DNA from: Antedon mediterranea
Lineage: Eukaryota > Animalia > Echinodermata
Reading direction: 5' to 3'
Assembly (NCBI RefSeq): GCF_964355755.1
Contig: NC_092675.1
Coordinates: 28,864,912-28,928,911 of the forward strand
DNA length: 64,000 nt
The notes beneath the pieces were generated by a model. The model did no database searches, was not told the origin of the DNA, and saw only the letters and a list, made by a program, of their open reading frames with translations. The position numbers were made by a program, and so were the translations under genes. This document shows positions 1 through 64,000 of the stretch, piece by piece; the first letter of the stretch is position 1; every line of letters starts with the position of its first letter.

Positions 1-742
1 ATTTAACACCAAGAAATTAAAAATCAATTTAGTTAGTTCATATTCAGGGTTTATCAACAAACTATTTGTGAATTATTTTACTTTACAACCAAACATTACT
101 GTACTCTAGTTCATGTTTCATGATACAGTGTGACAATCAATTTTAGTTTTATATACCTGAAATCAAAAGTTCTTAACAATTAAAACAAAAAGGTAATGAA
201 TGTATAATATAGGTGTATTAATGTAACATTGTCCTGTGATTCTGTGCGTTACCAACACCTTTCACAAAATCGAACTAGGATGGTGTGTATCGGAAGTTTG
301 CCAATTTATGGGTTTCACAGATTTCAATATTGGTGCTTAACTTTTTTTTTTAATTCCTTAAAATGTCCTTGTACATGGCACTTTTTTTATAAACTTTTAC
401 TCATCCTTATTTATACACAATAAAATATTTGTATCCAATACATTGAGTGATGGTATCCTGCTAGGAATAAATACATAAATAGTTCTAAAGAAAACGATTA
501 TGGTGAAATGTTACCCATATTAAATATTTCTCTTCAAATATTTTAATTTCACTGAATTCACAACATAAATTAAATTCCACTTAAAACAAAATCCCACTCC
601 TCCTTTCTTCAAAGCATCTTTTACAGTGGTACACATTTCAACTCCTCATCTACTACATTCAAATTAACATATAGGCTAGGCCTAGGCCAACTTCAGAATT
701 CACAAATTAAAATCTCTATAAATATATAAACAAAGCAATTAC

Positions 743-1432
743 CAAGTTTTCGCCTCTTAATCGGTTCCAATTACAAGAGAGATGTAAAACACAAAAATCC
801 ACCACGCACAAGAGGCGAGCTGAATGATTAGGTCCAGCTAGCAGCAGCGAAATACTCTCCGCTTGACAATAAATCAGCCGCACACACAGACTGATGAAGA
901 TAATATGAATACAATATCGTTTATAAAATACGAAAAACAAGTCTGTACATTTCCCGTATCCAAGTAAAATGTTCCTGGATAAACTATATCAATGTCTACA
1001 TCAAAGTAAGTCCAGAAAATAGTTACATTTTCACATAGAAATAGTAAATACCAACACTCTCGTGAAGCCGTACACTCTCGCACTTCGTTCTCCAAAATTT
1101 GTACTTCACCACACACCACACACAGCAAACTGGTTACCTCATTAGCTATGCATGAATAACCGCAGCACACATACAATTCCGAATAAACCTGTGTTTACAC
1201 ACAGCGCTGAAATGGGGCGGTGGTGATATCAATCCGCCATCTGAATGGAAATTACTTAACATCGTATCAATGACCTTGGTACTTAAGTGCTCAAAATTAA
1301 TAATTCCATCTACCTTCAGCGCAAACAATGCCGCTAAATTACACCTTTGGGATTGATCAGACCCTTTGAATGGTCTTTGTTTGAAGTTGTAAGGATTCTG
1401 TCACATAAAAATGATGATTGGCAGCTTCAAAG
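743..1432 (-). other. Possible promoter and non-coding first exon of a - strand gene continuing off the left edge
   Basis: CpG-richer than its flanks; - strand donor-like TTG|GTAATT at 741-742; CCAAT box (ATTGG ~1417) and several CTTTGWW motifs. No convincing protein in the ORFs here. Confidence 0.3.
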
Positions 1433-3330
1433 AGACTAAATGTTCATAACTGCAATATCTCTTTGAGTTTAAGACTTTATCAATGAAAATGGTTTATAGA
1501 ATGTTTAATTTCGTTTCTTTCGACGCAACTTGAAACATTCATTTCCTGCATCTTATTTCGCAATTTACTATACGTTACTCCTCCTAATGTGGGCCTATAA
1601 AGTAATTCGTTTCAGCTTCCACTTTCTTTAGTTATTGATTCCGAACAGTAGATATTGAATACAATTATTATTTACTTGTTTTGGAATTAAAGCAAATATA
1701 TGCGTCAACGTAAATTAAGCCTACTGCAGTATGGGAACTTTTTCATTGTTTCGGACGCGTAAATTAATTTACATATGAGGCATAGTATAATAGGCCTAGG
1801 CCTACAGGTACTTTTTTACAGGTAGTATTGTAGCGAAATGTCACGTAACATCGTCATTCAAATTTTAATTTGAATATTACAATATCTTATCTTCTCATTA
1901 TTTATTTCCATCTTAGTAATGCGTTTTGTTGTGGGTCCTTGCGAGACAAGTTGTAACTTCTAGATCCATGATAATAATGACTACCAATTACTGCTTTATC
2001 TATGTTCACTTTAATATCTTTTTTTATGTTCATTCATTATTATCTGAATAAATGTTATCTGAATCTGAGTCCATCTCCCCGAGAGTGTAATTTAATTCGC
2101 TTCCTTTAGATATCTGACTTGCTTCATTTTACTCTTCCTTCGGATGTCTGCTCAAGAACCATCTTCTTGTTTAGTTGCTTCCTTTTTCCTATCTTTTCTT
2201 CTGAAATGGCCAATTTAATTTAATTCATTTTAATTTTAATTCTAAATATTTTATGCGTTAATGTATATCTTTATAAATTATATTTATTTTAATTAGATTT
2301 TTATTATTAGGCCTACGTGTTCAAACGTTGTTTGTATTTTTGTGAGGGTCCTTAAGGATCGGCTTCGGCTGGATGGACCATCCTCGTAAAATATTAGTGA
2401 AATAAAAGTAAATAAATAAATAAACATCGATTGTCGTTCGCAACCTTTTTGACCGCGACCTCATGACCCCATGATCCTATTTTGGGAACATTGCGTCATC
2501 GGCATCATCTTTACATTGTTCTACATTTGTCCCTAATTTTTAAAATTGAGGGCGCTAAGCATAACATTTGCGAGATCGAATCCACAGACAAAAAACACTG
2601 ACTGAACCGACTCGCCGCACGTCATCAGAGGGAAAACTGTAAATGTAAAATGTAATCAGTGTTGTAGATTCTACAAAACTGAGAACATTTCACATATAGG
2701 CCTAGATCAGTGTAAATTGATAACAAGTATCGGAAACAATTTCGCGACCCATACATTTTTGAGTCGCGAGTCGGTTGCGGAACGGCGCTCTATAATAGTA
2801 CAGTAAAAGTAATAGTAGTCTATAGTAGAAGGAGGCACCGGATCCCTGAAAAGACTTAACCGATGCTAACTGGGGTACTTACACACTGATCACCAGTTAG
2901 TGGTGATGGTGTATCCCCATACTCCAGTTTGGGTGCTAGCTGAATGTTTTTGTCCTTTTGTTCTCTTCCTCCTCTTCTCGTCCTCTCCACTCTTTTTCTT
3001 TCTCTAAACATCGTTTATTTGCGCTATATAAATCTATCTATTATTATCATTATTATTATTATTAGTATAATAATGATTTTTAAAATTACGTTTACACATG
3101 TGACGTTTAAATACGGAACAATTATGTCCACAGTTGAAACGAAAGAAATTCTACAAGACACCATTTTACACGAGAATTTAGGAATATACAAGTAACTGTA
3201 CGATCTATAAATTGATGAATTATAAATTGTGGAATAAAAACCAGAACAAGTTTATATAAATAAAAAGCGGAGTGGTGAATAATAAATGTTTACTTTATAT
3301 ATTGAAAATTTAGTATGAGATGTATCAATG

Positions 3331-3435
3331 ATTGGCAGAAAACTTTTATCCAATCGGATTTCCGAATTGTAGTTCATCGTTGGGGGCGTACGACTAATAT
3401 TAATCGCCACCGAAAAAGTTTGCAGCCGGCCGCGA
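3331..3435 (+). promoter_or_regulatory. Putative promoter of the TSP1-repeat gene
   Basis: ATTGG 3331-3335, CCAAT 3350-3354, GC box GGGGGCGT 3382-3389 and a local CpG cluster, ~600 bp upstream of the ATG at 3991. Confidence 0.4.
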
Positions 3436-3990
3436 ATCTTTTTATCGGTGGTGTTATTTGCATTTGTATTGCTTTTTATTAATGAACACTTCTAATCTGA
3501 TTGTTAGTATTAGATTCAATATAAAATACTCATCATGAAGCTTATGTTAACTGATTTTTGTAGGCTCAGGCCTATCTATATTTTGTATAGGCCTCTGAGT
3601 CTTATTAAGCTAGCTAGGCATAGTCCCTAGTCTTATTAGGCCTAGGGGTAGGTAGGACCTAGAGTAATATTAATAAGGTAGACTCCAATTACCAAGCGGG
3701 CTAGGGGTAGGCCTAGGCCTAGTATTTTTAATATGCGAATAAATAGTTAAAATAATTATTATATCTAGGCCCCTAAGCTAGTAATAAGGTTTAATACAGT
3801 ACAGATAACATAATGGGAAGGAAATGAGGGATTTGATTGTTTTATTAGCCCCCAATTCCTCGCACCATGCATTGTGCAATAATGCTATAAATGACAGCAC
3901 AAAGCTGACACTTTTCTAGCTTGGACGGTGGTAAATTCTTTACAATGTTTTTCTCTTGATTAGGTTTAGATTTAAAGAATTCAAGACACC

Positions 3991-6900
3991 ATGTATGAGA
4001 TCAAATCAACATTTTTCAAACTAAAATGTGTTAGCATTTTGATACTTTGTACAATGTTACTACATATGACATTAGGTATGTAAAAGGTGAGGAGGTCATT
4101 AGTTTAAAAATCACCATTTTTAGTCAACGAAAAGGAAATGAAAAGGTTGAAATTGTATATAGTTTGAAAAAACTACAATTACAAAAACTGTCTTATTTTT
4201 TATTCAATGGTAAAATAGAAGTATCCTGAGGCGATGATGTTACTGAATACTTACTTACATAACCTTTTTTAGAAGTTCAATAACTTTCCAAATGTCCTCT
4301 TAATCTATTTTAAAATGGTTTTAGTTTGCATGATTATATCCTATGGCTATGGATTAAATTTAAATGGATACAAATGTTAAATGAATTCTGAAATAACTAA
4401 TATCATACTACCTACTGTATCTACATAGCGTATCATCCTACAGATTTTTTGCATTGACATTTTATACAGTAATCAAATATACAGAAATAAGTAATCTAAG
4501 GGCATTGGGTTACAAAACACATGAACTAGATTCACTGTTCATTTCTTCTACTTGGCTTTAAATATATAATAATAGTTCATTCTTATATAGCGCATATAAG
4601 CAAGCTCTCAATGTGCTGTACATAAATTAAAATAGACGAGAAGTGGCAATAATTTAAATTAATGAAAACTTCGAATGGGTTTTGAAACAGTTTCCAATAA
4701 TCTTTGATTGATTTATAGTGATTTGTATATAAATTTATATATAAATATAAAATTTTAAATAATAAAGTCGCCTCCTTATCTTTCAAATTTATTCTCTGCT
4801 GCAAATTATATCCCTTACTTTTTTACTTGATTTGCTTAATATCTTCTAAAAGAATTTGAAATTGACCTCGATAGGCATGTAGTTGTCTTTTCTCTCCTTC
4901 CCTTTTTGTTTTTTTGTCTATTATATTGATGTTTTTATGCTTGTTACTATATTTTCTTTGTTTGTTTTGTTTTATCTTTATACTGGGTGACCTCTTCAGT
5001 CAAAGACTGATCTCCCAGAGGGCCCAGTTGGTGATCAGTGGCTGTGATGTACTAATACACCGGGGTAACCCCCTACTCGTCTCAAAAGATGTACTAGGTT
5101 CTTTAAAGTGCACACGAGCAAGTTGTGTACACTGGACCTACGGTTTATAGTCCTTATCCGAGAAGACTTTTTCTACCACCAGAACCATGGAGTTAGTGAG
5201 CCTCGAACCCCTGCCGATGTTATGGCTACGTGATTACGGTTCCACTGTCTTAACCGCTCGGCCACTCACTCACATCCATCTTATGGATGAATAAAAGGAA
5301 ACTTACACTTCCATTTAAAAAAAAAGAATTTATCTCCTCAAACTAAACCCAGAACTAATTATATAATAATATAATAATTTCCCTATCGAACATTTATTGC
5401 TTAGAATAGTACTATAAAACTCTGTCTACACTATCAAACTTATGTTAATTACATTTTTTGTTAATGAATCGCTCCTACTACAACCACTGTTGATGCCCTA
5501 AATCTACCTTAAAAGTATCAAACTTTACGTGACAAACAAATGTGATGTGCCCATATATGGACATGATGATGTCATATCACTACCATATTTGGGCATATCA
5601 CTACCATATTTGGGCACATCCCACTTTTTTTGTCAAACTAGTTGATAGTGTAGACAGAGCTTAAAATTCATTCATATACAGGATTAAAGATATCTTGATC
5701 TTTTCAGGTGTTGGAACTTGGGCAGAATGGAACAACTGGTCCACTTGCAGTATATCGTGCGGGGCTGGAGGCTCTGAGACACGTTTCCGTCTGTGTGATG
5801 GTGCCGACTGCATGGGTAGTGATTTTGAAGGCAGACCCTGTGTCAGTGTCCCGTGCCCAAGTAAGGATAAGTTTAGTATATAATAACATGCAATATAACC
5901 CTATTATACTTTTGGTACCCAAATAAAGTGTCCTTTAATAGTGGTGTCCTCTGAATAGGGGTTGGCAGTTTGTGTTGGAACATAATACAATATGTTGCTA
6001 TGGAAAGTATAGCCTTAAGCATATACAGTAATATCCTTCATTCATTTCAAGGGAAAGCGTCCCCTTAAAGGGGGTGTCTCCTGAATAAAAGTGCCCCAAA
6101 GGAGGTGTATATTTCTACTCAAAAAAATGCAATAGAAAATATAAAAATTTGGTATAAAAAATTATTAAATGTACTGTACCTACAGAAGGCAGTAGGATAT
6201 AAATATTTAACATTTATTATTAATTTTGTTTAAAACATGCTATTTCATAAAATATTAATACAAATTGCTGTTTATTGTTCAAATAACCCAATTAGTATTA
6301 TATAACTTAAAAATCAGATGTTATGTTTAAATTTCAGTAAATGGTTACTGGCTGGAATGGAATCTATGGAGTGAGTGCACACTGACTTGTGGATCAGGGG
6401 AGAGAAGAAGGAATAGGCAATGTGTTGAACCACAGTACAATGGATTGCCTTGTTTAGGAACAAACAATGAAACAGAGATCTGTAATACTCAGTATTGTCG
6501 AGGTAAATACTATCCAAGAATCAATTACTGTACCATCAAATATAATTGTCGCCCTGAAAAAATTTAATTTAATTTTTTGGTTGAGACCATTTTAATGTCT
6601 TAATAATAGTCTTTTAGATTTTGTTAATCTATATTTTTCTTATTTGTACACATGCTTTACCAAATTGTTATCTAAATAATGAAATATTTTTTCAAATAAT
6701 GATTATTTCACAGTTAATGGTACATGGTTACTGTGGACAGAGTGGTCATCCTGTCCAGTGTCTTGTGCAGGGGGTACAGAGGTCAGGAACCGTACCTGTG
6801 ATGGACCTTACCATGGGGGTGACCCTTGCCTCGGAGAAGATGGTGAAGTTAGAGAATGCAATACACACCCATGTCCAAGTCAGTTAATTTTTGTATAATA

Positions 6901-9900
6901 TGAAAAATAATCATAACAATTTAGTATATTTTTATAATCTCTTTTTATCTTTTTTGTTTTATATGCTCCCGTTCATATGTAATTAAGATTGTTTGCTCAC
7001 TTTTTTATTGTGTTCTTCTTTGTTTTATATTTGTAGATAACATGTTTGCCCGCTGGGATTGTTGTCATTTTTTTATACCAAATAAATAAATAAAATAAAT
7101 AAAATAATTGTTTGTTTAAATCATTAAATAAACTAATGTAATTTTTTAATTTACGGTAGAACACCCTATTGAGGGAACACTTTCCTTTGAATGTTTTAAC
7201 GTCGTGAGGTATTTTCCCGATTGATCGTAATCAAAACGGTACTGGGTTTGGTCTACTAGCGTTCCTGCTCCCAACCAGTACATCCATTCATAGAAGCCTT
7301 AATGAAGTAAGCCTACCTGGTGGTGGCCATAGAACGGTCCCGAGATAACGACTATACTTCGGCTTTAGTCGATAGAAGATTGAATAAATTGTTAGAGATA
7401 GAGTATACGATGTTATGATTATGTGTAGATATGCGATTTGTTCTTTTTATTCAAATGATGTTATGTATTTAATAAATTTGTTATATCAATTAATTAAATT
7501 ATCGTAGATTGCATATTATGCGATAAATATTATTTAATAAATTTTTGATATATTATTATTATTATATTAATAAAAAGATATTTGTTAGTATAAATAAAAA
7601 ATATAGATATAAGGAAGAAAAGCAAAGAGATTATGGAGCGGCTGTACCAGAATATACAACACTAAGTATTGTAAAGTTAATATATTAAAAATTTAGGCGA
7701 TCTTGTCAAAGGTCAAGTGCCTTCAGTCTGCCACGTTTCGATATTCAATATTGAACTTGACCTTGAATCATGAATAACACATGAGATCTACTTACTAAAT
7801 ATACTAAACATGGATTAATTACATATTTTTTCATTTTCAACATTACTTAACAACATTTATTTGACGCCAGTTTCGTTCTTTGTCTCTAGTTGATGGTGGA
7901 TTTTCTGAATGGACCCAATGGACTGTTTGCAGCTCAACATGTAATTATGGATTAGAAGTTAGAAAACGTTGGTGTAACAATCCACAACCAATGCATGATG
8001 GGAAAGATTGCAGCGGAGCACATAAACAAAATAGGGAATGCTACATCATCAGTTGCCCTCGTAAGCCATGTCCTATATTTGAATAATATTATAGATGATA
8101 TAGCTCAAAAGTGTGGATATGATATTAAATAAAATATTTGCGCACACATTAAAAATTATCTTAATACAAAAATCCTGATGATGATCAAATAAAGATCGAA
8201 ACATTTAATCATGGCTTGCCTCTTGTCATTTGGGGTCAGTTTTTTACTGTGTTATTTAAACATTCTTATTATGCAACTTAAAATAAATTTTATTTTTATC
8301 TTTAGTGTGCCCCAATTCCTGTTTAATTTCATCTTTAGTCAGTTACTATGATTTATATATTAATATTTTGATATTTTATATCATGTATTGTTTTGTGTAA
8401 GTATAGGCTTTTACATAATTTAAATTTTATGACTTTTTTACGTTTCAGAACCAGCTTTTATAACATATAAATATAGATAAATTTTGTCTATATTTTTTGT
8501 CTCGTAATTTGGAAACAGGTCAAATGAGTAATTATTAGTGTGTTTTGATCTCAGGGCACGGAGGTTGGTCAACGTGGAGTGAATGGACAACGTGTACTGC
8601 CGCATGTGGATGGGGCGCAAGAAAGCGTTACAGAGCATGTGACAACCCCGTGCCAACGTACGGCGGTGCATTCTGTGTAGGAACAGCAATTGCAGCGGAA
8701 AGCTGTATTGAGGAATTGTGCCCAGGTAAAATATTTAAGTAACATTAAATTACTAATTAAAATATTTTTTAATTTAAAAATAAAACTTTGACTTAAAATA
8801 TATAATATTATTAAGCTCTGTCTACACTATCAAACTTTATGTGACAACAAAATGTGATGTGCCCATATGTGGACATGATGATGTCATACCACTACCATAT
8901 TTGGGCACATCACACTTTTTTTGTCAAACTACTTTGATAGTGTAGAGATTTAGAATTATTTTCAAGTACTTGTGATTGTTATTATCAAATTGATATAAAC
9001 TTCATTGTTCACAGTGCACGCCAGCTGGGGATTATGGGGCGAATGGGGAAACTGTAGTCAGAGTTGCGGAGCAGGCGGGACGTACATGAGAGAACGTGAA
9101 TGCGACAGCCCCCCTCCCATGTATGGTGGCGACTACTGCATAGGAAGCAATTCTTCTGTAGCTGATTGCTATGTACAGAGATGTGAAGGTAATCTTAATA
9201 ATTGTCAATTTCTATTCAAGGTCAGAATTTTGTATTAGATTTCGATTCTACCAATTTTCAACCGATTTTAATGCATTATTTTATCGCTAGATTGTATATA
9301 AGCCATGGATTAATAAATTGCTGCTAAAATAAAAATAGCATGCATGGAATATTTATTGAAAGCTTAGTTTAAAATATTGTTTAATATTTATTATGCATTT
9401 TTTTTTCAAGGTGAAATAACTTAATCATTTTTAATTTGTGAAATATTACAAGTTTTCTACAACATTAGTCAGCGCATAACAAAAGCAATTTGTGCCGTTA
9501 TTGCATTTTACTACAGGAAGGCTTTTATTATAATATTGAGAATCAATACAAAAAAATTGATATAAATTATTATTCATAGCTATAAAGCTATATTTTAATA
9601 TCATCTAGGCGGCATTTTTTGTTCATCTTTGCAGAGGTTATAAGACACACTCGCCTCCCTCAGGCCCATGATTATGGTAATCATTAGGGTCATGAGGATT
9701 ACAGACCCAATCTCTCTTCTTCATTTTTCTCCGTCGGCAGCTGCTGGTACTGCTTATTCTATGATATTCATGCCAGTATCTCCTGTTTTTGTTTTCTTCT
9801 TTTTCTCTCAGATATACCTCCTTTGTGTCTTCTCTAACTACTCACATGTATGGAGTCCATTCTTTCATATTGTCATGCCAGTCACACTTTCTGCAACACC

Positions 9901-12900
9901 CCCCACCCCAACCTCAATCGCACTCCTTTTAATGATAACTTGCAGAATTATGTTAGACTATTTTAGTGCAAAAATACTAAAATAATATTGTATATATCCT
10001 TTTTTAGTATTAGCTGTTTAGTTTTTTTAGGTCTTCAACCTTGTACAAGCTTTTAGCTTTTTGTTGTTGATCCTTTTCATATTTTTTGCATTTTATCTTT
10101 GACATGTTTTATAATGTTTATGTTTTTTTTATGAATAAAATGAATGAAATGAAATGAAAATGAAATGAAATACACAAACAGAACCACTCCATTATAAACA
10201 AATATTAGCATATTGTTATTTTATCTGCCAAATTGCAACTTTAGCACATTTTTACGATATTAATATTGATTTCTACTTAATTGAAGAAAGTTATACTTTA
10301 GTTATGGTAAATCATACTTTGTTTCTATTACAATATTTTTTTTTGGCACAACAAATGTTATAGTGCAGACAGAGCATAATACTAACATGTACTTATAATT
10401 TAACTGGTAAAGTTCAAAACTGTTTATTTTATGACCATTTGATATGTGTAGGTGATGGTGGTTATACCGAGTGGAGTGACTGGGGAGTATGTAGCAAGGA
10501 ATGTGAAACAGGTGTACAACAAAGAACACGCACCTGTACCAACCCACCACCTACACCTCCAGATGGACAATGGTGCCATGGTGTAGCAGAAAAAAGCAGG
10601 CCATGTAACACTCATATTTGTCCAGGTATGTTTCTTTTTCTACAAATATTGTAGTGATATGCTCAAATATGGTAGTGATATGACATCATCATGTCTATAT
10701 ATGGGCACATCACATTTTTGTCACATATTTCATGGAATGTTATGTCCTATTGGATCGAATGCCTTTCACCTTCAACGTAATTATTCTAAATCAATTTTAA
10801 ATAAATTCTATATAAATTATTATATAGTAATTATTAATATTATTACATAAATTATAGAATTAAAGTCTTATATTTTTTTTATTTTTTTATGAATATTAAT
10901 AATTGAGTTCATGGAGGATGGGCTGAGTGGAGTCCCTGGACACTGTGCGCAGTCACCTGTGGTGGGGACACTATCACAAGGGACAGGGTGTGTACCAATC
11001 CACCACCCCTATTTGATGGTGACTTTTGTGAAGGAGAGCCCTTTGAGGAAATTGATTGCAACATAAATGGATGTCCCGGTTTGTGAATTATTTTGTTTGA
11101 AGACTTTAGTTTTGTTTATTTAGGAAACTTATGATTGTTTATTTCTAATTTGATCTATAAAAAATAAAATATTTACCTCGCTTATGCACAAATTTGGTAT
11201 TAACTATTTGATTATTTTCTTTTTTAAATAAATGTTCAATTAAATTAAGTATTAGTTATTATCTTTCTTTGGAAACAATTACATTTTAAAAAGAAAAAAT
11301 AAGTAAATCAATATAGAGTTTTTTATTATAATATTAAAACCAAAATAACAAATGCTGAAAATAATTCTTGTTTTCTTCACTATTCCACATATTAAGTTTC
11401 TTTATACATATATTGACGTATATTGACAGTGAATGGTGCTTGGACTCTATGGTCCGAGTGGTCAAGTTGTAGTGTGACCTGTGCAGGTGGTACTAGAGAT
11501 CGAACTAGGACATGTACAAACCCGGCAACTGCCTGGGGTGGGATACCTTGCCCTGAAGACGACGAGACTCAACAGTCTGAAACATGTAACATGTTTCCTT
11601 GCCCAAGTATGTTGGGACAATTTTCTTTATAAAAAATATTTATAATTTTTTGGAGAATATTATCATTATTTTTATGAATAAAGTAATTATTTTTAAATGT
11701 TACTTTGCTTATTTGTAGACATGTGTATTAACCACCACATTACAGCAAAAAATTAATTAAATAAAATTCAATTGTTTTTAAATTGTTTTATTTCAACAAC
11801 ATTTTACAAATGGTACATCCAGCCGAAGCTGATCATTAGGGACCTTCACAAAAATACAATATGACAAGACATAAACATACAACAATATGACAAGACATAA
11901 ACATACAACAATATGACAAGACCTAAACATACAACAATATGACAAGACATAAACATACAACAATATGACAAGACCTAAACATACAACAATATGACAAGAC
12001 ATAAACATACAACAATATGACAAGACCTAAACATACAACAATATGACAAGACATAAACATACAACAATATGACAAGACATAAACATACAACAATATGACA
12101 AGACATAAACATACAACAATTTAAACATAAAACATAACCAAATCAAATAATGAAATAAATTTGAATCACACAGGAAATCAATTAAAACAATGAAAAAAAT
12201 ATATTTTTCATATAAAAGTTATAATTTAATTACGTAGTCGATGGTGGATGGTCTGGCTGGTCAGAATGGGCAGATTGTCCAGTGACTTGTGATGGTTTTG
12301 AACTGACCAGGACACGAACATGTGACAACCCTGTTCCTCAGTACGACGGCAACAAGTGTCCAGGAGAACCCACTGATGAATTCATGTGTAATGATCAGCC
12401 ATGTCCTGGTATTTACATTTCTGTTACTCAGCCAGAAATCATTAATAAATTCATAAAATTATATCATGGCATAAATTAGGACATTATAGAGGGTGCAATA
12501 TATAAGTATGGATATAGATCGGATAATTTTTATCAACAGTTTTTTTTTTCATCAATCATAATTACCATGAAACATACATTTAAGACAAGGAATGACCAGG
12601 TCTAATGTTTTTTAAGTAATATACTGCATATGCATTATTTTTACAAAATGTCAAGAATTGTATGGAATGGGGCTTTAATCTACTTGTGTTATCCTTTAAC
12701 TAGTGGATGGCGATTGGTCGACTTGGAGTGTTTGGTCAGATTGCAGTGAACCTTGTGAAGGTGGTACCCAGACTAGATCCCGCTCTTGTTCGGATCCTGC
12801 ACCAGCATATGGTGGTTTTCCATGTCCCAGTAATTTCACAGAACAAGAACTCTCCACGCCTGATGGTGTTGAGCAGGTTGAAACTGAAGAAATGAATTGT

Positions 12901-15900
12901 AATGAACACCTCTGTCCAAGTAAGTTCAAGTATTTTTTACAGCTAAAATTATTGTTTAATATAATCAAACTGAATACAATTATTTAAATTAAACCAGTAA
13001 AATACGTACGTGTGTGAAGTTTCGACTTGTCAACACAAGTCTTCATCAATGACTGGATGTTAGTGGTTGCTAGGAGCAGCTTTGGTGGTTGTTGGAAAAC
13101 AATAAAATATAAAATATACTTTTGTTTATATAGTCCATGGTGGATACACAGAGTGGACCAAATGGCCAGAGTGCCCAGTAACTTGTGGGGGTGCTGAGAT
13201 ATGGCGCAATAGGAACTGTACCAATCCTGTACCGCAGTATGATGGAGACGACTGTCAGGGACCAAATACAGGGAGTAAACTATGTAATGACATTGTACAA
13301 TGTCCTAGTGAGTATTAGTAGTAATCATTTTATGTAATATTTGTTTCCACTAGGAATTCGAAAGTGTCGGCTTATACGCACGCGTATTCATGTTTCCGTC
13401 TCACAAATCCCTCTCTCTACACATGTGTATAAGCTGACGCTTTCGATTCACACGATCAAATTCGCCTAGTGGAAAATCGGCTTAAATATTTATGATTCGC
13501 ACATCTTTTGTCCTTTTGAGTACTGTATATTGTTACTGTTGTTGTAGCGGTCTTCTTCTGAAGACACTTTGCCATAATTGAGGAATATATTTCCCTGCTG
13601 GTGTTTAGTCACGATCAATATACATATACCAATACGATGCCATACAACTATATTTTAATTTTAACTTTTTTTGATTTGTTTAAAATTAAGATAATCTAGC
13701 TGCCAATGATGTAAATGGCGTATCTATATATGAATTATGCTAAATCTGACATAGGCGAGCACATAAACTCTATGCTTGCTTATCTCATTTTGTCTTATTT
13801 TAATATTACTATTATAATTTTACTCTCTTTAAAACAGTTCATGGTAACTGGGGGCGTTGGCTTTACTGGTCTATGTGTTCCAAGCAATGTGAGGGCGGTG
13901 AATCCAAGCGTATACGTCTTTGCAATAACCCTTCACCTCTGTATGGTGGAAAACAGTGTAATGGTACATCACAAGAAACTAAAACTTGCAATGAACACAG
14001 ATGTCCAGGTAAATGACTAGTTATTGCTAAATAACATGTAACAACCAGGTAAAATGCTACCATATATTATTTTCTAATACATTAGGTCACCTTTCGTCCT
14101 TTTTGTACCTAAAATGAATAAAAAACAGTAATAAACAAATTTGTATTTTAACACAAACTATTGCTATTGATTTATGGCAAAATTACTAATTAATGAATTT
14201 AGAAGTATTTAAGAGCAATTTTAGTATTTAAAGTAATTTTTTTTAATATGTATATATTCTGCTTTAATTTTGTAGTTAAGTCACAAATCTGGACCTTATG
14301 GGCGACCAAGTACTTATGTATTGAATGAGTTTTCCAGAATAAAGAAAGATATGAAAGAATTTTATTCTGTGTTTCTTAAAGTATTTTTAGTAGGACTACT
14401 CATGTAGGCCTACTTTGTATAAATAGTTTTAATTAATGTGTACTTTATAATCACACATTTTATATATGTTTTTTATTTAATAATAACAAATTATATAACT
14501 ATTTGTGTTTTCTGTTTATCTAAAGTTCTATCTACACTATCAAACTAGTTTGACAAAAAAGTGTGCCCAAATATAGTAGTGATATGACATCATCATGTCC
14601 ATAAATAGGCACATCACATTCATTTGTCACATAAAGTTTGATAGTGTGGACAGAGCTTTAGTATTTGCCTCTTAATCATAAACAAAGTTCAACAATAGTT
14701 TGTATCCCTTTTTTCTGTAGTTCATGGTGGTTATTCAAAGTGGTCACCATGGGAACCTTGTTCAAAATCATGCGGTGGTGGCCAGACCCTTCGTACGCGT
14801 ACTTGTACGAATCCTGTTCCGCAATTTGACGGAAATCCATGCTATGGAACGCTGTTTGAAAGGAAGTTATGCTCTGCTTTCTACTGTTCAGGTAAATTTA
14901 AACTGGATTAAAATGTTTAGCGCCCTCTATCATTACTAAACTTTCCAGTTAAAGGTCGTCTAGTGTACATTTTGTTGTTATTACCAATAGAAATCAATTT
15001 ATATTGAAATCATTTGTAAAAATTAAATTATACTGTCTTATGTCTTATGAGAGAACATTAATTTATTATCTGTGACCATATAGGTTTGGGCATGGAGAAT
15101 TTATTTCTCCATGGCTTGGGCCAGAAGCCTACAGTCATTGAATAAATTACGGCAAATAGCCTGAATGAATGTATTGACATTATATTTTGATAAATAATTA
15201 TAATAATCTAGGAGTACCCTCTTAAAAAAAGCATCTATTGACATAATCAGCTACTCTAGAATTATTCAAAGGTTTTTGCACATATTAACACAATAACAGA
15301 TAACATAAATCACTACCGATATTTCCTATTGGAATAGTACATGGTGGGTATTCCGAGTGGAGCGAGTGGTCTCTTTGTCCAGTCAGTTGTGATGGCGGCC
15401 CGTCTCATAGGATTAGAGTCTGCAATAGCCCTTCCCCTAAACATGGCGGTGACCCTTGTGAAGGCCCATCAACAGAGTCAACAATGTGCAACACTATGGA
15501 ATGTCCAGGTAGGAACTTAGTGGTAGATCTGTGTTGGTTTAAAAAATTTAATTTACACAAATGAATGTACATATGAATGTACATATAATAGTTCATTCTT
15601 GTATAGAGCATATATTAAGCTCTCAATGCACTGCACATTATAAACCCCTCCCCCCCCCCCCCCCCCCTCGTCATATCTCAGGGAATTTAACGTTTTTTGA
15701 TTGAGTTTTTTCCAATCTTTAGTGGATGGCAGTTGGACAGCTTGGTCTGATTGGTCAGATTGTAGTCAGACATGTGACCTAGGCTATCGTAGCTCACGTA
15801 GATCCTGTTCTGACCCTCAACCTCAATTTGGAGGCTTGGAGTGTCAAGGGGAAGCTTACAAAATGTACTACTGTCCTGTGCATAGTAGTTGTCCAGGTTT

Positions 15901-17450
15901 GTGGTACAATTCAATTTAGTGACATGCCACTCAACTATGCAGCTTTCATAAAAATCACATGTTCTAACTATTTTTAAACAACTTTATGAATGATCAATTG
16001 ATTCCATTTAGCAACCTTTTTTTTCCTGTGACATGCCACTCAATTATGCAGCTTTCACGTCGAAAAGTCATTCTGCATATGCTCAGAAATGTGTGTAGAA
16101 TGACTGTTAGACTCAACATCTACATGTGACGCATCTGAAACCGAAAGGTTGCTAATATTATTTGAATGCACCGTCAATATTTTATTTTCAAATGGAACAA
16201 TAATGTTCATTTTGATATATTTGTGTTTTTTTTACAGTAATGCCAAGTGCACCGGTAAATATCACGTTCTCAGTGGTGCGTAGTGAACAATATATTGTCA
16301 TTTTTCATTGGGACACCAACGCACAAATTCTATCAACTCAGTATTACAGTATTCAGGTTGGTAAATAATGAATTCTTAATGATGTATATTGAGAGAATAA
16401 AATGACAAGGGGTAAGAAATAAAAGCTTTATGTACAAGTTATATGTTAAATTGTGTCACTACATGGGATATATTAACTCTATTGTTTCATCGTTTAGCTG
16501 ATATAGCATATATGATACCACCTAAATTAAGAGAATCAATATCATAACGCATTTAATGAAAATTCAGCCCGTTTTAAAATTATGTGAAATGTTTTGAGAA
16601 ATAGAGTATCAGGGGGGAAGCTTACAAAATGTACTACTGTCCTGTGTATAGTAGTTGTTTAGGTTTGTGGTCTATTCATTCTTGAAACAGGACATATAGG
16701 CAGATACATAAATTATGTGTGTGATGTGGATCTGTGATTTCTTCATATTAGGCTAAACGACTACAAACCCCAGGCATTGCGACGGGTAACACAACATTCT
16801 ATGACTGGCACACATTTGGTACAGTCTATGGCGCCAAACGAAGCATTGCAGTGAGGAACTCCGACGAGGTGGGCCTGTTCCAGGGTAACTTTGAAGTCAG
16901 AGTCATCTCAGGAAACGTTTATGGTGAAACAGTGTCAAAGGTCATGCAGTTCAATGGTAAGATTTCAATGTTGACAATCTAAGAATAAGTTAGGTCATGT
17001 TAATTCATTGTGCGCATGCAAGTAAATTGGGACATGCTTTCTAAACTCTATTCCTTTATATAGTTTTAATAGTTTCTAGGTGCAGACGAAAAAATATTTG
17101 TATTTTTATAAAATATAAAGTCAAAGTTATAACAGGACAAGAAAAATGTTTTTCTTCTGGTTTTGACCTAATATTTACGCTTTTATTTGCAAAACTCACT
17201 TTATTATATTGTATTTATCTTGACCATATATTAAAAAAACTGTTTTGTCGCAAACAAATCACATCAATGTGTAGGCCTTAGCATACTGGTCGAGTTACCA
17301 AACTATACCCTACCTGATGTTTCTATTAATAATACAATTTTTCTTACAGTTGCAAAATACCTCACTGGTCAATCAGCACACACATCCCCAGCAAGACTTC
17401 TACTGATTATTTTAAGTTGTATATATCTAATTGAATACATTGTCTTTTGA
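3991..17450 (+). CDS. Cell-surface protein: signal peptide + 16 thrombospondin type-1 repeats + FN3 + probable GPI-anchor signal (~1092 aa, 20 coding exons)
   Basis: GT-AG exons that join in frame: 3991-4075 (MYEIKSTFFKLKCVSILILCTMLLHMTLG, signal peptide, context gacaccATG). TSR exons with WxxWxxCxxxCG..RxRxC: 5708-5860, 6338-6502, 6714-6878, 7890-8060, 8555-8725, 9015-9188, 10452-10625, 10908-11078, 11430-11606, 12238-12408, 12704-12919, 13134-13307, 13838-14008, 14721-14891, 15338-15508, 15723-15896. FN3 split over 16238-16356 (PSAPVNITF..IFHW..YYSIQ) and 16752-16956 (..FEVRVISGNVYGE). Last exon 17350-17450 (VAKYLTGQSAHTSPARLLLIILSCIYLIEYIVF*). Total 3279 nt; AATAAA at 17618. Confidence 0.9.
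5030..5270 (-). mobile_element. tRNA-derived SINE with a Deu/Nin-domain-like body
   Basis: - strand head GTGAGTGGCCGAGCGGTTAAGAC..GGTTCGAGGC (Pol III A and B boxes), then GTCTTCTCGGATAAGGACTATAAACCGTAGGTCC..GCACTTTAAAGAACC, resembling the conserved central domain of DeuSINEs. Confidence 0.7.
5420..5659 (+). mobile_element. MITE family A, copy 1 (with extra internal sequence)
   Basis: TIR CTCTGTCTACACTATCAAAC ... GTTGATAGTGTAGACAGAG; core ATGTGATGTGCCCATATATGGACATGATGATGTCATATCACTACCATATTTGGGC shared with copies 2-4. Confidence 0.8.
8814..8947 (+). mobile_element. MITE family A, copy 2
   Basis: AGCTCTGTCTACACTATCAAACT ... TTTGATAGTGTAGA, same core as copy 1. Confidence 0.8.
10650..10727 (-). 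mobile_element. MITE family A, copy 3 (core fragment, inverted)
   Basis: AAATATGGTAGTGATATGACATCATCATGTCTATATATGGGCACATCACATTTTTGTCACAT is the reverse complement of the core. Confidence 0.7.
11856..12120. repeat. 26-bp minisatellite, ~10 copies
   Basis: Unit ACAATATGACAAGAC(A/C)TAAACATACA head-to-tail in an intron. Confidence 0.95.
14522..14660 (-). mobile_element. MITE family A, copy 4 (inverted)
   Basis: AAAGTTCTATCTACACTATCAAACT ... AGTTTGATAGTGTGGACAGAGCTTT with inverted core. Confidence 0.8.
16611..16672 (+). repeat. Intronic relic copy of the 3' end and donor of TSR exon 16
   Basis: GGGGAAGCTTACAAAATGTACTACTGTCCTGTGTATAGTAGTTGTTTAGGTTTGTGGT nearly matches 15848-15905. Confidence 0.85.
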
Positions 17451-18428
17451 AAATTAAATTAAATTTTTACCCTACGGCAAGTTTTTTATTTCTACTTTGT
17501 TTAGGAATTCATCAGCATACAAGATGGTATATCTTTAAAATAATTTTTTTTAAATTTTATTTACATTATAGTTAGTGAATACTTATTGTATATTTTATTA
17601 TTACAGTACTATTTTGAAATAAAGTTTATATAACAGAACTTTTCTGATCATGTGATTTATTTATGAAATAAATATGGTTTTATATTTATGTAAAATATTG
17701 AATCCAAACATGTCATAAATTAAATGAGAATAACTAAAAATATTTTTTTTATATGAAACCATATTACAGTATAACACACCTGAAAGTATCCTTAATTGCC
17801 ATTTTATTGGTTATTTACATATCACATGCCATTCAATATTAGTTCTATTAAATGGAAAAGTGATATTTAATGGTACTATTGCATTTTGAGAATTTTGTGC
17901 AAGGCGGTGCTGTGCAACGGATCCACGTTTGAACATCAACCTGTATTGTGCGGTGTCTATATTGAATGGGCTAGCTTCCAATCAAGCCTTCGGCATTCAA
18001 AATGGAAGGAGTGAACTCATTAAATAAAAAGTTTACTTAAAACAAATAATGAATATTTTGTATTTGTTGAATAAAGATTATATTTTGTTTGTTGAAAGAT
18101 TGACTGTTCCATTAGCAAAGCTCCTTTGTACAATATTTTTAAATATTAAAATGGGGATTATTAAAATGGGGATTTCCAAAATGCATGATCTCAACACATC
18201 TGCATTCATCTTCCAGGTACATCACATGTTATAACTATTTTTAAACAACTTATCAGTGATCAATCGAAACTGTATCTAGTAATGTTTTTATGTTCATTTT
18301 CACTGTACGTAAGTGATTCCATTCTAACTTTAGTTCTTACGCATGCTTATGCTTATACTGCTTACTTTCTTCTCCCATGACAACTAATTAGTCTATCCTC
18401 TTAGCTTTATATATTGCTGACCTTTGAC

Positions 18429-19883
18429 ATGTTGGTAATCATCATCATCGCTCTTATTCACGGATGCATGTTGGCAGATGCCGATCCAGAAATCAGGCTT
18501 ATTTTCAATGACTACTTGAAAACTCATTTAATCGTGGGAGATAAATGCTTATTCATTTGCGAACTGCATAATTTTGGTTCAACTATTACAGCAAGTAATG
18601 TTCGATTTACGAAAAATGGTGAGACTGTTTTAAATTCGCAGCACCACGAAATTACGAATGATGAAAATCCAGTTAATTTGAAACTAAATCAACTACATGA
18701 GGATGACAGTGGAGAATATAGATGTGAGTATGATGGGTTGATGTCCAGTAGTAAAATACTCAAAGTATGGCCAGAATTGGAAGACCCTGTGTGTACACAT
18801 GATGGTACATCGTACTACATCGGTGATGTCATCAAACTTAACTGTAGTACATACTCCTATGATGATCTTACCATAATCTGGAACCCAGATTATGATGGCA
18901 AGACAAGATTTCACAGTGATTCAGTCACTACAGATCAAGTAACGTTCACAGCTGTAGGGCCAACTGGATGTAAACAACCCATATGCCATTACCACGCTTT
19001 AGGGAGAAGTAATCATATAGAGTCATGTTTTTTTGACATCGTCATTAAGCAACGTTTAAGTATTTCACTTGAGACGGTATCAAGTCTTGAGATTGGACAG
19101 ATTGCGGAATTTAGATGTATTGTAAAAAATGACATAAACGAAGTGTTCTACAGCTGGGAATTGCAAAATATTTCCTTGTCTAATGCAACAACTGATAATA
19201 ATTCTTTGATAATTGAAAACTTTGAAAATGTAATGATTGGACTAATTTTAACGTGCACAGTAAATGGAACTTACTCGGAGGGATCAGCTTCTGTGGTACT
19301 GAACCAAGAACAGACAACAACAATAAAATTATTAAAAACATTGGCATCATCAACATTAATTGAAATTAATAACCAAACTATGAATATAAGTTCATCTGAA
19401 CATAAAACAGAGAAACTGACCAAAGTTATTGAGATACTTATAATAGTTGGGTGTACAGCATTCGTTTCCACAGCACTTGTTTTACTTATTCTTTACAAGT
19501 TAGCGACAAGAGCTGATAAATATGAAAATAAAAGCCAGGCTGTGCAAATAAGTACTAAACACACCCCAGATGGTTGTCAGAAAGATATACACGTGAAGAC
19601 AAGTTCTCCTGAGGTTGTGATTAATGGACAACAAACTGAAAAGCCCACCAAGAGTGCTGAGAACATAAACGAATTAACCGAAAAACAACATGGATACATG
19701 GATCTAATAGGAGGCCATCATCACAGCACCGAGCATGAGTACGCAACAAGTATCAGTACCAGTTTGTATAACAATAGTCGACAATTATCATTGTACGCAA
19801 ACAAAATCTACAAAGTTGACAAAGCCGCAACGAAGAACCAATCAGATGAGATAATGGCAGAGCACATTTACCAGGCAATGTAG
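18429..19883 (+). CDS. R0: divergent single-coding-exon three-Ig type-I membrane receptor
   Basis: Signal MLVIIIIALIHGCMLA from ATG 18429. D1 C..DDSGEYRC, VWP-x3-P-x-C linker, D2 and D3 with C..W..C, Thr-rich stalk, TM VIEILIIVGCTAFVSTALVLLILY, Tyr-rich tail. Same architecture as R1-R9. Confidence 0.85.
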   Translation: MLVIIIIALIHGCMLADADPEIRLIFNDYLKTHLIVGDKCLFICELHNFGSTITASNVRFTKNGETVLNSQHHEITNDENPVNLKLNQLHEDDSGEYRCEYDGLMSSSKILKVWPELEDPVCTHDGTSYYIGDVIKLNCSTYSYDDLTIIWNPDYDGKTRFHSDSVTTDQVTFTAVGPTGCKQPICHYHALGRSNHIESCFFDIVIKQRLSISLETVSSLEIGQIAEFRCIVKNDINEVFYSWELQNISLSNATTDNNSLIIENFENVMIGLILTCTVNGTYSEGSASVVLNQEQTTTIKLLKTLASSTLIEINNQTMNISSSEHKTEKLTKVIEILIIVGCTAFVSTALVLLILYKLATRADKYENKSQAVQISTKHTPDGCQKDIHVKTSSPEVVINGQQTEKPTKSAENINELTEKQHGYMDLIGGHHHSTEHEYATSISTSLYNNSRQLSLYANKIYKVDKAATKNQSDEIMAEHIYQAM

Positions 19884-20643
19884 GGACCATTTCCAAATTA
19901 TTTACTGCAGTAACTATATTGTGTTTTGTCACTTCATAAACTTCTACAGTGAACTAAAATCATATATTACTGCAGTAAAATGTAGTTACTGCAGTAACCG
20001 CAGCAGAATCCCTTAAAAAAAAATTGATGATTCCAAATATTCTGTAAAGGTTTATGTTTAGAACACTACAGTGTAATCATCCCTATTAAGGAGACACCTC
20101 CAGGGACCTGTAGTGTGAAAACATGTATTTCCCCTCATTCATTTGTCGGACAAGTTCCTTTTAAAGGGGTGTGTCAAAGGAGGGATTTTACTTCAAGATA
20201 TAATTATGTATATATAGAAAGTGAAAATTAAAATAAACTCTAAAAATATTTTTAAATAAGCATTTTAAAGACAAAAAACTAATTTTCATTTCCAGTTTAG
20301 ATTTATGATATATTTAGATGTATATCCCTTTTCATTTTGTCTTCATTACTTTTAATTAAATTTGTTTTTAAATATTCCATTAACATTAATATATGTTTAG
20401 AACATAATGTGGCAATGTAATGTATTTGACATTTATAATATTTTTGACATTCACATGACATGAATAACTTTCAGTTTAGCAATAACGATCTACTCTACTT
20501 GTTTTTATAATAAACAATTTAATATCTCGGTTTTGATTTCATTAGTTTTCATTATATCATTGGTATCAATGTCACTAAAACAAGGCGCCAGTAAAATCAA
20601 CATTACTTCTTTCATATAGACTACTGAGTGTTATTATAGTTTG

Positions 20644-20958
20644 AAATGCCAACAAGTTATACTAGTTTTGAACAGTCTATACGTCCAGGGTAAACATGAC
20701 AACTGAAACAGCAGAGGGTGCAAATGCCAACAAGTTATACTAGTTTTGAACAGTCTATACGTCCAGGGTAAACATGACAACTGAAACAGCAGAGGGTGCA
20801 AATGCCAACAAGTTATACTAGTTTTGAACAGTCTATACGTCCAGGGTAAACATGACAACTGAAACAGCAGAGGGTGCAAATGCCAACAAGTTATACTAGT
20901 TTTGAACAGTTTATACGTCCAGGGGTAAACATGACAACTGAAACAGCAGAGGGTGCAA
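20644..20958. repeat. 78-bp tandem repeat, 4 near-identical copies
   Basis: AAATGCCAACAAGTTATACTAGTTTTGAACAGTCTATACGTCCAGGGTAAACATGACAACTGAAACAGCAGAGGGTGC at 20644, 20722, 20800 and 20878. Confidence 0.95.
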
Positions 20959-21535
20959 AGATTATATGACATCATTATAATTGGAGATACTCAAAGAGCT
21001 AAAATGGCTAGAGGGCAGACTCCTAACTGGAAGTGATTCCAACTGTATGAGAACCATAAATATGACCGTCATAAATCTATAATCTCATTTCAGATACCTG
21101 ATTAATGGTATTTTTATCCTAACTCTGAAAGATCTATTTAGATTGTAATTCTGCATGATGAATAAACACTAGTAGAGTAGGTTTGCAGTACACCACATGA
21201 ATGAGATCAAGTATGGTAGAGAATGTCTTGACGTTTCGGTTGTGTTAAAACCATCTTTTACCAAAGACGGTTGTAGCATAACAACCAAAATATAGAGATA
21301 GTAATAAACAATAACATTAATTTAAATACTTACATCTGCATTCATGTATTTATATTTATTTGAGTAAATTATATTTTCAATGTAAAAAATCATTGCATCA
21401 TTAAAACAAAATTAAAAGTTTATATAATTTCACATACTTTATACAAAATGGATTTTTTTAAGTTAGATAATCACATAATGTTTTTATAACATTACTTAAC
21501 ATTTTGGCATCATATGCATCACTGAAATAATTGTA

Positions 21536-24500
21536 TTATATTGATATACTTTCCATAATACTTTGGTACTCTTTTTGGTCCTGTACCATTTTCTTAAACA
21601 CAGCATATTTCTTCTTATAGAATGACATGTTTGACCTTATTGGTTCTACAACAGATCCCACCTTACACATGTGTTTCATAGCATCCTAAAAGAAATTATT
21701 TTTATTGTGCTGAACTAAAAATATTTTATTATTATTATTATTTAAGTACTATATTCTGTAAGCTCATACTTGATAGATCCATTGTAACTTCATTTTAAAA
21801 ATCATAAAATTAGGAAAGGTCCAGAAACAAAATATTTTTACAAGAAGATAATAAATGAAGAGGCAAAAATGTTAGAGTCTTTGACTGATTTGATGGAATT
21901 TTCCAGCAAGAGACAGAATACTTTTGAAAAGTTTGATATAGTGAGGTGGCTGAACTGGACTCTTTATCATTATGTTTGATTTTTGATTTGTAGAAGTTCA
22001 TTTTTGTTGCTTGTTGCTGATTTATGAAAGAAAGTCTTTATTTTGTTATTATTGAGTCCAAAAGTAGTAATAAATAACAAATTAAAAACAATTGTTACTA
22101 CCTCAATGGAAATAAGTTTGACCTTTGGTTACTTTTTTGTGTTACCCTGAATTCATTCTTTGTATTTTTTTTATGTTGTGTTATTTTATGAATTCGAATA
22201 AAGAAATGAAAAAAATGAAATGAAAATCTCTTACAATAAAGACAGTAATTAGTACATTAATATTGAATTCATGTTTATAATTATCTTAATAGTTTCTTTG
22301 ATCTTGATACATTTGTGAAACCTGTACTGAAAAGTGATAATGTTTTGTGAAATCCAGGCACATGTTTATTTTGTAATAGCTTTTATATTTAAAATATTCA
22401 TTGTGCTTGAATACTAATACTTTAGTTCTAATAGTGCTGGTGGTGATTAATGTGCTTGCCATCCAATCCCAAGTTTCAATTCTGACCTAGTGCCAGGGTT
22501 GTAACTCATGACTCTTTCAACAAGTACAATAAATTATAACATAGTTTATCCATCCTGTAATTGGCGAGTTGCTCGCTGTTGGATGCGTATGAAGTATAAA
22601 AAAAATAAAAAATGCCCAAAATATGTTCCAATTACCTTAAACTATTGTTAATACCAAAAAATTTACAATTCTTACAACAAAATTCAAAATATACCTATAC
22701 TGATGAAAGTTTAGAGTGGTGATTCAAGCAGGTGTTAAAGTACAACTTTACTGAGAACCACATTTTGACAACGTATTGGGGATGTACATATGATTTCAGA
22801 ACAATTGCAAGATTGTACAGCAACCTTTAGTAGTTGAATACCTTTAAAAAATGACCTGAATTGTGTTACTAACCTGAACATCTTCAAACTGTGATGAAGC
22901 ACACGCCCCCAAGATAGCAGCACCTACAAGAACAGAATCGCATTCTTTAGGCAACATTACAGGTAATCCTACAAAAAGAATAAATAACGTCTTAATTAAA
23001 AATTAAAATTATAAATCACATTTAAAATAAGAAACTTATTTTCAAAGATATTTTTAGATAGTGGATATATTTGTGGCGGTAGTTTAGTGATTAGGACTAT
23101 CATGCAGAAAGACCTAGGTTCAATTGACGGCAAGTGTAACTCCCAGTCAACATGGCTGTAAATCAGGTTTTTAAAACTTTTTGTTAGGTACTGAAGTGAT
23201 TTAATTGAGACCAGAAACTAAATGTTATATAGATTGTGTTCTGTGAATGAATTTAATATTGTAAAGATAATTATATACAAATGTATTTTTTCTTTTTTGT
23301 TTGTTTATGAGTCTTGCGTGACAAGAAATCTCTTCTTGCAAGATCCTCTATTAATGGTATTTTTGTATTGTCTCATTATAAACTAGAAAGCCACTCCGAG
23401 CGTTCATACCTCAGCCTACTGTAAAATTTTTGAGTAATCCTGCTAAAAAACAAACAAACACACGCTACCGATTACATATACCTCCTTGGCGGAGGTAAAT
23501 TACCACTCTTTTTATTGTATTGCTTTACCATTGATAGAAACTAATAAATAAATGTTGAATGTGATGTGAACACTAGTAAAGTAGGTTTGCCATACACCAT
23601 GTGTTGTCAAAAAGAAATATAGCATGGTTGAGAATGTTGTTATGCTACAATCAGTTGACTCCCTGCTACAACCGTCTTTTGGAAAATGCTAGTAGAAGCC
23701 ATGGTCAATTAAATGGAGTAATTATTGAAGAGTGATAATTTGAATGGCATGACTAACCTGTAACATCTGCATGTACCTGTACAAACAGTTTGTTCTTACT
23801 AAGACCTCCACAAGAAAATACAGAACTGAAGCTATGGCCAGCTTTTTCCATAGATTCTATGATATGCTTCGTACCCAACTATGTAAATAAAATCAATATT
23901 AGTAATTTTTAATTGTAGCAAAATTAAATTAATGTTTTTTTATCATAGCCAAAAAACCATTTTTTGTTTCGTTTCATTTATTTATTTATTTGACCAACAT
24001 CAATCAATCAATATCAATACAATGACATACAAAACAAGAAGGAGATGAAAACTGCTGGGCAACTTTAGCAAAATTGCTAGTGTAACTCACTAGCTACCCA
24101 TGGAACTTATTTCCTGTATTCTGTGCTATTTCTCATTGATGTGTCATAAATTTAAAAAAACACATTTACATAATCAGTTTGTGACATAACAAATTGTGAC
24201 CAACCATGATTGAAAATCACAAGTATATATATTCTCTCTCTATTTTTCTAAGTATTTGTTCAGTTTCTAGTAATTTAATGTTGATAATGTTTGCAATTTA
24301 TTAATCATATAGCTACACATATTGGACTCATCTATAATGTTTCATTTTCATATACTTTCTGTAAACTTACTGCAATTGCTTGGATAGTCGCCAAATACAA
24401 CAATGCCAAACTTTCAATCGATGAAGATAATGCTAACCCGGAAATCTGAAAAAATAAATGGGTAAAACAATCACTCCTTATATGGACATTAATAAACAAA

Positions 24501-25636
24501 AGTTTCCATCATTACAGAAACTAGACTAGACAATTTGAACTCTGCTTTAGAAAGGCTACAAATATTTGTTATATTTGTGCTAAAAAGTTTGATCCTATAT
24601 CAACAAAAATCTATCACAAGTTAATTGCCACTATATGTATCCAGAATTCTATGAACTCGGAATAAAGAGGGAAATTGAAAGAAAGCAACTTTAAATTAAA
24701 CCAATGCTAAACAATCACATTTCTCTATTTACTAAAATCTGCCTCTGAGACTTGATTTCAACAAAAGACTAATAACAGTATTAATTTAATAGTGAAAACA
24801 TTTTCCTCTGGTTTAGATTGGATTGACAAAACTGTCTTGAAACGCAAGTTAAATTTATACTGGTTTACAATTAATAAACTATATCTTAGTAATAATTTAA
24901 TAATTTTCTTACCATGCCTTTTAAGTTAGGGTCAGCCAATGGAGACCTGTTACCATGGAAATCAGGCCAAACATGTAAGTCTGCTGTGAGAGAAGCTGGT
25001 GATTGTAATTTCTGGTTTATTGCCACAGAAAGAAGAAGCTCATTCATAAAATCATGTACATGAATATTCCTGTTGAAAACAGTTATAAGAATTACTTTAA
25101 AATCTATTGTAATTTTTCTAACAGATGCACTATCTTTTTTCTGAGGTTTTTGCAATAAAAAGTGTACAGTACTATTATACATAATGTAATTTGTGTAACA
25201 CAATTTAACTCATACCATTCATTACACACAAAAACATATTTTAAAGTTAACATAAGCTGCATACATGAGACTTCAAGTTTTAAGACTTTATTTGAGATGA
25301 CTGAACTATAGCTGAGAGTGCATTGAGCATATTAATTATTATATTTTATAATACCTGTGGTGCATCTGTCTTAGCTGCATGGCCACTCAATGCCATTTGT
25401 TTTACCATACCAGGTAAAGAATATCACATTGTGTGTGCGTGTTAAAAAATACAGTTGTTTGAATACCTTTTTGCAGATTTCATCTTCAATTCATCATATG
25501 CCCGGTGAGTTTCTATTACAAAATCAATCAGTTTTCCAGATGCACTTTGACCTCCTTCGTTCAACCAATAACCTGGAATCATTGCACTGTAGTAAGGTCC
25601 CCATACTCCTGGAACAAACAATGCAGCTTCACTAAC
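21536..25636 (-). CDS. FGGY: FGGY carbohydrate kinase domain-containing protein (D-ribulokinase-like), last six exons; 5' part not seen
   Basis: In-frame GT-AG exons: 25636-25467 ([40 protein letters not shown]), 25069-24913 ([26 protein letters not shown]), 24445-24371 ([25 protein letters not shown]), 23878-23758 ([28 protein letters not shown]), 22968-22874 ([25 protein letters not shown]), 21685-21536 ([38 protein letters not shown]). These match the FGGY C-terminal half as I recall it. Confidence 0.95.
23381..23498. mobile_element. Short HINE/DINE-like non-autonomous element
   Basis: Begins AACTAGAAAG, contains a (CAAA)n microsatellite, ends in stem-loop TACCTCCTTGGCGGAGGTA. Confidence 0.45.
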
Positions 25637-26276
25637 CTGAACACAAGAAAACAAAACAGAACAATTTATTTTGTCTTGCAGCACACAAAGTAAACATATT
25701 TATTCTCTATAATGTAAATGTATTACGATTTTCTTCATCATTACATTTTGATAACCAATTAGGTCAACTGAATAATTTCAGAAATAGGTATAACTAAAAA
25801 TAAAGAAACAGAACACATATGTGAATTATTAAAATTAAATTTAAAACGAATAAATTTAACTATGTAACTATTAATAGAAAAGTTTTACTGTCCATAAAAA
25901 CAAAAACTAACAATGGACATTAAACTTTAAAATAAACAAAACTAAATTTATTTACTTGTTTATTGTCTTAAATTGTATTAAAATAATAAAATGATTATTT
26001 ATTGCTTGAAATGTATTATTGAATGGCACATTTAGAATGTAACATATATTCCATAGTTGAGTTAGTTGAGTGGAAATTAGAAGAGATAGTGAAAATAAAT
26101 GTTGATTTTGCACAGCTATGCCTGAAATGAAATACAACTGAAAGACTGAAAATCATCACATCTTTGTTCCGTTTTATTTTTACGGATTTATGTAACTGGA
26201 CTAGAAACAAAATACTGTATTAATCTTTTGAGATAGTCTACATTGCACGTAAATACTGTAACTTCAACCAGATAAA

Positions 26277-28151
26277 ATGCTGTCAAAATTAACAACGTTA
26301 AATGTCAGACAAATAGTTAATTTTTATATAAATATTGCAACTTTACTACCATTAATAGCAAGCCAGGAAGTAATCACAAATATAGCTGACAGAACATACT
26401 TTGCTGGTGAACAACTTACTATCACTTGTAGATTTGAATGTTTTGATGCACCTATTGACAAAAATTACATCAAACTTACAAAGAATGCCATCGACCAGCA
26501 GATATATACATCAGAGTTTGAGTTAACTCATAAAAGAGACAATTACATACTACAGTTATTCGAAATGTCAATATTGAATATTACAGAGTCCCACACAGGA
26601 TCATACAAGTGTGTCTATGATAATGGTATGCCTGTAATATCTAAGCAAGAAAAAACAGTTATAGTTTGGCCAATTCCTGTGAATCCTAAATGTACATCTT
26701 TGCAGCCATTTTATTTTGAAGGACAAAAAGTTAGCATCAAATGTGAAGCTATTGCTACATATCCAGACATTACATTACAATGGAACTCTGACAAATCCAC
26801 TTCTAAAAATCCTCACAACATAACATTCATTGCTGAAAAAGACATTAATGGGTTTGAATATCGATGCTCATTGAATGTACCATCATGGCCATGGAGTTCA
26901 GAAAAAACCTTTGCTTGTAAATTTACAATTTTAGTCACAAATATCAAAATAAACAATTGCGGTAATTTTACATTAGGACAATCAGCAACATTGCAATGCA
27001 TTGTGGATGAAACCATTTCAGATTTCAACTATACTTGGACATCAGAATCTTTAGAGATAGAAATTCATCAAAATAGAAATTCAAATTGCAAGAATGGTAG
27101 CAACAAATATTGCCAAATATTTGGAGATGACAACATTCTAAATATTGAAAGAGTGACAGCTGATATGAACAATGCTGTTATCACTTGTGAGGTACAAGGG
27201 TACAATGTTATTGGAAGAAAATCTAGTATACTTACAGTAAATGGACTACCTACTGTAGAACCTACAACAGATACAATAACTACTATTGAACCTACTAATA
27301 CAGTTGCAACTAAAAGCGATAGAAACTCTAGTAGAATTACTGTTAATGGACCATCTAGACAAGAACCTTCCATAGAAACATTGACAACTCAAAAATACAT
27401 CAAAACGACTACAACATATATTGAAGAGAACAATAGTGCAAACACATTTTTTATTTATGTAACTGTTGCACTTTTTGGATTTCTGCTTTTACTGATAATT
27501 CTAATTAGTGTTATTGTTATTTGTTTTTATCGTTTAAAGAGGTCATTAGGTCAAAGTAATCGAGTTGGCACAAGTCAGGCTATTGTCAGCTATGATAACA
27601 ACTCATACAGAGCAGCTCCCTACAAAGCAGAGCACTATAGAGCAAAGCCCTACAGAGCAGCTCCTTACAAAGCTGTGTCACTGTCAGCCAATGCACAACA
27701 ATTGCATTCTGACAATACTTGCAATAATCGTAAAGATTCACGGGAAGACAACCCTAATCTCCATTTTTATCATGAAATCGCTACAACTTCTGATGATGTC
27801 ACTGATGGTTACATGACCCCCTTGTTTATAGTTAGCCAATTAGATCACCAACAAAACTCTAAACAAGATATCCAAGAAAAACAAGCAGATACAAATATGG
27901 ATAATTTAACAAGCAATTTGGAAGTTGACAATGCATCAGATGATAATGTTGATTTACACACTTATTATGACATCAGCACAACTTTTGATGATGTCACTGA
28001 TGACTACATAACTCCTGTTTCTTTGCTGGAGCAGGTAGACAAAAGTGAAAACTCTAAACACACTGAACTTGAAGAACATCCATGTAAATTAATGTTAGAT
28101 CCTACAAACAGTACGACAGAGTCTATTTATTTAACATTGAGTGATTTATGA
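26277..28151 (+). CDS. R1: three-Ig type-I receptor, N-terminal type I, tail with C-terminal ITIM (624 aa, intact)
   Basis: Uninterrupted ORF: signal, GEQLTITC..HTGSYKC, GQKVSIKC..W..YRC, GQSATLQC..NYTW..NAVITC, Thr stalk, TM FFIYVTVALFGFLLLLIILISVIVICFY, tail ending SIYLTL. Confidence 0.92.
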   Translation: MLSKLTTLNVRQIVNFYINIATLLPLIASQEVITNIADRTYFAGEQLTITCRFECFDAPIDKNYIKLTKNAIDQQIYTSEFELTHKRDNYILQLFEMSILNITESHTGSYKCVYDNGMPVISKQEKTVIVWPIPVNPKCTSLQPFYFEGQKVSIKCEAIATYPDITLQWNSDKSTSKNPHNITFIAEKDINGFEYRCSLNVPSWPWSSEKTFACKFTILVTNIKINNCGNFTLGQSATLQCIVDETISDFNYTWTSESLEIEIHQNRNSNCKNGSNKYCQIFGDDNILNIERVTADMNNAVITCEVQGYNVIGRKSSILTVNGLPTVEPTTDTITTIEPTNTVATKSDRNSSRITVNGPSRQEPSIETLTTQKYIKTTTTYIEENNSANTFFIYVTVALFGFLLLLIILISVIVICFYRLKRSLGQSNRVGTSQAIVSYDNNSYRAAPYKAEHYRAKPYRAAPYKAVSLSANAQQLHSDNTCNNRKDSREDNPNLHFYHEIATTSDDVTDGYMTPLFIVSQLDHQQNSKQDIQEKQADTNMDNLTSNLEVDNASDDNVDLHTYYDISTTFDDVTDDYITPVSLLEQVDKSENSKHTELEEHPCKLMLDPTNSTTESIYLTLSDL

Positions 28152-29081
28152 ACATTAATAGTTAATTAAATGTTAATAGGATAAAAGAAAATACAATGCT
28201 TTTATTAATATTGAATAATATTTTGATCTGATCTGATGAAAGCTGCTTTTTAATTCTGGATATAATATGTTATGAATTATGATTACATTATATACTTGAT
28301 ATATTCATTATTGCTAGAAATATCATGCGGTCAACAAGCAGTAAAATGACTTATTTAAGATGGTCTGTTGGTCATTATACAGAAAATAAATGCTTAATTA
28401 ACACTGAATTGTGTATATAACTTTTGTAAAACACAGTATACAAAAAAATAGAAAACTAATGACTGTAAATGAAAATAAAAGAAAAACTGAAACCATGTAT
28501 TTAAAACTTAACGTCAATAAACAAACTAATTTAAATGCTTTGTTTATCAACCGATGATGGAAATGGCATCAATATTATATATTAAGAAGACAATATAAAA
28601 ACCTTTTCTAATTACTGTAATGAAAACAAAGATGACCAATTAGATCACCAAGATAACTCTAAACAAGGTATCCAAGAAAAACAAGCAGATACAAAAATGG
28701 ATAATTCAACAAGCAATTTGGAAGTTGACAATGCATCAGATGATAATGTTGATTTACACACTTTATTATGACATCAGCACAACTTTTGATGATGTCACTG
28801 ATGACTACATACCTAACTCCTGTTTCTTTGCTGGAGCAGGTAGACAAAAGTGAAAACTCTAAACACACTGAACTTGAAGAACATCCATGTAAATTAATGT
28901 TAGATCCTACAAATAGTACGGCAGAGTCTATTTATTTAACATTGAGTGATTTATGAACACTTAATAGATTAATAGTTAATTAAATGTTAATAGGATAAAA
29001 GAAAATACAATGCCTTTATTATTATTGAATAATATTTTGATCTGATCTGATGAAAGCTCTTTCTTGATTATCTTATAGTTA

Positions 29082-30962
29082 TCTATATATAAATTTACGT
29101 AAGGGCAAAATTCGGTAAATCGCGCCTTACTTTTAGAATTTTCACTCGATGGTATGTAAAGTTGGTTCGTACTTTTGATACTGATTTTAACCGCCTGATG
29201 TAACCCTGTTTACTAATTAAATTGAGTTAGATAATTAGTTATTGACGATTAAAACGAATTTAGGTTCAACGATTTGCCCCAAATAGGGGTGTTTTCCGAT
29301 CGTGGTATACACTGTCTAATGGATGTCCATCTTGAAAAATACCCGCCAAAAAAATGCGAGGAGGCTTCGCATTTTTCTATCTCCTCCTACGATAATTGTT
29401 TTTAATAGCTGAAAACCGGTTGAACAGCTAGAGTACACCATCATAATGTTGAAGACAGGCCGATTTTCTTTAAAAAATACTATTTTGATAGATTTAATAT
29501 ACGATTATACAAATGTATTGATTTGCGATGAATGGAACATCCCAATCTCTCAGTCTGCCAGAGTTTGGTTTAACACAAGTACTGTAGGTAAATTTATGAG
29601 CCCTTGGTTTAACACATACGGTAGGTAAATATATGGGCCCTTTGAGAATAAACTTGCAATAGGTTCGGAAAATGTTAAAAACCAATTTCTATTATTTGAA
29701 TCGGTAAACAGTTTCCATTTATTATACATTGATAATGAAACATGAAATATTCCTATTTATGTCCCTCGAGGTTCATTACAATTTATATTTAGTAGTCCCA
29801 CGGACTTCATCTTAGCCACTCCCCCGAGTGCTAAGGCCAAATTTATGATACCCTACTTTCTATGTAAGTTTAGTTACAGTTAGTTCTTGACGATAATACA
29901 ACGAATTTAGGTTACACCCTTCGGCCGCGAAAACGTTTCTGTACAAATATGATACCGATTGGCTTTATTTCATTCAACAGCGACCATAATCTCGCCAATT
30001 ACAGGATAGATAAACTATTTTATTATTGATGTGCTTATAAATTAAGACTCATGTAAACAGCTTGATTACATCATTTTACAGACAAACGAAACTTTTTTAA
30101 ACCTACTGTTTCAATAACTGAGTATAATACTGTATACGTTTTCATAAGTAAGTGCATATACATTTTCGTGTTTTCATTGACGAGATTGTAATAGTAACTT
30201 CAGTAACTATTACAGTACTTATTTATTATACGACACAAGACAATTGTATCTGACAGGTACGTACATTATTCTAAAAAATAAGTCTAGATAGATCCCTTAG
30301 GCGTCATAAATCACAGGCCAACAAATCAGTACTCATGACAGAAATTCGACCCAGTTTGGTTCACACAAATGTTTACAGGAAGTTCAACACCACAACCGAT
30401 GATTTGCCCTAAATATTTAGGTAGACTACAGTTTAATTTTTCACTGAATAGGAGCTTGAATTTCCGATTTCCATTTCGCAGAATGTCTAGGTCTATTTAT
30501 TTAGTTTGGTTCTTATAATATATAAATACAATCAACTTTATTACTGCGGTTCCATCACCACCACCACGTGCCGCCCAATTCCCGTACATACATTTCCATT
30601 TCTCCCTAATTTCTTTAATCCACATAAATTAATTGTCCTTTATGGAATCGAGTATTGGTTTTGTTGTCTCTATTTCTGAATACCCCAATTAGGGGGACAC
30701 TTCCGTTTTTGTTTAGTGCCGCCCAATTCCCGTACATACATTTCCATTTCTCCCTAATTTCTTTAATCCACACAAATTAATTGTCCTTTATGGAATCCAG
30801 TATTGGTTTTGTTGTCTCTATTTCTGAATACCCCAATTAGGGGGACACTTCCGTTTTTGTTTAGTGTCCCAAAAAAGTCCCCGTCCGTGGATTCTACTGT
30901 ATTCGAGAACCATCTGTGAGCACTCCTAGATGGTACGCGAGCGAAGCGAGCGTGCCATCTAG
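29082..30962 (+). mobile_element. Non-autonomous Helitron (~1.9 kb)
   Basis: 5' A|TCTATATATA; 3' hairpin GGTACGC-GAGCGAAGCGA-GCGTGCC then ATCTAG|T. Sits between A and T with no TSD; absent from the paralogous R1 flank. Confidence 0.8.
30568..30866. repeat. 148-bp direct tandem duplication inside the Helitron
   Basis: GTGCCGCCCAATTCCCGTACATAC... at 30568 and 30716. Confidence 0.95.
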
Positions 30963-31599
30963 TAAATTAAATTACATTATATACTTGATATAATTCATTA
31001 TTGCTAGAAATATCATGTGGTGAATAAGTGGTAAAATGGTTGATAGTAACTTTTTGAAGATGGTCAGTCTACAGAAAATAAATACTGTACTAAATAAATA
31101 CTGAATTGTGTATATAACTTGTGTAAAACACAGTATACAAAAATAGAAAACTAATGACTTTAAATGAAAATAAAAGAAAAACTGAAACCATGTATTTGAA
31201 ACTTAAATGTCAATAAACAAACTAATTTAAATGCTTTCTTTATCAACCAATGATGGAAATGGCATTGAAGACAATATAAAACCTTTCTAATTACTGTAAT
31301 GAAAACAAAGATGCAGTATTGGAGAACAAGAGTTTAGCTTCCTTTAGTTTTAGGATTTTTATTTGATTGTGACATTCTTTCTATAATATATCTTGTACAT
31401 ACATGTATATACACATATATTTTAACTTGGATTTTTTGCAAAAACACACATTTTTAAATTCTTTTATTAATTGCGTTCTTCCTTTTCTCTTTAAATAATA
31501 ATAAGAAATAAAAGCATTTCATTATTTATATATAGATGACACTGTAGCTCCATTATTATTCTTTATCATATTATACCAGAACATATAACTGAAAACTAA

Positions 31600-31735
31600 A
31601 TATTAATGAAAGTGTTGATTTACACACTCATTATGACACCGACTTTGAAGATGTCACTGGTGGATCTACAACTCCAGCTCTTTTGCTGGAGCAGGTTTGA
31701 CACATTAAAGAACACCTCTGTGAAGTAATGGTATA
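31600..31735 (+). pseudogene. Decayed relic of a receptor cytoplasmic tail
   Basis: GTTGATTTACACACTCATTATGACA..GATGTCACTGGTGGATCTACAACTCCAGCTCTTTTGCTGGAGCAGGT matches the VDLHTYYD..DVTDGYITPVLLLEQV coding segment. Confidence 0.7.
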
Positions 31736-32413
31736 TAATAGTTAAATTAAATATGTACTGCTGATGCAAATTCTACAAAATATAACTTGAAGAAGTATTT
31801 CTAGAAATAAAAGTAAAAACACTGTAATATGTATCCTCTTGCTTTCATATATTACACCTTCAAATGTTTTGTTACTGATATATCAATTTTATAATTATAA
31901 CTTAATAATTAAAGAATTCAAATCAGGTTACAAACAAAATATAAATAACAAAAACCAAACTATAGAGGGTGCTACAGTATAATATTTAATAATATTTCTG
32001 TATTAATAAAGAAAATAACTAGAAAATTGCTCATAAAAACTACAGCTAAAAAACATAATGTTAAATTACAAAATTACTAAATCTATAAAAAGGTGCTTTA
32101 AAATAATCATATGAAATTCATGAAAGTGATTGGTTTAAATGTTAATAGATATTGTTAAAACATGATTTAATGATGCATTTAGTAAGCATCACACATCTAT
32201 TGAACATTGATCAGAAGAAATTGCCAGTCACTTTCTTTATATTTTGGGTGTAATTGAGCTAGCCATAAATAGGAACTTTTTTGTAATCATAATTACATGA
32301 AAAGTCTTGTTTGTGTCATTTTCTATGGATTCATGCATGCATTGAACTGGACAAATATTAATTGCAATTTCAGGGTTTTAAAGAACAGAGATTCTTCAAT
32401 TCAACAAGATAAA

Positions 32414-34231
32414 ATGTTGTCAATAAATATTGTTTATATTTTTTGTGTGAACATTGTAACATTACCACCAATATCAAGTCAAACAGTACAAGTAGATATT
32501 GCAGATAGGATTTATTTTGCTGGTCAACAACTTACTATTACTTGTGAATTTCAATCTTTTCCAGAAAGTATTGATAAAAATAACATAAAAATTACTAAGA
32601 ATGATACATACCAAGTGATAGATACATCAGAGTTTAAGTCAATTTACGCTAAAAACAGGCTACAGTTATTTAAAATATCAATATTGAATATTACAGCGTC
32701 TCACACAGGATCATACAAGTGTGTCTATGATAATGGTATGTATGTAATATCTGAGCAAGAAAAATCAGTTATAGTTTGGCCAATTCCAGTGAATCCTAAA
32801 TGTACATCTTTGCAGCCATTTTATTTTGAAGGACAAGAAGTTAGCATCAAATGTGAAGCTATTGCTACATATCCAGACATTACATTACAATGGAACTCTG
32901 ACAAATCCATTTCTAAAAATCCTCACAACATAACATTCATTGCTAAAAAAGACATGAATGGGTTTGAATATCGATGCTTAACAATTGTACCATCATGGAG
33001 CTCAGAAATATTTGCTTGTAAAATTAAAATTTTAGTCACAAATATTAAAGTATACAACATTGGTAATTACATTTCATTAGGGCAACCAGCAACATTGCAA
33101 TGCATTGTGGATGAAACCATTTCAGATCTCAACTATACTTGGACATCTGAATCTAACAGTTTAGTACGAGAAATTGAACGAAACAGAAATTGTAATTACA
33201 CTGATAGCAACAGAAAAAACTGCCAAATGTTTGGAGATGATACGATCCTATACATTGAGAACGTGACAGCTGATATGAACAATGCTGTTATCACTTGTGA
33301 GGTACAAGGGTATAATGTTATTGGAAGAAACTCAAGTATACTTACTGTAAATGGACTACCTACTGTAGAAACTACAACAGATACAATAACAACTATTGAA
33401 CCTACAGGTACAGTTGCAACTAAAAGCGATAGAAACTCTAGTAGAATTACTATAAATGGACCATCTAGACAAGAACCTTCCATAGATACATTGACAACTC
33501 AAAAATACATCAAAACAACTACAACGTATATTGAAGAGAACAATAGTGCAAACACATTTTTTATTTATGTAATTCTTGCACTTTTTGGATTTCTTCTGCT
33601 ACTGATAATTCTAATTAGTGTTATTGTTATTTGTTTTTATCGTTTAAAGAGGTCATTAGGTCAAAGTAATCAGGTTGCCACAAGTCAGGCTATTGTCAGC
33701 TATGATAACAACTCCTACAGAGCAGCTCCCTACAAAGCAGAGCCCTATAGAGCAAAGCCCTACAGAGCAGCTCCTTACAAAGCTGTGTCACTGTCAGCCA
33801 ATGCACAACAATTGCATTCTTGCTATAATCTTAAAGATTCACAAGATGACAATCCAAAACTTCATTTTTATCATGAAATCCTTACAACTTCTGATGATGT
33901 CACAGATGGTTACATGACCTCCTTGTCTATAGTTAACCAATTAGATCATCATGAAAGCTCTAAATGTGAAGAAGTTATTAAACAAGAGAAACAAGCAGGT
34001 CAACAAACTAATATTAATTTGGAAGTTGACAACACATCAGATGAAAATGTTGATTTACACACTTATCATGAAATCAGCACAACTATTGATGATGTCACTG
34101 ATGGATATATAACTCCAGTCCTTTTGCTGGAGCAGGTAGAAAAAGTTGCAAACTCTAAACACACTAAACTTGAAGTAAAGGTAGATAATAATATGGAGGA
34201 ATCTTTTTATTTAAGATTAAGTGATGTATAA
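32414..34231 (+). CDS. R2: three-Ig receptor, type I, C-terminal ITIM (intact; ORF open from 32297)
   Basis: ATG 32414 aligns with the R1 start (GATAAAATG). Stalk, TM and proximal tail nearly identical to R1; D1 diverged; ends SFYLRL-SDV. Confidence 0.92.
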   Translation: MLSINIVYIFCVNIVTLPPISSQTVQVDIADRIYFAGQQLTITCEFQSFPESIDKNNIKITKNDTYQVIDTSEFKSIYAKNRLQLFKISILNITASHTGSYKCVYDNGMYVISEQEKSVIVWPIPVNPKCTSLQPFYFEGQEVSIKCEAIATYPDITLQWNSDKSISKNPHNITFIAKKDMNGFEYRCLTIVPSWSSEIFACKIKILVTNIKVYNIGNYISLGQPATLQCIVDETISDLNYTWTSESNSLVREIERNRNCNYTDSNRKNCQMFGDDTILYIENVTADMNNAVITCEVQGYNVIGRNSSILTVNGLPTVETTTDTITTIEPTGTVATKSDRNSSRITINGPSRQEPSIDTLTTQKYIKTTTTYIEENNSANTFFIYVILALFGFLLLLIILISVIVICFYRLKRSLGQSNQVATSQAIVSYDNNSYRAAPYKAEPYRAKPYRAAPYKAVSLSANAQQLHSCYNLKDSQDDNPKLHFYHEILTTSDDVTDGYMTSLSIVNQLDHHESSKCEEVIKQEKQAGQQTNINLEVDNTSDENVDLHTYHEISTTIDDVTDGYITPVLLLEQVEKVANSKHTKLEVKVDNNMEESFYLRLSDV

Positions 34232-35139
34232 AAACTAGGCTATATGATATCATGTTTGATAGATTAAACAATATTTAAATGTCTTTGAAAGTAACTTAGG
34301 TGACCTTATTGATAATTGTTTTTCTCTTTGGTCACAGATCATCACATTCAACTATTTTTTGTATCTAAAAACTTTACTAAAATGGGTACCTATACTATAC
34401 ATTTGAATCTGTCACAGCTTGTCAGAATAAAAAGTGACCTTCATAAAGCTGTTATATGAATGAATTCATTTAAAGAAAGTTCCTATTTATGGCTAGCTGA
34501 ATTAAAAATGTATTTTCAGCTCTTTCATCATAGTTCTACACATTTAAAAGAGTTCAGATTATGTAAAATTTTTTCTTCATATTTCATTTAGACAAAGTCA
34601 TCATTTAAAAAAATTAGAATATAAGGGGGTCCTGTAATGTTGTCATTTTGACAAGATATTTATTGTAATTTAATGTACTTTGAAGTACCCAATTGTACAA
34701 TAGGTTTTCAAGAATTTGCTGATATTTATAGCTATCTATTCCTAGAAAGTTATTGACTAGAAAAAAATTTATTTTCTTTTGAACATTTGATAAAACTAAA
34801 ATGACAAGTATCATTTGAAGCATGAGTTTCACATGCCGTTTGCATGCTAAATTGTTTATAAATGAGTTGTACATACTTAGAATTATAAGTAATTGCTCAC
34901 ATGCAATTTATATAAGATATTTCTCCACACAATACTCAGAAAATAAAATTAAAAACTATAGTCTACCACTTTCAGAACTACTTGTTGCTTTATTTGCTAT
35001 TTGTATGTGATTTTTTATATTTATTTAAAGCAATACATAGTAATAAAATACAAGAAACACACATACAAATCCATTATCAAATCCATCCATTTAAAATCTT
35101 CAAATATAAGAATTCAGTATTTGAAAATATTTATAATAT

Positions 35140-35220
35140 CAGAGAAAGTTTTGATGATGTCATTACTACTCTCTTTTTCATCTGACAATTTTTAACCAAT
35201 TAGATCAGCAGGAAAGTTCT
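35140..35220 (+). pseudogene. Very decayed tail relic
   Basis: TTTTGATGATGTCATTACT..TTAACCAATTAGATCAGCAGGAAAGTTCT resembles R2 33890-33961. Confidence 0.45.
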
Positions 35221-35522
35221 GTCTTTATCTAATCTATCTAATTTTATATTTTAGTCCTTACACATTTGAGAAAATTTGCATTTCAGAAATGCCTGAACCA
35301 GGAACTAATCGGAAGCTACACAACTATATAAAACTAACTAACTAAACTAAACTACTTTCTCCATTGAAATAACAGAAAGCAACTAGCATTTAAAACAGAA
35401 ACAAAAAAAATTTCAAGGTACCAGGTGTAGAACTGGAAAAACAGTTGTTATGTATGTGTTTGATTGCTGTACAGATTCATAATTTTCTACTGTGGAACAG
35501 TACCTGTTTGATTATATATAAA

Positions 35523-37253
35523 ATGTTGTCACCATTTTTCCTGCTAAACTGTAAAATAATTATTATAGTTTTATGTTTGCAACAATCAACTAGTCTAGCA
35601 GCAGAAACAGGGCGTTTACATCCACCAGGAAGTCCAACAGTAAGCATACGTATTGAGAATAGAAATTATTTTGTTGGCCAAGAACTTCAAGCTACATGTA
35701 CATTTAAATCATTCAACAGGGAAGGAAGATTAAATAAAACTTACATTCAACTGTTACTAAATGATACAGCTTTAACAATTGACCAATCACAGATTGTTAC
35801 TATTTATGTAAGTAGAGATTACTTTATACAGGAATATAAAATAACAATATCAAAACTCACAGAGTCTCACACAGGATCATATAAATGTGGATATATAGAC
35901 GCTAAGGATTTAAATAAATCTTCTACACAAAACATTACAGTTTGGCCAATTCCAAAGGATCCAAACTGTACATCCTCACAATCATTCTATTTTGAAGGAC
36001 AAAATGTGACTTTAACATGTGAAGCTACAGCTTCATATCCAGATCTTGAATTGAGATGGAACTATGATAAACCAACTTCTAAAAATATGTGCATTAAAAC
36101 ATTTGTTGCTCATAACAATGATGATTTGGAAAACCGTTGCCTAATGAATGTACCGTCATGGAGCTCTAAAAGTTTGACTTGTGAAATTAAAATTTTATTA
36201 TTAAACCCTGAAGTGGTTATTGTTGATAACAAGTTTACATTAGGACAACAAGCAACATTGGAATGCATTGTGGGTAACACAAGTAATACTGTCCCAGAAC
36301 TCAACTATACTTGGATATCAGAATCTGAAAGTTTAATGAGAGAAATTGAACGAAATGCAAATCCCAATATCAATGGCAGTAGCAACAACAGCACAAATTG
36401 CCAACAATTTGGAGAAGACAAGATCCTAAACATTGAGAATGTGAAAGCTGATATGAACAATGCTGTTATCACTTGTGAGGTACAAGGGTACAATGTTATT
36501 GGAAGAAACTCAAGTATACTTACTGTAAATAGACTAACTACTGTAGAACCTACAACAGAAACAATTATGACAGAGAAAGAAGTAAGTAGTAATACAAAAA
36601 CTAAAAGTGGTAGAGTGTCCAATGACCCAGACACTGAATTCATTAAAACCATTGCTATAGTTTGTGGAAGTCTTTTACTGATATTTCTGATATACATTAT
36701 GGTTATTTGCTTCCGTCGTTTGAAAATAACTTCAAATCAAGATATCCAAGTTGGTACAAGTGTAACCCATGACAATGACTCTTATAACACAGTGCCATTG
36801 CCCATCAGTGCACCATTGACATCAGACAATACACAATCTTATGGTGATACTTGTCTCACTATCAATATAGAAGAGAACCCTGAATTCCATATTTATCAAG
36901 ACATCAATATAAATTCTGAAGATGTCACTGATGAATACCTAATTCCTCTGGCAATGGTTAAACAATTTGATGGCTCAAATTGTGAAGAAAATATGACATA
37001 TATTAAACAAACATGTGAAGGAATGGTTAATAAGTCAACAAGCAATTTGGAAGGTGACAACACAACAGATGATTTGTACACTCATCATGACATAAGCACA
37101 ACTTTTGATGATGTCACTGTATTTTTTGCAGAAGAGGTTAAAAAAGATGAAAACTCCAAACATACAGAACATGAAGAATACACCTACAAAGAAATTGTAG
37201 ATCCCATTAAAAATGATATAACAGATTCTTTTTATCTTGAGATTATTGAGTAA
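35523..37253 (+). CDS. R3: three-Ig receptor, type II, C-terminal ITIM (intact)
   Basis: Signal MLSPFFLLNCKIIIIVLCLQQSTSLA; GQELQATC..HTGSYKC; TM FIKTIAIVCGSLLLIFLIYIMVICF; ends SFYLEI-IE. Confidence 0.92.
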   Translation: MLSPFFLLNCKIIIIVLCLQQSTSLAAETGRLHPPGSPTVSIRIENRNYFVGQELQATCTFKSFNREGRLNKTYIQLLLNDTALTIDQSQIVTIYVSRDYFIQEYKITISKLTESHTGSYKCGYIDAKDLNKSSTQNITVWPIPKDPNCTSSQSFYFEGQNVTLTCEATASYPDLELRWNYDKPTSKNMCIKTFVAHNNDDLENRCLMNVPSWSSKSLTCEIKILLLNPEVVIVDNKFTLGQQATLECIVGNTSNTVPELNYTWISESESLMREIERNANPNINGSSNNSTNCQQFGEDKILNIENVKADMNNAVITCEVQGYNVIGRNSSILTVNRLTTVEPTTETIMTEKEVSSNTKTKSGRVSNDPDTEFIKTIAIVCGSLLLIFLIYIMVICFRRLKITSNQDIQVGTSVTHDNDSYNTVPLPISAPLTSDNTQSYGDTCLTINIEENPEFHIYQDININSEDVTDEYLIPLAMVKQFDGSNCEENMTYIKQTCEGMVNKSTSNLEGDNTTDDLYTHHDISTTFDDVTVFFAEEVKKDENSKHTEHEEYTYKEIVDPIKNDITDSFYLEIIE

Positions 37254-38067
37254 TGTATATAATATGTACACATGTAGGATAGGTTAACATTATTAGTACA
37301 TTTATTTTATACTGACCTAATCAGGTTAATTATGTTTTAATATAAAATTAAGTCGATTGGATGTTAACAAATTTCATGTTCGCCTTGTTGTGTTCATGAC
37401 AATAAAGATTTATCTTATCTTATCTTATGTAGTTTTTAAAATATATACTCAACTCGCCAAATTACAAGAATTACTACTATTTTATAATTACCACCACTAC
37501 TACTGGTTATACCTGTAAAAGGAAATAAAATTATATATAAATTATGTGTAGTTTTGATTTTAATTGTGCCTGCCTACACTTGTATTTCCTTCTTCCCATA
37601 TTTAGTAATTGTCAAGAGTTTTTCGGTAAAACCCCGATAATTTTTCTAATAACATTGAAAACTAAACTGTAACTGTATAGAAGTATGTCTCAGTTAATCG
37701 TTTGTTTTATGTTGATATTTGTGAAACAAATAAAAGTGAAATTCAAATAAACTTTACATATCTGGAAACAGGCTGATATACATAGATGATTTTTCTTACT
37801 TTTACCTGTTTTATCATCTGAAGATAAATGTATATTTACTAAGCAAAAATTGTGAAAAAAATGAAGTATACCACAAAATAATCTACAGGTAATTGATACA
37901 CTCAAATTGTGAATGAAATATAAATCTTTTAATACACAAAGTTGTTGGACACAGTGAGTTGAAAAGAATTTGAAACTAAAATAAATATTTATTGCATGTA
38001 TTTTTCATGTATACATGACAAATTGTCATAATCGCCAATATTTGTCATGCTTTTATTTTTGTTTTAT

Positions 38068-38697
38068 CAATATTCTAATATAATAATTTTGCACCATCAT
38101 CTGGGACAATTAAAATGGAGAATATTTCATAGGATTTCCAACTTTAAAAGAAGTTCTTGTTGACTATACTGTTACTGTCTTGTCATAATGATAAACCTAC
38201 ACCGTGCAATTTATAAAGATGTGACAACAGATGACAATAGATGAAGTGCACACAAAACAGTTTCAATGGGATATAAATGCATTTAAAGCATTAACCTTCA
38301 CAATTTGAACAGAGTACAAAAATTTAAAAAATTACCAGAATGTAGCAACTTGATTAAAAGAACGAGATTGATTGGCTGAGAATAAACCAATTACAATCAA
38401 ATGCTTCTAGCTATATACAACGCAACAAGTACAGTGACACCTAGCATCTTACTGTAAGACTCAAAGATTTATGTGATAGTGATAATGCTATTAAAGGAGT
38501 TCTTGCCATAGTTTTAATTCATACTTTACTAAAACTGGAATATACATTTAAGTCGCATCTTGATTGCTTTTAACTTTCATTCCTAATTTAAAAGAACTCT
38601 ATGCAGCAAGAAAAACAGGGAATATTGGAAGGTGCAGGGCTGAAGAGAAACAGAGAAAGGTGATGAATCTAGTTCATCTTACATCAATGTTGATGCA
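38068..38697 (+). promoter_or_regulatory. Upstream block of R4, duplicated before R7 (48297-48962); contains an inverted CCAAT pair
   Basis: GATTGATTGGCTGAGAATAAACCAATTACAATC at 38366 and 48587, with a third copy at 47068. Confidence 0.5.
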
Positions 38698-40319
38698 ATG
38701 TTGTCATCAAAGTCAGTTTTAGTGAACTTGTTAATACTATTTCTAACAACTTGCTGTTATTGCCAAGATTCCTATAGCTATGTACCTGAACCAAGTGTTG
38801 ACATTTCCATACCAGAAGGAACATACTTTGCTGGTAATAATTTAAATATTTATTGTGAATATAAATACATTGACAACTTCCATAAGAAACACATTGCACT
38901 TTTACACGATAGTAACATTATTGAGATACACTTTCTTGACTATAGAATAAATAGAAACATTTTTAAAAGAATATATGAAATGAGAAATATGTTAAGGAAT
39001 AACTCTGGATCATACAAGTGTGCATATAATACTAGCAACAAGTCTATTTTTCCATCCAAAGAAAAAGTTATTCAAGTTTGGTCAAAACCAGAGAATCCAA
39101 AATGCAAAGTTTCCCCACAATTCTATTTTGAGGGACAAGAAGTGACATTAATATGTGAAACCAGTGGTACATATCCAGAATTGACCTTAAAATGGGGATT
39201 TGATGAACCCACTTCAAAAAATCATGTTACAAAAAATGTAACCGCCATGAAAGATATTAATGGTTCTAAACATCAATGTATCTTAAATGTAAAGAGTTCA
39301 GTTAAACAGTGTCAAATCATTATTAAAATACATAATGTACACATTTTTGGTAATAATGTTACATTTGGTCAACCAGCAATATTGAAATGCATTGTGTCTG
39401 ATACGAATAATACCATTCCAGAACTCTACTATACATGGACATCAGAATCTAAAAGTTTAAAGAGATTAATTGAAACAGAAAAAAGCAATACAAGTTGTAA
39501 GAATATCAACGGTAACAACACAGATAATTGCCAAACATTTGGAGAAGACAAGATCCTAAACATTGAGAAAGTGACAGCTGATATGAACAATGCTGTTATC
39601 ACTTGTGAGGTACAAGGGTACAATGTTATTGGAAGAGACTCTAGTATACTTACAGTAAATGGACTACCTACTATAGAATTTACAACAGATACAATAACTA
39701 CTATAGAACCTACAAGATATAGAGCTACGACAGAAAAAGATAAGCACACTAGAAGAGAACTAACTACACAAGAAAATACAAAAACTGAAAGTAGTAGAAA
39801 CGACGACAAATTCATTAAAACAATTGCTATAGTTTGTGGAATCTTTTACTTATATTTCTGATATATATTATGGTTATTTGCTTCCGTCGTTGGAAAATAA
39901 CTTTAAATCAAGATATCCAAGTTGGTACAAGTATAACCTGTGACAATAACTCTTATAACACAGTGCCATTGCCCATAAGTGCACCATTAACATCAGACAA
40001 TGCACAATCTCACATTACTTGCCTTAAAGAAGAGAATCCTGAATTTCATATTTATCAGGATATTAACATAAATGCTGAAGACGTCACTGATGATTACCTT
40101 ATTTCTTTGAAAACATGTAACCAACATGATCAGAGCTCTAATTGTGAAGAAAATATAAACAATATAAACCAGGAACAAGCCTGTGAAGGAACAACAAACA
40201 ATTTTGAAGTTGACAACACAACGGGTGGCAGTGTTGATTTACACACTTATCATGACATAAGCACAACTTTTGATGATGTCACTGATGGATACCTAACTCC
40301 TGTAACTTGGCAGAGCTAA
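38698..40319 (+). pseudogene. R4: three-Ig receptor, type III; 1-nt deletion in the TM gives a 387-aa truncated product
   Basis: TGTGGAATCTTTTA here versus TGTGGAAGTCTTTTA in R3 (deletion at ~39841). The tail continues in another frame to 40319; out-of-frame SFYLDI relic at ~40395. Confidence 0.85.
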
Positions 40320-41550
40320 AACAGAGTTAAAAACAATGTAAACTTGAAAAACTATTTTACTAAAAAATGGTAGATTCCATTAAAAAGTACACATTCTTTT
40401 TATCTTGATATTATTGAATAAATGATTAGGATAGGTTAAACATTATTAAAACATATCTGAGTAGACTCTTTTGATTAGATTGTGGGTCACATGATATTCA
40501 ATCAATACCCCATTGAATCCATACATCATCAATTTGGTATATGGCCGTTGAATTTTTTTATATTGCCATTCATTTTTGTACAATGAGCAACAACCACATG
40601 CAATACAAGGATATGCTGCTCTGTCTGTAATTGTTCTTAACAAATCTTTTCGATTTGTTTAGGCCTTATACTAGCTTCTCATAAAATGTAGGTGTTTCAC
40701 CTCATCAAATTATTGTACAATTGCACTCATTATTTAGATAATATAAAATACAGCTACTACATGTAGTTACAAATACAGTACTGTTGATTATATCCTATAA
40801 AAGGATTAACAATTATATTCTTAATATGATGTACAGTTTAGATTTTATCTAAGACCTTAGCTCCATCTACAGTTTCTATTTCCTTCTCATATTTAATAAT
40901 TGTAATTATATGAAAAAGTTAATGTTAAGGGTTTTTCAAGAAAAACCAAATAATTTTTCTCATCAAACATCATTGAAAAATAAACTGGAACAATAAGCAA
41001 TGTCTGTTTTGTTTTGTGCTGATATTTGTAAAACAAATAAAAGTGAAAGTGAAATAAACTTTACATATCTGGAAACAGTTTCAGCCTGATACCTGGATTT
41101 TGTTCATATAATATCCAACATAAATCATAATCTCCAATATTGCTCTGCGCTTTAATGATTTTAATTAGTTTTGTAGAGAGCCCTATACAGAGGGCGCTAT
41201 ATAATTATTAAAAATACTGAAATGAGAAACTGATTCAGTTAAGTTACACTAAACTGCCTACAATATATCTGAAATTGTGAAGAATCAAATGTATATTTAT
41301 ATAAACACCAAATATATGATCAGTTCAAATGTTTATTTGTAAATGGTTTTGCTGTATAAATGTCCTTATTAACAACATTGTAAGATGATCTTAAGTTTTC
41401 TGTATTGAAATTATTATAGAGGGCAGTGTAGACTGCTACAGCTCAGCAAATCTCTACAAAGCAGTTGATCTCGACTAAGCAGTGCATAAAGTTGTTGTTT
41501 TTTATAAGAAAAATGCATATTTATCTACTTAACTGCCACGAAAAATTATT

Positions 41551-42500
41551 ATTGGAAGAGACTCTAGTATACTTACAGTAAATGGAATAATAATATCATT
41601 CCAGAACTCAACTATACATGGACATCAGAATCTAAAAGTTTAAAGAGATTAATTGAAACAGAAAAAAGCAATACAAGTTGTAAGAATATTAACGGTAACA
41701 ACACAGATTGCCAAACATTTGGAGAAGACAAGATTCTAAACATTGAGAAAGTGACAGCTGATATGAACAATGCTGTTATCACTTGTGAGGTACAAGGATA
41801 CAATGTTATTGGAAGAAACTCAAGTATACTTACTGTAAATGGACTACCTACTGTAGAACCTGTAACATATAGAATAACTACTATAGAAACTACAAGATAT
41901 AGAGTTACAACAGAGAATGATAAGCACACTAGAAGAGAACTAACTACACAAGAAAATACAAGAAGTAAGGAGAACAGTGACAATGAGACTTACCATGACA
42001 GCAACAGACATTTTACTTATATATTTATCATTGTTGCTATTTTTGGATGTCTAATGTTATTGATATTTCAAATCTACATTCTGGTTATTTGCTTCCATCG
42101 CTTTAAGGCTTCAAATCAAAGTGTACCTCAGGTTGGCACAACTCCACATACTATCGGCTATGTCAATGACTCTTACAACACAGTACCATTGTCCATCAGT
42201 GCACCATCTACATCAGACAATACACAATCTCATGGTGACATTATTTTCAATAATCTTACGAAAGAAGAATTCCATATTTATCAGGATATCAACACAAATT
42301 CTGATGACATCACAGATGACTACCTAATTCCTTTGACAATAGTTAAACAACATGATCACAGCTCTAATTGTGATCAAAATGTAAGAGAAATTAAACATGA
42401 GGAAGAAACTTGTCGAGGAAGGGTAAAGTCAACATAATCCGGAAGTTGACAACACAGATGAAATTGGTAATTTACATACTTATTATAACAGCAACTTTTG
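41551..42500 (+). pseudogene. R5: 5'-truncated receptor (part of D3, stalk, TM, tail)
   Basis: No signal, D1 or D2. Starts with an out-of-order fragment of the invariant block (41551-41586); D3/stalk nearly identical to R4; TM/tail like R6/R7; premature stop at 42435-42437. Confidence 0.88.
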
Positions 42501-44647
42501 ATAAATGTCACAGATGATAAATTACTCCTATCTATAGAACCATAGTCTGACTATAATAGAACCTAAATATATACTGTATTGAACTTGAAGAACACTCATA
42601 TAAAAGTAAAGATTCAGGGATAAGCCCACCTATTCTCAAAGGATAAGGAGGACACCCATTCCCATAGATTCCTCTTCCAGGACGGTGGTCAATGCAGCCG
42701 GTGGTCAATGCAGCCAGTACAGATCATTTTGGGCACATTCCTAAAGATCCTGAGATGACAGCCCTTTTCTTGAGTAATATATAAAATGTAAATATTTTGG
42801 ATAGATTAAACATATTATTAGCACATTAATAATTAATACAACATTTACTTTTTTTTCTGATGATAGTGTATAATAATTTGTTGGAGAGACACACCTTACC
42901 GGTGACAGCGTTTTGTTTAATGCTTTTGTCTTTCCTCGGCCTCGTGTCTTGTTTTTCATATATATATATATATTTCTATGTTTTTCGTTTTTGTTTTTGT
43001 TTTTTTTGTTGTAATTATTATTTTATGTTTATTGCCGAAATGAATAAAATAAATAAATAAATAAATAAGGAACTGCTTATTTGTGAAAAAGATTGTATAA
43101 ACATTTCATGCAAATTAACAATAAAAACTAAACTGTAGAAGTCACTGGTATCTTTAAATTGTTTTGTTTACTTCTTTTGCATGTTGATGTTTCTAACAAA
43201 TAAAACTGAAAGTGAAATAAAGTGTAGACATCTGACGACAGTTTTAGACTAACATTTGTTTAAACTATTGCTGACATCATATTACTCATACATTTTTTAA
43301 ATTATTATTTGTTCAGCGGCAAAACCATCAAATTATTTTTATTTAAAATGTTTGAATTTTAGTGGAATATTCAAAGATTTTAAATAAAAATAAAGAAACA
43401 AAACTTTGGAACTTATTATAACAACTTAACTCCAGTAAATTTTGCATCTCAGTATATGTGCAGGATTTATTTTTAGGGGTGTACTTTGCGAGGGGAGCGA
43501 GTAAAAATAGATAAAAAAATTAATAAAAATATATACATTCTGAATAAATCAGTGATAAAAAATAAACTCTCTATGACTAATAGTTTTTGAGAAATGGTAA
43601 TATTAAATGTAATTTCACCCTAAGTTACATATTTAAGCTAATTTGCATATCATCGGGATGAGTGCAAATAATACAAATAATTGTTTTCTATGAGTTTAAT
43701 GTGGAAAATATGTTCATTTGTTGACTAAAAATGCTCTCTCTATTCAATATATTAAATACAGAAAACATTTAATTATTTCTTAACACATCTACTACATTAG
43801 ATCAGTATTTCATTGTTCATTTCGGTTTCAGTCATAAACACAAAACCTGACACTGCCATCATGAGTTGATGTCAATCAAACCACAACAAAAAGGCGGTGC
43901 TATATGATTTTGGCTGAACAATTATAGATGGCGCACTATAGGTTTGCTTTTACAATGGCATACTATTTTTCCATTAGAACTGTTGCGAGATAAAGCAACT
44001 CAAAATGTTTACAAAGAAAAAGTGGGGGGGGGGGGAGGAGTTGGGGGTTTTTCGTAATAAGCTGTGTTCATCAGCTGATTTTATTTTATTTTATTTTATA
44101 CACTTTTACTATATCTTGTTTTGTATTCATTGTGTAAAGTAATGATCTACTGTATGTATCGATGTAAATTGGGGGGGGGGGGGGGGGTAGGATAGGGGTT
44201 GATAGTTGCTTTTGCCTTTTTTTACTTTTCTGTTAATTGTTATATTTTATATTGTGAAGGATGCACCTTTGTGGTAAGTGTGCCACCGATCTAAAGGTGT
44301 AAATCCAAATAAATAAATAAATAAATACAAGCTGATTATCAAACGGAAGTAATTGAACATCACATACAAATTATCAATGCCATGTGATATGAAATCAACC
44401 AATAAGGTGGCAAAGATATACGTAAGTTTGTTATAAATTTAACTACTCTACCATGATCTAAGCAGTGACAATTGAAGAACAAAACAAGAATTGTGTCCAA
44501 ATTTTCTTGGGAAAATTAGAATAACACTGACAGTATATAAAGTTTACATGCTATTTTAATGAATCAATTGTGTATGAAAGCCTTTACTGTAAATACTCAA
44601 GTGGACTAGCTGCTGCAATTTGTTGTTTATAGATTAAACTGAATACA
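42480..44647 (+). repeat. Segmental duplication unit (3' flank of R5 to upstream of R6), paralogous to 53979-55995; its 5' part also occurs at 60845-61470
   Basis: Long colinear matches, e.g. GGGATAAGCCCACCTATTCTCAAAGG.., CATAAACACAAAACCTGACACTGCCATCATGAGTTG and TTGTTGTTTATAGATTAAACTGAATACAATG. Confidence 0.9.
44015..44325 (+). mobile_element. Retroposon 3' fragment with (AAAT)n tail inserted upstream of R6
   Basis: Absent from the R8 paralogous flank (GTTTACAAGCTGAT); flanked by a TACAA duplication; stem-loop then (AAAT)n. A similar insertion lies at ~42876-43063. Confidence 0.65.
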
Positions 44648-46231
44648 ATGAACAGGAATCGTGGACTAGATACAATGTTGTTTCAATGCTTTTCAACAAT
44701 ACAACTTGGAAAATTATTTATGGTTACTTGCTATTTACATGTTGTTTCATCTGAGCAAACACACCAACCATTTATAAAAGAGGAAATCCCAAAAATAAGC
44801 ATAAGTACTGAAGATAAGACTTATTTTGCTGGCCAAGAACTTACTTTCACTTGTGAATTTGAATGGTTTCAAACACGTATCCACCAAATAGACATACAGC
44901 TTTCACAAAATGGTTCTTTTTTACCTAAAGATTCAGTTAAGATTGTTACAGGTTTCTCAACTGGGGATTACAGTATACAGGATTTTACAGTAATAATTTT
45001 AAATCTCACAAGGTCTCACACGGGATCATACAAATGTGTCTATGATAATGGTATGTATGTAATATCTGAGCAAGAGAAATCAGTTACAGTTTGGCCAATT
45101 CCAGTGAATCCTAAATGTACATCTTTGCAGCCATTTTATTTTGAAGGACAAGAAGTTAGCATCAAATGTGAAGCTATTGCTACATACCCAAACATTAAAC
45201 TAATATGGATCTCAGATAATGGCACTTATAAAAATCATCACATCATAACATTCTTTGCTAAAAAAGACATGAATGGGTCTGAATATCGATGTTTAACAAA
45301 TGTACCATCATGGAGCTCAAAAATATTTGATTGTAAAATTACAATTTTTGTCACAAATATTGAGATTGTTGTTGAAAATAATTTTACGTTGGGACAACCA
45401 GCAACATTAGAATGCATTGTGGGTAACACCACTCAAGTACTCAACTATACTTGGACATCAGAAAAAAGTAGTTTAAAAAGAGGAATTAAACAAAATCCAA
45501 ATTGTACAAATATCAATGGTGGTAGCAGCAAAAATACCAACTGTCCAACATTAGGTGATGAGAAGATACTGAAGATTGAGAAAGTGACAGCTGATATGAA
45601 CAATGCTGTTATCACTTGTGAGGTACAAAGGTACAATGTTATTGGAAGAAACTCTAGTATACTTACTGTAAATGAACTACCTACTGTAGAACCTACAACA
45701 GATACAATAACTATAGAAACTACAATTCTGAAAACTAAGCAAACTAGAAATGGACTAAATACACACAAACCTACAAATACTGATCATAACAATAACATTC
45801 AGAGTGGCAATGACAATAACAATATGATTTATGTCATCTTTGCTATTTTTGGATCTCTGATGTTATTGATATTTCAAATCTACATTCTGGTTATTTGCTT
45901 CCATCGTTTTAAGGCATCAAATCAAAGTGTTCATCAGGTTGGTACAACTCCACCTACTATCAGCTATGTCAATGACTCTTACAAATCAGTGCCATTCTCC
46001 ACAAATGCACCATCTACATCAGACAATACACAATCCCATGGTGACATTATTTTCAATAATCTTAAGAAACAAGGGAATGCTGAATTTCATATTTATCAGG
46101 AAATCAACACAACGTCTGATGACATCACTGGTGACTACCTAATTCCTTTGACAATAGTTAAACAATTTGATCACAGCTCTAATTGTGAACAAAATATAAA
46201 AGATATTAAATACAAAGAAACAAGCCTGTGA
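44648..46231 (+). CDS. R6: three-Ig receptor, type IV; tail shortened by a +1 frameshift near 46220 (527 aa)
   Basis: Open ORF with signal, three Ig domains and TM IYVIFAIFGSLMLLIFQIYILVICF. GAAACAAGCCTGTGAA here versus GAACAAGCCTGTGAA in R4; the rest of the tail is out of frame to ~46420. Confidence 0.88.
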   Translation: MNRNRGLDTMLFQCFSTIQLGKLFMVTCYLHVVSSEQTHQPFIKEEIPKISISTEDKTYFAGQELTFTCEFEWFQTRIHQIDIQLSQNGSFLPKDSVKIVTGFSTGDYSIQDFTVIILNLTRSHTGSYKCVYDNGMYVISEQEKSVTVWPIPVNPKCTSLQPFYFEGQEVSIKCEAIATYPNIKLIWISDNGTYKNHHIITFFAKKDMNGSEYRCLTNVPSWSSKIFDCKITIFVTNIEIVVENNFTLGQPATLECIVGNTTQVLNYTWTSEKSSLKRGIKQNPNCTNINGGSSKNTNCPTLGDEKILKIEKVTADMNNAVITCEVQRYNVIGRNSSILTVNELPTVEPTTDTITIETTILKTKQTRNGLNTHKPTNTDHNNNIQSGNDNNNMIYVIFAIFGSLMLLIFQIYILVICFHRFKASNQSVHQVGTTPPTISYVNDSYKSVPFSTNAPSTSDNTQSHGDIIFNNLKKQGNAEFHIYQEINTTSDDITGDYLIPLTIVKQFDHSSNCEQNIKDIKYKETSL

Positions 46232-48962
46232 AGAAATGGTTAAGGCAACAAATAATTTGGAAGTTGACAACACAACTGATGACCATGTTAATTTACACAC
46301 TTATCATGACACAAGCACAACTTTTGATGATGTCACTGATGGATGTGAAGAACAAGCCTGAAAAGCAATGTTAGATCCCATTAAAAAATAATATGACCAA
46401 TTCTCTTTATCTAGAGGTATATATAACATTTACATATTAGGATATGTTAAACATCAAATTTTAAACTCTTTAATATCATTGTTTTTATTTCATAAATCTC
46501 CTGAAGTAGAAGATGAAGTTGATTGTTAGTGAATATAACAATACTAAAAGAAACTAAAAACTACTATTTGAAAAGATTACAAATTAAATTCTTTAGTTTA
46601 TTTAGTTCAGCTTATAATCTGAGCTCCATCTTCTATTTCCTTCTTATATATAATGATTATGAAAAAGTAAATTGTCAACAATTTTAAGGTAAAAACTAGA
46701 TAATTTTTCTCATCAAACAACATTGAAAACTAAACTGTAACAATAAAAAACATGCCTGCTAATTCTTTTTTGTTGATATTAAAAGTGAATTAAACTCTAT
46801 ATCTGGAAAGAGTTTCAGGCTGATATATTTAGATGTTTTAGTATTTTTTAAGCAAAGATTAAAACAAATTATGTACAAAATATTCTAAAAGTAGAATTGA
46901 TACACTTAAATCGTTAAATTTGGAACCAATTATATTTTGAATACTATAAGTGTATTTTTCATGCATACATGACAAATTGCCAAGAACATTAATTGTATTT
47001 CTGATATCACTTTATGTTTTTAATTATTGAATTAAAACAAGTTGTTTATTTGGCACGTAAAGCATAAGATTGATTGGCTGAAAACAAACCAATAACAGAC
47101 AAGTGCTTTAGCTATATACAAGTATATTTGTACATTCACAACTAGAATTATCTTATTGAATTGTTATGATAATGCTATAAAAGACCAGTTCTTGAAATAG
47201 TTATTTCATTCTTACTAAAACTGGACTATACATTAAAGCTGCTGTTCACATGGCCTAGCTAGGCTAGACCTAAAGACCATCCAGCTACTTAGATAGTGCA
47301 TTTCTCTCTTTTTATCCTAATTTACCATAAACATATATTTAAAACAAAGGAATGACCTGGTTTAATGTTTTTAAAGTAATATTTAATCATTCTGTTTACA
47401 AAACGTTAACAATTGTAGGGAATGGGGCTTTAATTGATTGAATACAATTGTATACAGAGGGCGCTATATAATAATTGACTAGGCCTACTAATATGAAACT
47501 GATATTAAATAAAATAATTTTAAACTAATAAAAATAAAACTGCCTATAGCTGAAATTACAAAGAAACAAAACTATGTTTATTTAAATGTTATGTAAATAT
47601 CAGTGTTCTTGTTATTTAGTTTTATTAATTGAAGCAATCAAAGGGGACTACAGTAGTTGAAACAACTCAACTAAGTAAGCATAATAAATAGATATGAGGA
47701 CAAATCATACAGAGCAGCTTCCAGGGTTAGCACCGTACATTTCTTTAAAGTGAAGCAAATGTTGACTCTATATAAATGTTAATCTTTAATTTTAACTTTA
47801 TTTTTAACATTACATTTTTATTTGCTTTACCTATGGTGGTATAAATTACCTTTCCTGCAATTTTCTTCTGATATTTTGGATAAACGAAATAATATCTCGA
47901 TATTTCTAATTTCTTTTAAAATTCTTTTTCTTTCTTTATAAATTACCAGAAGAAAAAAAAAGAAAATATTCTAATATTGTTTTGCAGAATGTTTATATTA
48001 AAATGAATGTATAGTTTAATGAATGAAATAATGAGTTGGCATCGTATTTTCCGCCTTTGGCACGTCTGACATACCCATGTTTACTATTATAAATACTAAT
48101 ATTACCTGCTATTTTAATTTTTAAATAGCACCCTCTATGGTTTGATGTATTAAAACAAATATTATAGCACCCTCTATAGTTTGGACATGATTTTGTAAAA
48201 CCTCCCGATATTTTATTTTTCAAAGTTAAGAGGTCTGACTCACAGCATGGAAAGTCACATAATTTAGCCTAGCAAACAATGTGTATTAGGGTCTACCAAT
48301 ATTCTAATATAATAATTTTGCATCATTATCTGGGACAATTAAAATGGAGAATATTTCATAGGATTTCCAACTTTAAAAGAAGTTCTTGTTGACTATACTG
48401 TTACTGTCTTATCATAATAATAAACCTACACAGTGCAATTTATAAAGATGTAACAATAGATGAAGTGCACATAAAACAGTTTCGATGGGATATAAATGTA
48501 TTTAAAGTATTAACATTCAAAATTTGAACAGAGTATAAAAAAATAAATAATATTTACAGAATGTAGAAACTTGACTAAAAGCACGAGATTGATTGGCTGA
48601 GAATAAACCAATTACAATCAAGTGCTTGTAGCTATATACAACGCAACAAAAGTGACACCTACAGTAGCATCTTACTGTAAGACTCGGGCAAAGATTTATG
48701 TGATAATGCTGTAAAAGGAGTTCTTGTCGTATTTATTTATACTTTACTAAAACTGGACTATACATTTAAGTTGCATTTTGATTGCTTATTTTGATTGCTT
48801 TTAACTTCATTTCTACATTTGAATGTCATTCCTAATTTAAATGAACTGTATGCAGCAAGAAAAACAAGGAATGTTGGAAATTGCAGGACTAAAGAGAAAC
48901 AGAGACAGGTGAAAAATATAGTACAGTACATTTTATAGAAGGCATACATCCATGTTGATGCA

Positions 48963-50549
48963 ATGTTGTCACCAAAGTCAGTTTTAGTGAACTCGTTGAT
49001 ACTATTTACAACTTGCTGTTATTGCCAAGATTCCTATAGCTATGTACAACCACTGCCTGAACCAAGTGTTGACATTTTCATTCCGGTAGGAACATCCTTT
49101 GTTGGTAATAATTTAACTATTTCTTGTGAATATAAATACATTGACAACTTCCATAAGAAACACATTGTACTTTTACACAATAGTAACATTATTGAGATAC
49201 ACTTTTTTGACTATCGAATAAACAAAGACCTTTTTAAAAGAATATATGAATTGAAAAATCTTTTAAACAATAACTCTGGATCATACAAATGTGCATATAA
49301 TACTAGCAACAAGTCTATTATTCCATCTGAAGAAAAAGTTATTAAAGTTTGGTCGAAACCAGAGAATCCCAAATGCAAAGTTTCTCCACAATTCTATTTT
49401 GAAGGACAAGAAGTGACATTAACATGTGAAACCAGTGGTACATATCCAGAATTTACCTTAAAATGGGGACTTGATCAACCCACTTCAAAAAATCAAGTTA
49501 CAAAAATCGTAACTGCGATGAAAAATATTAATGGTTCTGAACATCAATGTATCTTGAATGTACAGAATTCAGTTAAACATTGTCAAATCATTATTAAAAT
49601 ACATAATGTACACATTTTTGGTAATAATGTTTCATTTGGTCAACCAGCAATTTTGCAATGCATTGTGTCTGGTATGAATAATACCATTCTAGAACTCAAC
49701 TATACATGGACATCAGAATCTGAAAGTTTAAAGAGAATAATGGAAATGGAAAAAAGAAATACAAGTTGTAAGAATATCAACGGTAACAACAAAGACTGCC
49801 AAACATTTGGAGAAGACAAGATCCTAAACTTTGAGAAAGTGACAGCTGATATGAACAATGCTGTTATCACTTGTGAGGTACAAGGGTACAATGTTATTGG
49901 AAGAAACTCTAGTATACTTACTGTAAATGGACTACCTACTGTAGAACCTACAAGATATAGAGCTACGACAGAAAAAGATACACAAGAAAATACAAAAAGT
50001 AAGGAGAACAGTGACAATGAGACTTACAATGAAAGCAACAACAATGTTACTTATATATATGTCATTGTTGCTTTTTTTTGATCTCTGATGTTATTGATAT
50101 TTCAAATCTATATTCTAGTTATTTGCTTCCATTGTTTTAAGGCATCAAATCAAATTGTTCCTCAGGTTGGCACAACTCCAGCTACTATCAGCTATGTCAA
50201 TGACTCTTACAGAGCCTTGCCATTGTCCACCAGTGCACCATCTACATCAGACAATGCACAATCTCATGGTGATATTATTTTAAATAATCTGAAGAAAGAA
50301 AAGAATGCTGAATTCCATATTTATCAGGATATCAACACAACGTCTGATGACATTAAAGATGATTACCTAATTCCTTTGACAATAGTTAAACAATTTGATA
50401 ACGGCCCTAAATGTCAAGAAAATATAAGAGATATTGAACATGAGGAAGAAACTTGTCAAGGAATGGTAAAGTCAACAAGCAATCTTGAAGTTGACAACAC
50501 AGATGAAATTGTTGATTTACATACTTATTATAACATCAGCAACTTTTGA
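48963..50549 (+). pseudogene. R7: three-Ig receptor, type III; in-frame TGA in the TM gives a 372-aa truncated product
   Basis: GCT TTT TTT TGA TCT CTG ATG versus R6 GCT ATT TTT GGA TCT CTG ATG. The downstream ORF 50088-50549 is in the same frame and open. Confidence 0.85.
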
Positions 50550-50604
50550 TAAATATTCACAGATGATAAATTACTCCTATCTATAGAACCATAGTCTGAC
50601 TATA

Positions 50605-53600
50605 TACTCTAGTAGCTAGATCAACTTTCGTATGCACTTTGAGGTCCAGAGAATTTGACTTCAGAAATTGGTTTAGGGTGGTCAAACAATCATTTTTGGC
50701 TTGGTTACACATTTTGAAAATGTGGCGAAAGGTCAAAAGGTCAGGGTGAAAGGTCATAAGACCAAACACCAATATGTCCTTAAATCTGAACAACCACTGG
50801 TCACAGCGAAGTAATTTTGGTCTCAAATTGATCAGAAGGTATACATTTATATTCAGTCTAATGGGACATTTTAGTTTAAAATGACCGGAAATGCCATTTC
50901 TGACCTTTGACCCACAACCCAGGGCATGTATTTATCTCCGTAACTACTGGTCGTAGACACTTTGAATTTGGTTTTAAATTGTTCGAAATATATATTTTGT
51001 TATTTGAAAAACATTTTGAAAAATGTTACAAAAGGTCAAAGGGTCAGGGTCAAGGGTTATATAAACAAATAAATAAAGGTACTTGTATCTCGGCAACCAC
51101 TGGTCGCAGCAAGTCAATTTTGGTCTCAAAATGTTCAGAAGGCATGCATTTATATTCCGTCTAATGGGGCATTTTAGTAAAAAATTATCAGAAATGCCAT
51201 TTCTGACCTTTGACCCACATACCAGGGCATCTTCATATCTCTGTAAGTACTGGTCATAGAAACTTAAATTTGGTATCAAATTGTTCGAAATATACATATT
51301 TACATTCATTGTAATAGAAAATGTGGTTAAAAGATGAACAGAAAATACTATTACTAATGTTTCAAACAAAAAACATATCTCTACACAACTTATCCTTAGA
51401 CAGTAATGTTATGCAATATGATACTTTAAATTGTTTCAATTTCAAGTAGGCCTACTAGTTATTGCTGTCCACGAGAACATTTTGATATAAACGTCAAGCT
51501 CAACAGTTCTTTTCAGAATGCTAGAAGTAACTTGCCATGTGTATCCGATTAAACGCCCCGGGCATTTATTGTTCAAAAGGGTTTTTAGGGGGAGGGGAGG
51601 CATCTTTATTTGGGGTATAATATGGTAACATGTATAATCAAATAAATACCACCTAGATGTAAAAAAATACAGCACAATTACTATAAAAAAATGATAACAT
51701 TATGTCAAAATGCTTGGTAAATTGTAGATTATGGTAATTAATGAAATGTGTTGTGATACAATTATTTTGTAAATGCATGTGGCGGAGCGTTTATTCCACA
51801 TGATGTTCTATTGGAGGGAATGGAGGCTTTTATTCAAAGCGGGTGTTAATTCGAATAAATACTCGAGCTCAACAGTTAAGAATGCTAGAAGTAACTTACT
51901 ATAGTTACCCGAATAAAAGGTCCGGGCATTTAGTTATTCAGGGAAGGCGTTTATTTTGTTTGGGTGTATTAATGGTAACATGTATAATCAAATAAATACA
52001 CCCCAGATAAAAAAAAAAAAAATTAATATAATAAGAATAATAACGGGATTAAACCTCATTCTATCCTGTTGCAAGTACAATCATGTAATAAAAGGTATAG
52101 GAGACCACAATAATAGACCAAGTCATTGTCATTATTACGTAACACTGTTGCATAATAGTTTTGAATGTTACCGACAAAACTTATACATAATATGTATAAG
52201 TTTTGTCGGTGTATATATTATACACGTCTGTTCCCAGTGTAGATAATAAAACAATATATGTTTCTGGAGATTTATTATCAATACCACTAGAAACTTTGAC
52301 ATGTTTTAGGTACTGAATTCATTGACAATAAAAGCATCAGAAGTTATCATGATAAAATCACACTACAACACTGTACTACAGTACACAAGGGTGTTTTCAG
52401 GAAAGCTGGACATATTGTACAATAGTAATGAAGCTATGTATTGGCATTTAAAAATATGCAAAAGATTGTTGTCAAATTGTAGTCACAAACAAACAGATGA
52501 TAGAATGAAGATCCGTTATGAGTGCAATTGTGTCAGGATAATGATATGTCATTGTTTTATATCATTATACTGGAAGAGAAGATCCATTTAATGTTATCTA
52601 TGACAGTGTCACTTTTATTCTAAAAGACAGAAACATTTCGTTAAAAAGCATAAAGAAGAAGAAAACGAATCATGTAAAGTACCTTTTATCAGTTGAGAAA
52701 CGAATTATAATTATTAAAATTAGAGTATTTATTCGAATTAACACCCGCTTTGAATAAAAGCCTCTCTCAAATAAAGGCCACCATTCCCTCTAATAGAACA
52801 CCATTTGGAATACGCCCGCCACATGCATTTACACAATAATTGTATCACAACACATTACATTAACTACCATAATCTACAATTTACCAAGCATTTTTTTCAC
52901 TTTTTGATATTAATTGTGCTGTATTTTTTTTTACATCTAGGTGGTATTTATTTGATTATACATATTACCATATTATACCACAAATAAAGATGCCTCTCCT
53001 GCCCCTAAAAACCCCTTTGAACAATGCCCGGGGAGTTTAATCGGATACACATGGCAAGTTACTTCTAGCATTCTGAAAAGAACTGTTGAGCTTGACGTTT
53101 CTATCAAAATGTTCTTGGGGACAGCAATAACTAGCACTTGAAATTGAAACTTGAAATTGAAATCAGTTATTGCATAACATTACTGTCTAAGGATAAGTTA
53201 TGTAGAGATATGTTTTTTGTTTGAAACATTAGTAATAGTATTTCTGTTCATCTTTTAACCACATTTTCTATTACAATGAATGTAAATATGTATATTTCGA
53301 ACAATTTGATACCAAATTTAAGTTTCTACGACCAGTACTTACAGAGATATGAAGATGCCATGATATGTGGGTCAAAGGTCAGAAATGGCATTTGTGATCA
53401 TTTTTGACTAAAATGTCCCATTAGATTGAATATGAAAGCATACCTTCTGAACATTTTGAGACTAAAATTGACTTGCTGCGACGAGTGGTTGCCGAGATAC
53501 AAGTATCTATTTTTATTTGTTCATATAACCTTTGACCTTGACCCTTTGACCTTTTGTAACATTTTTAAAAATGTGCTACAAATAATAAATATTTATTTTA

Positions 53601-53978
53601 AACAATTTAAGACCAAATTTAAGTGTCTACGATCAGTAGTTACGGAGATACATACATGCCCTGAGGTGTGGGTCAAAGGTCAGAAATGGCATTTCCGGTC
53701 ATTTTTGACTAAAATGTCCCATTAGACTGAATATAAATGTATACCTTCTGATCAATTTGAGACCAAAATTACTTCGCTGTGACCAGTGGTTGTTCAGATT
53801 TTAGGACATATTGGTGTTTGGTCTTATGACCTTTCACCCTGACCTTTTGACCTTTCGCCACATTTTCAAAATATGTAACCAAGCCAAAAATGATTGTTTG
53901 ACCACCCTAAACCAATTTCTGAAGTCAAATTCTCTGGACCTCAAAGTGCATACGAAAGTTGATCTAGCTACTAGAGTA
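50605..53978. mobile_element. Foldback-type non-autonomous DNA transposon, 3.37 kb, ~1.26-kb inverted arms, 3-bp TSD (ATA)
   Basis: Ends TACTCTAGTAGCTAGATCAACTTTCG / CGAAAGTTGATCTAGCTACTAGAGTA; arms 50605-51864 and 52723-53978; ATA at 50602-50604 and 53979-53981. Empty sites at ~42551 and ~60890. Confidence 0.92.
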
Positions 53979-55995
53979 ATAATAGAACCTAAATATATAC
54001 TGTATTGAACTTGAAGAACACTCTTGTAAAGTAAAGATTCGGGGATAAGCCCACCTATTCTCAAAGGATAAGGAGGACACCCATTCCCATAGATTCCTCT
54101 TCCAGGACGGTGGTCAATGCAGCCGGTGGTCAATGCAGCCGGCACTCAGATCATTTTAGGCACATTAATAAAGATCCTGAGATGACAGCCCTTTTCTTGA
54201 GTAATTTATAAAATGTAAATATTTTGGATAGATTAAATATACTATTAGCACATTAATAATTAATAAAATGTTTACTTTTTTCTGATGATAGTGTAATAAT
54301 AAGGAACTGCTTATTTGTGAAAAAGATTGTATAAACATTTCATGCAAATTAACAATAAAAACTAAACTGTAGCAGTCACTGGTATCTTTAAATTGTTTTG
54401 TTTCCTTCTTTTGCATGTTGATGTTCCTAAAACAAATAAAACTGAAAGTGAAATAAAGTGTAGACATCTGACGACAGTTTTAGACTACCATTTGTTTAAA
54501 CTATTGCTCACATCATATTACTTATACATTTTTCAATTATTTGTTCAGCAAAACCATTAAATTATTTTTATTGAAAATGTTGGAATTTTAGTGGTATATT
54601 CAAATAAAAATAAAGAAACAAAACTATGTAACACATTAGACAAAAGTATTGATTTACACAGTTATTATAACAACTTAACTCCAGTAAATTTGGTAGAGCA
54701 AGTTGAGGTGCAAATTCTAAACCCTGTTGCTCTTTCTCATTCTCATTAGCAAAACTACATTTATCTTGAGAATATTGATACATGTATAAAACATAAACAT
54801 TTTGAATGTTACAAGCACATTAAAATGTGCTTGTAAAAAATCCCGAAATATTATTGTACTAATTTAATTGTACAATAATACTGAGATTTTATACATATGT
54901 CAGGCAGTGGAGTCCGGTGGTTATCAAGAGGACACGGACATGTACTACTCATTCCCCTCAAATGAGTGCATTGGGTGCATTGCGTTATCCCAGTTAGCTT
55001 CACTATGTATGAGCTGAAAGGGTGTATCAAGTCATGCCATACAGTAATTTAAATAGTAACTTAAATTCCTAATTGGTTCCCACCCCATCCACCCCCATTT
55101 TAGTGGATTTTAATTTCGTATGTCTCATGGTCTTTTTATATTTGCTATTGTGATTTAAACTTTTTAGATTTGTAAACAATTTCATGTAATTCATAGCATG
55201 TTCTTATAGCTATTGCTTTGAATTGTTAATGTTTTTCAATATACTGCAAAAACTAAATACACACATAAGTAGCTTTTTTTATTTTAGAGTTAGAAAATGA
55301 TTATACTAAAAGAACTATATAGTTATACTTTAGAATTAAATGGTACAAATAATTGTTTTCTATGAGTTTAATGTAGAAAATATTGTTATTTTTTTGTGTA
55401 ATAAAAATAAAAAGCATAAAAATGCTCTCTCTATTAAATATAATACAAAAAACATTTAATAATTTCCTACCACATCTCTTGCATAATAATAGATCAGTAT
55501 TTCGTTGTTCATTTCGGTTTCGATCATAAACACAAAACCTGACACTGCCATCATGAGTTGATGTTATATGATTTTGGCTGAGCAATTATAGATGGCGCAC
55601 TATAGGTTTGCTTTTTCAATGGCATACTATTTTTCCATTGGAACTGTTGCGAGATAAAGCAACTCAAAATGTTTACAAGCTGATTTATAAATGGAAGTAT
55701 TTGAACATCACTTAAAAATTACCAATGCCATGTGATATGAAATCAACCAATAAGATGGCAAAGATATACTTAAGTTTGTTATAAATGTAACTACTCTACC
55801 ATGATCTAAGCAGTGACAATTGAAGAACAAAAGAAGAATTGTGTCCAACTTTTCTTGGGAAAATTAGAAAAACACTGACAGTATATAAAGTTTGTATGCT
55901 ATTTAAATGAATCAATCTTCTATGAAAGTTTTTACTGTAAATACTCAAGTGGACAAGCTGTTGTAATTTGTTGTTTATAGATTAAACTGAATACA

Positions 55996-58061
55996 ATGAA
56001 CAGGAATTTTGAACTAAATACAATGTTGTTTCAATGCTTTTCAACTATACAACTTAGAATATTATTGATGGTTACTTGTTGCTTGCATGTTGTTTCACCT
56101 GAGCTAACACACCCACCATTTGTATTTGTGGGGAAAAAACCAATAATCATAAGTACTGAAGACAAAACTGTTTTTGCTGGCCAAGAACTTTCTTTCATTT
56201 GTAGATTTGAATGGTTTCAAACACGTATCCACCAAATAGAAATAAAGCTTTCACTAAATGGTTCTTTTCTACCTAAAGATTCAGTTAAGATTGTTAAAGT
56301 TTTCTCAAATGGGGATTACAGTATACAGGATTTTACAGTAACAATTTTAAATCTCACAGAGCTTCACACAGGATCATATAATGTGTCTATGATAATGGTA
56401 TGTATGTAATATCTGAGCAAGAGAAATCAATTACAGTTTGGCCAATTCCAGTGAATCCTAAATGTACATCTTTGCAGCCATTTTATTTTGAAGGACAAGA
56501 AGTTAGCACCAAATGTGAAGCTATTGCTACATATCCAGACATTACACTAAAATGGAACTCAGATAATTACACTTCTCAAAATCCTCACATCATAACATTT
56601 ATTGCAAAGAAAGAATTGAATGGGTTTGAATATCGATGTTTAATTAACATACCATCATGGAGCTCAAAAAGCTTTGATTGTAAAATTATAATTGTTGTCT
56701 CAAATATTGAGATTGTTGCTAATAATTTTACATTAGGACAACCAGCAGCATTGCAATGCATTGTGGGTAACACAACTCAAGTACTCAACTATACTTGGAC
56801 ATCAGAAAAAAGTAGTTTAAAAAGAGGAATTCAACAAAATTCAAATTGTAAAAGTATCAATGGTGGTAGCAGCAAAAATACCAACTGTTCAACATTAGGC
56901 AATGAGAAGATTCTGAACATTGAGAATGTGACAGCTGATATGAACAATACTGTTATCACTTGTGAGGTACAAGGGTACAATGTTATTGGAAGAAACTCTA
57001 GTATACTTACTGTTAAAGAAAATACTGTAGAACATACAACAGAAACAATAACTATAACAGATAAAACTATGACTACTAGAGAAAAACATAATGGAAATGA
57101 CAGTGACACTGACAGTAAGTTAATTTATTTTGTTGTTGGAATATTTGGATCTGTTACATTATTGATATTCCTAATCTATATTGTGAGAATTTGCTTCCAA
57201 TTTGTCACAAAATCTTCAAACCAAAGCAGCGGGGTTGGTACAATACAAGCTATTGTAAGCTATGATAACGATTCTTACAGAACAGTGCCATTGGTGGTTC
57301 GTGCACCACCACCCAAGTTTGCCACTAAACTCCACCATACATCACAGCAATTATTAACAGACAACCAGATGAGTTCTGCTTCGAGTGTGATCTCTTTACC
57401 AGATGAAAGACAACGTCAAGGCATGAAACAAACATGGATATCGACACGTCACCTAACACCAGTACATTCAACCACTACATTTGGATCTAGTGATGACGAA
57501 TATACACACAGCATTGGTGAAATGTTTGATGACCCTATGTATGATGAGATAAATTCTAAAACATTGAAAAATCAGAGGGAAGATTTGAGAACAGAAGCAG
57601 ACCAAGTTGAACCTACTTGGAGTGGTGCAATACACAGAGATGGCAACGGAGCTGATGGTGATAAACACAAAACAAACACTGAAGATCCATATCAAGAAAT
57701 TGGAAATGAGTTTACAGCAAGAAACAAAAGACGAACATCAGAAGAAAATGCTTTGAATCCGTATGAGAAAATATCAGAATTGGAAGCTGGTTTTAATTCC
57801 GAAGAGGTGAATGAAAGTATCTATTCACAACCAGATAAGAAGAAATCCTCTCAAGAGACATGCCCTGATAATAAACAAGAGTTTGGAAAAACACAAACAA
57901 AATCAAACGGCAGTGAAACAGAACATATCTACTCTCAAGTTAACAAAAAGTTGAAAAACAAAGTTTTAAAGGATCAGTATCTGGAGATATATGCAGAGAC
58001 TGTGGACGTTGTCAGGAGTGATGGAAGTGAGTCTGAAGATGAAACAGAAACTACATGTTAA
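55996..58061 (+). pseudogene. R8: three-Ig receptor, type IV, with a unique long tail; 1-nt deletion in D1 at ~56380
   Basis: GGATCATATAATGTGTC versus GGATCATACAAATGTGTC in R6. The remaining 553 codons are open; the tail diverges from the paralogs after SYRTVPL. Confidence 0.85.
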
Positions 58062-59183
58062 TGGAAGACCGGTACCTATAAAGGTGAAAACTATACAAGG
58101 TATTTTGCAATAAATTAATATTATTTCTTATGCGATTTATTACTCATGTGTAAAATCAAAAGCTTTGAGATTGATAGAGAGTTGCTATCATTCCTAATAA
58201 AATAGCTAGCACTTTAAATGGTCATCACATTATATTTCTATGTACTTTTACTTATAGTATATAGTAAATTGAATATTGCTTAACAAACAATTTTAATGGC
58301 ACATAGTAATTTACTATTTAACCAAGTAAAAATCAGAAGAAATTCTAGTTGTCTTTGTAAAAGTTTTCACAGCTTATAATTTATATTGGTGAAATTGAAA
58401 ACAAATAATGTGTTTATTATCATATTTACATTACAAATAAAATTATAATTATTCCAGGTGAACTTTCAATTATGCAAATAAACAAGAAACAATAGTAGTG
58501 CGATGATAATTTTTAGATTAACATTTAGATAATGTAGGAAAACAGTTTTTTGTGGACATAACAAATATTAATTCTTAATACCATGAACAGCAAATGGCAT
58601 AAATAATAGCACATAAAAAGTATTTACTTATTATTATTTTTTAGATTTTATTCCTTTCACATAAAATAAAAAATACAGCAATACAAATCTAGGGATAGGA
58701 ACATGCAAAGTGGTTTTATTATTAAATGCATTGCAATAATATTTTCTTTAAGTCATTGAAAGAAAATAAAGAATTTAAATAAACCATGATTGTAAACCAC
58801 ACTAAACTATAATAATTCATTAATAACAGACTATACAGAAACCAACTTGCACCTAAAAACGCACATAAAACAAAACTAAATCACTGTATATACAGTTTGT
58901 ATCAAGGGGAATTGCTCCGAAATAATGATTGGCTAGAAATTTGCCAATCAAAATGAGGCTTACATAGTAATTGAACTGCACACATGTACAATATATATAT
59001 GTACGAGATATATTCACTACAGTAATCAACCAAAAAATAGAGCATACATCACACATCATCTTGGAGTACTCACAAATTGAAAGACTCTACCGTTTACATG
59101 TTAATTTTTATATTTGAAGACTGTATGAAAAATACTGTTTTGGATTGTGAACAGATTCAGAATTGAGGAACAACACCTGTACA

Positions 59184-60839
59184 ATGTTGTCACAATTGTT
59201 TACTTTAAATTTTCAAATAATGATTATGGCTTCATGTTTGCATACTACAACATCAGAAACAGAACATTTACCACCAGGAACTCCAACAGTACGCATACAT
59301 ATTGAAAAAAAAGAATATTATTTTGTGGACCAAGAACTTCAAGCTACTTGTACATTTGAATCATTCAACAGGGAAGGAAGTTTAAATAAAATGTACATTC
59401 AACTTTTACTAAATGATACAGTTTTACCAATTGATCCATCACAGATTCTCACTAAACATGTAAGTAAAGATTACATGACACAGGATTATCGAATACCAAT
59501 TTCAAAACTCACAGAGTCTCACACAGGATCATATAAATGTGGATATATAGATGATAAGGGTTTACATAAATCTTCTACACAAAACATTACAGTTTGGCCA
59601 ATTCCAAAGGATCCAAACTGTACATCCTCCCAACCATTCTATTTTAAAGAACAAAACGTGACCTTAACATGTGAAGCCATTGCTTCATATCCAGATCTTG
59701 AATTGAGATGGAACCCTGATAAACCAGCTTCTAAAAACAATCACAACAAAATATTAATTGCTAATAAAGATGTGGAAAGTCGTTGCATAATGAATGTACC
59801 ATCATGGAACTCAACAACATTTTTTTGTGATATTAAAATTTTAGTCACAAATCTTGAAGTGTATAATATTGATAATTTTACATTAGGACAACCAGCAACA
59901 TTGCAATGCATTGTAGGTACCATCAATAATACTGTTCCAGAACTAAACTATACTTGGATATCAGAGTCTAGCAGTTTAAACAAAGAAATAAAACAAAATG
60001 CAAATCCAAATTGCAAGAAAACCAATAGTAATAATAGCAACAGCACAAACTGCATTGGAGAAGACAATATTCTGAACATTGAGAAAGTGACAGCTAATAT
60101 GAACAATGCTGTTATCACTTGTGAGGTACAAGGGTACAATGTTATTGGAAGAAACTCTAGTATACTTACTGTAAATGGACTACCTACTGTAGAACCTACA
60201 ACAGATACAATAACTACTACAGAATCTATAACAAATGCAATAACTACTATAGAAACTACAACAGAGAAAATTATGACTACAAAAGAAAAACATACTGGAA
60301 ATGAAAATGCAAATAAAGATGAAACAAAAAGTAGTAACAATAACAATCTAATTTACTTTGTTGTTGGTATATTTGGATCTCTCACATTATTAATATTTCT
60401 AATCCTTGTTGTCGGAATTTGTATCCAGGGCATAAAAAAATCTTCAAACCAAAGCAGCGGGGTGGGTACAACTCCACCTACTATCAGCTATGTCAATGAC
60501 TCTTACAACACAGTACCATTTTCCACCAGTGCACAATCTACATCAGACAATACACAATCTCATGAAGATATTATTTTCCATAATCTCAATAAAGAAGAGA
60601 ATGCTGAATTCCATATTTATCAGGACATCAACACAACGTCTGATGACATCACTGGTGACTACCTAATTCCTTTGACAATAGTTAAACAATTTGATCACAG
60701 CTCTAATTGTGAACAAAATGTAAAAGATATGAAACATGAAGCTTGTGAAGGAAAGGTAAAGTCAACAAGCAATCTGGAAGTTAACAACACAGATGAAAAT
60801 GTTGATTTACACACTTATTATGACATCAGAAACTTTTGA
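59184..60839 (+). CDS. R9: three-Ig receptor, type II, tail without C-terminal ITIM (intact)
   Basis: Signal MLSQLFTLNFQIMIMASCLHTTTS; D1/D2 like R3, TM like R8, tail like R6/R7, ending HTYYDIRNF. Confidence 0.92.
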   Translation: MLSQLFTLNFQIMIMASCLHTTTSETEHLPPGTPTVRIHIEKKEYYFVDQELQATCTFESFNREGSLNKMYIQLLLNDTVLPIDPSQILTKHVSKDYMTQDYRIPISKLTESHTGSYKCGYIDDKGLHKSSTQNITVWPIPKDPNCTSSQPFYFKEQNVTLTCEAIASYPDLELRWNPDKPASKNNHNKILIANKDVESRCIMNVPSWNSTTFFCDIKILVTNLEVYNIDNFTLGQPATLQCIVGTINNTVPELNYTWISESSSLNKEIKQNANPNCKKTNSNNSNSTNCIGEDNILNIEKVTANMNNAVITCEVQGYNVIGRNSSILTVNGLPTVEPTTDTITTTESITNAITTIETTTEKIMTTKEKHTGNENANKDETKSSNNNNLIYFVVGIFGSLTLLIFLILVVGICIQGIKKSSNQSSGVGTTPPTISYVNDSYNTVPFSTSAQSTSDNTQSHEDIIFHNLNKEENAEFHIYQDINTTSDDITGDYLIPLTIVKQFDHSSNCEQNVKDMKHEACEGKVKSTSNLEVNNTDENVDLHTYYDIRNF

Positions 60840-61481
60840 TATATGTCATTGATGATACAGGACTCTTATCTATAGAACCATAGTCTGAATATAATAGAAC
60901 ATAAATATATACTGTATTGAACTTGAAGAACACTCTTGTAAAGTAAAGATTCAGGGTTAAGCCCACCTATTCTCAAAAGATAAGGAGGAAACCCATCCCC
61001 ATAGATTCCTCTTCCAGGACGGTGGTCAATGCAGCCGGTGGTCAAGGCAGCCGGCACTCAGATCATTTTGGGCACATTCCTAAAGATTCTGAGATGACAG
61101 GCCCTTTTTTGAGTAATTTATAAAATGTAAATATTTTGGATAGATTAAATATATCATTAGCACATAATAAATAAAAAAATTTTCTGATGATGTGTAATAA
61201 TCAGGAACTGCTTATTTGTGAAAAGGATTGTATAAACATTTCATGCAAATTAACAATAAAAACTAAACTGTAGCAGTCACTGGTATCTGTAAATTGTTTT
61301 GTTTCCTTCTTTTGCATGTTGATGTTTCTAACAAATAAAACTGAAAGTGAAATAAAGTGTAGACATCTGACGACAGTTTTAGACGACCATTTGTTTAAAC
61401 TATTGCAACATATTCATTTCAAATTATTATTTGTTCAGCAAATATTAATTGTTTTTTAAATGGAATGTTTCTCACATGACA

Positions 61482-61625
61482 TAAACAAGGCCATAAGCCA
61501 TTAAGTCGCGTGCTACAATGCATAGTGATACCGGACCGACAGACAGACCGACAGACCGACAGACAGACCGACAGACCGACAGACCGACAGACCGACAGAC
61601 CGACAGACCGACAGACCGACAGACC

Positions 61626-61671
<46 letters not shown>

Positions 61672-64000
61672 GAGACCGACCGACCGACATAGTGAACTAT
61701 ACTGACCGAAATTACTGAACATGTTTAAAAATGTTGAAATGTTTAAAAACATTTATTTTTTTAAATTTACACGTGCGTAGCCTGTCACTTTCGACGTGCT
61801 CGTATAACGTAATTTCGAGTTGAAAAGTAAGTCATAAAACAGAAATCGGGCAAAAAGAGTGCGCAATAACATTTTACGCGCAGTGCGCGCGCAAAAATAT
61901 GCACACTCATGGCAATTTTGTAAACGCTTAAAATTGCCTGAAATGTACTCTTATTTCATCGAAAATAAATTTTGAAAATGTTAAGCGCGCGTACGCATGC
62001 GTTACATGCGCTACGCACGTAATTGTATTGCCATATGATGATATTTTATGCCCTGAAATTTATGAGTACCAAATTTTATTTAATTGTGATTCATGGTTGT
62101 GAAGATATGATTACAAACGTGATTTCGTTAAATCGTGCGTAGACCGCGTAATTTTTTATTGCGCACCGTGAAAACATAACCACATTGATTCCTGGCCATA
62201 AGGAATATACTGTGAAAAATTGACCTAGCTAGATTAAACTGATATCAAGATCAGTGGTGGCGCCAGCGGGGGGGCTACGGGGGCTCTGGCCCCCTCGTCG
62301 GGGAGCCTAGCCCCCCCATCGGGGAACACGGGTACTTTTTGTCGGGGAATATAATATACAGTAAAAAACGTTCGCGTTCACTTCATACAGCTTCAGCGCC
62401 TAGAAAACCACGACGTTCCATTGACCGTGAGAGTAGGGCTATTATGCACTTTTATGCATTCATTATTGCCAGCGATCTAACTTACTACTAAACATTAGCT
62501 AGGTACGCACTTGTCTGGCGGTATCCCTTTGTACGAATCGTTCAACGTTGGGTTGAGACGCGTGATATCAAGTTCCATCCAGGGACCAAAATGTGTAATG
62601 TAGTTATTTTCCAGGCGAAGTTTACCGACGGTTAACGAAGGGAACACGGGTACTTTTTGTCGGGGAATATATAATATACAGTAAAAAGCGTTCGCGTTCA
62701 CTTCGTAGCTAGCTTCAGCGCCTAGAAAACCGCGACGTTTCATTGACCGTGAGAGTACGTCAGAGTGATATTATGCACTTTATTTGCATTCATTATTGCC
62801 AGCGATCTAACTTACTACTAAACAATAGCTAGGTACGCACTTGTCTGGCGGTATCCCTTTGTACGAATCGTTCAACGTTGGGTCGAGACGCGTGATATCA
62901 TGTTCCATCAGGGGACCAAAATGTGTACTGTAGTTATTTTCCAGGCGAAGTTTACCGACGGTTACGTTGTGTACTGTGTCGACGTACGCTACACTACAGC
63001 AAAAACGAATTAAGTTAATTGTTCGTATGTTCACCAATTTTTTAATTTACAAGTAACCTTCTGTACCGTGGGGCACCTAAAATAAATTTTTCATCCATTA
63101 CTAAACAAAAAAAAAGTGCCATTTTCGCTTAGCCAACATCTTATTATAGCTAAGTTATTACATTTTCAATGTCCTGTATGTCATGAATTTCTCACCACTC
63201 GGAAGTCCAGATGGTACGCACGCATACACTTGGGAGGAATAAACTTATTTCCCCGACTGAAAAAGGTCTACTTGCGTTTTTTAAGCCTCTAGGCCTGATG
63301 TTTCCAAAGTATAAAATGCAATTTTTTGAAGACCTGCAGCTCTAGTTTTAAACATTTTCTTAGCTCAGCCCCCCAACAATAAAGCTGGTCATATTTCGAA
63401 GTACAAGAAGTGCATTTTCCGGGACCTAACATCTCTAATTTTTTTTTCTACATTTCTTAGCTCAGTCACAACCATGATAGGGACTTATATATTTTGTTTC
63501 ATGTTTTGAAGTATAAGTCCAATTTTCGGGACCTCCAACTCTATTTTTCTAAATTTTCTTTGAACTTTTATTTTTTAAATTGAAAAATATGGATTGAAAC
63601 AGTCATCGCGCATCGTTTTTTTGCACGCAGTATTTTATTTATGCATTATAAAAAATGGAAAAAATGGCTACCCTAAATCTGATTAAAATTACCTCAAATG
63701 ACGCTAGAACGCGTTGCTTCCGGGGGCTTCGCCCCCTGGACCCCCACCGGGGGCCCTTGGCGGCCCCCTGGCCTCCAGCCTAGTGATGCTCGCTTCGCTC
63801 GCATAGCCCCCTCGTCGGGGAATGTAGCCCCCGCGTCGGGAAGATCCTGGCGCCACCCCTGATCAAGATAAGGTCAGAAAGCGATAAAACGCATAGTGAT
63901 ACCGGACCGACAGACAGACAGACCGACAGACAGACCGACAGACAGACAGACAGACCGACCGACCGACCGACATAGTGAACTATAGAGTCGCTTCCACGCG
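61482..64000. mobile_element. HINE/DINE-1-like element with (GACA/GACC)n microsatellites, interrupted by a hAT element
   Basis: Starts AAACAAGG. AAGTCGCGTG (61503) is complementary to CACGCG at the window end. CATAGTGATACCGGACC(GACA/GACC)nCATAGTGAACTATA occurs at 61521-61701 and 63893-63984. Confidence 0.6.
62252..63861. mobile_element. Non-autonomous hAT-type DNA transposon (1.6 kb)
   Basis: 15-bp TIR CAGTGGTGGCGCCAG / CTGGCGCCACCCCTG (1 mismatch); perfect 8-bp TSD ATCAAGAT at 62244-62251 and 63862-63869; internal ~320-bp tandem duplication (62322-62965). Confidence 0.9.

Follow-up and report, generated by a model that had tools for sequence, protein, structure and literature searches.

Paired immune receptors comprise inhibitory members carrying ITIMs and activating members carrying a charged transmembrane (TM) residue or an ITAM. 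In vertebrates, similar ligand-binding parts are placed on different signalling ends, an arrangement kept by partial gene homogenisation (PMC3210942). For the Hydractinia Alr complex, the literature reports canonical ITAM and ITIMs, a separate exon for each Ig domain, spacer and TM, an Fn3-like spacer in most cases and an allorecognition role demonstrated genetically (10.1101/2022.03.04.482883). The FF/FcoR clusters of Botryllus are polymorphic, and FcoR genes are presented as multi-exon receptor/co-receptor pairs with canonical ITIM and hemITAM, whose tails are switched by splicing and by alleles (PMC12582321). Echinoderms, sea stars among them, reject allogeneic cells, and in the source cited the responsible genes are still unidentified (PMC9763293). 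In the same phylum, kirrelL is reported to lack introns in all echinoderms examined and its product to act in skeletogenic cell fusion (PMC8903837).

Here, we describe in Antedon mediterranea a real lineage-specific, paired-receptor-like IgSF cluster. Its genes are mosaics of ectodomain classes and TM/tail types, and this ectodomain/tail mosaicism is what is new.

Gene content and domain architecture

The window, that is the whole 64,000-nucleotide stretch that was analysed, contains nine plus-strand copies arranged head-to-tail from 26277 to 60839. Frame and copy mapping confirmed the five open and four disrupted copies of the initial annotation, which had overlooked a tenth single-frame gene outside the array (g0). 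The copies share one plan: signal, three Ig domains (D1-D3), Thr/Ser stalk, TM and Tyr tail in an uninterrupted CDS. The starts given below for g2, g3, g6 and g8 are aligned start codons, located downstream of the longest ORF starts.

18429..19883, + strand: g0, tenth and distant member of 484 aa, with signal, three Ig domains, stalk, TM and a 7-Tyr tail
26277..28151, + strand: g1, open, 624 aa; ectodomain class A, long tail (D1 26367-26669, D2 26670-26939, D3 26940-27239, stalk 27240-27446, TM 27447-27527)
32414..34231 (ORF from 32297), + strand: g2, open; ectodomain class A, long tail
35523..37253 (ORF from 35454), + strand: g3, open; ectodomain class B, g4-type tail, terminal SxYxxI
38698..40319, + strand: g4, broken; ectodomain class C; one-base frameshift where the TM begins, about 39841
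41589..42437, + strand: g5, broken, 5'-truncated, beginning in D3; D3, stalk, TM and short tail
44675..46231 (ORF from 44648), + strand: g6, open; ectodomain class D, short tail
48963..50549, + strand: g7, broken; ectodomain class C, short tail; in-frame stop where the TM begins, 50079-50081
56023..58061, + strand: g8, broken; ectodomain class D, unrelated 287-aa tail; one-base frameshift in D1, about 56380
59184..60839, + strand: g9, open; ectodomain class B, g8-type TM, short tail

The neighbours of each copy are genes of the same family throughout. The earlier statement that the whole CDS lies in one exon holds for the coding sequence, to which the term intronless is confined; acceptor-like AG sites, noted by eye just upstream of most starts, make a 5' untranslated exon possible. 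Chance ORFs were rejected (with this base composition, an open frame of 527 codons has a probability of about 3e-19), as were retrotransposon or viral ORFs, for which no matches were found, and exons of one larger gene, since each frame spans signal to stop.

Ig-family Pfam matches were obtained in all eight copies with a full ectodomain and in g0 (g5 was left out of the scan), and Ig_3, Ig_2 or ig scored above the curated cut-off in all except two split g8 pieces. Together with invariant cysteines and the alignment of D1 to V and I domains (Z 10-11), these matches place the genes in the IgSF. D1 is confidently modelled (pLDDT about 80-93), with IgNAR, VH and TCR V domains as best structural matches (Z 11.2, rmsd 2.4-2.6, 95-100 aligned) and V-type matches tied within 1 (Z) with I-set domains. 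Pfam and predicted structure, suggested at the outset as a check on domain class, thus bear out the Ig fold. D2 is poorly modelled (pLDDT under 50), the first fold of g1, from an 8-row alignment, has a mean pLDDT of 53, and Foldseek with a second model returned only generic multi-Ig matches. The stalk is a low-complexity Thr/Ser stretch of 33-68 residues. Between g0 and g1, identity is about 24%, and all eight Ig cysteines are common to g0.

Divergence is graded along the protein. Mean amino acid identity over 28 pairs rises from 40% in D1 to 57% in D2, 70% in D3 and 86% in the last 41 codons of D3, as the initial annotation had claimed in describing a strongly diverged distal D1 and some nearly identical proximal parts. 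Identity in D1 spans 25-84% between copies and 25-49% between the four ectodomain classes, each with its cysteines intact.

Relatives and the echinoderm KirrelL group

A homologous-protein search found no close homologue for the ectodomain of g1, for that of g0 or for a seven-sequence alignment; the last came back blank although it included two proteins of the other library, so such blanks are weak. The exhaustive protein search gave 122 matches, all generic Ig proteins at 22-40% identity and none at 1e-30. The ESM Atlas returned generic IgSF clusters; with the whole protein, an echinoderm cluster without Pfam family ranked 2nd at 0.93, and with the ectodomain alone no such cluster was among the best ten. 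Metagenome and viral contigs yielded no relative and the Rfam scan 0 matches. No description of this receptor family was found in the literature searched, most subscription papers lying outside its scope; older sea urchin immune-genome papers reportedly discuss Ig genes. The proposal of a lineage-specific family is in keeping with these results, nothing nearer than generic Ig proteins, and no close orthologue, having appeared in the sequence searches.

The contrast with multi-exon receptor genes drawn in the initial annotation applies to Alr, and equally to FcoR; an intronless three-Ig layout nevertheless has a precedent in kirrelL (PMC8903837). Sequences of KirrelL, Kirrel2L, Hypp1164 and IgTM (PMC8903837, supplement 7) were compared by eye over about 400 residues, the KirrelL tails being left out. 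Common to this group and the array copies are a signal, a V-like D1, a four-cysteine D2, a D3 with a similar C-terminal motif, a Thr-rich stalk, a TM and a tail. The pattern of V-like D1, four-cysteine D2, D3, stalk and TM occurs in 8/8 copies of the window and 5/122 library matches; two of these five (922 and 1263 aa) differ in layout, so the pattern is not exclusive. Two look-alikes, P0093 and P0122, gave the longest alignments of the 15 best-scoring matches (262-266 columns, 23% identity), but in score they stood 3rd and 15th of 122. The cluster probably originated from the echinoderm intronless KirrelL-like group.

An alternative explanation, which we consider plausible though rather doubtful, sees in the array adhesion or cell-fusion proteins of the KirrelL type (skeleton, regeneration, nerve wiring) that have expanded in this lineage, with tails recruiting cytoskeletal adaptors. 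The common domain order, D2 cysteines, D3 end motif and lack of introns all fit it. KirrelL, the nearest architectural match, serves skeletogenic cell fusion, not immunity. The adhesion reading also accords with an excess of YxxP in the tails (10 vs 2.8 in shuffles) and with the failure to detect diversifying selection (see below). Against it, the KirrelL group consists of conserved orthologues of skeletogenesis, well conserved across the phylum, whereas the array copies diverge widely in D1, turn over quickly and swap tails. Moreover, within the sequences compared, array D1 domains are without the C-strand Trp of KirrelL and D3 contains an insert with a Cys, while Tyr modules recur in the array tails.

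Ectodomain/tail mosaicism and tyrosine tails

Ectodomains pair as g1/g2, g3/g9, g4/g7 and g6/g8, whereas TM/tails pair as g1/g2, g3/g4, g5-g7 and g8/g9, so that in three of the four ectodomain classes the two members differ in TM/tail type; the g8 tail is unrelated to other tails after its first ~110 bases. AU tests on the domain trees showed conflict in both directions (p<1e-4): each of D1, D2 and D3 rejects the tail tree, and the tail alignment rejects the trees of the ectodomain. A two-tree model gained about 225 log-likelihood units, whereas none of 40 column permutations gained more than 24.5. Pair-specific sites, summed over bins along g1 positions, were 225 ectodomain-type vs 1 tail-type before ~27130 and 45 tail-type vs 1 ectodomain-type over ~27447-27690.

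The pairing changes around the following element:

27135..27260, + strand: g1 copy of the homogenised D3-end block, 126 bp long, likely exchange site; other copies begin at 33245, 36423, 39553, 41733, 45566, 49821, 56910 and 60069

Mean identity of the block is 94% (minimum 89-90%), with four-fold differences at 40/423 vs 22-32% elsewhere. The breakpoint likelihood plateau covers all of D3 and the stalk, and the block is thus not pinpointed as the sole crossover site.

The family tail motif is an acidic-flanked pair, YxxI-x10-Y[ILM]x[PS][LV], with 11 occurrences in 8 tails, a number reached in 0/2000 shuffles; as the pattern was derived from the same related tails, this shows conservation only. 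In g1 the long tail holds two such modules as well as Tyr repeats of five residues, with SxYxxL as its terminal motif; when the tails are aligned, SxYxx[LI] occupies the C-terminus in g1, g2 and g3. The g8 tail has six Yxx[ILV] vs 1.4 in shuffles (p=0.001). The tyrosine tails do differ between copies, but the initial division into ITIM-plus and ITIM-minus members is weak: strict ITIMs ([IVL]xYxx[LV]) number 0 in 10 tails, loose ITIMs 3 vs 3.7 in shuffles, and most copies that would count as ITIM-minus are truncated. ITSM and hemITAM were both 0 in the tails scanned, and one loose ITAM (g3) compares with 0.35 expected. Charged residues (K/R/D/E) in the TM core are 0/10. Tail dN/dS in sister pairs, 0.85 (CI 0.64-1.17), suggests weak constraint outside the motifs.

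Similar ectodomains on different tails recall KIR, LILR/PIR, CD300 and KLR. Specific homology to vertebrate paired receptors was not found, the matches being generic Ig only; the array differs from them in its TM cores, in its strict ITIM count and in the absence of positive selection on the ligand-binding domain, and its most homogenised part is the ectodomain/tail junction instead of that domain. Like Botryllus FF/FcoR (PMC12582321), the array is an IgSF cluster with YxxI/L/V 'core' motifs, some of them paired. Unlike FcoR, its tails switch by recombination in single-exon genes and hold no hemITAM, and a cognate FF-type partner gene was absent among the neighbours, all of the array family.

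The description of Alr (10.1101/2022.03.04.482883) offers a further likeness: a cluster of single-pass, three-Ig IgSF genes, pseudogenes among them, in which domains are shuffled, D1 is divergent and the tails carry diverse Tyr motifs. By analogy, the array might be an allorecognition complex in which self and non-self are told apart by highly polymorphic alleles that bind their own kind, which we regard as decidedly improbable. Sea star allorecognition, with its genes still unidentified in the source cited (PMC9763293), leaves room for such a complex, and other samples contain contigs that differ from g3 by 7-8%, possibly as paralogues, alleles and paralogues being indistinguishable on contigs. 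However, the array genes have a low-complexity stalk with no Fn3 match in the Pfam scan and single frames instead of one domain per exon, and positive selection among paralogues was not found.

Selection and turnover

Selection tests were run among paralogues, not alleles. Omega was 0.57 in D1, 0.43 in D2 and 0.60 in D3a (the initial part of D3), below 1 in each (p=3e-4, 3e-6 and 0.017), neutral simulations giving 0.77-1.20. M1a vs M2a on 8 paralogues revealed no positively selected site class (D1 p=0.63, D2 0.87, D3a 0.79), with power to detect 15% of sites at omega 3 in 14/15 simulations. The ectodomains are under purifying selection, and the elevated dN/dS expected in D1 by the initial annotation was not borne out.

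Broken copies and relics lie alongside open genes, in line with the birth-and-death turnover first proposed, and the further tail relics then reported were mapped to three places, listed here with a rearrangement junction:

28631..28956, + strand: tail relic, frame-shifted duplicate of the g1 tail end, 94% to g1
31606..31700, + strand: older tail relic
47599-47722: weak tail relic
41549..41586, + strand: 38-bp exact copy of the g4 block end directly 5' of g5, a rearrangement junction

Relics and mobile elements are interspersed among the array genes. The tail frames of g4 and g7 are still open, suggesting recent breaks. Even among the 'open' copies, frameshifts have shortened the tails of g6 and g9, the remaining g6 tail running on out of frame to about 46340. 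Contigs under a second organism label also contain the array, with structural differences: the first relic is missing, 28423 being joined to 31122 in X5 and X6. The g8 frameshift may be genuine, allelic or an artefact of assembly; contigs with an extra base at this site occur in runs X1, X5 and X6 and are equally compatible with paralogues. The g8 tail is multi-copy elsewhere in public runs. Run X8 ('RNA?') follows DNA run X1 at ~1/6 depth on a high-copy element and the g8 tail, and was accordingly counted neither for nor against expression.

With 4/9 copies broken, relics and mobile elements interleaved and about half of sites fitting omega=1 (M1a p0 0.41-0.56), a recombination-prone duplicated gene could be drifting under relaxed selection, only one or two copies mattering and the mosaic being a by-product. 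We find this very improbable: all four ectodomain classes retain their cysteines despite their distance in D1, omega stays below 1 throughout the tree, and reading frames continue open beyond the breaks; in g8, such a frame would persist through 5% neutral change in 2.5% of simulations.

A candidate set of recognition receptors

Outer parts recombined onto different tyrosine tails point to a likely home-grown set of recognition receptors, and immune recognition by the cluster is inferred as likely. More specifically, that this tandem single-CDS three-Ig family with recombined ectodomains and tails is a set of Tyr-signalling recognition receptors, immune or for other cell-contact sensing, appears to us evenly balanced. 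Counting against it are the lack of a positively selected site class in D1, D2 or D3a, the scarcity of canonical tyrosine motifs, the uncharged TM cores, the broken copies with weakly constrained tails and the skeletogenic, non-immune role of KirrelL. Unequal crossing-over or gene conversion at the D3-end block would exchange ectodomains between tails, doing the job of exon shuffling in multi-exon clusters. The V-like D1 would bind ligand, and clustering would let a Src-family kinase phosphorylate the acidic-flanked tyrosine pairs, on which SH2 proteins may dock. Similar inputs might then lead to different outputs through long tails, which combine two modules with a terminal SxYxxL/I, single-module short tails and g8-type tails; g4 and g7, if expressed, would yield secreted ectodomains. 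A bolder version, which we rate as unlikely, makes this the first echinoderm paired-receptor or histocompatibility-type complex, in which a single-exon, KirrelL-like gene of developmental cell fusion was co-opted to build a large repertoire of recognition proteins and the block is a built-in exchange site joining any ectodomain to several tails without introns.

Being compact and single-exon, the cluster is easy to genotype and express, and offers a testable candidate for echinoderm allogeneic rejection. Should it prove to be just an expansion of KirrelL-like adhesion genes, it would add one more lineage-specific IgSF array. If the recognition-receptor reading is true, paired-receptor-style rewiring can arise without exon boundaries.

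Layout of the array and its surroundings

The window is AT-rich (about 31% GC) and is composed of intron-rich, animal-type sequence. Nine related genes (g1 to g9) lie head to tail on the + strand at 26277-60839. Each codes for a protein with a hydrophobic start (highest hydropathy over 10 residues, 1.8-3.1), three Ig domains (D1 to D3, membrane-distal to proximal), a stalk 33-68 residues long in which Thr/Ser make up 25-36%, a single transmembrane (TM) segment and a tyrosine-bearing tail. The initial annotation proposed five open and four disrupted copies of this kind, which reading frames and domain layout bear out. Because the frames behind the breaks remain open, the breaks are either recent or errors.

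Array genes with lesions, and a distant tenth copy
g4, 38698-39861 (+): broken by a one-base frameshift
g5 (+): 5' end missing, begins within D3
g7, 48963-50081 (+): broken by an in-frame stop
g8 (+): broken by a one-base frameshift
g0, 18429-19883: tenth gene with the array layout, eight of eight Ig cysteines, about 24% identity

Neighbouring gene, elements and repeats
5700-17430 (+): intron-rich gene unrelated to the array; at least 15 exons with one thrombospondin type-1 repeat each, succeeded by a small number of other exons and a hydrophobic terminus; stops about 1 kb before g0
11856-12120: minisatellite, 26 bp x10
20644-20959: minisatellite, 78 bp x4
29081-30925: element in very high copy (summed depth reaching 10,000x baseline) with a 148-bp internal duplication; missing from the matching place in contigs of a second organism label
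50605-53978: probably a non-autonomous DNA transposon, just behind g7; 1.28-kb terminal inverted repeats (91% identical), internal 301-bp tandem units, 3-base target duplication relative to the empty site behind g5
62250-63870: GC-richer repeat, 325-bp internal duplication (92%), GACA/GACC microsatellites on either side

A short repeat in the introns adjoining the array is of a kind present in feather-star genomes. g4 and g7, which share one ectodomain class, lose the TM at a near-identical place through different lesions, and could encode secreted ectodomains. The regions 41589-45996 (g5 to g6) and 49677-57292 (g7 to g8), spacers included, match in pieces of 79-94%, as if a single segmental duplication had produced both. 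Runs of the second organism label contain the array, about 3-7% different. In X5 and X6 alike, one contig connects 28423 to 31122, so that neither the tail duplicate nor the high-copy element that follows g1 is present there, which shows a recent structural change.

Ectodomain divergence and probable exchange of tails

Amino-acid identity climbs from 40% in D1 to 70% in D3, confirming the strong divergence of D1 noted initially. Elevated dN/dS had also been expected in D1; this expectation was not supported. Under a codon model (8 copies, fixed ectodomain tree, F3x4), omega was below 1 in D1 (0.57), D2 (0.43) and D3a, the first part of D3 (0.60), with tree lengths of 5.8, 3.7 and 3.3, and a positively selected class was unsupported in all three among the eight paralogues. 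Simulations, which assume the true alignment and branch proportions, recovered an omega of 0.97 under neutrality with 0/15 false positives, and detected selection in 14/15 cases when 15% of sites had omega 3. Sister pairs alone gave a D1 omega of 0.80 (0.56-1.20). D1 is thus evolving fast under loose constraint, and strong diversifying selection was not detected among the eight copies compared. We consider drift a distinctly improbable account of the array.

In a g6 model built from a 12-row alignment, D1 is predicted confidently, D2 poorly and D3 at a middling level. The D1 model best matches IgNAR, VH and TCR V domains (Z 11.2), with which I-set domains tie (Z 10.3-10.6). The domain retains its two cysteines and its tyrosine corner but lacks the C-strand Trp.

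D1, D2 and D3a define the sister pairs g1/g2, g3/g9, g4/g7 and g6/g8, three of the four with bootstraps of 92-100 in the D1 and D2 trees; g3/g9 was not recovered in the D3a tree. The TM region instead groups g3/g4, g8/g9 and g5/g6/g7 (bootstrap 99 each). With g5 and g8 set aside, AU tests on the remaining seven copies rejected the ectodomain and tail trees each on the other's data. A two-tree split anywhere in 26950-27400 (g1 coordinates) improves the fit by about 225 log-likelihood units, the largest improvement in 40 column permutations being 24.5, and pair-specific sites change partner set between about 27130 and 27430.

Inside this interval lies a 126-bp block at the end of D3 (27135..27260 in g1) with 94% mean identity, in agreement with the near-identical proximal segments described initially. 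Across classes, 40/423 comparisons at four-fold sites differ in the block; the corresponding counts are 55/251 for D1, 123/381 for D2, 77/243 for D3a and 127/464 for TM plus tail, the pairs being non-independent; this low silent divergence points to homogenisation beyond protein constraint alone. A 38-bp exact duplicate of the end of g4's block directly precedes g5. Sequencing depth on the block is 30-50x baseline, which hints loosely at tens of copies, depth being no measure of copy number. Unequal crossing-over would duplicate the receptor genes, and ectodomains would be re-paired with tails near the block.

Tyrosine motifs of the tails

Strict ITIM, ITSM and hemITAM motifs were absent from the tails (0 each), and a loose SxYxx[LI] terminating g1, g2 and g3 is no more frequent than in shuffles; the case for ITIM-plus and ITIM-minus members, a trait of the systems initially named for comparison, is accordingly weak. 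Conservation in the tails centres on YxxI-x10-Y[ILM]x[PS][LV], with acidic residues before its second Tyr, present twice per tail in g1, g2 and g4 and once in g3, g5, g6, g7 and g9; its spacing resembles that of ITAM, but its sequence misses the ITAM consensus. A small deletion in the second Tyr module is common to g5, g7 and g9; the g7 and g9 tails end at it, and those of g5 and g6 earlier. TM cores contain no charged residue. As is general for such motifs, the tails may be phosphorylated and dock SH2 domains. Only g1 (27606-27660) and g2 (33714-33783) carry a 15-bp tandem repeat, which encodes five membrane-adjacent tyrosines spaced five residues apart.

After its first 110 bases, the g8 tail is single-copy within the window. 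Individual positions of this tail are nevertheless spanned by as many as 8 distinct contigs per run in 4/4 runs examined, and its summed depth is several times the spacer baseline; further g8-type genes probably exist elsewhere.

Relatives and probable role

HMMER against 1.84 billion representatives returned 122 matches, all generic Ig and none reaching 1e-30, and word-based sequence searches returned none, leaving a family without close relatives in the libraries searched. No description of it was found in the literature searched, where many relevant papers were out of reach. An ESM Atlas comparison included one echinoderm cluster among its matches. Echinoderm kirrelL is reported to lack introns (PMC8903837); judged by eye from the sequences in that paper's supplement, KirrelL, Kirrel2L, Hypp1164 and IgTM share with the array a V-like D1, a four-cysteine D2 and the D3 end motif. 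The four-cysteine pattern occurs in 8/8 window copies tested and 5/122 library matches, two of which (P0093 and P0122) align over the entire ectodomain, with scores no higher than those of the best generic Ig proteins. Kinship with the KirrelL group is likely, short of proof, and the array probably originated from the echinoderm intronless KirrelL-like group. This resemblance, the echinoderm Atlas cluster and the short intron repeat make an echinoderm the probable host. A role in adhesion or development is a lesser possibility, to which we give real but minor weight.

In organisation the array resembles Alr, FcoR and vertebrate paired receptors, but it falls outside each of these groups; allorecognition we hold to be rather unlikely. 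The array is best read as a recognition-receptor family, for which turnover and tail diversity make an immune use an even prospect.

What the first reader, a model, noticed from the sequence alone, without database searches (positions are those of the whole stretch)
27153..60200. Module shuffling without introns: paralogs are mosaics joined at a near-invariant ~110-bp block
Seen: N-termini group as I (R1,R2), II (R3,R9), III (R4,R7), IV (R6,R8). TMs group differently: (R1,R2), (R3,R4), (R5,R6,R7), (R8,R9), and R9 then switches to the R6/R7 tail. Between the two parts every copy has GTGACAGCTGATATGAACAATGCTGTTATCACTTGTGAGGTACAAGGGTACAATGTTATTGGAAGAAACTC..ATACTTAC.GT (starts 27153, 33263, 36441, 39571, 41751, 45584, 49839, 56928, 60087), conserved even at synonymous sites. 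Inference: this block serves as a recurrent gene-conversion or unequal-crossover junction that recombines recognition ectodomains with signalling tails, giving combinatorial diversity.
Basis: partly seen in the sequence, partly recalled or inferred. Interest (0 to 1): 0.88.

Follow-up and report, generated by a model that had tools for sequence, protein, structure and literature searches.

The report
Patchwork Ig-receptor cluster with homogenised island
Nine tandem single-exon immunoglobulin-type receptor genes in an animal genome are patchworks whose outer and inner halves have different ancestries and share one near-identical 90-120-base stretch, likely kept uniform by ordinary gene conversion and serving as one of several swap points rather than a dedicated shuffling joint.

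Summary
The block is at all nine coordinates. Its 90-bp core is 94-99% identical between copies, against 71% just upstream between ectodomain types, and fourfold-site divergence is 0.07 against 0.22-0.28 in the other main segments. Ectodomain and transmembrane trees are incompatible (AU p<1e-30). The genes are 3-Ig + stalk + TM + tyrosine-motif receptors; the nearest named full-length relatives are crinoid CADM2-like proteins (23%). The junction claim is only partly right. Of three ectodomain/TM swaps required, one maps to the block (R6/R8/R9), one lies about 90 bp past it (R4), and one is unresolved (R3/R9). Shared tracts end at about 15 places along the gene. Best reading: recurrent non-allelic conversion and unequal crossover, with a self-reinforcing island of identity that anchors some exchanges, as known from clustered protocadherins, TLR1/6 and paired receptors. 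No independent read bridges the block, so the specific combinations rest on this assembly.

The parts
18429..19883 (+). R0: distant single-ORF 3-Ig + TM paralogue (484 aa, 24% to R1); lacks the block
   Evidence: not found by the block search
26277..28151 (+). R1, intact (624 aa): ectodomain type I, TM type a, C-terminal ITIM-like motif
27153..27273 (+). Block copy 1 (end of Ig3, inferred F-G strands, plus first Thr-rich unit)
32414..34231 (+). R2, intact (ORF from 32297): type I, TM a
33263..33383 (+). Block copy 2
35523..37253 (+). R3, intact (ORF from 35454): type II, TM b
36441..36561 (+). Block copy 3
38698..40421 (+). R4: type III, R5/R7-like stalk, TM b; 1-bp deletion near 39841 ends the frame inside the TM (stop 39861)
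39571..39691 (+). Block copy 4
39775..39784 (+). R4 partner switch from R5/R7 to R3, about 90 bp past the block
41549..41586 (+). Tenth, partial block copy: 38/38 to R4 39626-39663 (33-36/38 to the other eight), joined to the 5' break of R5
41587..42560 (+). R5, 5'-truncated (starts in Ig3): type III, TM c
41751..41871 (+). Block copy 5
44675..46231 (+). R6, intact with shorter tail (ORF from 44648): type IV, TM c
45584..45704 (+). Block copy 6; identity with R8 ends here
48963..50549 (+). R7: type III, TM c; stop at 50079-50081 early in the TM
49839..49957 (+). Block copy 7, followed by a 30-bp deletion in the Thr repeat
56023..58061 (+). R8: type IV, R9-like stalk and TM d, unrelated long tail; 1-bp deletion near 56381 in Ig1
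56928..57045 (+). Block copy 8; R9-like stalk (44/50) starts at 57051
59184..60839 (+). R9, intact with shorter tail (551 aa): type II, TM d, c-type tail from about 60465
60087..60207 (+). Block copy 9
26588..26761 (+). Second homogenised tract (end of Ig1 into Ig2), 92-97% among R1, R2, R6, R8 whose Ig1 domains are about 58-60% alike between types; R1 coordinates

Best explanation
The cluster is a tandem array of single-exon Ig receptors whose ectodomain, stalk/TM and tail segments have different ancestries, likely through repeated non-allelic gene conversion and unequal crossover, and the block is likely a self-reinforcing island of identity where short conversion tracts still pass between otherwise diverged copies and where some, not most, longer exchanges end. 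Shown: the island, its low synonymous divergence, the incongruent trees, the six ectodomain-by-TM combinations among types II-IV and b-d, and the positions of the switches. Inferred: conversion as the homogenising force; the feedback (identity permits strand exchange, exchange restores identity); tolerance of conversion here because the membrane-proximal end of Ig3 does not set ligand specificity; an immune or cell-recognition role for the proteins.
For: Synonymous collapse confined to the block; star-like block tree, length 0.22 against 0.89-2.2 for five other segments. Variants inside the core are 7 non-synonymous to 5 synonymous, not different from neutral (p=0.16), and only the Cys and one Gly of the block are invariant once R0 and four outside relatives are added, so protein constraint alone does not explain it. 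The two shared variable sites of the core group R2+R3+R5 and R1+R4, clades of neither flanking tree. The block stays uniform in the four broken copies. The R6/R8 tract ends and the R8/R9 stalk begins at the block; the R1/R2 3' tract starts there or within about 30 columns; R4/R5 identity drops from 202/207 to 150/166 inside it (p=0.003, cut chosen post hoc); a break scar lies inside it. Other tracts also begin at a locally conserved stretch (end of Ig1).
Against: GC3 in the block is 0.19 against 0.24 and 0.27 in the flanks, so the GC rise reported for converted fugu protocadherin regions (PMC1852091) is absent. No orthologous cluster was available for the paralogue-versus-orthologue test. Twelve variants give little power to exclude purifying selection (omega about 0.4). 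None of the 32 contig pieces listed (9519 more not shown) bridges a block with 31 letters on both sides.
Confidence: 0.65

Rival explanations
1. The block is a true recombination hot spot and the main joint that swaps ectodomains onto TM/tail modules, possibly favoured by selection.
For: It lies at the ectodomain/stalk boundary; one of three required swaps maps there and one more is compatible; the R5 truncation has two breakpoints inside the block; it abuts a Thr-rich repeat with slippage deletions.
Against: R4's swap is about 90 bp downstream; about 13 other change-point places; enrichment p 0.02-0.23. No unusual DNA or RNA fold (z -0.2 to -1.3 on the + strand). Crossovers alone would not make nine copies star-like.
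Confidence: 0.18
2. The block is conserved by selection on its own nucleotides or residues (an exonic regulatory element, small-RNA target or partner-binding surface), and the mosaics are a separate matter.
For: Omega about 0.4 in the core; near-invariance across all four ectodomain types.
Against: No Rfam match at E<=1 in 351 bases; no fold signal; residues not kept in R0 or four outside relatives; retained in broken copies; protein selection would not fix synonymous sites.
Confidence: 0.12
3. Part of the pattern is an assembly or polishing artefact (chimeric joins or collapsed consensus at the block).
For: The block is a repeat long enough to break short-read graphs; no independent bridge was listed; two of three frame lesions lie in homopolymers.
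Against: No N in 64 kb; each block copy carries private variants; most switches lie outside the block; mosaic partners are 78-96% alike, not identical; non-coding flanks show matching older duplications.
Confidence: 0.05

Closest known systems
Clustered protocadherins, regional homogenisation (PMC1852091, passages read)
   Same: Tandem paralogues with long uninterrupted coding exons; membrane-proximal part homogenised down to synonymous sites while N-terminal domains diverge.
   Different: There the converted region spans several hundred residues, is subcluster-specific and GC3-rich. Here it is 90-120 bp, shared by all four types, not GC-rich, with diverged sequence on both sides, and each gene carries its own tail.
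Paired Ig receptors SIGLEC5/14 and SIGLEC11/16 (PMC4042635, passages; PMC5701461, listing only)
   Same: Neighbouring Ig receptors in which one ectodomain type is joined to different TM/tail modules by conversion or fusion.
   Different: Those are multi-exon (recalled) and pair an ITIM receptor with a DAP12-coupled one. Here no charged mid-TM residue is seen, and three ectodomain types and three TM types form six combinations.
TLR1/TLR6 (PMC2077338, abstract)
   Same: Tandem immune receptors with conversion confined to one region.
   Different: About 300 residues including TM and TIR, two genes; not Ig.
SpTransformer / Sp185/333 of sea urchin (PMC5103432, passages)
   Same: Clustered invertebrate genes that are mosaics of shared blocks within one exon; conversion and recombination proposed.
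   Different: Two-exon genes with presence/absence elements and flanking STRs, and almost no pseudogenes; here Ig/TM receptors and 4 of 9 copies broken.
Crinoid 'cell adhesion molecule 2-like' proteins P0113 (Anneissia japonica) and P0151 (Antedon mediterranea)
   Same: Same 3-Ig + stalk + TM layout, Cys/Trp pattern and Ig1-Ig2 linker.
   Different: 23% identity to R9; block residues not shared; the names are automatic annotations.

Membership tests
Type I Ig-superfamily receptor | Ig domains | tested here: met
   Pfam Ig_3 at E 1e-6 to 1e-14 in 8 of 9 proteins scanned; the ninth (R8 fragment lacking Ig1) Ig_2 E 0.003
Type I Ig-superfamily receptor | Signal peptide and single TM helix | tested here: met
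   Read from the sequences; predicted helix 387-424 at pLDDT 73-85 in an otherwise poor model, mean 46
Paired receptor family (Siglec/KIR/LILR-like) | Inhibitory members with ITIM-like motif | tested here: inconclusive
   Consensus match in 3 of 8 tails scanned (R1, R2, R3); motif definition recalled; phosphatase binding untested
Paired receptor family (Siglec/KIR/LILR-like) | Activating members with a charged TM residue and short tail | tested here: not met
   By eye no Lys, Arg, Asp or Glu in mid-TM of any copy; c-type TMs carry a Gln
Paired receptor family (Siglec/KIR/LILR-like) | Same ectodomain type on different TM/tail | tested here: met
   R3/R9, R4/R7, R6/R8
Conversion-homogenised region | Synonymous divergence depressed against flanks | tested here: met
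   0.067 against 0.22-0.28
Conversion-homogenised region | Raised GC3 | tested here: not met
   0.19 against 0.24 and 0.27
Conversion-homogenised region | Paralogues closer than orthologues across species | not testable with these tools
   No genome held; no close homologue found
Clustered protocadherin | Cadherin repeats; variable exons spliced to shared constant exons | tested here: not met
   Only Ig families hit the ectodomains; each intact frame has its own tail; splicing not tested
SpTransformer (Sp185/333) | Two exons, element patterns, flanking STRs | tested here: not met
   Single ORFs with Ig and TM; no STR arrays beside the genes except after R9
CADM/nectin-like adhesion molecules | Orthology and conserved cytoplasmic binding motifs | tested here: inconclusive
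   23% identity to an automatically named crinoid protein; tail motifs not compared

The most novel reading that the evidence does not exclude
An invertebrate receptor family uses a short coding-sequence cassette at the base of Ig3 as a maintained recombination joint, an intron substitute, that re-pairs ligand-binding ectodomains with different signalling tails across generations or even in somatic immune cells; the type III copies may also give soluble decoys by losing the TM twice independently.
Probability: 0.12. Interest if true: 0.8.

Novelty: new member of a known kind. Interest (0 to 1): 0.42.

Why it matters
It is a compact, clear case of ectodomain/tail swapping in an invertebrate Ig-receptor family for which four literature searches found no description. 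It gives a testable setting for whether a short island of identity sustains itself and steers where paralogues recombine. If junctions in populations pile up in the block, it would be a module-shuffling route for intronless genes; on present evidence it is ordinary cluster dynamics with an unusually short and uniform island.

Tried and rejected
RNA or DNA structure in the block: z -0.72, -0.38, -0.19 (RNA, three copies), +0.07 (R1 minus strand), -1.33 and -1.21 (DNA): no signal. Rfam: 0 matches. GC-biased conversion: not seen. Close homologues of R9 in 5.8 billion proteins: 0 of 5167 candidates. Profile search: 1158 hits at E<=0.001, mostly long multi-Ig proteins; 3 of the best 150 match as one full-length stretch. 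Atlas: generic Ig clusters from several phyla, one unnamed echinoderm cluster. AlphaFold model too poor to search (mean pLDDT 46). No RNA holder listed, so nothing on expression. Contigs of 4 runs laid on 26100-46099 cover the genes in short pieces and cannot confirm combinations; a finer read-level look at one junction was not obtained. Antisense open frames over the block in R4-R8 were taken as shadows of the sense frame and not pursued. Splicing to a shared constant exon is not needed, since every intact copy has its own tail, but was not tested. No earlier notes exist for this genome or sequence.

Full report
Setting. The window is 31.9% GC with no N. Its first 17 kb hold short exon-like frames of a thrombospondin-repeat gene (motif recognised from memory), so this is an animal genome. 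From 18.4 kb there is one distant paralogue (R0) and nine related copies R1-R9 on the + strand. Each intact copy is one frame: signal peptide, three Ig domains, Thr/Asn-rich stalk, TM, tyrosine-rich tail. R1, R2, R3, R6 and R9 are intact; R4 (frameshift in TM), R5 (5'-truncated), R7 (stop in TM) and R8 (frameshift in Ig1) are not. No close relative was found (0 of 5167 candidates). Three of the best 150 profile hits match over the full length; the one I could name is a crinoid 'cell adhesion molecule 2-like' protein at 23% identity. An echinoderm host is an inference of modest strength.

The block is real. It starts at all nine stated positions and encodes the end of Ig3 around its second Cys plus the first Thr-rich unit. 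In the 90-column core 78 columns are invariant and pairs are 94-99% alike; between ectodomain types the 170 columns upstream are 71% alike. No shuffle of 5000, at three block sizes, reaches its window score of 0.948; the next best window is 0.815 (8 copies, R5 left out). Fourfold sites differ at 0.067 against 0.22-0.28 in the other main segments (0.50 on 36 pair-codons just upstream). Its tree is nearly a star, length 0.22 against 0.89-2.2.

The mosaic is real. On 8 copies, three ectodomain segments give one topology, and the TM segment rejects it at AU p<1e-30; the ectodomain segments reject the TM tree (p-AU 0.003 to 1e-40). Leaving aside R1/R2, the copies show II-b (R3), II-d (R9), III-b (R4), III-c (R5, R7), IV-c (R6), IV-d (R8). 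This is a closed cycle of three ectodomain and three TM types, which needs at least three exchanges.

Where the exchanges lie. R6 and R8 are 91% alike up to the block and 55% after it, and R8's stalk matches R9 from its first base (44/50): this swap maps to the block or the repeat behind it. R4 follows R5 through the first 88 stalk bases and meets R3 only at about 39775-39784, about 90 bp past the block: this swap does not. The recent R3/R9 tract ends in Ig2 (column 575) and fades to 78%, so its TM switch cannot be placed. With block columns removed, 20 of 36 pairs have a segment of 85% or more. Grouped by hand, their change points fall at about 15 places: end of Ig1, several in Ig2 and early Ig3, 33 bp before the block, the block (R6/R8 end, R1/R2 start), stalk end, TM start, juxtamembrane (R9), and four in the tail. 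The block and its repeat cover 7.5% of columns; 2 of 12 to 4 of 15 events give p from 0.23 to 0.02.

Directly before truncated R5 lies a 38-bp piece of the block, 38/38 to R4 and 33-36/38 to the other eight copies. The order is flank, block columns 1010-1047, then back to early Ig3. A 260-bp tandem duplication followed by deletion, or template-switch repair, would give this (inferred); either way breakpoints fell inside the block. R4/R5 identity also drops inside the block, 202/207 to 150/166, though largely through private changes in each copy. This is one event, not a rate.

Why the block is uniform. Protein constraint does not fix synonymous sites. The core's variants are 7 non-synonymous and 5 synonymous (neutral not rejected, p=0.16), and only its Cys and a Gly are invariant when R0 and four outside relatives are aligned. 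There is no fold signal and no Rfam match. The two shared variable sites unite copies that are clades in neither flanking tree. Short conversion tracts explain all of this. That conversion rate depends on homology is stated in PMC3966226 (first of three parts read), and that selection leaves alternating low and high divergence along converting duplicates in PMC3924837 (three passages). The feedback applied to this block is my inference. Against it, GC3 is not raised, and the cross-species test could not be done.

Independent data. Thirteen runs from five studies hold part of 26200-34300, none on record as RNA. Contigs of four runs cover the genes in short pieces; none of the 32 listed pieces bridges a block. 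Summed depth is higher in the bins holding the R1 and R2 blocks in a same-species run and in a second organism (68 against 25; 241 against 52). This hints that the block is shared among copies there too, but depth is no copy number. The combinations therefore rest on this assembly.

Comparison. It works like regional conversion in clustered protocadherins (PMC1852091, passages) and TLR1/TLR6 (PMC2077338, abstract), and gives ectodomain/tail swaps like SIGLEC5/14 (PMC4042635, passages); Sp185/333 is the echinoderm precedent for within-exon mosaics (PMC5103432, passages). It is a member of none. Four searches listed no paper on such a family; the library lacks most subscription journals, and no supplements were read. 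An earlier scan note on a glutamate-receptor-like array in another genome reached a similar verdict; it is not independent evidence.

Verdict. Observation confirmed; interpretation partly supported. A real, apparently undescribed receptor cluster shaped by known processes, with an unusually short, all-member island that anchors some exchanges. Interest 0.42.

Noticed in passing
window 50605-53978: 3374-bp element with 105-bp perfect terminal inverted repeats (arms about 1.26 kb at 91%, with about 290-300-bp sub-repeats) and an apparent 3-bp target duplication, inserted in R7's 3' flank; the empty site is seen behind R5 and R9.
   Followed up: partly
window 39841 and 50079-50081: Both full-length type III copies (R4, R7) lose their frame inside the TM by different lesions on different TM types while the ectodomain frame is intact: possible soluble forms, or errors; R7's lesion lies in a T run.
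   Followed up: partly
window 57290-58061: R8's tail after the juxtamembrane part has no other match in the window and carries six YxxPhi motifs: a tail likely captured from elsewhere.
   Followed up: partly
window 28636-29069: 94% duplicate of R1's tail end (27836-28255), followed by a very high-copy repeat region at about 29080-31300 with summed contig depth up to 250,000 against about 15-25.
   Followed up: no
window 41589-46345 and 48963-57292: R5-R6 and R7-R8 with their spacers look like a duplicated two-gene cassette (spacer matches 79-94%); 3' flank types group R3, R4, R6 and R5, R7, R9.
   Followed up: partly
window 38106-40106: Summed contig depth over type III sequence is 120-160 against 22-25 for the 5' bins of R1 and R2 in the best holder: a hint of more type III copies elsewhere, not a copy number.
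   Followed up: no
window 5665-16982: Multi-exon gene on the + strand with at least 15 thrombospondin-type-1-like exons, directly upstream of the cluster.
   Followed up: no
window 27606-27660 and 33714-33783: 15-bp tandem repeat in the R1 and R2 tails encoding Tyr-containing pentapeptide repeats.
   Followed up: no
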